This document shows positions 1 to 46,182 of a stretch of 46,182 nucleotides of DNA, piece after piece. The stretch spans positions 1 through 46,182 of IMG/VR virus record IMGVR_UViG_3300044840_000111; one strand, given 5' to 3'. Under the pieces are notes generated by a model. It saw only the letters and a program-made list of their open reading frames with translations, had not been told where the DNA came from and did no database searches. Source of the stretch: a virus. Taxonomy: Duplodnaviria; Caudoviricetes. The first letter of the stretch is position 1. Every line of letters starts with the position of its first letter. Made by a program: the position numbers and the translations under genes.

Positions 1-1143
1 ATGTCGAAGGTAGCCTTCACAGATTTATCGGTACGCAGCCTCAAACCGGGCACGTACTTCGACACCAAGACGCCGGCGTTCGGGCTGCGGGTCGGCAAGC
101 ACCGCCGCACGTGGATCGTTCTCAAGGGCGTACACAGCACCAAATTGAAGCTGGGGCATTATCCCGCGCTGCCCCTCGCAGACGCCCGCAAGCAGGCTCT
201 CATTGCCCTCGGCAGTCCCTACGCTCCGAAGGCCACGAGCCTGACCTTCGAGGCCGCCGCTCCTCTCTTTTTGGAGGAGAACTACAAGGGCAAGAAGGAG
301 CGGTCCAAATCCGAGGCCAAGCGCCTCTTGGCTAAGTTTCCTGCGCTTCAAAAGAAGCCGCTACCCGACATCACCGACGACGATATCAAACGACAGCTCG
401 ACACGCTCGCCCGCACCCCGAGCGAGCAGCTACACGCCTTCCGCGCTCATAGGACGTTCCTGCGATGGTGTACCCGCCCACCACATCGGTACATCAAGCA
501 CAGCCCGCTTGAGGGCTACGCGCCCCCAGGCGAGGACAGGAAGGGCGACCGCATCTTGAGCGACCGAGAACTGGCGAAAGTCTGGTTTGCTTGTCAGGGC
601 CAATTCGGCGCGATGATACGGCTGCTCATCTTGTGGGGCACCCGCAACGGCGAGACCGCCCGCCTTAAGCGCACATGGGTTGATGAGGACTTACTGACCA
701 TCCCCGGCAAGTTCACGAAGAACGGCCGGTCCCACTCAATCCCCCTGTTCCCGATGGCGCGGGCAATTCTCGCCGAGCAGCCGGAAGAAGGCGACTATTT
801 CTTCACGGGCAACGTAGGACCGTACAGCCATTTCAATGACGGCTCATGGGGCAAGCTCAAGCAAGAACTCGACAAGGCTTCCGGCGTCACCGGCTGGCAG
901 GTGAGAGACCTGCGCCGCACCTTCCGGTCGAACATGGCTAAACTTCGCGTGCCGAGAGAGGTTTGCGAAATCCTTCTCAACCACGTCACGGGTGGCGGTA
1001 AAACCGAACTTGACGAAATTTATGACCGCTACGACTACTTGCCCGAGAAGCGGGAAGCCCTCGCTAAATGGGAGCAGCGTCTAAAGGTTATTTTGGCTGT
1101 TGGAGGCGCTATGGAGCACCATGCACAGCTTGCGGCTGCGTAG
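1..1143 (+). CDS. int: Tyrosine integrase with N-terminal arm-binding domain
   Basis: N-terminal D..TPAFGLRVG...TW arm-binding motif; catalytic motifs GTRNGE, TKN, RDLRRT, LLNH and IYDRYDY. Confidence 0.93.
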   Translation: MSKVAFTDLSVRSLKPGTYFDTKTPAFGLRVGKHRRTWIVLKGVHSTKLKLGHYPALPLADARKQALIALGSPYAPKATSLTFEAAAPLFLEENYKGKKERSKSEAKRLLAKFPALQKKPLPDITDDDIKRQLDTLARTPSEQLHAFRAHRTFLRWCTRPPHRYIKHSPLEGYAPPGEDRKGDRILSDRELAKVWFACQGQFGAMIRLLILWGTRNGETARLKRTWVDEDLLTIPGKFTKNGRSHSIPLFPMARAILAEQPEEGDYFFTGNVGPYSHFNDGSWGKLKQELDKASGVTGWQVRDLRRTFRSNMAKLRVPREVCEILLNHVTGGGKTELDEIYDRYDYLPEKREALAKWEQRLKVILAVGGAMEHHAQLAAA

Positions 1144-1233
1144 GAGTCCGCATAGTCTCTCATAGCAGCCATTCGGCTGCACTACCGGTGGTCTACCGGG
1201 CGTTGCGCAACGCTCCATCAAGGAGCATTCGCA

Positions 1234-1470
1234 ATGTCTAACAAGCCGCTGATAGTAGACTGGAAGGGCCTAAAGAAACTTGGCTGGCCGTACTCACGCG
1301 CTCATACGTGGCGCATGATGTTTGACGAGACCTATGGCGAAAATCGGTTTCCCCGATGTCGCAAGCTCGGCAAGGATCGTAATGCTCACCCCGTGTGGCG
1401 CATGTTGGACGTGCTGGCCTATTTGAAGACCCACGGTCTCGACGTGACTGAAGACTGGAATACTCCGTAA
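1234..1470 (+). CDS. xis: AlpA-like excisionase / winged-helix DNA-binding protein
   Basis: YSRAHTWRM...FP...KLG....PVW pattern; follows the integrase; SD AAGGAG at 1220-1225. Confidence 0.75.
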   Translation: MSNKPLIVDWKGLKKLGWPYSRAHTWRMMFDETYGENRFPRCRKLGKDRNAHPVWRMLDVLAYLKTHGLDVTEDWNTP

Positions 1471-1476
1471 GGAGCG

Positions 1477-1513
1477 GGGGCGGCTGAGGTGCACACTTGG
1501 TCGCCCCTTTTTT
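1477..1513 (+). terminator. Intrinsic terminator after xis
   Basis: Stem GGGGCGGCTGAG / CTTGGTCGCCCC followed by T6. Confidence 0.7.
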
Positions 1514-1524
1514 ATAGGACGGTC

Positions 1525-1872
1525 ATGCGCATCACCATTGAGCACAAGGAAGAGACCAAGGGTTTTATCTTCAAAAACCCTTCATACGTTGTACTCCTGA
1601 CGATTGTCTTTTCCGAAGAAGAGCTTGCAATAATCAAGCACAGAAAATTGAAAGACTATCCTCTTTACTCCTACGACATGTTCGAGGACGGCGAAATTGT
1701 AGGTCTTCCGATTGGGTTGTTCAAAGACGGTCGGCCATCCGTTCGATCCTTCGACAATTTAGTAAACGCTAAGGCGTTCGAAACTGAATTGAAGGAGAAG
1801 CACCTTCCCGCGTTAAAAGCTCTTCTTGATGCAAGCCGAGAACTGGGAAAAACGGATACGTTCGAGCTTTGA
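1525..1872 (+). CDS. Hypothetical protein, paralogue A (FSEEELAIIKHR family)
   Basis: ATG 1525 with AGGA SD; N-terminus MRITIEH aligns with the next gene. Confidence 0.75.
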   Translation: MRITIEHKEETKGFIFKNPSYVVLLTIVFSEEELAIIKHRKLKDYPLYSYDMFEDGEIVGLPIGLFKDGRPSVRSFDNLVNAKAFETELKEKHLPALKALLDASRELGKTDTFEL

Positions 1873-1885
1873 TTAGGAAAACGCC

Positions 1886-2284
1886 ATGCGCGTTACCATC
1901 GAACATGTGGAAACGAAGGAGATCATCACTCCATCTCTATTCGCGAGCAAGAAGCCTGTCTATCGGGTCAACGTTGGGATCGTCTTCTCAGAGGAAGAGC
2001 TAGCGATTATCAAGCACCGCAACCTGTCGAAGACCGGAGTTAATCTGCCGCCGAACAAGATATTCAGCAGTCTCGCCAACGGCGACGAAAAACGAGTCGC
2101 CCGCGTTTCGTTTGTGGATATTGAACGCATCCATAAAAACGGTGGAGTATCAGAAGCATTTCAGACAATTCCCGAGGCACAAGATTTTGAGAAACATGTG
2201 AGAGACAAGTTCCTCCCCACGCTCAAGAGCCTGATTTTCGATACGGCGGATTATGGCAAGCCATCGGAGCCGTTCGAGGTTTGA
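1886..2284 (+). CDS. Hypothetical protein, paralogue B
   Basis: AGGA SD; shares MR.TIEH.E, IVFSEEELAIIKHR and FE....K.LP.LK.L with 1525..1872; stop overlaps the next start. Confidence 0.78.
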   Translation: MRVTIEHVETKEIITPSLFASKKPVYRVNVGIVFSEEELAIIKHRNLSKTGVNLPPNKIFSSLANGDEKRVARVSFVDIERIHKNGGVSEAFQTIPEAQDFEKHVRDKFLPTLKSLIFDTADYGKPSEPFEV

Positions 2285-4209
2285 TGGAAGATTTATACAA
2301 ACACGCGAAGCTAGTTCTGGCTCGGAAGAACGTCCCGTTGCCGACTGAGTATCTAAAAATCATACAAAAAGTGCTTTTGGCTGAACGTTCAATTGGCAAT
2401 TGTCCTGTCACACCCGTTTATGTTGGATTTGTTGTGGCTGCGGTCTTGCTCTATCGCCGAGAACACTTCGACTACATCACGCCACCGCCAGAATTTGCGG
2501 ACCCAATTGAAGTTGCGCGCTACCGAGACCTCATAAAAAAGGAGATTCAGAGGCTTGAAGTTGTGGAAGAGCTAATTGCTGCCTTCACAGCAGAAATGGT
2601 CCAGCTTTTCAGCGATTTCACTGATGGTTTACCGCTCATCGCAATCCAGACTTCCGCTCCTAAAGAGGAAGCATCAACGACTGTCCCGTTGATTGATGTG
2701 ATCGATGTACGAGAGACGGTCGCTACGTTGATGCGACCGTTTATACAAAAGCGACCTGATATTTTCGAATCTATGCAAGAAGTTTTGCTAGTTAACTATA
2801 TGGAAGCGACCGGCATCCGCAGTTTTGCAGACTACAAGGGTGGAAAACTGATCGGCCCTCGCGAGTTCAAAGGGACGCCCGCGCAAATCGCAAACGCCTA
2901 TCTTAAGAACACTCCATTTGATGAAATCCTCGACGTTCAAATTCCTTTTTCAATTCCCCAGGAGACGCGCTTTAGCGGACATTGGATCATCGCACCGCCT
3001 GGACGCGGCAAGACGACACTCTTGCACCATATGTTTCTTGAAGACCTTCCGCGAGACGCATCCATTATCGTGATGGACAGCAAGGGCGACCTCATCAATC
3101 CCATTAAAGAGCTTAAGGCTGTACAAGACAGGCTTGTACTCATCGAGCCGGACGCGGATTTTCCTCTCGCCCTCAACCCGCTCGACATCCCGAGTTCCGA
3201 CATTGAGCACACCATCGCGCTTATCGAGTACGTGTTCAGCTCTCTTTTGGATGCGAAATTCACGCCGCTACAGATGACGCTTTTTCGGCATGTCCTGCCA
3301 GCAATCATCCAGTGCATCCCCAATCCTACTCTCACTCATTTCCGGGACATCATTGCGAGCGGGCCGAAGAAGTACGGCAACTATTTCAGCAACCTCGACC
3401 CAGAGCTTCAAGAGTTCTTTGATACGCAGTTCGATTCCGAGACGTACAAAGGAACGCGGACACAGCTCATATGGCGGCTCGACTTCCTGCGGACGAACCG
3501 ATTGATGCGAGCGATGTTCGACGCCCCTAAGACCAAACTTGACCTCGGAAAGGAAATGGACGCCGGGAAGATTATCGTCATCAACAACTCGAAAGCACTT
3601 CTAGGAGAAGAAGGTGCTGAGTTTTTCGGGCGGTTCTTTATCGCACTTGTTCTGTCGGCGGCGCAGCAACGCTCCGGTAGACGGCCCGCCGACAAGCTGC
3701 CCTGCTATTTCTACATCGACGAGTGCCAGAACGTCATCAAACAGGACGAGAAGGTCCCAACCATCCTTGACGAGTGCCGCTCGCAGAAGATCGGCCTCAT
3801 CCTGGCTCATCAGAGAACAGCCCAGATAATCTCAGCGAATGTCCTCAGCGCCCTATCGAACTGCGCTATCCGCATGGCGAACAGCGATGAGGAGGCAAAG
3901 AAGCTCGCGCCAGACCTACGAACCACACCTGAGTTCTTACAGAGCCTTCCCGTTGGAAAGTTTGCTGCATACGTCCGTGACTACACGCAACACGCTCTTG
4001 CCCTCGACATTCCGTACCACGACATGCGCAAGCTGCCACGGATGACTGCCGGAGAGCAGAGTGCGCTACGGGAAAAGATGCGCGTTCAGTATGCGAATCC
4101 CAAAGCATTGCCAGCACCACGAGCAGAGCCGCAGGAAGCGCAGCCCAGGCAACCCCAGCCGCGGCATCCACAGGACGAAGACCTAACCAAGCCAAAAAAG
4201 GGTTGGTAG
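2281..4209 (+). CDS. Type IV coupling protein-like ATPase (VirD4/TraD/TrwB family)
   Basis: GHWIIAPPGRGKTT Walker A, IIVMDSKGD, LNPL, YFYIDECQN Walker B and LILAHQ motif; Pro/Gln-rich tail. Confidence 0.85.
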   Translation: MMEDLYKHAKLVLARKNVPLPTEYLKIIQKVLLAERSIGNCPVTPVYVGFVVAAVLLYRREHFDYITPPPEFADPIEVARYRDLIKKEIQRLEVVEELIAAFTAEMVQLFSDFTDGLPLIAIQTSAPKEEASTTVPLIDVIDVRETVATLMRPFIQKRPDIFESMQEVLLVNYMEATGIRSFADYKGGKLIGPREFKGTPAQIANAYLKNTPFDEILDVQIPFSIPQETRFSGHWIIAPPGRGKTTLLHHMFLEDLPRDASIIVMDSKGDLINPIKELKAVQDRLVLIEPDADFPLALNPLDIPSSDIEHTIALIEYVFSSLLDAKFTPLQMTLFRHVLPAIIQCIPNPTLTHFRDIIASGPKKYGNYFSNLDPELQEFFDTQFDSETYKGTRTQLIWRLDFLRTNRLMRAMFDAPKTKLDLGKEMDAGKIIVINNSKALLGEEGAEFFGRFFIALVLSAAQQRSGRRPADKLPCYFYIDECQNVIKQDEKVPTILDECRSQKIGLILAHQRTAQIISANVLSALSNCAIRMANSDEEAKKLAPDLRTTPEFLQSLPVGKFAAYVRDYTQHALALDIPYHDMRKLPRMTAGEQSALREKMRVQYANPKALPAPRAEPQEAQPRQPQPRHPQDEDLTKPKKGW

Positions 4210-4305
4210 GTTATAATTTCATGGTGCGCCATTGCGCATCCAGTCTCTACATGACGCCTCATGGCAAACGTGGACACAATTGATTTTCCGAGTATTTGAA
4301 AATGT

Positions 4306-5217
4306 ATGGGCAAATTTTCCAACGCCGCCTTAAAAAACCCAGTCACAAAGAAGCCGTGGCACTTCGACCCTGAGAAGGGCACGAATCCTGACGTACTCCA
4401 TCACTTCGCTCGCTTCGGGATGCTTGGCTTCAAAGAGCTTAACCTGCTTCTGCCTCACCATGACCGTCACATCTACCGGACAATCCAGCTTGCGAAGGCC
4501 GATAACGCTCGTTTCATAAAACTGTCCGACTGGCAGGAGCGGCATAAGAGCCAACTTTGGAGCACAGACCTGTTCTACCAGCTCACCCCAGCCGGACAGA
4601 TAATCAACACCAAGCACGCAGTACCCGACTACGAACCCCTTGCAGGCTCAGACTTCGACCACCGGGCTATGTCTGTTCGCTGGATGGTTTCGCTCTGTGC
4701 CGGTGTAGCAGCGGATACCCGCAAACGCTTTATCGAGTGGCCGGAGATTCGCGCACGCCTCAACGGAAGCCCTGCTATCGAGGTGGGAGGCAAGCGCATC
4801 AACACTGACTGGCGACCGTTCGGACTTCAGAACATTTCAGAAGATACCTTCCAGTTTTCGAGAGGGCCGGAGATCGACTGCGGCACAGAGCAGTTCTCTT
4901 ACTCTCATAAGAAATCCAGCACCATCGACAACAAGCTCCTGGCTCACGCTGCCGTCGCGCAACAAGGCTTGTTCAATTCGGAGCTGGGGTTGCTTAACGA
5001 CTTCATCCCGTTCGTCACAGTGAATGCCGACCGCAAGGAAACGATGAAGGCGCATCTCGCGCAATTCGTGAGGGAAGGGCAGATCTCCAAACGCGCCGCC
5101 TCAACCATCGGCTTCGCTGTTTTCCCTTACTACGGCTCAAAGGAGCCCCTTGATACCCGCGCCTACACCATGCCGTATGAACGTGTCGGCCATCATGATT
5201 TCTATTTCAATGCATAA
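4306..5217 (+). CDS. Replication-relaxation (Replic_Relax-like) relaxase/nuclease
   Basis: HTH-like N-terminus ending YQLTPAG, conserved H in FDHRAM, EIDCGTE motif; directly downstream of the coupling protein; TATAAT at about 4213. Confidence 0.7.
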   Translation: MGKFSNAALKNPVTKKPWHFDPEKGTNPDVLHHFARFGMLGFKELNLLLPHHDRHIYRTIQLAKADNARFIKLSDWQERHKSQLWSTDLFYQLTPAGQIINTKHAVPDYEPLAGSDFDHRAMSVRWMVSLCAGVAADTRKRFIEWPEIRARLNGSPAIEVGGKRINTDWRPFGLQNISEDTFQFSRGPEIDCGTEQFSYSHKKSSTIDNKLLAHAAVAQQGLFNSELGLLNDFIPFVTVNADRKETMKAHLAQFVREGQISKRAASTIGFAVFPYYGSKEPLDTRAYTMPYERVGHHDFYFNA

Positions 5218-5245
5218 AAAGGACGGGCGACCCGAAGGCCGCCCA
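5216..5245 (-). terminator. Intrinsic terminator (minus strand, possibly bidirectional)
   Basis: Minus strand GGGCGGCC-TTCG-GGTCGCCC followed by T5. Confidence 0.6.
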
Positions 5246-5339
5246 GGGTGACGAATGACATGGTACAATTCAGTCTTACCAGCCTTGTAACTGCTGGGGA
5301 CGCGCTTCTTACAAGGCGGCGCGTCTCTAGCCGTCGTTT

Positions 5340-5906
5340 ATGTACACAGCCAAGACGATTCCAACGCAGAGACGTTTATTCGAGTTATTTGATTACGACG
5401 CTGATACGGGCGACCTTTGGTGGAAGGTAGGAAACGGCCACGGTCTTCAACCGGGAGATATTGCAGGTTCTATTGCCAGAGGTCAGTTCCCCCGGATTAA
5501 GGTGACAGTCGACGGTTGGCCTTACTATGCACATCGTCTCATTTGGATGCTCGTTTACGGAGCGATGCCTACTGAATTGTTGATTGATCACATCGACGGT
5601 AACGGAACAAACAATCGCATCACCAACTTGCGGCTCGTAACGAAGCAAGGCAACGCAAAGAATTGTGGAATCAGTAGCCTCAACACTACGGGACGTACTG
5701 GTGTTCAGAAGCGAAAAGGCCGTCCCGGTACATGGCGGGTCTACATCACAATAGACGGACGAGAGACCTACTTAGGCAGCTCACGCCAATTCGAGGAGGC
5801 ATGTGCGATGAGAGAGGCGGCAGAGAAAAAGTATGGTTACTTCCCAAACAAGCGCAGAAATAAGCGAGCCACACCCGTAGATGTGGCTCCAAAGTTGGCC
5901 GCTTGA
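5340..5906 (+). CDS. HNH homing endonuclease with AP2-like C-terminal domain
   Basis: AHRLIW, IDHIDGNGTNNRITNLR; NTTGRTGV..WRVYI...YLG...EEA. Confidence 0.9.
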   Translation: MYTAKTIPTQRRLFELFDYDADTGDLWWKVGNGHGLQPGDIAGSIARGQFPRIKVTVDGWPYYAHRLIWMLVYGAMPTELLIDHIDGNGTNNRITNLRLVTKQGNAKNCGISSLNTTGRTGVQKRKGRPGTWRVYITIDGRETYLGSSRQFEEACAMREAAEKKYGYFPNKRRNKRATPVDVAPKLAA

Positions 5907-5911
5907 GATCG

Positions 5912-6169
5912 CTAGTCTTCAACGACCTCTTCCTGTTCCGCGAAGGGCGGAACGAGGACGAGCGCGCCTTTGAAGTTTGCGGTGTCGATGGGCCAGGTGT
6001 TCAGCTTGATTGTGAAGCCTTCCGCGCCGTTCTTTCGCGGAAAACACACTCCCACGGGGCTCCAGTCACGCGGACCGGGACCCGTTTTGGCGCGAACGTA
6101 AAACGCTATTTCGCGCTTCTCGGGCTGTACACCGCGCCTCGTCGAGCGCGTGTCGGTTTCGGTAGTCAT
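5912..6169 (-). CDS. Small phage protein, possibly ssDNA-binding (W..VG..F..KNG..GF.I.L type)
   Basis: GAGG SD, acidic C-terminal tail, motif resembling small alphaproteobacterial phage proteins. Confidence 0.65.
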   Translation of the reverse strand: MTTETDTRSTRRGVQPEKREIAFYVRAKTGPGPRDWSPVGVCFPRKNGAEGFTIKLNTWPIDTANFKGALVLVPPFAEQEEVVED

Positions 6170-6423
6170 TGGATGCCTCTCTTCTCCCGCATCAAGGTTC
6201 AGTTTGATGAAGTGCGGGACGCCAGAGCCAATCGCTCTTCAGTTTTCACTGAACGCGGCTTACGCGCACGATTGGCTGGCGCAGTGTCAGCGACACTACG
6301 GCCACAGGTTGCCCAGTGGCATACCCTTTCGGGCGTCCCGCACTACATCCTGTCCCGATTCTACCACGCTACGGCAAGGTACAATGAACAACGGCCAGCT
6401 CTCAAACATGAAAGGAGAACGCC

Positions 6424-7011
6424 ATGGCCGGCAAAGATTTCATCGACTTCGCCCAACTTAAGGAAAAGGTGAGTATCGCTCAGTGCGTCCAAATGCTCGA
6501 CCTTCACATGAAGGGCAATGACCAACTCCGCTCAGCGTGTCCACAATGCCGGGCGGGAGGAGAACGGGCACTCGCCGTCAATGTGTCAAAGGGCTCGTAT
6601 TATTGTTTTTCGGACGGCAAGGGCGGGGACCAAATTGCCCTCGTTGCTCACGTCCGAGGAGCGAGCCAACGCGAAGCAGCGCAAGAAATGGCCGAGCACT
6701 TCCGCATTTCAACGCCCAAGCAGGAAGAACCTGCAAAGGCGTCGGCAGTAGAAGGCGGCATGAAAGCTCTGGACTACCTTGAGCACTCCCACGACGCCGT
6801 AGCCGTCCTCGGCTTCGACGCTGAGACCGCAAAGGCGCTCGGCATAGGATTTGCCGGGAAAGGATTGATGCGCGGGACCGTTGCCGTTCCTATTCGTCTC
6901 GAAGACGGAACACTTGCCGGCTACATCGGCCTCACTGAAATCGAAAAGCTGCCGCCTAAATGGCAACTACCGATCGACAACGTGGTGCCTATCCCAAAGC
7001 GGAAGGCTTGA
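6424..7011 (+). CDS. CHC2 zinc-finger (primase N-terminal-like) protein without TOPRIM domain
   Basis: CPQC...YYCF..GKGGDQI.LV; VAVPIR..DG.LAGYIG; strong SD AAGGAG. Confidence 0.82.
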   Translation: MAGKDFIDFAQLKEKVSIAQCVQMLDLHMKGNDQLRSACPQCRAGGERALAVNVSKGSYYCFSDGKGGDQIALVAHVRGASQREAAQEMAEHFRISTPKQEEPAKASAVEGGMKALDYLEHSHDAVAVLGFDAETAKALGIGFAGKGLMRGTVAVPIRLEDGTLAGYIGLTEIEKLPPKWQLPIDNVVPIPKRKA

Positions 7012-7024
7012 GTTCTCCCCAACT

Positions 7025-7055
7025 GCCGCTCTGAAATATGGGCGGCTCTTTTTTT
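7025..7055 (+). terminator. Intrinsic terminator
   Basis: Stem GCCGCTC / GGGCGGC followed by a T-run. Confidence 0.7.
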
Positions 7056-7297
7056 GGTTGTTAGACTTAGGTGATGACTTACAGACCCAACAAAAAGCTG
7101 ATTACTGCATTCAAACGCCAAGCCACTCAATGCAGCAATTCCGCGGGCTATTGTGTTTTCCATGCTAGGGAACACCGCAACGGCTATCGGAGCAAAAAAG
7201 CAACATCACCGCACCGCGCCCCATAGTGCACCGTCGTCACTCGCCGCACATCATCGCCAACGGTTACAGCATCAAATCCTCTCGCTACAAAATCGAG

Positions 7298-7567
7298 ATG
7301 GACAAGGCGAACATCATCCAGCTTAACGACTTATTACGAACTGAATTTAAAGGTGGCGTTGTCTTGATGACGCCGACGGTCTACGAGCTTCCATCTCAAA
7401 TGCGCGGACGGGCGCTCTATCGCATGAGCCAAGCCGCACACTTCACGATGGACGATCACAGTGAGGGCGTCTTTGAATACGCGGACTGTCTCTTTCATTG
7501 GCGCATCGGCGTGTTCGCTGGTCAGCGTTCAATCACGCTGGCGATAGGATGCGAGCTGTACAAGTAG
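7298..7567 (+). CDS. DUF3768-like protein
   Basis: I.QLND.LRT.FKGG.V.MT pattern; ATG 7298 preferred over the upstream GTG. Confidence 0.6.
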   Translation: MDKANIIQLNDLLRTEFKGGVVLMTPTVYELPSQMRGRALYRMSQAAHFTMDDHSEGVFEYADCLFHWRIGVFAGQRSITLAIGCELYK

Positions 7568-7628
7568 CCGCCGTTATCCCCATGTGCATCGCATTTTAAC
7601 ATTAAGCTGCGTGATACAATGATTGCAT

Positions 7629-8195
7629 ATGAGAGGAATCAAGGCCGGTTATCCCAAAGAAGCCCTATGTGAAACTTGCCTGCTTCCTTATTTCGCAAAA
7701 ATCCCTACCGCAAAATTCTGCAACAAGAATTGTCGTTATCAAGCGGATAGACAGAAAATTCGCACCCGCCTGCGAACAGTTTTTCACAGCATCCTTGCTC
7801 GCTGCACCAAACCGACAGCAAAGGGTTACGATAGATACGGAGGAAGAGGCATTCGATGTGAATGGACCTCGCTTGACCAATTTGTGAATGACATGGCCGC
7901 CAGTTATCGCCTGGCCTCTTCAAACGTAGGCAGCCGAAATATTCAATTAGACCGACGCGACAACAACAGGAACTACTCTAAGCGCAACTGCCATTGGGTA
8001 ACGGCACGCCAGAACTCGCGCAATCGACGAGATAATGTCCTCATCGCATGGCACGGAAAAACAAAGACACTTGCTGAATGGGCAGAGCAAGCCCCTGTGA
8101 AATACATCACGCTGCACTACCGTTTACGTATCGCTAGGTGGTCGATGGACCGAGCGATGACTGTCGCGAATCGGCAGGCAGCGGAGGGGGTATAA
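7629..8195 (+). CDS. HNH-family homing endonuclease-like protein
   Basis: RC......Y.RYGGRGI.C.W and QLDRRDNNRNY...NC.W.T..QN.RN; extended -10 TGATACAAT 8 nt upstream. Confidence 0.85.
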   Translation: MRGIKAGYPKEALCETCLLPYFAKIPTAKFCNKNCRYQADRQKIRTRLRTVFHSILARCTKPTAKGYDRYGGRGIRCEWTSLDQFVNDMAASYRLASSNVGSRNIQLDRRDNNRNYSKRNCHWVTARQNSRNRRDNVLIAWHGKTKTLAEWAEQAPVKYITLHYRLRIARWSMDRAMTVANRQAAEGV

Positions 8196-8272
8196 TTCAG
8201 CGAGGTTCTTCGGTTTCGGAACTGAGCGCGGCTTGTGGACGCGCTCGCCTCCGCAACCGAGGAGAAATAGTG

Positions 8273-8521
8273 ATGTGGAAAAAGTGCACCGAAGAACGCT
8301 ACGATGAAATGCTAAGCATCCTTCCGCCAGCGGTTTATCTGTATCACGGGTTCCTAGTCGGAGAGCCGGCAAGCCATCGAACCTGCACAAAAACAGGTGG
8401 GTTCAGAGCCGACTTCGCAGCATTCGTTCGCGTCGGGGACGAGCATTACGAAGGGCCGAATCTGACCATCCCGGAGTTCCGAGCGCTTGACCTTGAACAG
8501 ATCAGGAAGGAGGCGGTGTGA
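8273..8521 (+). CDS. DUF1419-like protein
   Basis: EERYDEML.ILPP....GFLVGEP motif; SD GAGGAG at 8259-8264. Confidence 0.65.
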   Translation: MWKKCTEERYDEMLSILPPAVYLYHGFLVGEPASHRTCTKTGGFRADFAAFVRVGDEHYEGPNLTIPEFRALDLEQIRKEAV

Positions 8522-8715
8522 TGCTCGACAAGCCGAACGTCATCTCGCTTCCGAGCTACAACGTCGAGAAGCGAGGAGCCTACTGGTATTATTGGCGTGC
8601 ACCGTTCTTTAGCCGTGAGAGTCCGAAGGGACCATACGGCTCCGCAATGAGCGTGTGCATGATGATTGCGCGTGAACTGGTCCAAGAAATAATGGCACCA
8701 CGCCGCAAGAAGTGA
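8518..8715 (+). CDS. Hypothetical protein
   Basis: SD AAGGAGG; overlaps the upstream stop. Confidence 0.65.
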   Translation: MMLDKPNVISLPSYNVEKRGAYWYYWRAPFFSRESPKGPYGSAMSVCMMIARELVQEIMAPRRKK

Positions 8716-8852
8716 CCCCAACTATCGCCGAGCCATCATGACGCTGACGGATGACCGCTTGAGCAATACAAGCGCCGTTACGGGCTACGTCTGGAGCCTT
8801 GCCGCAGCATTGCTTGCTTCAATGGGATGCTGTGCTCCCACCGGATTGCGAT

Positions 8853-8885
8853 ATCCCCGTGACTCTGACAAAGCACGGGGATTTT
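8853..8885 (+). terminator. Hairpin / intrinsic terminator
   Basis: Stem ATCCCCGTG / CACGGGGAT followed by TTT. Confidence 0.55.
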
Positions 8886-8906
8886 CTCTGTTATAATCAG
8901 TAGCGT

Positions 8907-9263
8907 ATGTCGAAACGAAGGCTTGCAGAATCGCAATGCCGCAAGTGCAAGAAGCTTTTTCCTAGAGACAGTCTACGGCTCGCAACGAACGGCAATATAA
9001 AAGAAAGCATTTGCCGCCCCTGTCAGCTGAATTTTTTGAACGCGCTTCCAGACAAGCATTATCGTAAGCAGAAACGAACCATATGCGAGCAGTGTCAATT
9101 CACCGGACATCCCTGCCAGCTAGACGTGCATCACAAAGACGGTAACCGAAAGAATGGCGGCGTAGAAAACCTTCAGACCCTCTGTGCCAATTGTCATCGC
9201 TTAGTCTCTTACGCTCAACGCATTGCTCTCCTCCGTGAACGACTCTCCCCAGAGGCGGTCTAA
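8907..9263 (+). CDS. HNH endonuclease
   Basis: CEQC...QLDVHHKDGNRKN....NLQTLCANCH; TGTTATAAT 9 nt upstream. Confidence 0.88.
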   Translation: MSKRRLAESQCRKCKKLFPRDSLRLATNGNIKESICRPCQLNFLNALPDKHYRKQKRTICEQCQFTGHPCQLDVHHKDGNRKNGGVENLQTLCANCHRLVSYAQRIALLRERLSPEAV

Positions 9264-9304
9264 GTCGATGGCGGGGTTCTTTTTGGATGATATAATTTGA
9301 GGAT

Positions 9305-9340
9305 ATGGATTACGCGCTGGCGAAGGAGTTGACCCAATGA
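9305..9340 (+). pseudogene. Orphaned 5' end (MDYALAKELTQ*) of a gene split by an HNH insertion
   Basis: Has its own promoter TGATATAAT 8 nt upstream; same frame as 9344..9955; GAGTTG direct repeat at 9326 and 9722. Confidence 0.55.
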
Positions 9341-9343
9341 TTT

Positions 9344-9955
9344 ATGGTCTACTCCGTTACAAAACGGTGTGCCCAATGCTCCCGTTTGTTCCGTGCCAAT
9401 AGCAACTCCCAGATTTATTGCACACAATGCAAACCTGAAGTCCGTAGAGAAAAGAACAAGGTTTGGCAGCATGACTACTACCTAAAAAATCAAATCCCTA
9501 AGCTCGAAAAGAGCCGCGCATACAACAAGTCTGAGAAGGGACGTGCTGCGCAGCAGCTACGCGATGCAGTCCGACAAGGGAAAGTAACGCGCCGGCCGTG
9601 CGAGATATGTCAAGAGCCTAACGCTCAGGGGCACCATGAGGATTACAGCAAACCGTTAGAGGTACGCTGGCTCTGTCCCAAGCATCACCGCGAAGAACAT
9701 CTATTTGAGCCGTGGCAGAATGAGTTGCGCCGCGCAGGGTACACGGGCGGCTTTCTTCTAGGTCAACTCATCGAGGAGTGCGGGGATGGGTTCAGCGCAT
9801 TAATGAAAATCAGTCCTATTGATTGGAAGGCTGGACGACCGACGGGAGATAACATCAGAGATTACAATTCACCTATTGGTGTTGGATTAACGCCAATCGA
9901 AGCAGTCGCCCGTCTGTGGCTCGCCCTCAACCGCACTGAAGCCGTGAAATCGTAG
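9344..9955 (+). CDS. HNH-like zinc nuclease fused to the C-terminal part of a small phage protein
   Basis: AVR.GK.TR.PCE.C....AQGHHEDYSKPLEVRWLC..HH, then LIEECG...TP.EAVARLWLALN. Confidence 0.8.
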   Translation: MVYSVTKRCAQCSRLFRANSNSQIYCTQCKPEVRREKNKVWQHDYYLKNQIPKLEKSRAYNKSEKGRAAQQLRDAVRQGKVTRRPCEICQEPNAQGHHEDYSKPLEVRWLCPKHHREEHLFEPWQNELRRAGYTGGFLLGQLIEECGDGFSALMKISPIDWKAGRPTGDNIRDYNSPIGVGLTPIEAVARLWLALNRTEAVKS

Positions 9956-10478
9956 AATCGGACACGTTGTAGTCCCGCGCGATCGACGCCACATCCTCCC
10001 CCGCTTGCTTGCGCTCACAAGCAGCCTTGCGCTGCTCCTCATCCAGTTTAGGGCGCCGACCGAGGCGGACACCCATTGCCACGGCTCTAGCCCTGCCTTC
10101 TGCCGTCCTGGACTTAATCAGCTCACGTTCAAACTCTGCCAGCCCGCCCAATATCGTTAGCATCAGCCGGCCGTGTGCCGTCGTGGTGTCAGCCCACACA
10201 TCGCTTAGGGAGCGGAAGCCTGCGCTCTTGTCGCTTACCAACGCGAGGATGTTGAGAAGGTCTCGGGTTGACCGGGCGAGGCGGTCTAACCGCGTCACCA
10301 GCACCAGATCCCCCACCCGCAGCGTCCGTAGCAGCTTCTTTAGCTCGGCACGGTCGGCCTTTGCGCCGCTGACCTTTTCACGAAAGATGCGAGCACACCC
10401 GGCCGCTTCCAATTGCGATACCTGGGCATCAAGTGCCTGTCCGTTGGTACTGACCCGCGCGTAGCCGTAGAGATTCAT
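9927..10478 (-). CDS. Serine recombinase (resolvase/invertase, Hin/Pin-like)
   Basis: YGYARVST, EKVSG, VTRLDRLARS, AEFERELI..RT and C-terminal HTH; start taken at MNLYGY (10478). Confidence 0.93.
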   Translation of the reverse strand: MNLYGYARVSTNGQALDAQVSQLEAAGCARIFREKVSGAKADRAELKKLLRTLRVGDLVLVTRLDRLARSTRDLLNILALVSDKSAGFRSLSDVWADTTTAHGRLMLTILGGLAEFERELIKSRTAEGRARAVAMGVRLGRRPKLDEEQRKAACERKQAGEDVASIARDYNVSDSTISRLQCG

Positions 10479-10490
10479 AATCCGGCGAAT

Positions 10491-10653
10491 ATCTTGATTT
10501 CTGCAAGTGGCAGTTGCGAGGACGGTGAAAAAATACGAAACCGCGAAGTTTTGAGCCAAAAAATCGGTTGTACTCGGTAATGGGAACTCATTCAGGTAGT
10601 TTATCAAATACTTAGCGTTATCAGTGCTTTACAGGTCCGTCAGAAATCAAGAT
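10491..10653. repeat. 13-bp perfect inverted repeat (ATCTTGATTTCTG / CAGAAATCAAGAT), hix/res-like sites
   Basis: Arms at 10491-10503 and 10641-10653; the right copy reads CAGAAATC-AA-GATTTATG, a near-palindrome around a central AA. Confidence 0.75.
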
Positions 10654-10697
10654 TTATGCGTTTAATCTCCCGAAAGTTGCGTAAGGGAGATTTGCTC

Positions 10698-10907
10698 GTG
10701 GCCGCACTCAGAATCCCGCTCGTTTTCGAATGCGACGAATGCGGGAAGCCGCTGGACGAACCGGCTCTCATCTCTCCCATCAATGGCCGCGTCTTCTGCG
10801 GTGATGTCTGCGCAGCGAAGGATTACGTTCGCTTAAAGGTCGGGAAGGGTCCGCACCTAGCGCCTGATGACGTACCCCTGCGCTTGCTTCCGAACAGTCC
10901 CGACTGA
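10698..10907 (+). CDS. Small Cys-rich (zinc-binding) protein
   Basis: CDECG...FCGDVC; GTG 10698 with AAGGGAG SD (alternative ATG at 10656). Confidence 0.55.
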   Translation: MAALRIPLVFECDECGKPLDEPALISPINGRVFCGDVCAAKDYVRLKVGKGPHLAPDDVPLRLLPNSPD

Positions 10908-10911
10908 GCTT

Positions 10912-10957
10912 CGCTCCCTGCTGGTACCTTGCCTGCCGCTAGCAGGGAGCGCTTTTT
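10912..10957 (+). terminator. Intrinsic terminator
   Basis: Stem CGCTCCCTGCTGG / CTAGCAGGGAGCG followed by T5. Confidence 0.7.
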
Positions 10958-11128
10958 ATCCACATCGTGCGAGCTGCCGTTGCGGCGGCGCGTGGTAGAA
11001 TTCATTCATGAGCAAAGATGATTTGGTAGCTTAAGTTCCCGGCATGACGCTCTCTCTGAGAGCATTTCATAGTTGCGCTTCTTCCATGACCCCGGAAGGA
11101 GCGTCATGGAGAGAACAATTTTCAATGT

Positions 11129-11662
11129 ATGAAGCGTGGTGGCTTTCTTAAACGCCGCACCCCACTAGCCGCAAAAGGCGGCTCTGATACAGCCCACATC
11201 AAGGACGACATACAGGCGACGGTACGAGCGATTGTGATTGCGCGCGATGGCGGTTGTATCTTTCAGCTATTCAAACGCGGCGAACCCGATTTAGCGGTCT
11301 ACCTCAATGTCGGCGATGGTGTCCCCAGCTGCAACGGCTACGCAAAAGACGGCCATCTCATCCTCCAAGCGGACCATCTCGTCACCAGAGCAAACAGCGC
11401 CACCTACGCCGACACGCGCCTCGTTGTCTGTGTCTGCAAAGGACATCACGGTTGGAAGAAGTGGAACGAGCAGCGATACAACGAGATTGTGCGGCAGCTT
11501 TTACCAGCGGACCGCGTAGCTCTCTGGGATAAGGCTCACGCTGCCCGCTACATTCCTACGCGCATGACATCATCGGACTGGGCGAAAGAGCTTGCCGCTC
11601 TCAAGCAGGAGCTACGCAAAATGCACATCATCTATCCGCCGCAAGCGGACGTGGTGCTATAA
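11129..11662 (+). CDS. NinG/Rap-like HNH-fold nuclease
   Basis: MKR..LKRRTPL N-terminus, V..RDGGC, LQADHLV.R, VCVCKGHH. Confidence 0.7.
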   Translation: MKRGGFLKRRTPLAAKGGSDTAHIKDDIQATVRAIVIARDGGCIFQLFKRGEPDLAVYLNVGDGVPSCNGYAKDGHLILQADHLVTRANSATYADTRLVVCVCKGHHGWKKWNEQRYNEIVRQLLPADRVALWDKAHAARYIPTRMTSSDWAKELAALKQELRKMHIIYPPQADVVL

Positions 11663-11672
11663 TCAACAGGGT

Positions 11673-11834
11673 ATGAGCCTACGAAGATTTTGGTATCGGC
11701 CGTTGATGAAGCTCGCCCATCGTTTCAACTGGCATTACGCCCCGCCCATTTATCCCGATAACGATATGCAGCTGTGGTGCCAGTGGTGCGGATTCAGAGA
11801 GACTTACAAGAGCCGCCGCAAGATAGGCGTATGA
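11673..11834 (+). CDS. Small hypothetical protein (CxWCG)
   Basis: TGCTATAAT 9 nt upstream of a T-ATG start; ATGA overlap with the next ORF. Confidence 0.55.
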   Translation: MSLRRFWYRPLMKLAHRFNWHYAPPIYPDNDMQLWCQWCGFRETYKSRRKIGV

Positions 11835-11920
11835 ACGACACATCCGGCCGCTTCTTCCTGATCGGAATGATGACATGCCTCGTCATTGTCACATTTCTTT
11901 CAGGCCATTTCTCATTCTGA
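11831..11920 (+). CDS. 29-aa hydrophobic peptide (MNDTSGRFFLIGMMTCLVIVTFLSGHFSF)
   Basis: Manual translation; start/stop overlaps on both sides. Confidence 0.4.
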   Translation: MNDTSGRFFLIGMMTCLVIVTFLSGHFSF

Positions 11921-12105
11921 TGACCCGCGCCCAGTACCACATGCGTCTCATCATCTGGCTCAACCGCTTCTTCTTCTACACGCATACGGAGGAGGTGAGT
12001 AATGAGGATCTGCGGATGGTGTTGGAGCTTCCTTGCACAAAAAACGAGGCATGTTACGATTCAAGGATAACGGGAGCCAGGTCGAAAGGCCGTTCCCGTC
12101 ACTAG
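11920..12105 (+). CDS. Hypothetical protein
   Basis: TGATG overlap with the previous ORF; ends at a terminator hairpin. Confidence 0.4.
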   Translation: MTRAQYHMRLIIWLNRFFFYTHTEEVSNEDLRMVLELPCTKNEACYDSRITGARSKGRSRH

Positions 12106-12122
12106 CCCCCGAGAGGGGGTTT
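12104..12122 (+). terminator. Terminator hairpin with GAGA tetraloop
   Basis: AGCCCCC-GAGA-GGGGGTTT. Confidence 0.6.
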
Positions 12123-12127
12123 GTGCG

Positions 12128-12170
12128 TTATGCACACTCGCAATCGTCATTTCATGTTCTGTGCTACAAT
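12128..12170 (+). promoter_or_regulatory. Putative late-operon promoter
   Basis: Extended -10 TGCTACAAT (12162-12170) with DnaA-box-like TTATGCACA at 12128-12136. Confidence 0.55.
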
Positions 12171-12178
12171 ATGAACAT

Positions 12179-12262
12179 ATGGCGAAGCGCAACTACAGCA
12201 ACAAAGACAACTATTTTCTGACGACAAGGAAGACGGCGCGAAAGCGGCCGATTAAGAAATAA
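12179..12262 (+). CDS. 27-aa basic peptide (MAKRNYSNKDNYFLTTRKTARKRPIKK)
   Basis: Manual translation; T-ATG start 8 nt after the -10 element. Confidence 0.4.
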   Translation: MAKRNYSNKDNYFLTTRKTARKRPIKK

Positions 12263-12280
12263 CAATCAACTTTTTCAAGT

Positions 12281-12535
12281 ATGGCACATGGAGGCAAGCG
12301 GAAAGGATCAGGACGTAAGCCGGGCAAGCTCCCGAAGCTCCGCGACCATTTCGAGCCGCAAGAGATTAAGGCATTTGTTGCAGACCTGAAGATCGCCGCG
12401 GAGAAAAGCGAGCGCATTAAGATATTTCTCGCCGAGCAACTGTTTGGAAAAGCCTACCAACCTGTCGGCGGCGACGATGACGCTCCCCCGATCAAGCTAA
12501 GCATCACTTCACAGCTCTCTAAAGTATATGGATGA
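12281..12535 (+). CDS. terS: Terminase small subunit
   Basis: MAHGGKRKGSGRKPG and EQLFGKA.Q motifs; upstream of TerL. Confidence 0.75.
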   Translation: MAHGGKRKGSGRKPGKLPKLRDHFEPQEIKAFVADLKIAAEKSERIKIFLAEQLFGKAYQPVGGDDDAPPIKLSITSQLSKVYG

Positions 12536-12594
12536 TCTTGAAGCACTCGATCGGTGGATAACGGAACTGCTGCTGAGCGGAACCACTTCAACTT

Positions 12595-14061
12595 ATGACG
12601 GACCCGCTTGAACGCTGTCTCACAACAGCCAAGCAAGCCGGCGTTCCGAAAGATCAAGCCAAGACATTTCTTGAACACGGCTACGTACCATACCCGTGGC
12701 AGTGGAGCTTTCATGCTGCGGCTAGAGAATGCGACAAGCCCAACGGCCCCGTAGCGGTCGGCTTAGGAGGCTCACGTGGGCCAGGCAAGACACATGGCGT
12801 CTTCTCTCAGATCACACTTGACGACCTCCTAAGAGTTGACGGCCTCAAATTTCTCTTTCTCAGAAAGACCGGCAAGGCGGCAAAGGAATCACTCGACGAC
12901 CTTGTAGTGCGCGTCCTCGCCGGCAGACTGCCGTACACCTACACCAACAGCACTGTCCGCTATCCCAACGGCTCCCGCGTTATCATGGGAGGCTTCAAGG
13001 ACGACAAGGACATAGATAACTACATCGGTCAGGAATACGACGGCATCGCTGTTGAGGAGGGCAACCAGCTTTCAGCCGAGAAGAAGGAAAAGCTACGCGG
13101 ATCGCTGCGTACCTCAAAACCGAATTGGCGCCCTCGTTGGTACGAGACATTCAATCCGGGAGGCATCGGGCATGGTGACGTAAAAGCTCGCTATGTAGAG
13201 CCATATAAGAGCGGCGTTGAAAGCAAGACACGCTTCATCCCCGCGACTTACCGCGACAATCCAAACCTCAATCCTGAGTACGTCGAATATCTCGAAGGTC
13301 TCTCGGGCCAGCTTGGTCAAGCATGGCGTGATGGGGACTTCGACATCATGGCCGGTACCTACTTCACCGAGTGGAACGAGCGCATCCACGTCGTCGGACC
13401 TTTCCACATCCCCGAGGAGTGGCGTCGATTCTGCATGTTAGACTACGGACATGAAGCGCCGTCCGCACTCTATTGGGCAGCGGTCACGCCCGACGCGAAG
13501 GTCATTATTTACCGTGAGCTGTACCGCTCGGGACTTACGTTCTCCAAGCTGGCCGAAGAATTTGTCTCGCTCACTCCAAGCAGTGAAAAAATTGAGTATC
13601 TGGTCGCTGACCCCTCCATCTGGTCTGTCAAAGGCGAGAACGAAAACGAACTCTCAGGAGCGGAAATCTTCGAGAGTAGGGTTCGCGAGCTAACCAAAAA
13701 TGCACAGTACAAAGGCATCAGACTTGAACGCGGCAACAACGACCGGCTCGCTGGAGCTGCGGTCGTCCGCGAATATCTGCGCCCTTACCAGTTTGAGGAA
13801 GAGACCACTGCGAAGCTACAAATCTTCGACACCTGCATCGACCTCATCCGCACGCTTCCTGTCCTCATTCACGACGAACGCAATCCCGAAGACGTAGATA
13901 CTAACGGCGAGGACCATGGCTACGACAGCTTGAAGTACGGTCTCATGAGCAGGCCCAAGCCGAGTAATACACAGGAGCAGATTGCGGATCGATTCTTTAA
14001 GAGTAAAATGAAGGAGAAGGAACGGCGCACGCCAAAACGGCTGCTGTTTCAACGGCCATAA
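12595..14061 (+). CDS. terL: Terminase large subunit
   Basis: Walker A GGSRGPGKT, Walker B IAVEEG, TFNPG, nuclease motifs DYG, ADPS and EDHGYDSLKY. Confidence 0.95.
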   Translation: MTDPLERCLTTAKQAGVPKDQAKTFLEHGYVPYPWQWSFHAAARECDKPNGPVAVGLGGSRGPGKTHGVFSQITLDDLLRVDGLKFLFLRKTGKAAKESLDDLVVRVLAGRLPYTYTNSTVRYPNGSRVIMGGFKDDKDIDNYIGQEYDGIAVEEGNQLSAEKKEKLRGSLRTSKPNWRPRWYETFNPGGIGHGDVKARYVEPYKSGVESKTRFIPATYRDNPNLNPEYVEYLEGLSGQLGQAWRDGDFDIMAGTYFTEWNERIHVVGPFHIPEEWRRFCMLDYGHEAPSALYWAAVTPDAKVIIYRELYRSGLTFSKLAEEFVSLTPSSEKIEYLVADPSIWSVKGENENELSGAEIFESRVRELTKNAQYKGIRLERGNNDRLAGAAVVREYLRPYQFEEETTAKLQIFDTCIDLIRTLPVLIHDERNPEDVDTNGEDHGYDSLKYGLMSRPKPSNTQEQIADRFFKSKMKEKERRTPKRLLFQRP

Positions 14062-14396
14062 TGACCCACCCATTTCCCAAGCACGTCCTCGTTCTCCGTG
14101 ATCCTATTCGACAGGAGACGACGACCGCGGCCGGCATCATTGTCCAGCACGACCAGAAGAAGCGTGAAGATATGCACGTTATCTTGCGGTGGGGAACTGT
14201 TATTGAAATGGGAGAAGAATGCGCCGTAAAAGACCTCACAGGTTTCCGCGTGGCGTACAACCCTTTCGATGCCTATGAAGTGCCGTCAGACAGGCTCGAA
14301 GACACCGACATCCATGAAGTGGTCAAGATCACTGGCGTGATGGTGTACGAGCCGCCGAAAGTTATCCCCACCGCTTCGGAAGCACCCACGCCTTAA
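14061..14396 (+). CDS. GroES-like co-chaperonin
   Basis: P..K.VLV......ETTTAAGII mobile loop; GTVIEMG....V....G.RV.Y. Confidence 0.65.
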   Translation: MTHPFPKHVLVLRDPIRQETTTAAGIIVQHDQKKREDMHVILRWGTVIEMGEECAVKDLTGFRVAYNPFDAYEVPSDRLEDTDIHEVVKITGVMVYEPPKVIPTASEAPTP

Positions 14397-14402
14397 TGCC
14401 GT

Positions 14403-14702
14403 ATGATACGCAGAGTGTTCGTTGACATCCTCATCCGCATCGTTGAGCGCATTCTTTACAACACTCCCGTAAAACCAGCTCTCGATCCCGAGAAGATGCA
14501 AAGCTTTTACAAGGTCCTCTATGACCTTCCCGGGTACAGGCAATACGTCGTCGAGCGCGAAACCCGCTTGGTTCACGCGCTTGCTTCTGAGAAGGATTCC
14601 GAAGCCCGCAGTCAAATGCGCGGCCAACGTGTAGAGAACTCCCTGCTCTTCGCAAAAGCACAACGCGCGGCAGAGAAGGCTCAGAAGGACAAAAACTCAT
14701 AA
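14403..14702 (+). CDS. Hypothetical head-module protein
   Basis: T-ATG start and operon position. Confidence 0.7.
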   Translation: MIRRVFVDILIRIVERILYNTPVKPALDPEKMQSFYKVLYDLPGYRQYVVERETRLVHALASEKDSEARSQMRGQRVENSLLFAKAQRAAEKAQKDKNS

Positions 14703-14705
14703 TTG

Positions 14706-14737
14706 GTGAAGCGTCAGAATGTTTCCGACACTTCACG
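14706..14737 (+). promoter_or_regulatory. Hairpin upstream of the scaffold gene
   Basis: GTGAAGCGTCAGA / TCCGACACTTCAC imperfect stem in the intergenic leader. Confidence 0.35.
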
Positions 14738-14771
14738 AGTGATGAACTCGTTATCAACTAGCAACGTCGCT

Positions 14772-15365
14772 ATGACCCAAGACGAACTGGCGCAAGCCAA
14801 CCCTGACGAGCAGGTGCAAGAACTCGGAGATGGTTCGGTTCAAGACGGCTCTTTACAAGATCAGTCTCAAGAACCATCGGGCGGCGACCCGCTTGATGTG
14901 ATTGAGGACGTTGACACGTTGCGAGGCGAAGCGAAGAAATTTCGTTCCATCGCGCAGCGCAAAAGCGCTAAGAAGGAAGAGACACCAGCCGCTCCCGCTC
15001 AAGAGCAGAAGCCGGCCGATGCGCTCACTAAACAAGACTTCTTCCGTGCCAACAGCAAAAAGGCTTCTAAGATAGCCACGAGCGATCCAGAGATCGCCGA
15101 GCATTGGGATGAAATCTCCAAGCTCTACGTCAACCGTAGAGGTCAGGAAGACCCTGATGACATCGTGGAAGACATCAAGGATGCCGTCTCGGTGTGGAAG
15201 GCTCGCAAGCCAGCAGAATCGCAAGGTGATGCAGCAGCAGCCTTACAAACAACTCCCGGTCAGAAGCGCAATAGCGCTAAGCCGGTAGCAGATGACGACA
15301 CTCCCAAGCCGCTATGGGATGACAAGAAAGACATCACCAAGTGGTACGAGAAGTCCAAGTCCTAA
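14772..15365 (+). CDS. Capsid scaffolding protein
   Basis: Acidic disordered N-terminus and helical core; lies upstream of capsid genes; T-ATG at 14772. Confidence 0.7.
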   Translation: MTQDELAQANPDEQVQELGDGSVQDGSLQDQSQEPSGGDPLDVIEDVDTLRGEAKKFRSIAQRKSAKKEETPAAPAQEQKPADALTKQDFFRANSKKASKIATSDPEIAEHWDEISKLYVNRRGQEDPDDIVEDIKDAVSVWKARKPAESQGDAAAALQTTPGQKRNSAKPVADDDTPKPLWDDKKDITKWYEKSKS

Positions 15366-15409
15366 TCTCATCCAGCCAAGCCGCTTTTATCAACTCAGGT
15401 AAAAGCAAT

Positions 15410-15820
15410 ATGGCATTTACTCCTGTTCGATACGACGAAGGCAAGCTCATTACGCTCGCCTGCGCCGCATCAGTCACGTTCGTCAAGGGCGATGCAGTCA
15501 AGAACGCTTCTGGCTACATCACGCCATCGGCATCGGGCGATAACACCGATGTTGAATTCGTCGCCATGGAAGGCAAGACGACCGGCGGCTCCACAGGCGA
15601 ACTCCTTCAGTGCGTCAAAGTACGCGGCACCGAGTTCGTCGTAGACTGCTCCAACACGCCCACCCAAGCTCAGATGCTCACGCAAGTGGACCTCTCTGCC
15701 GCAGGCACCATCGACACCTCAGCAACGACCGATCAAGTCTTCTTCGCAGCTCAAATCGTGGGCGCGGCCGCAGACAAGAAAATTCGCGGCTGGTTCGTCG
15801 GCGGTACTCCAAACTCCTGA
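15410..15820 (+). CDS. Head decoration/cement protein
   Basis: Small Ala/Gly/Thr-rich beta protein immediately before the major capsid gene; T-ATG at 15410. Confidence 0.65.
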   Translation: MAFTPVRYDEGKLITLACAASVTFVKGDAVKNASGYITPSASGDNTDVEFVAMEGKTTGGSTGELLQCVKVRGTEFVVDCSNTPTQAQMLTQVDLSAAGTIDTSATTDQVFFAAQIVGAAADKKIRGWFVGGTPNS

Positions 15821-15854
15821 TTCAGGAGCTTATTAGTTTTACTCAGACAGTCTT

Positions 15855-16835
15855 ATGGCAATCACGCAAAGAGACTTCCCGAGCCTCACGATCAAATTGG
15901 AGTCGATCTTCAACGAAACAGCAGAGACGGCAGTTGCAGAAATGCAGTCGCCTAAACTGTTCGACGTTTCGGACACAACCATGCGCATCAATACCCATCT
16001 CGGTATTCATGGGCTCGCGGGCATTCAGGAAGTCACCCCAGGCCAAGACCTTCCGTCGGTCTCATCCGTGGAAGGAGACAGCATCACCTACACCCAGCGC
16101 TACTTCGGTGCGTTGGCGAAGGTTACCAAGGAGATGCGAAAGTTTGACCTCTACAACGAGATCGAATCTATCGTTCGCTCCATCACCGACGACGCATTTC
16201 AGAAAGTAGACCAGTCCGGCGCCGACATGCTCGGCAACGGCTGGAACACTTCGTACACCGACGTGTACGGCAAATCTGTTACTTCCACAGGCATGGACGG
16301 GTTGGCGTTGTTCTCAGCCTCACACTCGAACAACATCAACGCGAACGTCTTCTCCAACTTACTCAAAGACGACTCGGGCAACGCCGATCCGGTCCTCTCT
16401 CGCGCGGCTATCGTGCAGAGCCGGACGAACGCGCTCAAGTTCGCCGACCCGAACGGAGTTATCCGCCCGGTCAACCTCGACACTCTTATCGTGTCCGCCG
16501 CAAACGAAGACCTCGCTGAACGCATCGTCTTCTCGACAGGCGTTCAGGGAACCCCGAACGTGGACATCAACCCGGTAAAAGGCAAGATCAAGAACATCAT
16601 CACCTGGTCGCGTCTCGACACCCGCACAGGCGGCACCGACACGAGCGCCTACTGGTACATGGCGGATTCGAGAAAGATCAAGGAAACGCTCAAAATGCTC
16701 TTCGCAGAGCGGCCGTCCCTTGATGCTCCTAATCAGGTCTACGATGACAAGAACTGGGAGTACTCGATCGACTACTTCTACACCTTTGGATTCGGCTACC
16801 CGGCATTCATCCGCGGCTCGAAAGGAACCACGTAG
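15855..16835 (+). CDS. Major capsid protein (Mu gpT-like HK97 fold)
   Basis: DG.ALFSASH, LIV.......AERI, D.N, AYWY, F.FG....F..GSKG motifs; 326 aa. Confidence 0.88.
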   Translation: MAITQRDFPSLTIKLESIFNETAETAVAEMQSPKLFDVSDTTMRINTHLGIHGLAGIQEVTPGQDLPSVSSVEGDSITYTQRYFGALAKVTKEMRKFDLYNEIESIVRSITDDAFQKVDQSGADMLGNGWNTSYTDVYGKSVTSTGMDGLALFSASHSNNINANVFSNLLKDDSGNADPVLSRAAIVQSRTNALKFADPNGVIRPVNLDTLIVSAANEDLAERIVFSTGVQGTPNVDINPVKGKIKNIITWSRLDTRTGGTDTSAYWYMADSRKIKETLKMLFAERPSLDAPNQVYDDKNWEYSIDYFYTFGFGYPAFIRGSKGTT

Positions 16836-16868
16836 TCGGTCTCTATTACCAGCTCACATCACTTCACT

Positions 16869-17201
16869 ATGAGCCAAACACCAAATTGGGGCAGTCTCGT
16901 AGCCAAAGGACGCGCAAAGGCAATTGGCGTCCCCTGGACGGAAGAAGAAGCCCTCGCACGCTCTCTCGGCATTCCCGCAGAGTACGTTCGATCAGGCATC
17001 CTCACCGTCGAGGACTTCGAGACAGCGCAAAAGGATGACGCCAAAGCCGGCCGTCCACTGGAGCGCCTGCCTCACAACGAGCTTGTTGCCCTTGCTAAAG
17101 AGCGAGGCATCGAGTTCACACCGGAGACACCGGACGCGACGCTCGCACAGCTCCTCGCGGTCAAGCCAGTCAAGCCAGTGAAGAAGAGTAAGAAAAAATA
17201 G
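16869..17201 (+). CDS. Hypothetical protein with HeH/Rho-N-like C-terminal domain
   Basis: EL..LAKERGI........L..LL; follows the capsid gene. Confidence 0.7.
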   Translation: MSQTPNWGSLVAKGRAKAIGVPWTEEEALARSLGIPAEYVRSGILTVEDFETAQKDDAKAGRPLERLPHNELVALAKERGIEFTPETPDATLAQLLAVKPVKPVKKSKKK

Positions 17202-17204
17202 CGT

Positions 17205-17798
17205 ATGAACAAAATTCTTATTGCTGTTGTCGCTCTTATCGTCAGCGCTGCCGTGCTTCTTGGCGTTAGCCACTCCGGGACAAGCTTCGGAGCGACGACC
17301 GAACGAACTACCTTCACGAATCTCGTGACGTTCGCTAAGGCTGTCACGTTCTCAAGCGCGATAACCGGAACGTCGGGCACCTTCTCGTCATCGCTTACAT
17401 CAGGTGCCCTTACACAGGGCGGCGGGATCACGGCAACGTCAACATCTGGCGCGGTCGTACCGCTGCTCGCGTCCGACTTCGACACGGAGAATGTCATCGA
17501 CGTCACGTTAAACGTTGTTGCCGGAACAGTCTCGTTCCCTGCAACGACGACGTTGACATCATTCATTCCAACCGCAGGTCAGACGCGAACTCTCTACATT
17601 AGGAACGCCACGACGACCGCCGCGACCACACTCACGGTTGCGGGCGGCACAGGCGTGCTCGCCAAATTCGCCTCGACGACCCCCGCTACTACAGGGGTTA
17701 TCACAGGTGATACGGACGGCGCAAACTTCGCACGAGTGACCTTGATACGGAAAGCAAACACCGACATCGAGGCGCTCATTAGTTTGTTCAAGGACTGA
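17205..17798 (+). CDS. Thr-rich structural protein with N-terminal signal/TM segment
   Basis: MNK + hydrophobic stretch + SFGA; many ATTT/ATST motifs. Confidence 0.75.
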   Translation: MNKILIAVVALIVSAAVLLGVSHSGTSFGATTERTTFTNLVTFAKAVTFSSAITGTSGTFSSSLTSGALTQGGGITATSTSGAVVPLLASDFDTENVIDVTLNVVAGTVSFPATTTLTSFIPTAGQTRTLYIRNATTTAATTLTVAGGTGVLAKFASTTPATTGVITGDTDGANFARVTLIRKANTDIEALISLFKD

Positions 17799-17799
17799 T

Positions 17800-17845
17800 C
17801 GCAGCCCCACTCTCGGCCTTTACAGGCCGGGGGATGGGGTTACGA
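17800..17845 (+). terminator. Post-capsid hairpin/attenuator
   Basis: GCAGCCCCA..CTCGGCCT / AGGCCGGG..TGGGGTTAC stem. Confidence 0.5.
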
Positions 17846-17871
17846 CCTCATTACAAAATCTCACAACACCT

Positions 17872-18264
17872 ATGAATTCAATCAAAGTCTCGTTTGTAAT
17901 TGTCGTGACCATCTTCGCTCTTGCTGGCGCTTATATAGGAATTCAGCGGCTCGCATCCCCCGAACAATTCGGCGCGACAGGTGCCAATTCCCGTGTCGCT
18001 ACTTCCTCAACCATCCAAGTCGGACCTCAGCAAGTCAAAACGCTATTCACTTCGCGCCCATCGTGCTCAGCACGCATCATCGGGACGGTCGCTGTTCCCG
18101 TCCAAGTGTCGTTCCGGTCCGATATCGTCCCTACGGCTCTCATCGGTAATCCGGTCCTCGCAAGCACCACAAGCATATTTTCAAGCAATACCGTTGGCTG
18201 CGATGCTGTAACAGCATATGCCGCAGCCTCAACCACAATCACCATCAGCGAGAGCATCTGGTAA
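17872..18264 (+). CDS. Ser/Thr-rich structural protein with N-terminal signal/TM segment
   Basis: Hydrophobic N-terminus + QFGA; ATSS/ASTT motifs. Confidence 0.72.
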   Translation: MNSIKVSFVIVVTIFALAGAYIGIQRLASPEQFGATGANSRVATSSTIQVGPQQVKTLFTSRPSCSARIIGTVAVPVQVSFRSDIVPTALIGNPVLASTTSIFSSNTVGCDAVTAYAAASTTITISESIW

Positions 18265-18270
18265 CGCCGT

Positions 18271-19695
18271 ATGCCGCCAACCATACGACACAGGAATGGC
18301 ACCATCTTCCTAGACAATACGCCGCTGCAAGAGGGTGCCTTTCAGGAAACCTATTTAACCGCTGAGGGCACTGCCGCCGCATCTACGCTCACCGTGAAAA
18401 GCATCACGGCGTTCGCCATCAATCAGATCCTCCTTATCGAGGACATCGGGACGGAGAACGCAGAGATCGTCAAGACCCACGCTTCTACCGCGCCGACCGG
18501 CTCGACGGTTACACTCTCCGCGGCACTCGCCAAGACACATCCAGTTGGTTCCAAGGTCTACATCATCGCCTTCGACCAAGTGGTTCTCTATCACGCTACC
18601 GCTCTGGCAGGCAGCAAGACCGCGCTTACGCTCAACTCAGGCGTAGTGTCCCTTCAGCCGGACGTGAGAATCCAACGATACAAGGAAACTGAATTCACCA
18701 CAGGATTTTACGTCGCTCGTTACAAAGAATCTATCGGCGGCACGTTCAGCGATTACACCGATTACATCACCTACAACGGGTGGGCCACAAACACCGTCGG
18801 CTACATGATCGACACCGCACTTCGAGAACTGAAGCTGACCCTTTCGGACATTATTTCCCGCTTCGACTGCTACACATGGCTCACTGAAATGCTGCGCGAG
18901 GTGGAGGGCAAGCAAGTCCGCTGGCCCGACCACTACGCTTTCAATGCAATCCTTGGACAGACAACGGCGGGCAACAACGTCACCGCCATGCCAACCGACG
19001 CCTACGACACGGAGAGCAACAAATCGCTTTTAGCCGTTAGGGTAGGCACGGGCGCACCACTTAACTACCTTGACCCCATCGAGTTCGACGAGCTGTTCGA
19101 CGGCATCGAAACGACGACAACCCGCTCCTCAACATCAGTCGGCGCGACAACTCTCCCGCTCACCAACTCCTATGACTTCCCCACATCGGGCAGTGTTAGT
19201 TTCTACGTTTCTGGCACGCTCTACAGCGTCACCTACACTGGTGTGACGCGAGACACGGCCGCTGGCGCGACAGGAGCCCTCACAGGCGTCCCAGCCTCCG
19301 GGACAGGCTCAGTGAGCATCATTATCCCTTCTGGCACGTACATCTGGGCAGGCGCGTCATTCGGCACGCCGACCGACTTCACCATCCGCAACACCAACAT
19401 CGAAACCTACCCGGTGCCGGACGCCTCAAATCTGAACATCTATGCCGACTACGCAAAAGTAGCGACTACGATCGACAGCGACGGCGACACCATCGACCTT
19501 CAGCGTTTCGACATGGCACAAAACTATTTAACTTGGCGCATCAAGATGAAGGCCCGAAACGACAACAACCTCGACCAGAACGACGGCTACTGTATCAAAT
19601 ACAAAGAGAAGCTGAACGATGCGATACGAACGTCAGCACCAAGCCAGATCAGACAAAGGCCGCAACCCCGCATCAACCGGATGAGCAAGCACTAA
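18271..19695 (+). CDS. Head-tail adaptor / tail tubular protein A-like with inserted beta domains
   Basis: Helical N- and C-terminal portions (GTPTDF.I..., YP.PD) surrounding Thr-rich inserts; operon position. Confidence 0.6.
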   Translation: MPPTIRHRNGTIFLDNTPLQEGAFQETYLTAEGTAAASTLTVKSITAFAINQILLIEDIGTENAEIVKTHASTAPTGSTVTLSAALAKTHPVGSKVYIIAFDQVVLYHATALAGSKTALTLNSGVVSLQPDVRIQRYKETEFTTGFYVARYKESIGGTFSDYTDYITYNGWATNTVGYMIDTALRELKLTLSDIISRFDCYTWLTEMLREVEGKQVRWPDHYAFNAILGQTTAGNNVTAMPTDAYDTESNKSLLAVRVGTGAPLNYLDPIEFDELFDGIETTTTRSSTSVGATTLPLTNSYDFPTSGSVSFYVSGTLYSVTYTGVTRDTAAGATGALTGVPASGTGSVSIIIPSGTYIWAGASFGTPTDFTIRNTNIETYPVPDASNLNIYADYAKVATTIDSDGDTIDLQRFDMAQNYLTWRIKMKARNDNNLDQNDGYCIKYKEKLNDAIRTSAPSQIRQRPQPRINRMSKH

Positions 19696-19698
19696 TCT

Positions 19699-21177
19699 AT
19701 GGCTCGCATCCCTTTTTTATTCGACGATTTCTCAGGAGGCCAAGCCGACAATTTAAACCTACCTATCATGCCGCTTGGCTGTGTTGAGCTTCTGCTCAAC
19801 ATGACCGCTGACGAGGAAATAGGGAGCGCCGTTTCACGGCTTGGTACAGCCATCGTAGGGGCACAGCTCGTATCAGGGAAAAGCATTCTCGGTCTGGCCC
19901 AGCATGTAGACCAGAGCGACAGCACAAAGAATAAACTCTTCGCATGTGTCAACGATAGCTCAAATACAAACTCTGATATCTATGATGTTACGGCAGGAAC
20001 GAAGAGCCTTCAGGATGACACTCAGGGAATAAAGTGCCGCTTCTTAAACTACAACGGCGACACGTTGCGCTTGAACGGCACCGACGCTCCCAAGGCATAT
20101 AACTCGTCTTCATGGATAACGACCGGCGGCGTCTTCGACCTCGCCAACATGCCCACAGGCTACAAGTATGCGAAGGTATTCCTCTCTCGCGTCTATCTCT
20201 GGGGCAATTCCTCTAGCCCGTACACCCTCGCATATTCAGGAGTCCTCACCAGCGGCGCAGTCTCATGGCTATCGGGAAACGGAACGATAGAAATTGAGCC
20301 GGAAGACAACGGAGGAGCGGCTACCGGGATCGGAAAAGTCCCCGGCTACCTCCTCCTTTTCAAGGAACGCTCCTTACACCGTTGGAATTTCAGTTCGGCG
20401 TTCCCCGAAGAATTGGTAAACATCGGCACGCCATCGCACGAGAGCATCGTCGAATCCGGCGGGCTGTGCGCCTTCTTCTCGGCCTCGAATGAGAGTGACA
20501 GGGGATTTTTCGTAACCAACGGCGGGCGGCCTCAGCCCATCTCGCACGACACGACACGGCCTATCAAGAAGTGGGTTGATGCTATTCCGACGGCCAACGA
20601 AGCCAGCGTAGCGGGCTGGGCGACCAACCGCGGCTTCGCCTGGAGTGTAGGCGATCTCACCGTTGACGGAGAGGCGTACACGAACGTTGTTCTCTACTAC
20701 AACCGCATCCTTAACCAGTGGTCGGTCCGCTCCTACCCTTCCGAATTTAAGGTCTTCGCTCCCTACATCACCGGAGGCATCAACACCATCGTAGGCGGGG
20801 ATGACGCCGGAACGGTCTTTCGTATGGACAAGGCGGCGACCTATGCAGACAACGGTACTGCAATCCGGTGGAAGCTCCGCACTCCCCATCAGAAATTTGG
20901 CAGCAACACCCTTAAGACCATCTCAGACAAAGTGATTGTTCGAGGACGCAACATTCAGGGTGCATCTACCAGTGCGATACCCGATGAGGATGTTACTGCC
21001 GCCGTCACGCTCGGCAGCCCGAACGCCCTGCGAAGGCTCCTGTCCCTTTTTGGTGTCACCAAATCCATTTCCGGCACCACAATCAGCATCGAGGTCACAG
21101 GCGAGACAACAGCAGCACGCGCATATGTTCAAGAGATCGAGTTACCAGCCGTGGACGTTCAACTTTCATACGTATGA
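19699..21177 (+). CDS. Tail tubular B / P22 gp10-like stabilisation protein (beta-propeller)
   Basis: N-terminal F.DFSGG...N....G....R.G; LLLFKE.S motif. Confidence 0.7.
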   Translation: MARIPFLFDDFSGGQADNLNLPIMPLGCVELLLNMTADEEIGSAVSRLGTAIVGAQLVSGKSILGLAQHVDQSDSTKNKLFACVNDSSNTNSDIYDVTAGTKSLQDDTQGIKCRFLNYNGDTLRLNGTDAPKAYNSSSWITTGGVFDLANMPTGYKYAKVFLSRVYLWGNSSSPYTLAYSGVLTSGAVSWLSGNGTIEIEPEDNGGAATGIGKVPGYLLLFKERSLHRWNFSSAFPEELVNIGTPSHESIVESGGLCAFFSASNESDRGFFVTNGGRPQPISHDTTRPIKKWVDAIPTANEASVAGWATNRGFAWSVGDLTVDGEAYTNVVLYYNRILNQWSVRSYPSEFKVFAPYITGGINTIVGGDDAGTVFRMDKAATYADNGTAIRWKLRTPHQKFGSNTLKTISDKVIVRGRNIQGASTSAIPDEDVTAAVTLGSPNALRRLLSLFGVTKSISGTTISIEVTGETTAARAYVQEIELPAVDVQLSYV

Positions 21178-23309
21178 CTTACACCATCGACGACATAATA
21201 AAAGCACCGCAATTCTTTGGAGAAGCGTCTGCGTCATTCCAAAACGCCTTTTCAGAAGCAATAGGGCCACAGGTTCTCGGCTCACCGGAGCAAGGCACCC
21301 AACTGCTTAACCTGGGACGCGGCGGCCGTGTCCTCTCTATCCTCCCCGGAGATGACTTTCAAAAGGCGGTTAATTACCTGCATGTCCTCGGAGGAGGAAC
21401 GGTCTTCCTCGGCGGCGGCCAACATAATTGGCGCTTTAATCCGACCCTCTACAGCAACATCGCCGTCAAGGGAGACAATGTAGGCACCGTCGTTGACTTC
21501 GGCGGAGGGGCATATCAATTCCAAATCGTCGGCTCGAATCCTTACTCGACGGGCACACTCGCGGTATCGAGCGGTGCGACATCTGTAGTCGGGACAGGCA
21601 CCGCCTGGACGGCCGCAATGATCGGCCGATCCATTCTCATACAAGACCTTTGGTACGAGATCACCGCTGTTACGGACACCACTCATCTTACGATCGGCAG
21701 CACCTTTGCCGGCACCGTTCTCTCTGGCGCTACCTACGTAATAGCCGACATCATTGAATCAGTTTCCATCTCAGGCATTACGGTACAAAACTCTTCCGTC
21801 GCACTCATCAAGGCCCGCTACTTCGATGACCTCGTGCTGGAAGACGTCTTCTTCTCGGCTGGCGCAGCGGCGCTCGACGCAGACGACTCCAGCGGCCTCC
21901 AGGTATTGGGTTGTTTCGGCGATAGCTGCATCGAAGGATTCAACCTGGCCAACTGCCGGTATGGAGCCTTCAACAACAGCTCTGCGTTCAACATCACCGG
22001 AGGCAACGCCCTCACGCTAACAAACTGCTCGAATTGGTCTTCTCTCGGCCTTTCGTTTGAACAGGTAGTCGGACAAGGAATTTCGCTCGACGGCACCACC
22101 GATTTTACGCTTGACTCGATCACCTGCAAAAACATTACCGGCAAGGGAATTGAGTTCGTTGCCAACTGCAACACCATCAGCCTGCTCAACGCCACGGTGC
22201 GCTATTGCAGCTCAGACGGAGTAAAACTGACTGCCTCTTCTGACGGCATCGCGATCTACGGCTGCGCCTTTGACAACAACACCGGCTACGGCGTGAACAT
22301 CGCGGCAGCAACATGCGACAACAATGAAATCGAAGGTAACGTCTTCTCATCCAACACTGCCGGCGACATAAACGATTTGGGAACCTTGACTATAAAGGTC
22401 GGCAACTCGCCGGTTGCGTTGAACACTTCGACGTATAATCCCGGGGGCACCGATGTCGCAGTAGCAGATGGCGGTACAGGAGCTTCGACTGCGGCTAATG
22501 CACGTACTAATCTTGGTGTTGATGCAGCTGGCACAGCAGCGTCTCTCATTGCTACTCATGAGGCAGACACGACATCCGTTCATGGTATCACTGATACATC
22601 CACTCTATATAGAGCGGGAGGCACAGACGTTGCCGTTGCAGACGGCGGGACGGGCGCGAGCACGGCCGCTACTGCGCGATCCAATCTCGGCGTAGCTCCT
22701 GTGACCGCGAAATATATTGTGCAAACTGCTGATTCGGAATTGAATGCCGAGCAAGCACTTGCCGCGTTGGCAACGGGAGTCGTGAAAAACACGACAACAA
22801 CGGGCGTTCTCTCGATCGCCGCCAATTCTGATTTACCGGCCATGTCTGCAACCGTTGGCGGCGCGGTTCCTACTCCTCCTAATGATACGACCAAATTCTT
22901 ACGGGGTGATGGGACATTCGCCGTCCCGCCCACCTCCACTCCCGTTTATAAGAACGGCACGACAACAAAAGACCTCTCAGACGCGAGCACTACACAGAAC
23001 ATTGCGCATGGAATAGGAGCGACCCCGAAATACGTGCGGCTAACGGCGAGTTTCGATCCTTCGGCCGGTATAACAGGAAGCTACACGCCTACGATAGTCT
23101 TCAGTGTCTACAACGGCACGACCCAATCGAGCGGGGGCTCAGCTCTTGAAAGCGAGTACAACGTCGTCACCACGTTCAAGATCTCTAACGGTAACGCCAC
23201 CAACCAGGTCGGCGTCATCACATTCGACGCCACCAACATCATCATCACCTGGACTAAGACAGGAAGTCCCGTAGGAACAGCCAACCTTCTCTGGGAGGCA
23301 TTTGGTTGA
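21174..23309 (+). CDS. Tail spike with right-handed beta-helix (pectin-lyase-like) domain
   Basis: GDD.QKA...L...GGGTVFL; parallel beta-helix repeats (N...GI, DG, NN.GYGVNI). Confidence 0.75.
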   Translation: MTYTIDDIIKAPQFFGEASASFQNAFSEAIGPQVLGSPEQGTQLLNLGRGGRVLSILPGDDFQKAVNYLHVLGGGTVFLGGGQHNWRFNPTLYSNIAVKGDNVGTVVDFGGGAYQFQIVGSNPYSTGTLAVSSGATSVVGTGTAWTAAMIGRSILIQDLWYEITAVTDTTHLTIGSTFAGTVLSGATYVIADIIESVSISGITVQNSSVALIKARYFDDLVLEDVFFSAGAAALDADDSSGLQVLGCFGDSCIEGFNLANCRYGAFNNSSAFNITGGNALTLTNCSNWSSLGLSFEQVVGQGISLDGTTDFTLDSITCKNITGKGIEFVANCNTISLLNATVRYCSSDGVKLTASSDGIAIYGCAFDNNTGYGVNIAAATCDNNEIEGNVFSSNTAGDINDLGTLTIKVGNSPVALNTSTYNPGGTDVAVADGGTGASTAANARTNLGVDAAGTAASLIATHEADTTSVHGITDTSTLYRAGGTDVAVADGGTGASTAATARSNLGVAPVTAKYIVQTADSELNAEQALAALATGVVKNTTTTGVLSIAANSDLPAMSATVGGAVPTPPNDTTKFLRGDGTFAVPPTSTPVYKNGTTTKDLSDASTTQNIAHGIGATPKYVRLTASFDPSAGITGSYTPTIVFSVYNGTTQSSGGSALESEYNVVTTFKISNGNATNQVGVITFDATNIIITWTKTGSPVGTANLLWEAFG
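22443..22694 (+). repeat. Duplicated tail-fibre motif GGTDVAVADGGTGASTAAxARxNLGV
   Basis: Copies at 22443-22520 and 22617-22694; near-identical protein, divergent synonymous codons. Confidence 0.85.
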
Positions 23310-23326
23310 TGATATAATTTCTTTAT

Positions 23327-24658
23327 ATGCCTACAACTCTTTGGGACCCGAAATCTGGAACGAAGCCCGTCATGGGGCAAGCTGTCCTCTATGCGATTCC
23401 TACCGGCGGTTCTCCTCAGTACAACATTATCGTACAGCCGTGGACCGGTGCTCCTCCGCAGGGTCAAACTCCCATCAGCTACGAACAGGGCAAGCAATAT
23501 CTTCAAGACGCCGTAAATTCACTTCAATCCAATTCCCACAACATCAACGCGTCAGCGTTTAAATCCCAACAGACCTATTGGAACAGCCTCTTATCTGATT
23601 TTACGAACAAGACCGGCCAGTACAGCTTCCAGATCGACCCGTACCTGTCGACCAATTTCAAGCCAGACGCGGCGACGCCCAATATCGCCAATTATACCGA
23701 CGCCGGGAAAGCGGCTTACATCTCGCCGGAACAAGGCTTGGCCGATTCGCAGAAGAAAGCCGTCGCTAACGGCGGCCTTACCCAAGCGCAGCTTGACGCA
23801 CAGAATAAAGCCAATCAAGCAGCAGGTGGAGTTGCGCCGGGTCAGACGCCACTACCCAGCACCCCTTCCGCACCGACCGGCACGACCACGACGACGGCCC
23901 CTCCGCCCGGCGCCGATCCAAATGCAGCCGCGCTATCGGCTCTCCTAAGCAATCCCAGCCTCTCGGCAGACCAGAAAGCGGCAATCCAACACATATACGA
24001 GACCGTCTCAGCTAATGACACGGCCCAAGCCAACCGCCTCATCGCCGGGTTCAATGCTGCCACTCAATACTCAGACCCCTTTTTTAAGGCGCAGATTCGT
24101 CTTGCGACCGACGCACTGACCAACGCATTCCAAGCGACTGACGGAGATTTAGCTTTTAAGGAGACTTCGCTCCGCAACACCCTTGCCGATCTCGAAAAGA
24201 ACACGGCCGCTTCAAAGAATTCGTTATCTCTCGACGAGCAGCAGCAGCTCAACGGTCTTAAGAAACAATTGGAGACGGAATTACAAGGAACGCAGGACAA
24301 ACTGGCTGCAACAGGCTTCACCACGTCATCCGTGCGTTCTCGTTCCGAGCAGCTTCTAAAAGACACCTACGGCGACATGACGCAGAGCACGACGAGAGCG
24401 TTCGGTGACAAGACGAGATCGCTGGACTCTAACCTCGCATCCGGCCAGCGGGATACGGCAGCTCAGATCGAGTACTACAAACAGCTCGCAGCCCAAGGGA
24501 AACTTGACGCTCTCCGAAAGACAGAAGAGCAGGTAGGTTCAAGTAATCTCGCAGCCCTCGGCTACAACGGTCTTCTCGGTGGAGTGGGCGGCACAATCCC
24601 ACAAAAGCAAATCACGGACGCATTAGCATTCGCGGGAAGCTCCGGCTTCGTCTTCTAA
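23327..24658 (+). CDS. Internal virion / DNA ejection protein
   Basis: Ala/Gln-rich helical protein with GF.TS..R motif; own TGATATAAT promoter. Confidence 0.6.
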   Translation: MPTTLWDPKSGTKPVMGQAVLYAIPTGGSPQYNIIVQPWTGAPPQGQTPISYEQGKQYLQDAVNSLQSNSHNINASAFKSQQTYWNSLLSDFTNKTGQYSFQIDPYLSTNFKPDAATPNIANYTDAGKAAYISPEQGLADSQKKAVANGGLTQAQLDAQNKANQAAGGVAPGQTPLPSTPSAPTGTTTTTAPPPGADPNAAALSALLSNPSLSADQKAAIQHIYETVSANDTAQANRLIAGFNAATQYSDPFFKAQIRLATDALTNAFQATDGDLAFKETSLRNTLADLEKNTAASKNSLSLDEQQQLNGLKKQLETELQGTQDKLAATGFTTSSVRSRSEQLLKDTYGDMTQSTTRAFGDKTRSLDSNLASGQRDTAAQIEYYKQLAAQGKLDALRKTEEQVGSSNLAALGYNGLLGGVGGTIPQKQITDALAFAGSSGFVF

Positions 24659-24661
24659 TGT

Positions 24662-25978
24662 ATGGACTCAGCAACACTTGAACGAGCAAAAAAGGCCATC
24701 GCCGGCATTGAGAGCAGCGGTAACTACGCTGCATTAGGTGTTGCCAACAAAGCAGGACAGCGCGCATACGGCAAATATCAGGTCATGGACTTCAACATCC
24801 CGTCCTGGACGAAAGCAGCGCTCGGAAAAAGCTTCACCCCGCAGCAGTTCCTCGCAGATCCGCAGGCACAAGAAAAGGTGTTCGAGCATAAGTTTCAGTC
24901 ATATGTTCAACAGTACGGCTCACCAGAGAACGCAGCGAAGGTTTGGTTCGGCGGTCCCGGAGCACTGAACAACCCAAACGCCAAAGACGTCCTCGGCACC
25001 AGCGTTTCGGGCTACGCTCAAAAATTCAATCAATCGTTCGGAGACCAACCACAGTACAACGCCTCATCCGGATCGCTGCCATCTATGGCCGAACTCTCTC
25101 AGGTCCCGGGAGCGGAAGGACAGCAGAACGGCCTTCTGTCGTTTGCGGACAGCCTTTCTAAGGCGGTCAACCTCGCCAAGCAGAACCGCAATAGCGTCTC
25201 TCTGGATTTTATGAAGCCGTTCGCTGGCACCGTCGCAGCCTCAGACTTCAACTCGGTCCTTGGACATCTTAATCAGGCGAGCGACACGTTCGCGCAGGAT
25301 CAGCTCAAGAACAACACCCCAACCTACAAGACAGAACAAGTCGGTAATACGGTTTACCAATTTCAGGTTGATGGCAGCGGCAAAATCATTGGCAAACCCG
25401 TTCCTATCGTTTCGTCCGGAGTCGATGATGGAGACTCGAAAGTTTTAAGCGTTGCTGAGGCGCAAGCATTGGGCGTCCCCTACGGTACTACGCAAACTGA
25501 AGCCTCAGCTCTCGGAAAAACGCCGGAGAAACCCCCCACAGAGGCTCAAGGAAAGGATTTAACTTATGCAAATCGTGCCGACCAAGCAAATGTGTTCATC
25601 AAGAATTTGGAGAGTGAGGTAACGAAGGCAAATCCAATTCAGTTTTCGGCTGAACGATTAGCTGAACCAACGACTATCGGAAACACGTTCGTCAGCGATA
25701 CCATCAGACAAGTCAGCCAAGCTGAACGCAACTTCCTTACTGCTCTACTTCGCCGTGAGTCTGGCGCGACGATCAGCCCATCTGAATTTGCTGTCGCGTC
25801 AAAACAGTATTTTCCACGTCCGGGTGACGACCAACAGACCCTGAAACAGAAGGCTCAAAACCGCCAGACGGCTATTGATTCGTTCAGACAATCAGCCGGC
25901 AGTGCCGGCGCAGAACCAAGCGCAGGTAGTTTTACCGGCAAGACCTCATCGGGACTCGGCTACACCGTCATTCCGTAA
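24662..25978 (+). CDS. Ejection protein with N-terminal lytic transglycosylase domain
   Basis: IAGIESSGNY (catalytic Glu) and AYGKYQVM; C-terminal LRRESGA.I...E.....QYFP. Confidence 0.8.
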   Translation: MDSATLERAKKAIAGIESSGNYAALGVANKAGQRAYGKYQVMDFNIPSWTKAALGKSFTPQQFLADPQAQEKVFEHKFQSYVQQYGSPENAAKVWFGGPGALNNPNAKDVLGTSVSGYAQKFNQSFGDQPQYNASSGSLPSMAELSQVPGAEGQQNGLLSFADSLSKAVNLAKQNRNSVSLDFMKPFAGTVAASDFNSVLGHLNQASDTFAQDQLKNNTPTYKTEQVGNTVYQFQVDGSGKIIGKPVPIVSSGVDDGDSKVLSVAEAQALGVPYGTTQTEASALGKTPEKPPTEAQGKDLTYANRADQANVFIKNLESEVTKANPIQFSAERLAEPTTIGNTFVSDTIRQVSQAERNFLTALLRRESGATISPSEFAVASKQYFPRPGDDQQTLKQKAQNRQTAIDSFRQSAGSAGAEPSAGSFTGKTSSGLGYTVIP

Positions 25979-25981
25979 TTT

Positions 25982-27622
25982 ATGTCTACTATCACTTTCG
26001 ACAACGGCATGAAGGTTAACTTCAACGGCACCCCTACCCAGCAGGACATTGAAGAGGTGGCCGGGCAGCTCGGCCTTGGCGCAGCCCCAGCGACGTCAAG
26101 TCACACTCTCCATGAGGCTCCTGCTCTCTCTCCCATTCAAGATATCGCGGACACGACCAAACGTGGCCTAGGCGCTGGGATAAAAGCTGCTGGTAATTTG
26201 CCTTCATCGGCCGCCGACTTCGCAAAGAACATCGTCAAAACCGTCGCTCATCCTATCGACACGGCAAAGAACGTCGGACTGGCCGCGACCGGAGCACTTG
26301 ACGCTCTCGCCGGTAAGATCACCGGCAAACCGATACCAACAACATTTGGAAATGGAAACGCTAACGAAACCACGAACGCATTTCACTCCATCGCTGGTGC
26401 TCTAAAAGATCGTTATGGCTCCCTTGAAAATCTACAGCACACGGCCACGACAGACCCGTTCGGTTTTAGTGCGGATGTACTCAGTGTCATTTCAGGGGGG
26501 GCAGGGGTGGCTGGCAAGACTGCCGAGTTAGGCAGTGCCATCTCCAAGACCTCGAAGCTCGCTACGACACCAGCCAAAGCAATAGCGTCAAACGTCGCAA
26601 AGAAGACCTCTGCTACAGCCAGCTTCGCAACGTCGAATTTGACAGGCCTAGAGCATTCAACGATCAGCACTGCACTCGAACAGTCACAAGCACTGTCGGC
26701 AGCTCAGAAAGCAGGGCTCAACAGAGCTACACTAGGAATCGACCTCCAATCGACAATCGATGCACGAGTTTCACATCTATCGGACCTCGGAAAAGGATAC
26801 GAGCCGATCCGTACAATGCAATTGCCGGTCATGCTGCCGAAAGACTGGCTTGCAACAATCCTCAATAAGCACAACATCGAGATCGGACCAAACGGCAAGA
26901 TCGCGACCACAAAAGAAAGCACCGTATTGAATCCCACCGACGTTCAGGCACTACAGCATTTCCATGACCTCTATGCCAAAGACCCGCTGCACACACCAAA
27001 TTCGTATCTCAACACTCGTGATGCCCTCACGCAGCTCTCCAAATTCGATGCCGCCAAAACAGGCAACCTACAATCTATAGCACGCGACGCTAGAGCCGAA
27101 CTCAACCGTTACCGCAATCAAGTGCCAAACCTCGAACACCTCGACAACCTTTATTCGCCCGAAGTACAAGAACTGAAGCAGATCAAAAAGGAATGGATCA
27201 ATCCACAAACGGGCGAACTCAAAGACAACGTCCTCTCGCAAATTGCAAATGCGGCGAACGACAGCAAAGGCGGCGCTAACCCAGTAGTGAATGCTAAGCT
27301 CGCGCGTCTTGAGGCTGTTCAGCCGGGCATCACCCACCAAATCAAGCTTGTCAGAGCAATTGAGGATATTGAGAAGGCAAGCGGCATCAAAGTTGGAACC
27401 TACTCCCGCGTCGGCACAGTCACGGGGCTTGGACTAACCGGGAACGTTCCTGCTGCAATCGTTACCGCGATACTGACCTCGCCTGAAGTCGCCGTCCCTC
27501 TCATCAAAGGGCTCGGCTGGACCAAGACCAAAATAGCTCCGTTGCTGCAGGCGCTGAAAGAGGCAGGAGGCAACGTCAATAATTTCCGTCTTCCCGCTCC
27601 GCAATTACCAGCCGTGAAGTAG
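25982..27622 (+). CDS. Internal virion / DNA ejection protein
   Basis: Long helical Ala/Gly-rich protein with RYGSLE.....TDPFG motif; third ejection gene. Confidence 0.6.
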   Translation: MSTITFDNGMKVNFNGTPTQQDIEEVAGQLGLGAAPATSSHTLHEAPALSPIQDIADTTKRGLGAGIKAAGNLPSSAADFAKNIVKTVAHPIDTAKNVGLAATGALDALAGKITGKPIPTTFGNGNANETTNAFHSIAGALKDRYGSLENLQHTATTDPFGFSADVLSVISGGAGVAGKTAELGSAISKTSKLATTPAKAIASNVAKKTSATASFATSNLTGLEHSTISTALEQSQALSAAQKAGLNRATLGIDLQSTIDARVSHLSDLGKGYEPIRTMQLPVMLPKDWLATILNKHNIEIGPNGKIATTKESTVLNPTDVQALQHFHDLYAKDPLHTPNSYLNTRDALTQLSKFDAAKTGNLQSIARDARAELNRYRNQVPNLEHLDNLYSPEVQELKQIKKEWINPQTGELKDNVLSQIANAANDSKGGANPVVNAKLARLEAVQPGITHQIKLVRAIEDIEKASGIKVGTYSRVGTVTGLGLTGNVPAAIVTAILTSPEVAVPLIKGLGWTKTKIAPLLQALKEAGGNVNNFRLPAPQLPAVK

Positions 27623-27755
27623 CATATTTGAATATGACAAATCCGAAACACACCGAAGCCAAGATAGCAGCCGTCTCAACCCAACCATACATGCTCGAAC
27701 ATGTCGCGATCGCCACAATGACTACGAAACCGACAGAGCCCGCAGTCCATTTCAT
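27576..27755 (-). CDS. 59-aa two-TM membrane protein (antisense moron)
   Basis: Manual translation MKWTAGSVGFVVIVAIATCSSMYGWVETAAILASVCFGFVIFKYATSRLVIAEREDGNY; TGAGATAAT 6 nt upstream; fills the intergenic gap. Confidence 0.55.
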   Translation of the reverse strand: MKWTAGSVGFVVIVAIATCSSMYGWVETAAILASVCFGFVIFKYATSRLVIAEREDGNY

Positions 27756-27810
27756 CCACGCATTATCTCACCCAAGCGCGTCTGCCGCGAGGGTATAATG
27801 TTTATAACGT

Positions 27811-29757
27811 ATGGCACTACTCAACCTCTCACCGGAAGAACAGAAGGCACGCTCGAAGGTTTATACCCGTCTTGAGCGGATGCGCGAGCTAAAGAACAAG
27901 AAATTCCCGCACTTCTCGAATCAGTATGGCGAACGCTCCTTCACCGAATACATCGACGACTCCGAACGCATATTGAACGGCTACACGCTTAGCCGCGAAG
28001 CACAGGGAAAGGAAGATTGGCAGAGCAACATGCTCGACAACCTCGCGCGCGCTAAACTACGCGGCATCGTCGCCGGCATCGGCACCAAAGTCCCAGACAT
28101 GCGCTTCCAAGCCGTAGACGACAATGGAGTTCAGTCGTCGGTCCGCGCGGAGATCTTCAAGCACATCACAAAACAAACCTTTCTCGACGGCAATCCGGTC
28201 CTCCATAACTTCCTTGAGACCTGGACGCTTCTCTCACATGGTTTTGTTGCCGAATACGAAGGCTACAAGACCGGCGGTGCCAAGGTTCGTTGCGTCGAAA
28301 GTTTCGACTCACGCACCGGAGCCGTCACTGAGACAACCAAATACGTTGAAGGAGAAGCCAAGCCGTTTTCCACCATCCTCAATCCGCAGGAGTTCTATTG
28401 GTGGGATATGTTCATCCGAGATATTCAGGAACAGCCGCACCTCGCATGGGTGCAGCACTACACGAAGAAGGAGCTTGAGTTCGAGTTCTCCAAATTCCCC
28501 AATTACAAATTCCTGAAAGATAAAAAACAGGCAGGTCAATTCGGCGCACAGCAAGAGACACTGTACTACACCGAATGGAGCAGCCGCGTTGACTCTCAGG
28601 ACGACTACGAAGTCATCCGCTTCTACTCTCTCGAAGATGACGCATACGAAATCTGGGTGAACGGCATTCCTCTTCTTCGCGCTCCGATGCTCTGGGGCTA
28701 CGACGAAAAATACTATCCTTTCGCCACCGCGATCTGCGAACCCTTCGCTAATACCAACTTCGCCGTAGGCATGTCGCTCGCCGGCATTCTTGAAGCGTAT
28801 CAAGACAGCAAGAACACCATCATCAATACGATGATCGACAAGCTGTATCGTTCAATGGAAGTGCCATTGCTCGTCGGCCTTCAGAACAAGGATTTGCTCG
28901 ACTTCGAGAGCGAGTTCGTGAGCCAGGACAATCGCTACTACGTCCCCGACGTGAACGCCGTAAAGCCCATGCCCATCGCAGGGGTCAATCAGGGCGAGCT
29001 TGCGATGCTCCAAATCATCGACCGCGGCATCGAGAGCCTTTCCATCGATCGCTCACAGCAAGGACTTCAACCGAACGTCCAACGCACCGCCCGTGATGCA
29101 GTTATAGCCGACCGGAACGCTCAACAGCTGAAGACCATGCTCTACCTCTTTCAAGAGGACTTGTGGCTACAAAAAACCCGGCTGAGGACCAAGAACATCC
29201 TCACCCACTTCATCAAGGATGTGGCCGCCCGCAAAACGCTCAAGGACAACATCATTACCGTCAACGACTACTCTTTCGTCAATGGTGAGCGAGGAACACT
29301 CGATATCCATATCGCTAAAAACCGCGCCGCTCTTCTTCCCGAAGCCGAGATCATGGCCCGTGAGCAAGCAGCAGAACAGCAAGGCCAAACCTACAAGCTC
29401 ATCTCCATCCTTCAGACGTACATGGACGACTGGGACCTCGACTTCCAGATTATCCCGGAATCGTTCCACCAAGAAGACAAAACGGCCCAAGAAGAAGCGT
29501 TTAAGGAAGAGGTACAGATCGTTACTACACTCTTTCCTGAATTCTTTGTCGCCAACAAAGACAAATATCTTTCACAGGCTCTAAAACTGTTCGGCAAGCA
29601 CCCTGACGAATTCAACGCCCCGGCTCAGTTGCCGCCCCAACTAGGAGCGCCACAAGACCCGAACGCTCCTGCAGCGCAATCACAGCCCGCGCCAACACAA
29701 CAGCCGCAGCCAACCGCTCAACCCGACACGGTCCAATCCCTCCTGGGGCTTCAATGA
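27811..29757 (+). CDS. Portal protein (P22-like, with Pro/Gln tail)
   Basis: 648 aa; YYPF, G.SL...L..YQD..N...N..ID, QG......TA motifs; TATAAT at 27794. Confidence 0.82.
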   Translation: MALLNLSPEEQKARSKVYTRLERMRELKNKKFPHFSNQYGERSFTEYIDDSERILNGYTLSREAQGKEDWQSNMLDNLARAKLRGIVAGIGTKVPDMRFQAVDDNGVQSSVRAEIFKHITKQTFLDGNPVLHNFLETWTLLSHGFVAEYEGYKTGGAKVRCVESFDSRTGAVTETTKYVEGEAKPFSTILNPQEFYWWDMFIRDIQEQPHLAWVQHYTKKELEFEFSKFPNYKFLKDKKQAGQFGAQQETLYYTEWSSRVDSQDDYEVIRFYSLEDDAYEIWVNGIPLLRAPMLWGYDEKYYPFATAICEPFANTNFAVGMSLAGILEAYQDSKNTIINTMIDKLYRSMEVPLLVGLQNKDLLDFESEFVSQDNRYYVPDVNAVKPMPIAGVNQGELAMLQIIDRGIESLSIDRSQQGLQPNVQRTARDAVIADRNAQQLKTMLYLFQEDLWLQKTRLRTKNILTHFIKDVAARKTLKDNIITVNDYSFVNGERGTLDIHIAKNRAALLPEAEIMAREQAAEQQGQTYKLISILQTYMDDWDLDFQIIPESFHQEDKTAQEEAFKEEVQIVTTLFPEFFVANKDKYLSQALKLFGKHPDEFNAPAQLPPQLGAPQDPNAPAAQSQPAPTQQPQPTAQPDTVQSLLGLQ

Positions 29758-29760
29758 TGT

Positions 29761-30603
29761 ATGGCTGACCCACGGATGCAAATACTTGTGCGCTCATTCA
29801 AAGAATTGGGTGAGTTCGTTGGTAGAAAATTTGAAGACCTGACGACAAAAATTGCCAATATCCCAACTTACGACGATTCCCGCTCAGTTGCCGCCATCCA
29901 CGAGCTTGCCGCTCAAATCGAAAACTTCCACACGATCATTTCAACCACCCCACCCGACCTAACGCCAGTCACAGAAGCAATTACCGCGTTATCGTCCCAA
30001 TTTGTTCCGCCACCGGCACCGGAGAGCTTGCTCCCGCAGCTTAAAACAATCGCGGATGCCATCCAGGCAATCGACGTTCAACCTATTATTCAGCCCGTTG
30101 ACCTAAAACCTCTCACAAAAGCGATCAAATCTCTTGAGAGCAAAGTACAACAACCTGAGCCGGTTGACCTCAGCCCTGTTACCGAGGCAATCCGCGCACT
30201 TTCAAAGAAATTGGACAAGCCGAGCACCATCAGGCTCGACGAGATGCAACTTCGCGCACTATCAAATAGCGGAGGTGGAACGAATGGCGGTCAACTCGCC
30301 GCACGGAAAATAACAGTTAAAAATCTGGCCCTTACGGCCACCGACACTCAGTACTCATACACATTCCCCGCAAACACCGTCGCGTGGACCATCAAGCTAC
30401 GAGACCAAGGCACACTTGGGTACTACTCCTTCAGCACTGGGACTCTCCCCTTGGCCGGCGGAGGAGGAGATGGATCGCTCTATATCACTCTTCCCCAGAA
30501 TTACTTACACTCACAAGATGGCGTCGATTGGAGTGGTAAAATTATTTACATGGGCGCCGAGAGTGCGTCTCAGGTCGCCGAGATAATTTCCTATCAATTA
30601 TGA
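29761..30603 (+). CDS. Virion-associated protein with DL.P.T.AI repeats
   Basis: PDLTPVTEAI, VDLKPLTKAI and VDLSPVTEAI repeats; beta-rich C-terminus. Confidence 0.7.
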   Translation: MADPRMQILVRSFKELGEFVGRKFEDLTTKIANIPTYDDSRSVAAIHELAAQIENFHTIISTTPPDLTPVTEAITALSSQFVPPPAPESLLPQLKTIADAIQAIDVQPIIQPVDLKPLTKAIKSLESKVQQPEPVDLSPVTEAIRALSKKLDKPSTIRLDEMQLRALSNSGGGTNGGQLAARKITVKNLALTATDTQYSYTFPANTVAWTIKLRDQGTLGYYSFSTGTLPLAGGGGDGSLYITLPQNYLHSQDGVDWSGKIIYMGAESASQVAEIISYQL

Positions 30604-32651
30604 AACGCTTCTTTCGTGGAACATTATTAGTCGCCTTCGCGCTCGCCCTTTTCTTCTGCTCCTACGTTGTCACCAACGCACCTCAATTGCTTTTCGGTCA
30701 GCAGGCATCCTTCATCGTTCTTACCGGAAGCGGCGATAAATACATCAAGCCAGTAGGCAGCCTATGGGGACTTCAGTGGCCTGGTCTCGCCACTTCTACA
30801 ACCGGCTGTCTGTCAGTCCGAACTGGCGGATGGATCTTCCCGTCAGGTTCACCATGCGGTTCAGGCAGCGGAACCGTCACTTCCGTGGCGATGACTGTCC
30901 CCACAGGATTGACCATCGCAGGATCACCGATAACAGGAGCAGGCACGCTCGCCGTATCCTTCACGTCCGGGTACAGCATCCCTAAGACCGCCTCGACAAC
31001 GAATTGGAATACGTTTTACGATACGCCGAGCGGCCGCATCACTCCCGGCACCAACCTCTCGTGGTCCGGTAATACGCTCAATGGAGCCGCAGATTCGCAC
31101 TATCTCGGTCTCTTTTCGGGGACATATCCCATCACTTTCGACTCCGGCACGGGCGCGATTGGTACAGCCCTCGCATCGACTACCCTCAAACAATCCTACG
31201 GGACCGCTCAGATCGGCGCACTCACCATCGCCACGTCGTCCGATACGAATATCCAGCTCAACGTCACCAACTCATCTGGCACTTTTACTTTTAATCCGGT
31301 GTTTACCGGAACGCTTGCGGACTCCCGTATTGCCTCCGCTGCGACATGGAACGCCAAAGAAAGCGCGCTCACCTTCTCGTTCCCGCTCATCCGCACGACC
31401 AACGCCATCTCTTTCGGCGGCCTCTCGACAACCACAAACCTAACGACCGGAGCCATACCATATGTCACTGGCGTGAACACCTTCGGCCAAGTGGCAACGA
31501 CAACGCTCACCGCATCGTCCCCACTCTCGCTATCTAATCCCATTGTAGTGATCGGAGCCTCACCATCGGCGCTCACTCTTTCGACGGCAGGAACTTGGTC
31601 GGGCCTCGCAGGGACTGCGACCGCTCTCGCGGCCAACGGCGCGAACTGCGTCGGGCAATTCCCGCTCGGAGTGGACGCCTCGGGTGCGGTTGAGACGTGT
31701 ACATCGGCCGTGCTCTCCCTCACTCAAAACGGCGGCGGCACGGCGCAGACCGGAGCAATCACCTTCGGCACCACGACCAACACAACAAACGGTGTTACCT
31801 CGAAATTGAATATCATCAACTCTGGCGGCACATTCACCTTCGGGTCCGATCAATCGGGTACGCTCACGGTCGCGGGAGGCGGCACCGGTGCAACCTCGCT
31901 CACCGGGCTCCTCCAGGGCAACGGCACCTCGGCCTTCACCGCGGTGACGGGTACGGCCGGCCAGTTCCCGTACTACAACGGCACCAACACGCTGCTTGCG
32001 ACCTCGACCCTCTTCCTCTCGGCCGCCGACAACGTTGGTATAGGTACGACGACCCCGTGGGCGAAGTTCTCGATCGATACATCGAACCTCGCTGCGAATC
32101 TGCCAGAGTTCGCTATCGGCTCATCGGCCCGTACCGATCTCTTGGTCAATCAGGCGGGTAAGTTCGCTTTCGGAGCGTCATCGTTCCCCATGACTGAATC
32201 GTACCAATTCACCTTTACCGACTCAGGTGGTACGCAGACGGGTTTGGGGATACGGAATCTCAGCAGCGTCGGATTTTCCGGCATGGAATATTACGACCAG
32301 GATGCGTCCCTTGGTGTGTTCATGGGCTTCCGCAATTCGACGCACGAGATGCGCCTTAACAACGTAGCAACTACCCCATCGTTCAATTTCCTGCTCAGCA
32401 GCGCCAGCCGATTCTACATCGCAAGCAACAACAGCGTAGCGGTTGGAAGCACGACGCCGGTCGCCACTTTCCAAGTTACTTCCAGTGACGCCAACGCAAC
32501 GACCTCACTCCAACTCGGCAAACCCGGCCAGAACAAGGGCACGTGCCTCACCTACTACGACACCGCCGGCACGCCCGTGTACGGTTTCATCGCCGCTGGC
32601 GCGACCGCCTTCACCTACACCGCAACCAAACCGTCAGGTTGTCAAAATTGA
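30600..32651 (+). CDS. Tail fibre / adhesin-like protein with signal peptide
   Basis: GSGTVTSV, GGTGAT and NVGIGTTTP motifs; Thr/Gly-rich; hydrophobic N-terminus. Confidence 0.75.
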   Translation: MKRFFRGTLLVAFALALFFCSYVVTNAPQLLFGQQASFIVLTGSGDKYIKPVGSLWGLQWPGLATSTTGCLSVRTGGWIFPSGSPCGSGSGTVTSVAMTVPTGLTIAGSPITGAGTLAVSFTSGYSIPKTASTTNWNTFYDTPSGRITPGTNLSWSGNTLNGAADSHYLGLFSGTYPITFDSGTGAIGTALASTTLKQSYGTAQIGALTIATSSDTNIQLNVTNSSGTFTFNPVFTGTLADSRIASAATWNAKESALTFSFPLIRTTNAISFGGLSTTTNLTTGAIPYVTGVNTFGQVATTTLTASSPLSLSNPIVVIGASPSALTLSTAGTWSGLAGTATALAANGANCVGQFPLGVDASGAVETCTSAVLSLTQNGGGTAQTGAITFGTTTNTTNGVTSKLNIINSGGTFTFGSDQSGTLTVAGGGTGATSLTGLLQGNGTSAFTAVTGTAGQFPYYNGTNTLLATSTLFLSAADNVGIGTTTPWAKFSIDTSNLAANLPEFAIGSSARTDLLVNQAGKFAFGASSFPMTESYQFTFTDSGGTQTGLGIRNLSSVGFSGMEYYDQDASLGVFMGFRNSTHEMRLNNVATTPSFNFLLSSASRFYIASNNSVAVGSTTPVATFQVTSSDANATTSLQLGKPGQNKGTCLTYYDTAGTPVYGFIAAGATAFTYTATKPSGCQN

Positions 32652-32652
32652 T

Positions 32653-33042
32653 ATGTCCGATGAAGCCATAAAATCAGAAGCGGCATCCGCAGAGGCGGTA
32701 AACGCCGCGGCGAACGCTGCCGAAGCAGTAGAGCGATCGCGTGAAGCTCAAATAATGACCGCCGTTGACAAATCCATCGCCAAGTTCTTCGACAGAGGCG
32801 TCCACGAAAAGAAATTCATCGACGTAGGGCGCATACCCTTCATTTGCGACGACATCAGCGGCATCCACCAGACGCTCAAAATTATCGACGAAAAGGCTGT
32901 TACCAAACAGGACATTATCGTCTTGCAGGGGACCGTAACCTTGCTTCGCAATATTGTCTTCGGATTTGTAACCTTAGTCCTTCTCGGGGCCGCAAGCGTT
33001 GTCTGGATGGCCGTTGCAGCGTTTTTGAGCATGCCCAAATGA
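32653..33042 (+). CDS. Membrane protein (C-terminal TM), lysis region
   Basis: T-ATG at 32653; KFIDV.RIP.IC.DI motif; C-terminal TM. Confidence 0.7.
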   Translation: MSDEAIKSEAASAEAVNAAANAAEAVERSREAQIMTAVDKSIAKFFDRGVHEKKFIDVGRIPFICDDISGIHQTLKIIDEKAVTKQDIIVLQGTVTLLRNIVFGFVTLVLLGAASVVWMAVAAFLSMPK

Positions 33043-33045
33043 CGT

Positions 33046-33381
33046 ATGGAATGGACCGTCGAAACCCTCAAAGAACATTTCGAGAAGATTCTCGAAGAGA
33101 AAGATCGCGCGCTGGCGGCTGCTCTCATCGCAGTCAAGGAAGAAAACAGAAAAACTGAAATCGCAGCCGAGAAACGCTTTGAGCTGCTAAACGAACTCCG
33201 CTCCGGTGTGGCCACGAAGGAACAGCTAGAAGCGCTCGAAAAGGTCGTCGATGATCTCAAGACCAGTCGCGACACCGGAGCAGGCAAAGGTCTCGGGCTC
33301 TCCCAAGGATGGTCCATACTCATCGGAGCCATCGGCGTTATCGCCACTGTCCTCTCCATCTTCTATGCTCTGTCCAAATAG
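33046..33381 (+). CDS. Coiled-coil protein with C-terminal TM, lysis region
   Basis: Heptad-rich sequence followed by WSILIGAIGVIATVLSIFY. Confidence 0.75.
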   Translation: MEWTVETLKEHFEKILEEKDRALAAALIAVKEENRKTEIAAEKRFELLNELRSGVATKEQLEALEKVVDDLKTSRDTGAGKGLGLSQGWSILIGAIGVIATVLSIFYALSK

Positions 33382-33417
33382 CTGATATAATTACTTCATA
33401 CAATTCACACCCCCTCT

Positions 33418-34332
33418 ATGCACTACGGATTAAACCTAGAAAAGGAGCGCGCAGAACAAGACGGCAGCGAATGGCTCTTCAGCGGCTTCTCACAACCGTC
33501 TCTTTTTTCCATCCCCCAAGACATACGAGACCAGTACCTCCCAACGGGCGAAGCACAGGCGACCAATCTTACAGACACCTACGGATGCGCCACACGCTCG
33601 CCCATCAACAAGCTCGCTCCTGATTTCACCTACGGTTACAAAAACAACCTGTTCAGCCCATCCAACCTAAAATTCCTCGAACAGTACATTGGCACCGACG
33701 GGAAGGTAGATTTTTCAGACCGCTTCATTGAAATACTGTCCGGCACAACGAAAGCAGGCAATTCGCTTAAGGCACCCCTTCAGGCAATCCGAGACTACGG
33801 CCTCATTCCGAAAACGATGTTCCCGCTCGATAAGAGCCTGTCATTCGAGGAGTACTACGATCGTTCAAAAATCACGCAACAGATGCGCGACCTCGGTCAA
33901 GAGTTCTCCCGCCGCTTCACCATTAACTACGAACAGGTGCAACAGGTCCATTTCGGCGACTTGATAAAGGATGACATGATTTGTGTCGGCGGCTATGCCT
34001 GGCCGGACCCATCGCCGAACGGCGAATATCCCCGCGTCTCCTATCCGATGAACCATGCCTTCCTTTTCTACAAGAGCCCGAGATATTACATCTTCGACAA
34101 TTACAATTATCAAGACCCCGAGCAGGACTGGATAAAAAAACTCGCTTCAAATTACGCTTTGTTCGACTACGGCTACCGCATTTTCATCAGCGCCCAGCTA
34201 CCCGAACCTGCAACGCCATCCGCTCCCGACATCACAACCCTCAAAACCCGCCTGCTTGCAGCCATGCAGCAGCTCGTAGCCCTCTTGCAGGACAAGCTGC
34301 GCAACCTCCAACAAATGAAAGGTCGAAATTAA
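33418..34332 (+). CDS. Papain-like cysteine peptidase (putative lysin)
   Basis: Q......GC (EAQATNLTDTYGC), DFSDRF, GNS, NHAF and IFDNY motifs; sits next to the holin. Confidence 0.65.
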   Translation: MHYGLNLEKERAEQDGSEWLFSGFSQPSLFSIPQDIRDQYLPTGEAQATNLTDTYGCATRSPINKLAPDFTYGYKNNLFSPSNLKFLEQYIGTDGKVDFSDRFIEILSGTTKAGNSLKAPLQAIRDYGLIPKTMFPLDKSLSFEEYYDRSKITQQMRDLGQEFSRRFTINYEQVQQVHFGDLIKDDMICVGGYAWPDPSPNGEYPRVSYPMNHAFLFYKSPRYYIFDNYNYQDPEQDWIKKLASNYALFDYGYRIFISAQLPEPATPSAPDITTLKTRLLAAMQQLVALLQDKLRNLQQMKGRN

Positions 34333-34353
34333 AAGACAATCATCAAACAACTT

Positions 34354-34632
34354 ATGACAGATACACCAGGACAACCATCAGGAATGTGGAAATTGAACGT
34401 CAACGATTTTGTAAAAGGAGCCGTAACAGCAGTCTTAGCAGCCGCAATATTCGCAATCGTAGGATTCTTTCAGCAGCCGGGCTTTGACATCTTCACCGCA
34501 GACTGGGGAGCAATCGGCGGCACAGCTCTGAACGCCGCAGTTGCGGCAATGGTCGGCTACCTCGCCAAGAATCTCATTACTGATAAACAAGGGGAAGTCG
34601 TCACCCCGGTCGGTAATATCGGCCACGCCTAA
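34354..34632 (+). CDS. Holin
   Basis: LN..DFVKG...AV; two TM segments; GYLAKN. Confidence 0.75.
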   Translation: MTDTPGQPSGMWKLNVNDFVKGAVTAVLAAAIFAIVGFFQQPGFDIFTADWGAIGGTALNAAVAAMVGYLAKNLITDKQGEVVTPVGNIGHA

Positions 34633-34633
34633 T

Positions 34634-34762
34634 ATGGGAACCAAGATACTTGCTGTCGGCCTGATATTGCTCGCCCTCGGAATGCTCGGACTAGGAATCC
34701 CCGCCATCGTGACCGGCATCCTGATCCTCATCGGTGCTATTGGGGTTCTTGTGGGCTACTAG
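34634..34762 (+). CDS. 42-aa membrane peptide
   Basis: T-ATG start 1 nt after the holin stop; entirely hydrophobic. Confidence 0.6.
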   Translation: MGTKILAVGLILLALGMLGLGIPAIVTGILILIGAIGVLVGY

Positions 34763-34880
34763 CCTCATCCCTCTCCAATTCTTTCGTCCAACAAGCGGGA
34801 CAATACGTTGACCCTTCCCATTCATAGAGTTGACCGCATTGATGACCACACGCTGCTCTGTAGCGCTGCTTCTCTGCCAT
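34737..34880 (-). CDS. Small zinc-finger-like protein (leaderless moron)
   Basis: C..QCG......YCPACW; TGTGATAAT 6 nt upstream of ATG 34880. Confidence 0.45.
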   Translation of the reverse strand: MAEKQRYRAACGHQCGQLYEWEGSTYCPACWTKELERDEASSPQEPQ

Positions 34881-34989
34881 GCCACCATTATCACACAGGA
34901 ACCTTGAAGCCTCACTAGAGGCCATGTGGAGTGATAAGAAATGGATACGGAAAGTCAGGCGCTTAATGAAACCCAAAACACCACTCAAA

Positions 34990-35466
34990 AAGACACGCAG
35001 GTAGCAAAAGCCCGCTTGGTTTCAATTAGGAGGGAAGCTATGTACTTGACGACAGTGCGGATTCAGCGGCCTTGCTACGCAGGACACGACTTGAACATCT
35101 TACAGCTTCAGAACGCGACGGATCTAGCTGCTAGTTTATTAAGCGGGCATGTCTTCGGGAGTGTGCGCTTCGAGGAGCCGCAGACCTAATGACGGGAATA
35201 AACAGAAGGAACTCTTGCACTGTGTCAATGAACGGAGCCGTTTTCTAAGCGGCTAAAACTGCTTTTTGAGATTGGCTGGGAGGGGACACCGAAGGGAGCG
35301 ACCCATCAGCGGCTATAGCGCATGTCCCCTCCAAACCAACCTCAATAACGACGAAGACCCCACTCTTACGAGCAGGGTCCTTTGTCGATGCCTCCTATTA
35401 CGGAGCGGGAAGAGCGGAAATTCCGCTGCTCTCGCACAGTGACAGTTCCGAAATAAACAGGCATAT
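34990..35466 (-). ncRNA. Candidate structured non-coding RNA
   Basis: Minus-strand promoter TGGTACATT (35471-35479); GAGA, GUAA and UUCG loops; 23-bp stem 35266-35288/35323-35345; 3' end uncertain. Confidence 0.45.
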
Positions 35467-35520
35467 CCACAATGTACCACGCCGCATGAAGCGGACGTGA
35501 AGCGAGTGGGGATAACCCCG

Positions 35521-35730
35521 CTACCTCTTCCTACGAGCGTGCTTCCATATCTGCCGAACGTCCTTCTCTATCTGTTCCATGGCCTTGTCCGCCGCGTGCC
35601 GTGTCATCTCTCCTATGCTCAATGCTTTTCCTTCCCCACCGAATATATGCGCCCCTAGCACCGATCCCGTCACCACTGCCCGTATCAGTTCCAGCTTCTT
35701 TTCCAGATACTTTTCGTCAGCATCCTCCAT
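35521..35730 (-). CDS. Hypothetical protein (leaderless moron)
   Basis: TGGTAGAAT exactly 6 nt upstream of the ATG. Confidence 0.6.
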   Translation of the reverse strand: MEDADEKYLEKKLELIRAVVTGSVLGAHIFGGEGKALSIGEMTRHAADKAMEQIEKDVRQIWKHARRKR

Positions 35731-35833
35731 CCCCCAATTCTACCATACGGCGGCGCGTCCCTCATGGGACCGCGTCCTCGTGAACCGAGCCCTCTGGTCT
35801 CGGCCTTCGGCTTCGGCCGCTCGCGCCAATTCC

Positions 35834-36022
35834 CTACCGCGTCTCGATCTTGCTTGACCCCGAGTCCGCTTTGATCAGCGCGAGTGCCTCATCGAGATCG
35901 TGTGCGCTCCCGACGCTGGTCCTACCTGGCCACCAGCTCGTCTTCTCTACCGCGAGCTTCCCATACCGCTCGACGACGTAATACTTGTTCCCACCGCTCG
36001 CGTATGCGCGTTCCTTAGCCAA
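35834..36022 (-). CDS. Hypothetical protein
   Basis: TTG start with strong GGAGGGG SD; globular-looking sequence. Confidence 0.6.
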   Translation of the reverse strand: MAKERAYASGGNKYYVVERYGKLAVEKTSWWPGRTSVGSAHDLDEALALIKADSGSSKIETR

Positions 36023-36171
36023 CGGCTTTCCCCTCCGGGGTACGAGGCCTAGCATCAGGCCTACCTACAGCTCTTGCTACTGCTACAATACCCTATTCAA
36101 TGCACCGCTCACCACGACTCCATATCTGGACTCTACATATTCCGCGCTAGAAAGCGCGTTTTACCTACATT

Positions 36172-36368
36172 TCCGCCACTTGTTCGCGTGCCTCAATCGG
36201 CACGACTAAATCATTTTCTAAATGGGAATTCTCTTCCCGCATCCGCGTGACCCCTGCCGGGGACGACTCCCATTTACCACTCACCCCCGTCGCTATCGCT
36301 CTGGAGGTTCGGGCCGAATATGATTTAGTCGTGCCGCCCGAGGGCGACAACGACGAACAAGTGGCGGA
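36172..36368. repeat. Nested perfect inverted repeats forming a rod of about 200 nt
   Basis: 15 bp (36172-36186/36354-36368), 17 bp (36198-36214/36320-36336) and 9 bp (36219-36227/36268-36276). Confidence 0.85.
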
Positions 36369-36388
36369 CCGTGCTACAATGAAGGCAT

Positions 36389-36733
36389 ATGTTCCCGTTG
36401 AAACGGGCAATCCACAAACGCCTACGACATGCCAAGAAGACCGCAAACTTCCGCACCCCCGGCCAGACCGTCACAGTAGAGCAGCTCTGGACCATCATCA
36501 GGGCACAGCGGTACCGCTGCCCCTACTGCCACTCCTTGGTCCACCGAGACTTCCATCTCGATCACATCAAGCCCCTTTCCCGTGGTGGCTCCAACAGCCC
36601 CGGCAATATTCAGTTCACATGTCCACGCTGCAATCTCACCAAATATACAGCCGACAGACCCTTTATTCCGTGTACCTACCCAGACTGGCCGGAAGCTCTT
36701 GTCGATCTCACAGCACCCGCTAAAGGATGGTAG
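36389..36733 (+). CDS. HNH endonuclease
   Basis: CPYC...HLDHIKPLSRGGSN...NIQ..C..CN..K; TGCTACAAT 8 nt upstream. Confidence 0.88.
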   Translation: MFPLKRAIHKRLRHAKKTANFRTPGQTVTVEQLWTIIRAQRYRCPYCHSLVHRDFHLDHIKPLSRGGSNSPGNIQFTCPRCNLTKYTADRPFIPCTYPDWPEALVDLTAPAKGW

Positions 36734-36778
36734 CGGCCACAGCCCGCCCCAGGCGTTTCACATGACACCTACAGCGCC

Positions 36779-36802
36779 ACAGTCGACAGTCGACAGTCGA
36801 CA
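36779..36802. repeat. Tandem repeat (ACAGTCG)x3+
   Basis: acagtcg acagtcg acagtcg aca. Confidence 0.85.
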
Positions 36803-36895
36803 ATCCACCTACGGCTCCTGACAGCTCCCTACGGGCTGTAGCGGCCACCGGGGATCGCCGGCTGCAGGGAGCATGAGGGACGGCCGGCACTCCTC

Positions 36896-37000
36896 CCAAG
36901 AACCGTCCGCCGTCTAGAAGGAGCATGCCTTGCGGGCTATTGAACGGAGTACCGTCCAATAGTCCTCGTCACGTCCTTTAGCCGTCCGGACGGTTCTTGG
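36896..37000. repeat. Long hairpin with 14-bp perfect closing stem
   Basis: CCAAGAACCGTCCG / CGGACGGTTCTTGG with internal stems. Confidence 0.75.
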
Positions 37001-37115
37001 CTCAACTACGCCACCGTTTGTCCGTGACCGGAAGTGGACAGTAGCACCGGGGATGAGACAATGAGTTATTAGCAGCTAGTACGCTCTGTGCCTGTAGGCG
37101 TAGCGCGAACCGCGT

Positions 37116-37751
37116 ATCAAAACCATCGAACTGTTCTGCGGAACCAAATCGTTCAGCAAAGTAGCGGCGGCACTCGGGCACTCGACCTTCACGGTAGACA
37201 ACAGCTTCCAATTCAGGCCCGACCTCTGCAAAGACATGCGGGACGTACAGGCGACTGACCTTCCAGACCGACCGGACATCTTGTGGGCTTCGCCGCCATG
37301 CCAAGGGTTTAGCGTTGCAGCCATTGGGCGGAACTGGAACCACGACAACACGCCTAAGACGGACAGCGCACGTCTAGCGATGACACTCGCGCAAAAGACG
37401 CTCGCTCTTATCGAAGAGACAAAACCTACGTGGTGGTTCATCGAAAACCCAAGAGGCAAGCTCCGGAAGATGCCATTCATGGAAGGATTCACTCGACACA
37501 CCGTCACCTATTGCCAGTACGGCGACACTCGGATGAAGCCGACCGACATCTGGACGAATGCTGATTGGTGGGTTCCGCGAGAGGTGTGCGCGAACGGGGA
37601 CCCATGCCACGAAGCAGCTCCGCGCGGAGCAAAAACGGGAACGCAAGGTCTCAAAGGCGACATGGAGCGCAGTCGCATTCCAGCGCAATTATTCGAGGAC
37701 ATCTTCAACCATTTGAAAATCGAAACCAAGAATCCGACTGTCCGCTTTTAA
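37116..37751 (+). CDS. C5-cytosine DNA methyltransferase (apparent ATC start)
   Basis: Motif I ELFCG lies upstream of the ORF-caller start; motif IV WASPPCQGFS; motif VI IENP; KPT and RS.IP. Confidence 0.8.
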   Translation: MKTIELFCGTKSFSKVAAALGHSTFTVDNSFQFRPDLCKDMRDVQATDLPDRPDILWASPPCQGFSVAAIGRNWNHDNTPKTDSARLAMTLAQKTLALIEETKPTWWFIENPRGKLRKMPFMEGFTRHTVTYCQYGDTRMKPTDIWTNADWWVPREVCANGDPCHEAAPRGAKTGTQGLKGDMERSRIPAQLFEDIFNHLKIETKNPTVRF

Positions 37752-38034
37752 CATGCCCGCCTGCAAGAACTGCCGACACTCAGGCGCAGACCATAACTGG
37801 AAAGTCCAGCGCATCCGCGGACGGTGCGAACAACCCCGGTGCCCTTGTCCTGGCTACGTTCCTGACACCGACCAGCCAAAGCCAGTGAACAGCCTAATAG
37901 GACGCTTGCGGCGCAGACGATAACGGACACTGGCAGCGGGAGAGAAACGGGACACCGCAAGCGGCGTCCGTTTCCTGCATCAGTGTAGGCGAAGATATAA
38001 ACGACACGCCCGGAGGCGCGTCCTTTATCCTTCG

Positions 38035-38781
38035 CTACGCAATCGCATCCTGCACGAACTCATTGAACCCGTTTGTCCCGCGAGCCAGCCTCGCATACGC
38101 TGCGAGCATTTCCGCATCTTCCAACGTCGTCCCGCCCGCAACTTTGTCCTCGATCAGCAGCACACTCTGTCGCAATTTCGGCGGCAACTCGCTCAGCGAA
38201 TTTACGCCCGCGATCAGCCGGCCTTCCCGAATCAAACTCACATGCGCTTCCCGGCCGTAGAAGCCGAAGTCCGGTACGACGATCTGCCCCTTGAAGTGTG
38301 CCATCAGGAAGAGACCCAGGACCAGCGAATCGAACTCTCCCAACTCTGCCCGGTTGATCCTCGCGAACACTTTCGTGTTCTTTCCAGTGAATGCAAAATC
38401 GCTGCCCGAGCAGAGAGCACTCCTCAGCACATCCGTGAAAAGCAGCTCGCTTATCATTCCCTCGACTTCTTCCTTCACACCTTTCACATCGCTCCGGACC
38501 CGAATCTCATCGAGCCGTTTCGCTCCCGCCAACGCCTCTGCAAGCGCACGACGCCCATTCCTTACAGTAAGCGTATTTTCGCCCTGGGGTGAGACCGTGT
38601 AGAGCACATCCGCCAGCTCCCGCGCTTTCTTCTTATCGAGCCCCTTGAGCGGATTGAAGCTGTGCTTTAGCGGGTCAAACACTTTCGCCTTTGGATGCCT
38701 CGGCACCTCATCATCAATGAAAAGAAACGAGCCTTTGGGCAACTCGACACTTTTTGAAAATCCGACATATAACTTGTTCAT
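38035..38781 (-). CDS. Degenerate coupling-protein/TraD-like protein
   Basis: LFIDD, FDP.KHSFNPL, A.ELAD.LY and INRAELGE motifs; no Walker A; start taken at MNKLY. Confidence 0.55.
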   Translation of the reverse strand: MNKLYVGFSKSVELPKGSFLFIDDEVPRHPKAKVFDPLKHSFNPLKGLDKKKARELADVLYTVSPQGENTLTVRNGRRALAEALAGAKRLDEIRVRSDVKGVKEEVEGMISELLFTDVLRSALCSGSDFAFTGKNTKVFARINRAELGEFDSLVLGLFLMAHFKGQIVVPDFGFYGREAHVSLIREGRLIAGVNSLSELPPKLRQSVLLIEDKVAGGTTLEDAEMLAAYARLARGTNGFNEFVQDAIA

Positions 38782-39017
38782 TGCATTGGCGGGCAGTCGA
38801 CGGCACGTATTTACCCCGCATCGCTGGACAGGATCTGCGTGCAGGCCGCCCGCCGTAAACAAAGAACCACCCGCCTGATTTTATCACTGTCTAGCTAGGA
38901 GGCTGGGGGAACTGTGAAGGGCATTGTCGCCTGTCCCCACCATGACGTTGCGCGTCAGCGAACGTTTGGTAGACTTGCCGAATGGAAAGAATGGCGGCTT
39001 GGAAACAGTTAGACAGA

Positions 39018-39155
39018 ATGAAAAAGCCTGACGAGATATTTGACCTCGTGTGTTTTGGAAACTTTATGGCAGGGCAATTTAACGCCAAAATACCAGTGGA
39101 CGAAAGCCGTCGCGCATTCGCCCGAATTAAAAAACTTCTCTCAAAGACTTCATGA
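39018..39155 (+). CDS. 45-aa hypothetical protein
   Basis: Manual translation MKKPDEIFDLVCFGNF...; ATGA overlap with the next ORF. Confidence 0.4.
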   Translation: MKKPDEIFDLVCFGNFMAGQFNAKIPVDESRRAFARIKKLLSKTS

Positions 39156-39307
39156 CCTCTCCCGCCTCCCAACTCGGCAAGCTCTCTTGGAAGAAGCGAG
39201 CGAAGAAATTCAAGACCAAGAAACATATGAAGGCCATAGGCACCTTGGGCGCTATCAAGACGAACGAGATCAAGAGGCTGAAGCGCCTACACTCCTCGAA
39301 TGCATGA
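39152..39307 (+). CDS. 51-aa basic protein (SPASQLGK...HMKAIG.LGA type), possible DNA-binding regulator
   Basis: Manual translation; ATGA overlaps at both ends; lies upstream of the early promoter. Confidence 0.55.
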   Translation: MTSPASQLGKLSWKKRAKKFKTKKHMKAIGTLGAIKTNEIKRLKRLHSSNA

Positions 39308-39660
39308 CGACTAGCCTAGTGCCATCTAAGACCTGCCGTCGCTTTCAAGACATCTGGCGAGGCATCAAACGCCGTTGCAACACAAAGAAGAATTCAGCTT
39401 ATCCGTATTACGGAGCCCGTGGCATTAAGCTCTGCAAACGATGGAGAACCTACAACAATTTTTGCCGCGATATGTACCTCAGCTATCGCATGCATGTCCA
39501 AGACTTCGGGGAAGCAAACACTTCACTCGACCGTAAGAACGTGAACGGCGACTACAAGCCTAGCAACTGCCGTTGGGCTACACGGCGCGAACAAGCGGCA
39601 AATAAACAGAAGCCCTTGACAAAAGCACGTTTCGACGCCGAACCGGAGTGGTGTGGATAA
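39304..39660 (+). CDS. HNH-family endonuclease-like protein
   Basis: W.GIKRRC......Y.YYGARGI..C.RW and SLDRKNVNGDY.PSNCRWAT..EQ..N; ATG 39304 overlaps the upstream stop. Confidence 0.82.
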   Translation: MTTSLVPSKTCRRFQDIWRGIKRRCNTKKNSAYPYYGARGIKLCKRWRTYNNFCRDMYLSYRMHVQDFGEANTSLDRKNVNGDYKPSNCRWATRREQAANKQKPLTKARFDAEPEWCG

Positions 39661-39794
39661 ACCCCTTGCGCCGAACGCTTGGCGTGAGACAATACATATT
39701 AGGAAGCAGCGGTGGAAACCTCTCGGCCTAGCCTGCGAAAGCAGTGATGCCTAAACTCAGGACACAACTCCGCTCTTCCTAGCTCATTGAAAAC
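39652..39794 (+). promoter_or_regulatory. Early-operon promoter with structured leader and boxA-like site
   Basis: TGTGGATAA, TTGCGC-16nt-GACAAT, stem 39701-39712/39770-39780, GCTCATTGAAAAC at 39782-39794. Confidence 0.55.
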
Positions 39795-40006
39795 TTAAAA
39801 CCGACACCAGAGCCAGCCATAGGCGAGTACTCTGATTTCGGAGAGGTGTGCGGACTGGTCGCATGAGGCGTAGAGGTTTAATTCCTTATCGGAGCAGCTC
39901 TCCGGTCTCGACCAGCCGCCCGCGCATCTCACAATTACAAGCCTTGTGTCTTCTGTCTCGCGTACCCACAAGGCGCGCGAGGCCGAGGAATAAACAACCA
40001 TCAAAT

Positions 40007-40225
40007 ATGAAACACGAACTAGACTTCAAACAAGTCGTCGAAGAGATGTCACCCATCACCACCGACGAATTGCGCCGCTACTCATCTGATTCAAAGCGCA
40101 CCCTACAAGCCAAGAAAGACCGCGAGGCCGAGAAGGCTCGCAAGAAGGACGCCGCACGATCAACCAACCCTATCAGCGTCATGCTCATCACGGGATTAAT
40201 CGCATCAACCGCGCTGTATGTTTGA
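40007..40225 (+). CDS. Hypothetical protein with C-terminal TM
   Basis: T-ATG at 40007 after an A/C-rich leader. Confidence 0.6.
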   Translation: MKHELDFKQVVEEMSPITTDELRRYSSDSKRTLQAKKDREAEKARKKDAARSTNPISVMLITGLIASTALYV

Positions 40226-40378
40226 CCCTTTAAGAGGGCAGATTACGGTCCGACCGCTGCCCTACCAGCCACGGCCTGAGAGCCACTGGTTCTCAATCAT
40301 CACCGGACTGAAACCAAAAGACTTCTTACCAGCCCGCCGCAGCAATATGTTCGCGGCTCGCTCTAAACAACATCCCGT

Positions 40379-40582
40379 ATGAACCTCATTGAAAAGAAAG
40401 AACTCACTCAGGAAGAAAGAACCCGCGCAGAAGAGTTCATCATTGAACTTGATTTCCGAAAGACGAAACGCAAAGGCGATGCCGCCTGGAGAGAGATCGA
40501 CCAGATAACCGGACTAGGAGACTACATCCCCGGACAGGACGATGGAGAGCCGCCAGCGGATTACTCTCGCCTAGAAAACTAA
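40379..40582 (+). CDS. Hypothetical protein
   Basis: T-ATG start; early operon. Confidence 0.65.
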   Translation: MNLIEKKELTQEERTRAEEFIIELDFRKTKRKGDAAWREIDQITGLGDYIPGQDDGEPPADYSRLEN

Positions 40583-40593
40583 TCACATCATGT

Positions 40594-41238
40594 ATGGAGA
40601 CATCACTAGAGATTAAGAACATCGCCAAGGCTCTCAAAGAATTTCATGAGCTGACGATTACGATCACCAAGGACGCGACCAACCCGCACTTCCACTCCAA
40701 GTTTGCAAGCCTCGACAACATCATCGAAACCATCCGCATTCCGCTTGCGAGCCGCGGACTTGCATTCTCGCAGTTTCCAGACGGCGACGGCCTTACGACC
40801 ATCCTCTTACACTCACCTTCCGGCGAGTGGATGAAGGCGACCGCCAACTTAAAACTAGCGAAGGAAGATCCCCAAGGACAGGGCAGCGCATACACCTACC
40901 ACCGCCGCTACGCACTGGCCGCAATGCTTGGGCTTGCAACTGAGGATGATGACGACGGCAACGAGGCTTCTAAGGCCCCTGTGACCGCTAAAACTGCTCA
41001 AGGAGGCTCGAAACCCGCCGCTGCGAAGAAGGACGCACCCAGCGAGTTAGACGTGCAGAAGGAGCGTGTATGGTTCCTCTTAAAAGCCCTCGGCATGAAA
41101 GCCAACGCAACGAAAAACGAAGCGACTGCGGCTGTATTCGAGAAGACAAAATTACATCTCACCGACGAAAATCTCCCTGCGATAGCCGAAACGCTGGCGG
41201 CGCAATTAGAAGCTAAGGAGGCAGCAGCCGAACAATAA
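40594..41238 (+). CDS. erf: ERF-family ssDNA annealing protein
   Basis: KDATNPHF.SKFASL, LLH.SGEW, PQGQGSAYTY.RRYAL.A.LG...EDDDGN. Confidence 0.92.
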   Translation: METSLEIKNIAKALKEFHELTITITKDATNPHFHSKFASLDNIIETIRIPLASRGLAFSQFPDGDGLTTILLHSPSGEWMKATANLKLAKEDPQGQGSAYTYHRRYALAAMLGLATEDDDDGNEASKAPVTAKTAQGGSKPAAAKKDAPSELDVQKERVWFLLKALGMKANATKNEATAAVFEKTKLHLTDENLPAIAETLAAQLEAKEAAAEQ

Positions 41239-41239
41239 T

Positions 41240-41401
41240 ATGGCCGACTTCGACTTCGCAGAAATGCTTAAACAGATGGAATTCGCCCATCTCTACAAAA
41301 TACATCCGCACTTCGATAAATACCCGAAGTACATGCAAGACGCACTCATCGCCAACGAACGATTACAAGGCAGAATTACAAAGGAAACACCCGCAAAATA
41401 A
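41240..41401 (+). CDS. 53-aa hypothetical protein
   Basis: Manual translation; exactly fills the gap between erf and the next gene; T-ATG start. Confidence 0.6.
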   Translation: MADFDFAEMLKQMEFAHLYKIHPHFDKYPKYMQDALIANERLQGRITKETPAK

Positions 41402-41402
41402 T

Positions 41403-41696
41403 ATGTCTGAACAAATCTTCCCCGAAGGCATGAGACTCTGGCCGCCCCACGAACGGGCTCCACAATTCATAAAAGGAAATCTATCAGTTCACCTCGCAAC
41501 ATTCACTGAATGGGCGCAACAGCATCTAGACGCGAAAGGATTTGTGAAGCTCGACCTCAAAGAAGGCCGTGACGCCAAGCTGTACCTCGCTTTGAACACT
41601 TGGAAAAAGGACGACGCACGGAGCGACACGCAGCACGGCACACACCAAGAGGAAGCGCCGACGGCCGACATTAATCCAGACGACATACCTTTTTGA
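41403..41696 (+). CDS. Single-stranded DNA-binding-like protein
   Basis: Acidic C-terminal DINPDDIPF tail; near erf. Confidence 0.6.
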   Translation: MSEQIFPEGMRLWPPHERAPQFIKGNLSVHLATFTEWAQQHLDAKGFVKLDLKEGRDAKLYLALNTWKKDDARSDTQHGTHQEEAPTADINPDDIPF

Positions 41697-41702
41697 CGAC
41701 AT

Positions 41703-42098
41703 ATGGCCTTCCGCGCGACCATCAAGAACGGAGTGCTTGAATTTCCGACACCCGCCGCAGCGGTCCGCTTCCAGCAGTGGAAACGCGACCACGACGGCCT
41801 CCGCATCATCATTGAAGAGGACAAGCCATCCCGCTCGCATTCTCAAAATGCTTACTACTGGACGTACCTGAGCGTCATAGCGATCGAGACTGGCGACAAC
41901 GCCGACGACTTGCACGAGTTCTTCAAGCGGAAATTGTTGCCGCCTGTCTTCAAGACGATACGCGGGGAGGAAATCAAACTTCCCGCATCGACGACAGACT
42001 TGAGCAAGAACGACTTCACCGAATACCTGGACAGAATCTGTGCGCTTACCAACGTCCCGCTGCCCGATCCAATTGCTGCGGGATATTTACCTCATTAA
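41703..42098 (+). CDS. NinB/Orf-like recombination protein
   Basis: RS.SQNAYYW, LHEFFK, STT.L....F..Y...I. Confidence 0.75.
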   Translation: MAFRATIKNGVLEFPTPAAAVRFQQWKRDHDGLRIIIEEDKPSRSHSQNAYYWTYLSVIAIETGDNADDLHEFFKRKLLPPVFKTIRGEEIKLPASTTDLSKNDFTEYLDRICALTNVPLPDPIAAGYLPH

Positions 42099-42101
42099 CC
42101 T

Positions 42102-42542
42102 ATGACCACTACATGCTGTGAGAAGTGCGCAAATTGGCACGTAACAAAAGGTCTGACCCCAGATAATCAAAATTGTATCTGCCCCTGCCACGAGAAGAAA
42201 TGTTGCGACGCAGGATGCCACGGCGACACTTGCCCTGTTCACGGCTCCCCCCACCAAGAAAGCTGGGAGAAGGAGTTTGATGACCTGTTCACCTACTTCG
42301 GCCCTAACATTATTCGAGACTTGAAATCCTTCATCTCCTCCCTTCTCTCTAAGGCACGGGAGGAAGGAGCGAAAGAAGCACTTGACGAGAAGCCATGGAT
42401 TGATTTTACCGAAATGCGTTTCGCACAAGGTATAAAAGAAGAACGCACCAGGATATTGGCGGCATTAGATAAAAAGTACGAATATGCCAATGACGGCGAA
42501 ACCATCGCTCGTATCCGCTCCCTAATCTCTAAAGGCGTATGA
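42102..42542 (+). CDS. Hypothetical protein with Cys-rich N-terminus
   Basis: CC.KC...C.CPCH; WEKEFD; KSFISSLL. Confidence 0.7.
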   Translation: MTTTCCEKCANWHVTKGLTPDNQNCICPCHEKKCCDAGCHGDTCPVHGSPHQESWEKEFDDLFTYFGPNIIRDLKSFISSLLSKAREEGAKEALDEKPWIDFTEMRFAQGIKEERTRILAALDKKYEYANDGETIARIRSLISKGV

Positions 42543-42994
42543 CGCTTCAGACCTGCCGCTTATGCCTAAAGAAAAAACAACTTGAAACAGAATTCTACCG
42601 TAGCCGCTCAAACAGAACCGGCTTCGACAAACGTTGCAAAGAATGTCACGCCGCCACTTCACGTCTCAGGAAGCGCATTACTTATAACCTTGAGAAAAAA
42701 CGGCAGAACCGTCGCAAACTGATTATTGAAAATCCGAACTACTACACCGATCGAGCAAGAAGGGAACGCGCGAGCAACCCTCTTAAATACAGGGCACGTT
42801 ACACATTACAAAACGCCGTCAGAGATGGTCGAGTAACGAGGAAGCCTTGCATTAAATGCGGCAACAGAAAATCCCAAGGCCATCACAACGACTATTCTAA
42901 GCCGCTACACGTCTTATGGTTATGCTCGCGGCATCACGGGCAGCACCATCGCAAGCCGGACCTCGTTAACAAATTAAAGGAAGAGGAGGTATGA
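42539..42994 (+). CDS. HNH-like zinc nuclease
   Basis: C..C...K....FY...CKEC; AVRDG...RKPC..CG....QGHH.DYSKPL.V.WLC..HH. Confidence 0.82.
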   Translation: MTLQTCRLCLKKKQLETEFYRSRSNRTGFDKRCKECHAATSRLRKRITYNLEKKRQNRRKLIIENPNYYTDRARRERASNPLKYRARYTLQNAVRDGRVTRKPCIKCGNRKSQGHHNDYSKPLHVLWLCSRHHGQHHRKPDLVNKLKEEEV

Positions 42995-43143
42995 GCTACG
43001 CCCTAATGCACAACAACAAAGGAGAATGGTGGGTGGTTGAACCACAGGGTGGAAATCGCCCAGATAAACTCGTGTATCTTCTAAAAGCCACTTCACACCA
43101 ACAAGCGAAAAGAGAGGCCCGTAAACTTCGATATAACGTATGA
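42991..43143 (+). CDS. 50-aa hypothetical protein
   Basis: Manual translation MSYALMHNNKGEWWVVE...; ATGA overlaps at both ends. Confidence 0.55.
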   Translation: MSYALMHNNKGEWWVVEPQGGNRPDKLVYLLKATSHQQAKREARKLRYNV

Positions 43144-43216
43144 TCCACATCGAACAAGCAATCAAAGAGGCGGTGGAGAAGATTGCGGCTTTCCCTAAAC
43201 GCGATATCATTAGGCA

Positions 43217-43726
43217 GTGGTTCCGTGGAATAAAGGAAAACGTATTGCGCCAATACGAAAATGTGAGGCTTGCCCGACTTCTAACCGACGTATATTCCAG
43301 CACAACGGGCACGTCGTCTGCGACCGCCACTACCACCACCTTCGACGCCACGGCCGTATCCTCAGCGATACAGAAGCTCGCAGCAGACTCAGAACATCTC
43401 AGTCAAAGTGGGTTGGCCGCCGACCTTGGAATTACAAGGGAGGGCGTGCAACGCTTAATATGGCTGTGCGCCGATGCGCAAGATACAAGCAATGGGTCAA
43501 AGACATATTCCGAAGAGACGATTACACGTGTCAAAAATGCTCTGTACGCGGAGCGTATCTTGAAGCAGACCACTTTCCGGTTCGCTTCGCCACAATCATT
43601 GATGAAGAACGAATTACTACCTACGAAGCAGCAATGGCGTGTGAACGGCTATGGGATATCGCCAACGGTCGCACGCTCTGTCGTAAATGCCATCGCAACA
43701 TAACAATATATGCCACACTTAACTAA
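43217..43726 (+). CDS. HNH endonuclease with NUMOD-like PWNKG repeats
   Basis: PWNKG, PWNYKGG, W...IF.RDDYTCQ.C, LEADH, WDI.NGRTLC..CH; start codon uncertain. Confidence 0.82.
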   Translation: MVPWNKGKRIAPIRKCEACPTSNRRIFQHNGHVVCDRHYHHLRRHGRILSDTEARSRLRTSQSKWVGRRPWNYKGGRATLNMAVRRCARYKQWVKDIFRRDDYTCQKCSVRGAYLEADHFPVRFATIIDEERITTYEAAMACERLWDIANGRTLCRKCHRNITIYATLN

Positions 43727-44057
43727 AGCAATTGACGACGCTCTCGCTCACGGATGGGAGCGCAAACAGCCCAAATTCGTTCTCAACACCACCGTCATAT
43801 CCAACCCCGACCTTCTTGACCCTGCATTTTTCCAAGCACTCGGTAAGGCGCGGGGGTGGTACAACTCTTATCACGAAACTCCGCCGCACGAATTAGAAAT
43901 GCCCATGTGCTGGTGTGGCGCGACAAATGAGGGTGTGAACGGAGAACTTCTCACGGTACATCAAGACCGCACTTGGCGCGGGGCTTGGCACCGCTTCATC
44001 GACCACCTCGCAGAGGGGAAGACCGCTGAGGAATTCTTTAGCGGCCTAACGAATTGA
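43710..44057 (+). CDS. Phage hypothetical protein
   Basis: LLDP.FFQALGKA.GW ... WHRFIDHLAEGK..E.FF motifs. Confidence 0.75.
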   Translation: MPHLTKAIDDALAHGWERKQPKFVLNTTVISNPDLLDPAFFQALGKARGWYNSYHETPPHELEMPMCWCGATNEGVNGELLTVHQDRTWRGAWHRFIDHLAEGKTAEEFFSGLTN

Positions 44058-44060
44058 TTT

Positions 44061-44330
44061 ATGGAGTTGACCAACCAACAGCGCAAAGTCGCCAACTACA
44101 TCTTCCGACACCGCGGCTGCACCACAAAAGACATTCAGAGAGACACTGGAATAACGTGCCCGAGCGGTCGCATCACTGAAATCAGACAGGCCGGAATAAA
44201 CATCTTCAGCATCGGCAAAAAGAAATACGCAGGCTCAAAAGCGTTTGAGTGTTATGCCATTGAGGTGCCGTCAGCTAAAGCACCTGATCGCATACTCGCC
44301 GAACCGCTCCTTGAGCATAATTACCATTAG
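44061..44330 (+). CDS. Winged-helix DNA-binding protein
   Basis: Q...V..Y......T..DI.....I.CPSGRI.EIR..G. Confidence 0.72.
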   Translation: MELTNQQRKVANYIFRHRGCTTKDIQRDTGITCPSGRITEIRQAGINIFSIGKKKYAGSKAFECYAIEVPSAKAPDRILAEPLLEHNYH

Positions 44331-44340
44331 CAATGACCGT

Positions 44341-44511
44341 ATGAACACCGAGAAGGTAAATCGCGTTGAAGTAATAGACCACACCAAATCTCTAGAAGAC
44401 GGGGGTGGCCGCGCTTATGTGTTTTGGGAGAAAACGGCCAAGGTTGAACTACAGCTACAAGACGACGGCCGCACCCTTAAAATCTTTATCAGCTCAGTCG
44501 TCAATCACTAG
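44341..44511 (+). CDS. Small phage protein
   Basis: V.RVEVIDH...GRAYV......VELQLQDDGRTLKIF; T-ATG at 44341. Confidence 0.7.
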   Translation: MNTEKVNRVEVIDHTKSLEDGGGRAYVFWEKTAKVELQLQDDGRTLKIFISSVVNH

Positions 44512-44567
44512 GTCGCGCATTCTGTGTTGTGCGACATTCAGAAATTACCATTTAACTCTTCAATATT

Positions 44568-45056
44568 ATGACGAACGACCCATTAGAAGTCCTCCTGAAG
44601 TCACCCGACGAAATAGCGCAGATGCGGAAAAACGGAGAACTGCTACCCGTCCCGTCGCCTCGCATTCCTCTCGATGACAAAAACACAGAGGACATGAGCG
44701 ACGCCGAACTCAATTTGTCTCTCGCAGTCGCTTGCAATGCTAAAGAAATCACCAGCGATGACTTCAAAGAAGCCGTGGGCCAGGATTTTTACTCGTTCTG
44801 GAACGAAAACAATAAAGCTTGTCTTGCTGCTTGGAGAGACAGGGCGGTCCGAGCCAAGCACGAGAAAAAAAGTCCTCTCCACATTCGTTGCCAATTCAGC
44901 AATCAGGGGCTCATAGAGCTACGACAACATGGCCGACAGCGATACGGACATATAATAGGGTACTCCCGAACAGGAGGTGTACACGTCCTTTGGGACGGCC
45001 GGAACGTGCCGCAAACGTATGCAAAGGAATTCATCGCGACTGGTAACGTGGACTGA
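44568..45056 (+). CDS. Hypothetical protein
   Basis: T-ATG start; 162-aa ORF. Confidence 0.6.
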   Translation: MTNDPLEVLLKSPDEIAQMRKNGELLPVPSPRIPLDDKNTEDMSDAELNLSLAVACNAKEITSDDFKEAVGQDFYSFWNENNKACLAAWRDRAVRAKHEKKSPLHIRCQFSNQGLIELRQHGRQRYGHIIGYSRTGGVHVLWDGRNVPQTYAKEFIATGNVD

Positions 45057-45455
45057 TTAACACGTCGCACAATGTATAGTGTTCGACCCTCGCTCACGCT
45101 GTCACAGCTCATTCAAGGGTCTGTTCGCCTCGCAGAAATCAAAAACCAACTGACTCCCTAGAAAGTTCAAACGAAGATTCCCATGTCGTTACACGCTATC
45201 CTGGCCCGGCTCCTTGCTGTTTGATTGACACTCAACAGCCTCGCAGCGGTATTAAATGACCACTCAAGCCGCAAAACCGCTGCTTGAAAAAGAATCTTCA
45301 CGGCATACAAAAGCCGTCTAACCGCCTTCAACCATTGAGAACTTCTGGGGGAGTTGCGCTAAATTGGCACAAACCGTCGGGGAAAACCCTCTGACGGTAG
45401 GGATCTGTTAAACACATTATAGCGAGTATGGCGTGTAACCCAAAAGGAGGACCCT

Positions 45456-45536
45456 TTGAGCTACACGATCATAAAAGCGTTTATCGCCGTCGTATGGGCG
45501 ATAGTTGAGCTGCTCGAAGCCTTCCACAGCGATTAA
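45456..45536 (+). CDS. 26-aa hydrophobic peptide, type I toxin-like (MSYTIIKAFIAVVWAIVELLEAFHSD)
   Basis: Perfect SD AAAGGAGG 5 nt before TTG; followed by a terminator. Confidence 0.55.
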   Translation: MSYTIIKAFIAVVWAIVELLEAFHSD

Positions 45537-45558
45537 GCAGTTCTTCTTTCGTCACAGG

Positions 45559-45592
45559 AAGGGCCTCGGGACACCTCCCGGGGCCTTTTCTT
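45559..45592 (+). terminator. Intrinsic terminator
   Basis: Stem AAGGGCCTCGGGA / TCCCGGGCCTTT followed by a T-rich tail. Confidence 0.7.
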
Positions 45593-45798
45593 GTTATGAA
45601 TCTAGGCCCAGCTTGGTTAACGAATGGTTTCCGCCCCCACGCTGAACGTCATTTTTGGCATACGTTCCGCGCTTTGGTTACCGTTCCCTTCACATTTCCC
45701 CCAGCCCACACAGGGGCAGCGGCGGCCGGTGCGCCGGAGCGGAGCTTGCGGCGGCTGTCCACACCCTCCTTCCCATTCATGTGTTACACTGGGAAGAT

Positions 45799-46182
45799 AT
45801 GGCGTTCGGCTACTTGGGCTTAGAGGAGGCGAAGAAAAGACGACACGCCTACTACGTTAAAAACCGGGTCAAATTTGTCGCTGCCGCTCGCGCTCGACAA
45901 GACATGTTCCGACGGTGGATTCAGGCACAGAAGGAAGCAAGTCCCTGCACCGACTGCCGAGAGTTTTACCCTTTTTACGTCATGGACTACGACCATCGCG
46001 GCGATCACCCAAAGACCTACGGGATTGCACTGTTGTACCGTCGTGCATCGTGGGTGAAAATTAAGGCCGAGATTGCAAAATGCGACCTCGTTTGCTCTAA
46101 CTGTCACCGTATCCGCACTCATAAGCGATTGTCCTGCCAAATTCCTGCCAACGACAATTCTAAAACCGCTTTAAGTGCTTGA
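45799..46182 (+). CDS. HNH endonuclease
   Basis: PCTDC....P.YVMDYDH...K, EIAKCDLVCSNCHRIRT; TGTTACACT 8 nt upstream of ATG 45799. Confidence 0.85.
   Translation: MAFGYLGLEEAKKRRHAYYVKNRVKFVAAARARQDMFRRWIQAQKEASPCTDCREFYPFYVMDYDHRGDHPKTYGIALLYRRASWVKIKAEIAKCDLVCSNCHRIRTHKRLSCQIPANDNSKTALSA

Follow-up and report, generated by a model that had tools for sequence, protein, structure and literature searches.

A mosaic phage family combining alphaproteobacterial integration with Patescibacteria-style start codons may divide its life cycle between two hosts

Introduction

In which cell does a phage make its particles when its integration genes and its virion genes appear to be written for different translation machineries? 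The question is raised by a 46,182-nucleotide stretch of viral DNA (Duplodnaviria; Caudoviricetes; IMG/VR record IMGVR_UViG_3300044840_000111), analysed here over its whole length and referred to as the window. A preliminary description, made from the sequence alone, had noted two styles of translation initiation, one with SD sites and one with a T immediately before the ATG (T-ATG) and no SD site, and had proposed that the phage integrates in an alphaproteobacterium and replicates in its CPR (Patescibacteria) parasite. For comparison, 21 related records were analysed over their full length, together with three long metagenome loci (L171, L228, L231) of which only the arm part was covered.

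Results

The window (Table 1) contains an integration arm, head, neck/tail and lysis modules and an early region. No tRNA genes and no att repeats were found within it, and its ends coincide with gene ends. Of the domains named in the preliminary description, CHC2 was found, DUF3768 was matched through the homologue in the relative G003 and not in the window ORF itself, and AlpA and DUF1419 gave no Pfam match in the window. The relaxase profile PF13814 is matched at E<=0.005 by nine of ten aligned members of the relaxase-like family, the window copy being the one that does not match; its structure model gave weak nuclease-fold matches only, with nothing at E<=0.001 in Foldseek. The lysin is a putative Cys/His peptidase by alignment, without a Pfam match, and language-model features offer a lead, and only that, to a TraD/TraG-like nature of the family marker gene.

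Table 1. Coordinates of the features of the window
Feature	Position	Strand	Remarks
Tyrosine integrase, alphaproteobacterial type	1..1143	+	Relatives with 56-65% identity at tRNA-Gly(CCC)
Probable excisionase, SD-led	1234..1470	+	From position and homologues; without Pfam match
ORFs 1525 and 1886, paralogous, SD-led, no assigned function	1525..2284	+	
TraD/VirD4-like coupling protein, SD-led	2284..4209	+	TraG-D_C, TrwB_AAD_bind
Replic_Relax-family relaxase-like protein, T-ATG	4306..5217	+	Via homologues
Small arm protein, SD-led, no assigned function	5912..6169	-	
CHC2 zinc-finger (primase-like) protein, SD-led	6424..7011	+	
DUF3768-like ORF, HNH, SD-led ORFs 8273 and 8521	7298..8715	+	
Serine resolvase/invertase, T-ATG	9927..10478	-	
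Probable small terminase and large terminase	12281..14061	+	Small terminase from position
Head module: GroES-like, scaffold-like, decoration protein, small virion ORFs	14061..18264	+	Probable start of scaffold-like gene, 14772
Major capsid protein, in head module	15855-16835	+	
Podovirus-type neck/tail: SU10 adaptor, head closure, three probable ejection proteins	18271..27622	+	
Tail fibre, in neck/tail module	21174-23309	+	
SU10/P22-like portal	27811..29757	+	TATAAT 11 nt upstream of ATG
Protein with hydrophobic N-terminus, VGIGTTTP and ATS/T-T repeats	30600..32651	+	Without family match
Lysis cassette: lysin, holin, 42-aa hydrophobic ORF	33418..34762	+	No lipoprotein spanin
Holin, in lysis cassette	34354-34632	+	
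Family marker gene	38035..38781	-	Used for retrieving relatives
Early region: ERF, NinB-like, HTH, HNH genes	40007..46182	+	T-ATG starts

A T precedes the ATG in 23 of the 24 late genes (12281-34634), gene 14061 being the single exception, as originally described; here the scaffold-like gene is taken to start at 14772, in agreement with its G003 orthologue, and the count drops to 22/24 if that gene begins at its first ATG, 14742. None of the 24 has AGGA, GGAG or GAGG 3-13 nt upstream. All of the early genes at 40007-45799 are T-ATG (16/16, where 15 had been counted), gene 42991 among them carrying an SD site as well; late and early genes pooled thus give T(-1) in 39/40 and an SD site in 1/40. 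Base composition was ruled out as the cause, given that T precedes 123 of 567 plus-strand ATGs (22%) in the background and, where in-frame internal ATGs are concerned, 7 of 92 (binomial P ~1e-14), as were stop-start overlaps, because TGATG and TAATG put G or A at -1. Most genes of the integration arm are led by SD sites instead, the leader of the integrase lying beyond the window edge. The SD-led genes recognised earlier were found again (1234, 1525, 1886, 6169 on the minus strand, 6424, 8273, 8518/8521 and, with TTG starts, 36022 on the minus strand and 45456), and 2284 joins them. The division between the two styles is real, but it has no clean left/right border, as T-ATG genes are interspersed in the left arm (the relaxase-like 4306, 5340, 7629, 8907, 9344, the resolvase 10478, 10656 and 11129); genes 7298 and 38781 show neither signal. 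The VGIGTTTP motif occurs once, in gene 30600.

Comparison with cellular start contexts, sampled in Patescibacteria, Bacteroidota and one alphaproteobacterial order, places the window starts with CPR and not with alphaproteobacteria: in matrix scoring of the 40 starts, the high-T CPR matrix was best for 28, the Bacteroidota matrix for 12 and the alphaproteobacterial matrix for none. At ribosomal-operon starts T(-1) amounts to 397/717 in Patescibacteria overall and to 181/240 in one 13-genome clade (SD 25/240), against 2/55 in the order of G003, which rules out a host with native T-ATG starts, an outcome that the preliminary description had named as fatal to its proposal. Alphaproteobacterial hosts read with an automatic caller have 5/102, and six cultured alphaproteobacterial phages have T in 21/165 and SD sites in 102/165. 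The anti-SD is reported to be missing from one subgroup of Parcubacteria (PMC9297842). TAnA[AC]T lies 5-13 nt upstream of the ATG in 25/212 element genes and 41/592 CPR genes, versus 0/199 alphaproteobacterial host and phage genes.

The same grammar extends to the late genes of the family (T(-1) 292/410, SD 13/410), with weaker members in G817 (9/19), G847 (13/24) and G845 (8/18). Across 48 orthologue pairs, the fraction sharing the same base is 0.90 at -1, as opposed to 0.33-0.52 at -2 to -12. The virion genes are under purifying selection, including between integrated members, with dN/dS mostly 0.03-0.29 where computable and synonymous sites often near saturation. These tests support maintenance of the start grammar by selection throughout the family.

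The CPR-like starts could also reflect a lytic host from another SD-independent lineage, for instance an unsampled single-membrane or symbiotic group. The restricted sampling of start contexts leaves room for this, as do the 12 starts best scored by the Bacteroidota matrix and the binning of capsid relatives with several phyla (named or binned relatives comprise Patescibacteria, in short contigs only, Phycisphaerae, Omnitrophota, Bacteroidales, an archaeon and Lithacetigena). Against it, T(-1) peaks at 10/18 per genome in Bacteroidota and at 19/19 in CPR, the high-T CPR matrix takes 28 of the 40 starts, and among terminase relatives the only one with a name comes from a Pacebacteria MAG; we judge this reading very unlikely. 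Bacteroidota in particular are a weak candidate for the source of the grammar, with T(-1) at 67/282 ribosomal-operon starts.

Where the family resides between infections is indicated by its integrated copies, all of which, where the flank is readable, look alphaproteobacterial. G003 is a 47-kb element at tRNA-Gly(CCC), flanked by perfect 47-bp repeats within a 700-kb alphaproteobacterial contig (GC 0.56-0.62 versus 0.62-0.69 in the flanks), and its terminase is 74% identical to the large terminase of the window. G816 has the identical tRNA (75/75) and a 50-bp att copy, and flank proteins at arm loci, in which only the arm is in view, cluster with Brevundimonas, Hyphomicrobium and Alphaproteobacteria. 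The alphaproteobacterial character claimed for the integrase is borne out by its named relatives, mostly Hyphomicrobiales, with one labelled Alphaproteobacteria only. From the sites of the relatives, tRNA-Gly(CCC) is the likely att target of the window integrase, and the window itself is best read as a provirus, placed by those sites and not by flanks of its own. Among 401 genomes of the order of G003, the capsid profile matched strongly only G003 itself, and the integrase was found at E<1e-90 in two.

Composition agrees with this residence. Late-gene codon usage correlates at 0.74-0.82 with alphaproteobacterial hosts and phages and at -0.19 to 0.43 with seven of nine CPR samples, the two GC-rich CPR samples giving 0.82 and 0.66. 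GANTC is depleted (observed/expected 0.55 in the late modules, 0.61 in the window and 0.57 in the family), as in alphaproteobacterial hosts (0.54-0.79), compared with 0.93 in the CPR clade and 0.91 in relatives without the arm; the lowest values, 0.08-0.22, belong to G851, G849 and G844. The whole genome thus carries an alphaproteobacterial compositional imprint.

These data could also fit a single host, in which alphaproteobacterial temperate phages have inherited virion modules of CPR type and translate them independently of SD sites, for example through leaders free of structure, transcripts that are nearly leaderless or cleavage of the mRNA immediately upstream of the AUG. Residence, virion-gene GC, codon usage and GANTC depletion all fit, a CPR link was not found in the Patescibacteria genomes searched, and in Caulobacter 75.4% of genes are reported to start without an SD site, many of them leaderless (PMC4117421). 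However, T(-1) is rare in such hosts and their phages, it is retained in the family where synonymous sites are saturated, the arm genes of the same genomes use SD sites, and the genes common to all members include no recognisable translation or RNA-processing factor. Nor was an outer-membrane spanin found: a lipobox scan, which sees lipoprotein spanins only, turned up no ORF in any lysis cassette of the 21 elements but picked up one in each of the control phages PBC5 and Lo5R7ANS. A single host would itself require an undescribed mechanism of expression and lysis, because alphaproteobacterial prophages would be avoiding SD sites, conserving T(-1) and doing without spanins, and we consider it rather unlikely.

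The family is best read as a mosaic, with tRNA-gene integration in alphaproteobacteria and Patescibacteria-style, SD-less T-ATG virion genes. A common arm of integrase, coupling protein and relaxase is combined with five unrelated portal types, and no mating-pore operon was seen with these three genes (the relaxase of the window being assigned through homologues). In the capsid tree the window clusters with G003 (support 0.96), nested in arm-less relatives; deeper nodes are weak and no host is indicated. Capsid relatives without visible arm genes are mostly of 34-51% GC, with T(-1) in 91/138 and SD sites in 6/138. No close cultured relatives were found, the best matches being <=36% for the terminase and 27% for the capsid. 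A chimeric assembly was ruled out, as contigs from two soil DNA runs extend over each half with uniform depth and the same arrangement occurs independently in G003; the runs are possibly the source of the window DNA and so not independent of it, and their contigs break at the resolvase and, in one run, once in the early region.

Such a mosaic could consist of dead ends, formed repeatedly between an alphaproteobacterial integrative mobilisable element and CPR phages, with the hybrids stuck in chromosomes and never lytic again. The pairing of one arm with five portal types, the split genes of the G003 copy and an arm without virion genes in the 58 kb examined of G048 point in this direction. Yet comparisons of integrated members show purifying selection on the virion genes, attP-like forms are present (in L183, an exact 43-nt piece of tRNA-Pro lies between the integrase and the T-ATG early genes), and the GANTC imprint, set against 0.91 in arm-less relatives, is found even in G844 and G851, two of four records that are circular by terminal repeats. 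Selection and the imprint in circular records therefore indicate a lineage that passes through alphaproteobacteria and remains functional, and dead-end fusion is highly improbable.

On the Patescibacteria side, the capsid profile gave two matches in 401 genomes, both in short contigs, terminases in 9/401 came from unrelated prophages, and two other family genes gave one weak match in 121 genomes and one in 101. In the genomes searched, no CPR chromosome was found to carry a close relative as an integrated copy. An S24-type CI repressor (PF00717) was found in none of ten records, a search that divergent repressors could escape; PF01381 was present in one of five records, and not in the window.

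Discussion

We consider it probable, with considerable room for doubt, that the phage is lysogenic in an alphaproteobacterium and grows lytically, as we infer, in the Patescibacteria epibiont of that host. The alphaproteobacterial integration of a syntenic relative and the CPR-type starts support the two-host proposal in part; against it, no close prophage was found in the Patescibacteria genomes searched, and both the codon usage and the depletion of GANTC look alphaproteobacterial. Taken together, tRNA-Gly integration, a host that does not use T-ATG, the match to Patescibacteria and family-wide selection carry the proposal through two attempts at refutation. We know of no alphaproteobacterial host of Parcubacteria.

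In a two-host cycle, the SD-led arm would be expressed in the alphaproteobacterium, allowing integration and excision, and the lytic genes, with promoters and starts suited to another cell, would be poorly expressed there, this mismatch substituting for a CI repressor. Virions would be made in, and then lyse, a CPR cell, whose single membrane is the proposed reason for the missing spanin. Most speculatively, the DNA might cross the contact between host and epibiont by means of the phage relaxase and coupling protein, through a secretion channel provided by one of the two cells; CPR secretion-system clusters are described as mostly lacking a relaxase (bioRxiv 2025.01.22.634366). A bolder version, which we advance tentatively and with less confidence, is that these are widespread, obligately two-host phages, silent as lysogens without a repressor, lytic only in Parcubacteria-like epibionts and crossing the contact with a relaxase that CPR secretion systems lack, that the prophage defends its host, and that att sites name the hosts of Parcubacteria.

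The closest precedent, in mirror image, is Xhp1, a prophage of Schaalia odontolytica XH001 that attaches to Nanosynbacter lyticus TM7x and infects it weakly (PMC13578794). There too a bacterium that hosts a CPR epibiont carries the prophage in its chromosome, and the phage has a second, CPR target and is induced during episymbiosis; however, Xhp1 forms plaques on its actinobacterial host, with particles or lysis in only ~1-2% of TM7x cells (PMC13578794). Its late genes are SD-led (23/27, T(-1) 2/21), whereas the lytic genes of the window have CPR-type signals; it has an annotated repressor, where no S24-type CI was found in our family, and it differs from the window, with its alphaproteobacterial host, relaxase and coupling protein. 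The window proteins had no tblastn match in Xhp1. Phages co-targeted by spacers of Saccharibacteria, Gracilibacteria or Absconditabacteria and of non-CPR bacteria (PMC10746230) similarly hint from genomes at one phage meeting both kinds of cell, with translation compatibility at issue; that evidence consists of spacers and stop-codon recoding, and the accessible text does not describe two initiation styles or alphaproteobacterial integration.

Integrative mobilisable elements combine a tyrosine integrase with a coupling protein and a relaxase of MOBC type (Replic_Relax). The window resembles them in its integrase, xis-like gene, TraD-like and Replic_Relax proteins, tRNA targets and in that no mating-pore genes were seen, but its arm sits among virion and lysis modules that are complete and under selection and that are of several kinds in the family. 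The rhizobial temperate phages 16-3, PBC5 and Lo5R7ANS share an integrase with an arm-binding domain; unlike the window they have SD-led genes, and PBC5 and Lo5R7ANS have lipoprotein spanin-like ORFs. Portal, adaptor and closure folds are those of SU10/P22-like podoviruses.

In the main texts of the literature, we found no earlier description of a phage whose life cycle is split between a host and its parasite. It seems feasible to assign phages to CPR hosts by the T(-1)/no-SD signature, and host assignments based on integrases or flanks can overlook a lytic host. If the two-host reading is true, a phage life cycle would be split across two phyla, with the division written in translation signals, in parallel to the way in which a host is defended from its parasite in virophage-like systems. 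The hosts of SD-less Parcubacteria-like lineages would become testable, att sites indicating Hyphomicrobiales and Caulobacterales, and so would the question of how CPR phages survive while their hosts are rare.

Two initiation styles in one provirus

At the curated starts of the window, T directly precedes the ATG, T(-1), in 23 of 24 late genes and in all 16 early genes, and a Shine-Dalgarno (SD)-like 4-mer accompanies one of these 40 starts; the background for T(-1) is 123 of 567 at plus-strand ATGs and 7 of 92 at internal ones. The T-ATG, SD-less late and early starts of the preliminary description are thus borne out. Its division between SD-led integration genes and T-ATG late genes stands in part: SD-led genes lacking the -1 T are present (the xis-like gene and those at 1525, 1886, 2284, 6169, 6424, 8273 and 8521), but the left arm mixes both styles, with T-ATG at the relaxase-like gene, at the resolvase and at several of the HNH genes. 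TATAAT motifs close to some starts (see table) suggest almost leaderless transcripts within the late region.

IMG/VR classes the record as a provirus, 94% complete; its ends are the integrase ATG and an HNH stop codon, in a parent contig of 53,743 bp. Pfam and PHROGs matches comprise integrase, TraD-like protein, CHC2, resolvase, terminase, capsid, SU10-type adaptor and portal, tail fibre, holin, ERF and NinB-like protein, and no closely related cultured phage was found. Homologues of the relaxase-like gene are assigned to Replic_Relax, and no mating-pore genes were seen in the phage beside relaxase and coupling protein. The early region is flanked by an inverted repeat and, in five relatives (G844, G847, G851, G839 and G845), early genes are oriented opposite to late genes; therefore, this segment may be invertible.

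Features of the window and of two related records
Feature	Record	Position	Observation
Relaxase-like gene	window	4306..5217 (+)	
Endonuclease-like protein	window	9344-9955	C-terminus like a small stand-alone family (~100 aa) in five relatives
TATAAT motifs	window	ATGs at 8907, 11673, 23327, 27811	8-11 nt upstream of ATG
C5 methyltransferase	window	37110-37751	First codon of the N-terminal motif is ATC, with T before it; no in-frame ATG upstream; start unusual or gene broken
Marker gene	window	38035-38781 (-)	
Inverted repeat	window	38901-38921 and 45686-45706	21 nt, 95%
Hydrophobic 26-aa peptide	window	45456-45536	TTG-started, SD-led, followed by a hairpin; resembles a type I toxin-like ORF
Head-closure and relaxase-like genes	G003:C15	347648-349116 and about 331239-332223	In pieces; either decay or long-read error
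Complete tRNA-Gly(CCC)	G849 (L193)	3485-3560	By the integrase, phage genes on either side; differs from alphaproteobacterial copies

A family of working phages with a shared arm

The family comprises 21 full records (the window, G001, the G003 element, G808-G817, G839, G844-G847 and G849-G851), recruited by marker gene, integrase, capsid or terminase and never by start context. Because most come from a viral collection, the presence of virion genes reflects how they were chosen; in IMG/VR there are nine proviruses, four terminal-repeat (circular) records and seven linear ones, and G003 is chromosomal. In a comparison of the first 14 records (13 members and the arm-less G002), the clusters of integrase, TraD-like protein, relaxase-like protein, CHC2 and marker each occur in 11, and five separate portal clusters are joined to shared arm clusters, the portal variety of the family spanning siphovirus types with a tape measure and podovirus types. 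G001 has an integrase 90% identical to that of the window and no match to its terminase. Where computable among related members, virion-gene dN/dS is mostly 0.03-0.29, with synonymous divergence often near saturation, and of 48 orthologue pairs, picked for T at -1 in the first member, 0.90 agree at -1, versus 0.33-0.52 at -2 to -12. The members are functional phages, for which T(-1) is important in whatever cell translates the late genes.

Integration in alphaproteobacteria

Six of the 120 integrase homologues listed, out of 523, carry organism names: Beijerinckiaceae, Pseudolabrys, Rhizobiales, Xanthobacteraceae, Alphaproteobacteria and Bradyrhizobium. A capsid-alignment scan of species genomes gave six loci, five of them on 2-9.5 kb contigs in mixed MAGs; the closest (67%) is G003, on a contig of 700 kb from a MAG labelled Alphaproteobacteria. 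Perfect 47-bp repeats at tRNA-Gly(CCC) delimit this 47-kb element, which is window-syntenic from integrase through portal and has a GC content below that of its flanks; no match to the ERF-type early genes of the window was seen in its right arm. Since G816, G809, G812 and G048 carry att pieces of the same tRNA, the window probably integrates there too. The marker gene, scanned against metagenomes, gave 134 matches, 80 of them kept; ARAGORN found tRNAs in 8 of the 34 loci that measure at least 9 kb. One locus, L183, holds an exact 43-nt copy of the tRNA-Pro 5' end of another, L171, between the integrase and T-ATG early genes, an attP-like arrangement. Among nine flank proteins queried, the informative ones, whose clusters contain taxon-named members, point to Brevundimonas (L228), Hyphomicrobium (L171) and Alphaproteobacteria (L231); at these three loci the visible stretch was confined to the arm. 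No virion genes occur within the 58 kb examined of the arm-bearing G048.

GANTC is the alphaproteobacterial CcrM site. Its observed/expected ratio is 0.57 in the elements and 0.55 in late modules, with similar depletion in the hosts and their phages; neither the Patescibacteria (CPR) clade (0.93) nor arm-less relatives (0.91) share it. The depletion shows a long residence in alphaproteobacteria, and it speaks against the very improbable reading of the elements as dead-end fusions. It fits both a two-host cycle including long lysogeny and a phage of one alphaproteobacterial host using an unusual route of initiation, a reading we consider unlikely. Late-gene codon usage is nearer to alphaproteobacteria than to seven of nine CPR samples, a likeness that is largely GC-driven, the CPR samples being ribosomal operons; no close relative was found integrated among the Patescibacteria genomes searched. 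As most translated Caulobacter mRNAs are SD-less, according to PMC4117421, SD absence alone would not silence the late genes. In G851, G849 and G844, GANTC avoidance is extreme (0.08-0.22), far beyond that of hosts.

Whose start contexts

Native T-ATG use by the flanking host, a possibility raised in the preliminary description, is not seen on the host side of G003: at the alignment-fixed starts of ribosomal-protein operons, T(-1) occurs in 2/55 and SD in 35/55 across four genomes from the order of G003, and host genes of G003 and G048 have T at 5/102. The family late genes, called blind to the -1 base in regions set by eye, have T at 292/410 and SD at 13/410. Six cultured alphaproteobacterial phages give T 21/165 and SD 102/165 (selected annotated ATG starts from 25-30 kb stretches). 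The same operon survey found T(-1) at 397/717 starts in 38 Patescibacteria genomes and 67/282 in 16 Bacteroidota genomes. A 13-genome Patescibacteria clade, sister to a Peribacteria-containing one and, from its size and position, probably Parcubacteria, reaches T 181/240 with SD 25/240; anti-SD is described as absent in one Parcubacteria subgroup (PMC9297842). Across Patescibacteria the -1 T is strong and clade-structured, up to 19/19 ribosomal-operon starts, mostly with SD loss (L044-L079, L084, L085).

Of the 40 lytic starts of the window, position matrices placed 28 with the high-T CPR set and 12 with Bacteroidota; no start went to alphaproteobacteria. This assignment is partly circular, as the CPR set was picked for its T. 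That the lytic host is another SD-independent lineage seems to us very improbable. A TATAAT-like hexamer close before the ATG is present in element and CPR genes and in 0/199 alphaproteobacterial genes. Prophages in three SD-less CPR bins share the T-ATG style, and those in three other CPR bins are SD-rich. In one Patescibacteria bin (G479:C1, about 24000-96000) an SD-led prophage of 36 kb is present as two tandem copies, through either genuine duplication or misassembly. In the circular G817 and G847, C is nearly as frequent as T at -1, which suggests a distinct lytic-host subgroup.

A probable two-host cycle

We think it rather probable that the SD-led arm acts in the alphaproteobacterium, where it would integrate and excise the phage, and that the lytic programme would be executed in a Patescibacteria epibiont. 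Such a cycle would involve silence in the alphaproteobacterium without a repressor, lysis of a cell with a single membrane and transfer across the host-epibiont contact. An S24 repressor is absent in 10/10 records, and HTH_3 was found in 1/5. Diderm lysis normally needs spanins, and CPR cells have one membrane. No lipobox ORF was found in the lysis cassettes of the family; the cultured rhizobial temperate phages PBC5 and Lo5R7ANS each show one beside the lysin. Candidate lysins are M23 peptidases in 5/5 records scanned and, elsewhere, a putative Cys/His peptidase read from alignment. In CPR secretion clusters the relaxase is mostly missing (bioRxiv 2025.01.22.634366); that the phage relaxase and coupling protein, lacking a mating pore, complement these clusters is suggestive only.

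A prophage able to infect the CPR epibiont of its host is known: Xhp1 (PMC13578794) is likewise a prophage of a host bacterium with a CPR target but is SD-led, repressor-bearing and grows well on its own host; no protein common to Xhp1 and the window was detected. Spacer co-targeting of phages is reported in PMC10746230. Our literature search, covering main texts and few subscription journals, found no earlier account of prophages in alphaproteobacteria that have CPR-type starts. For a family whose existence and double grammar are established, a two-host cycle, as yet unproven, is the best explanation.
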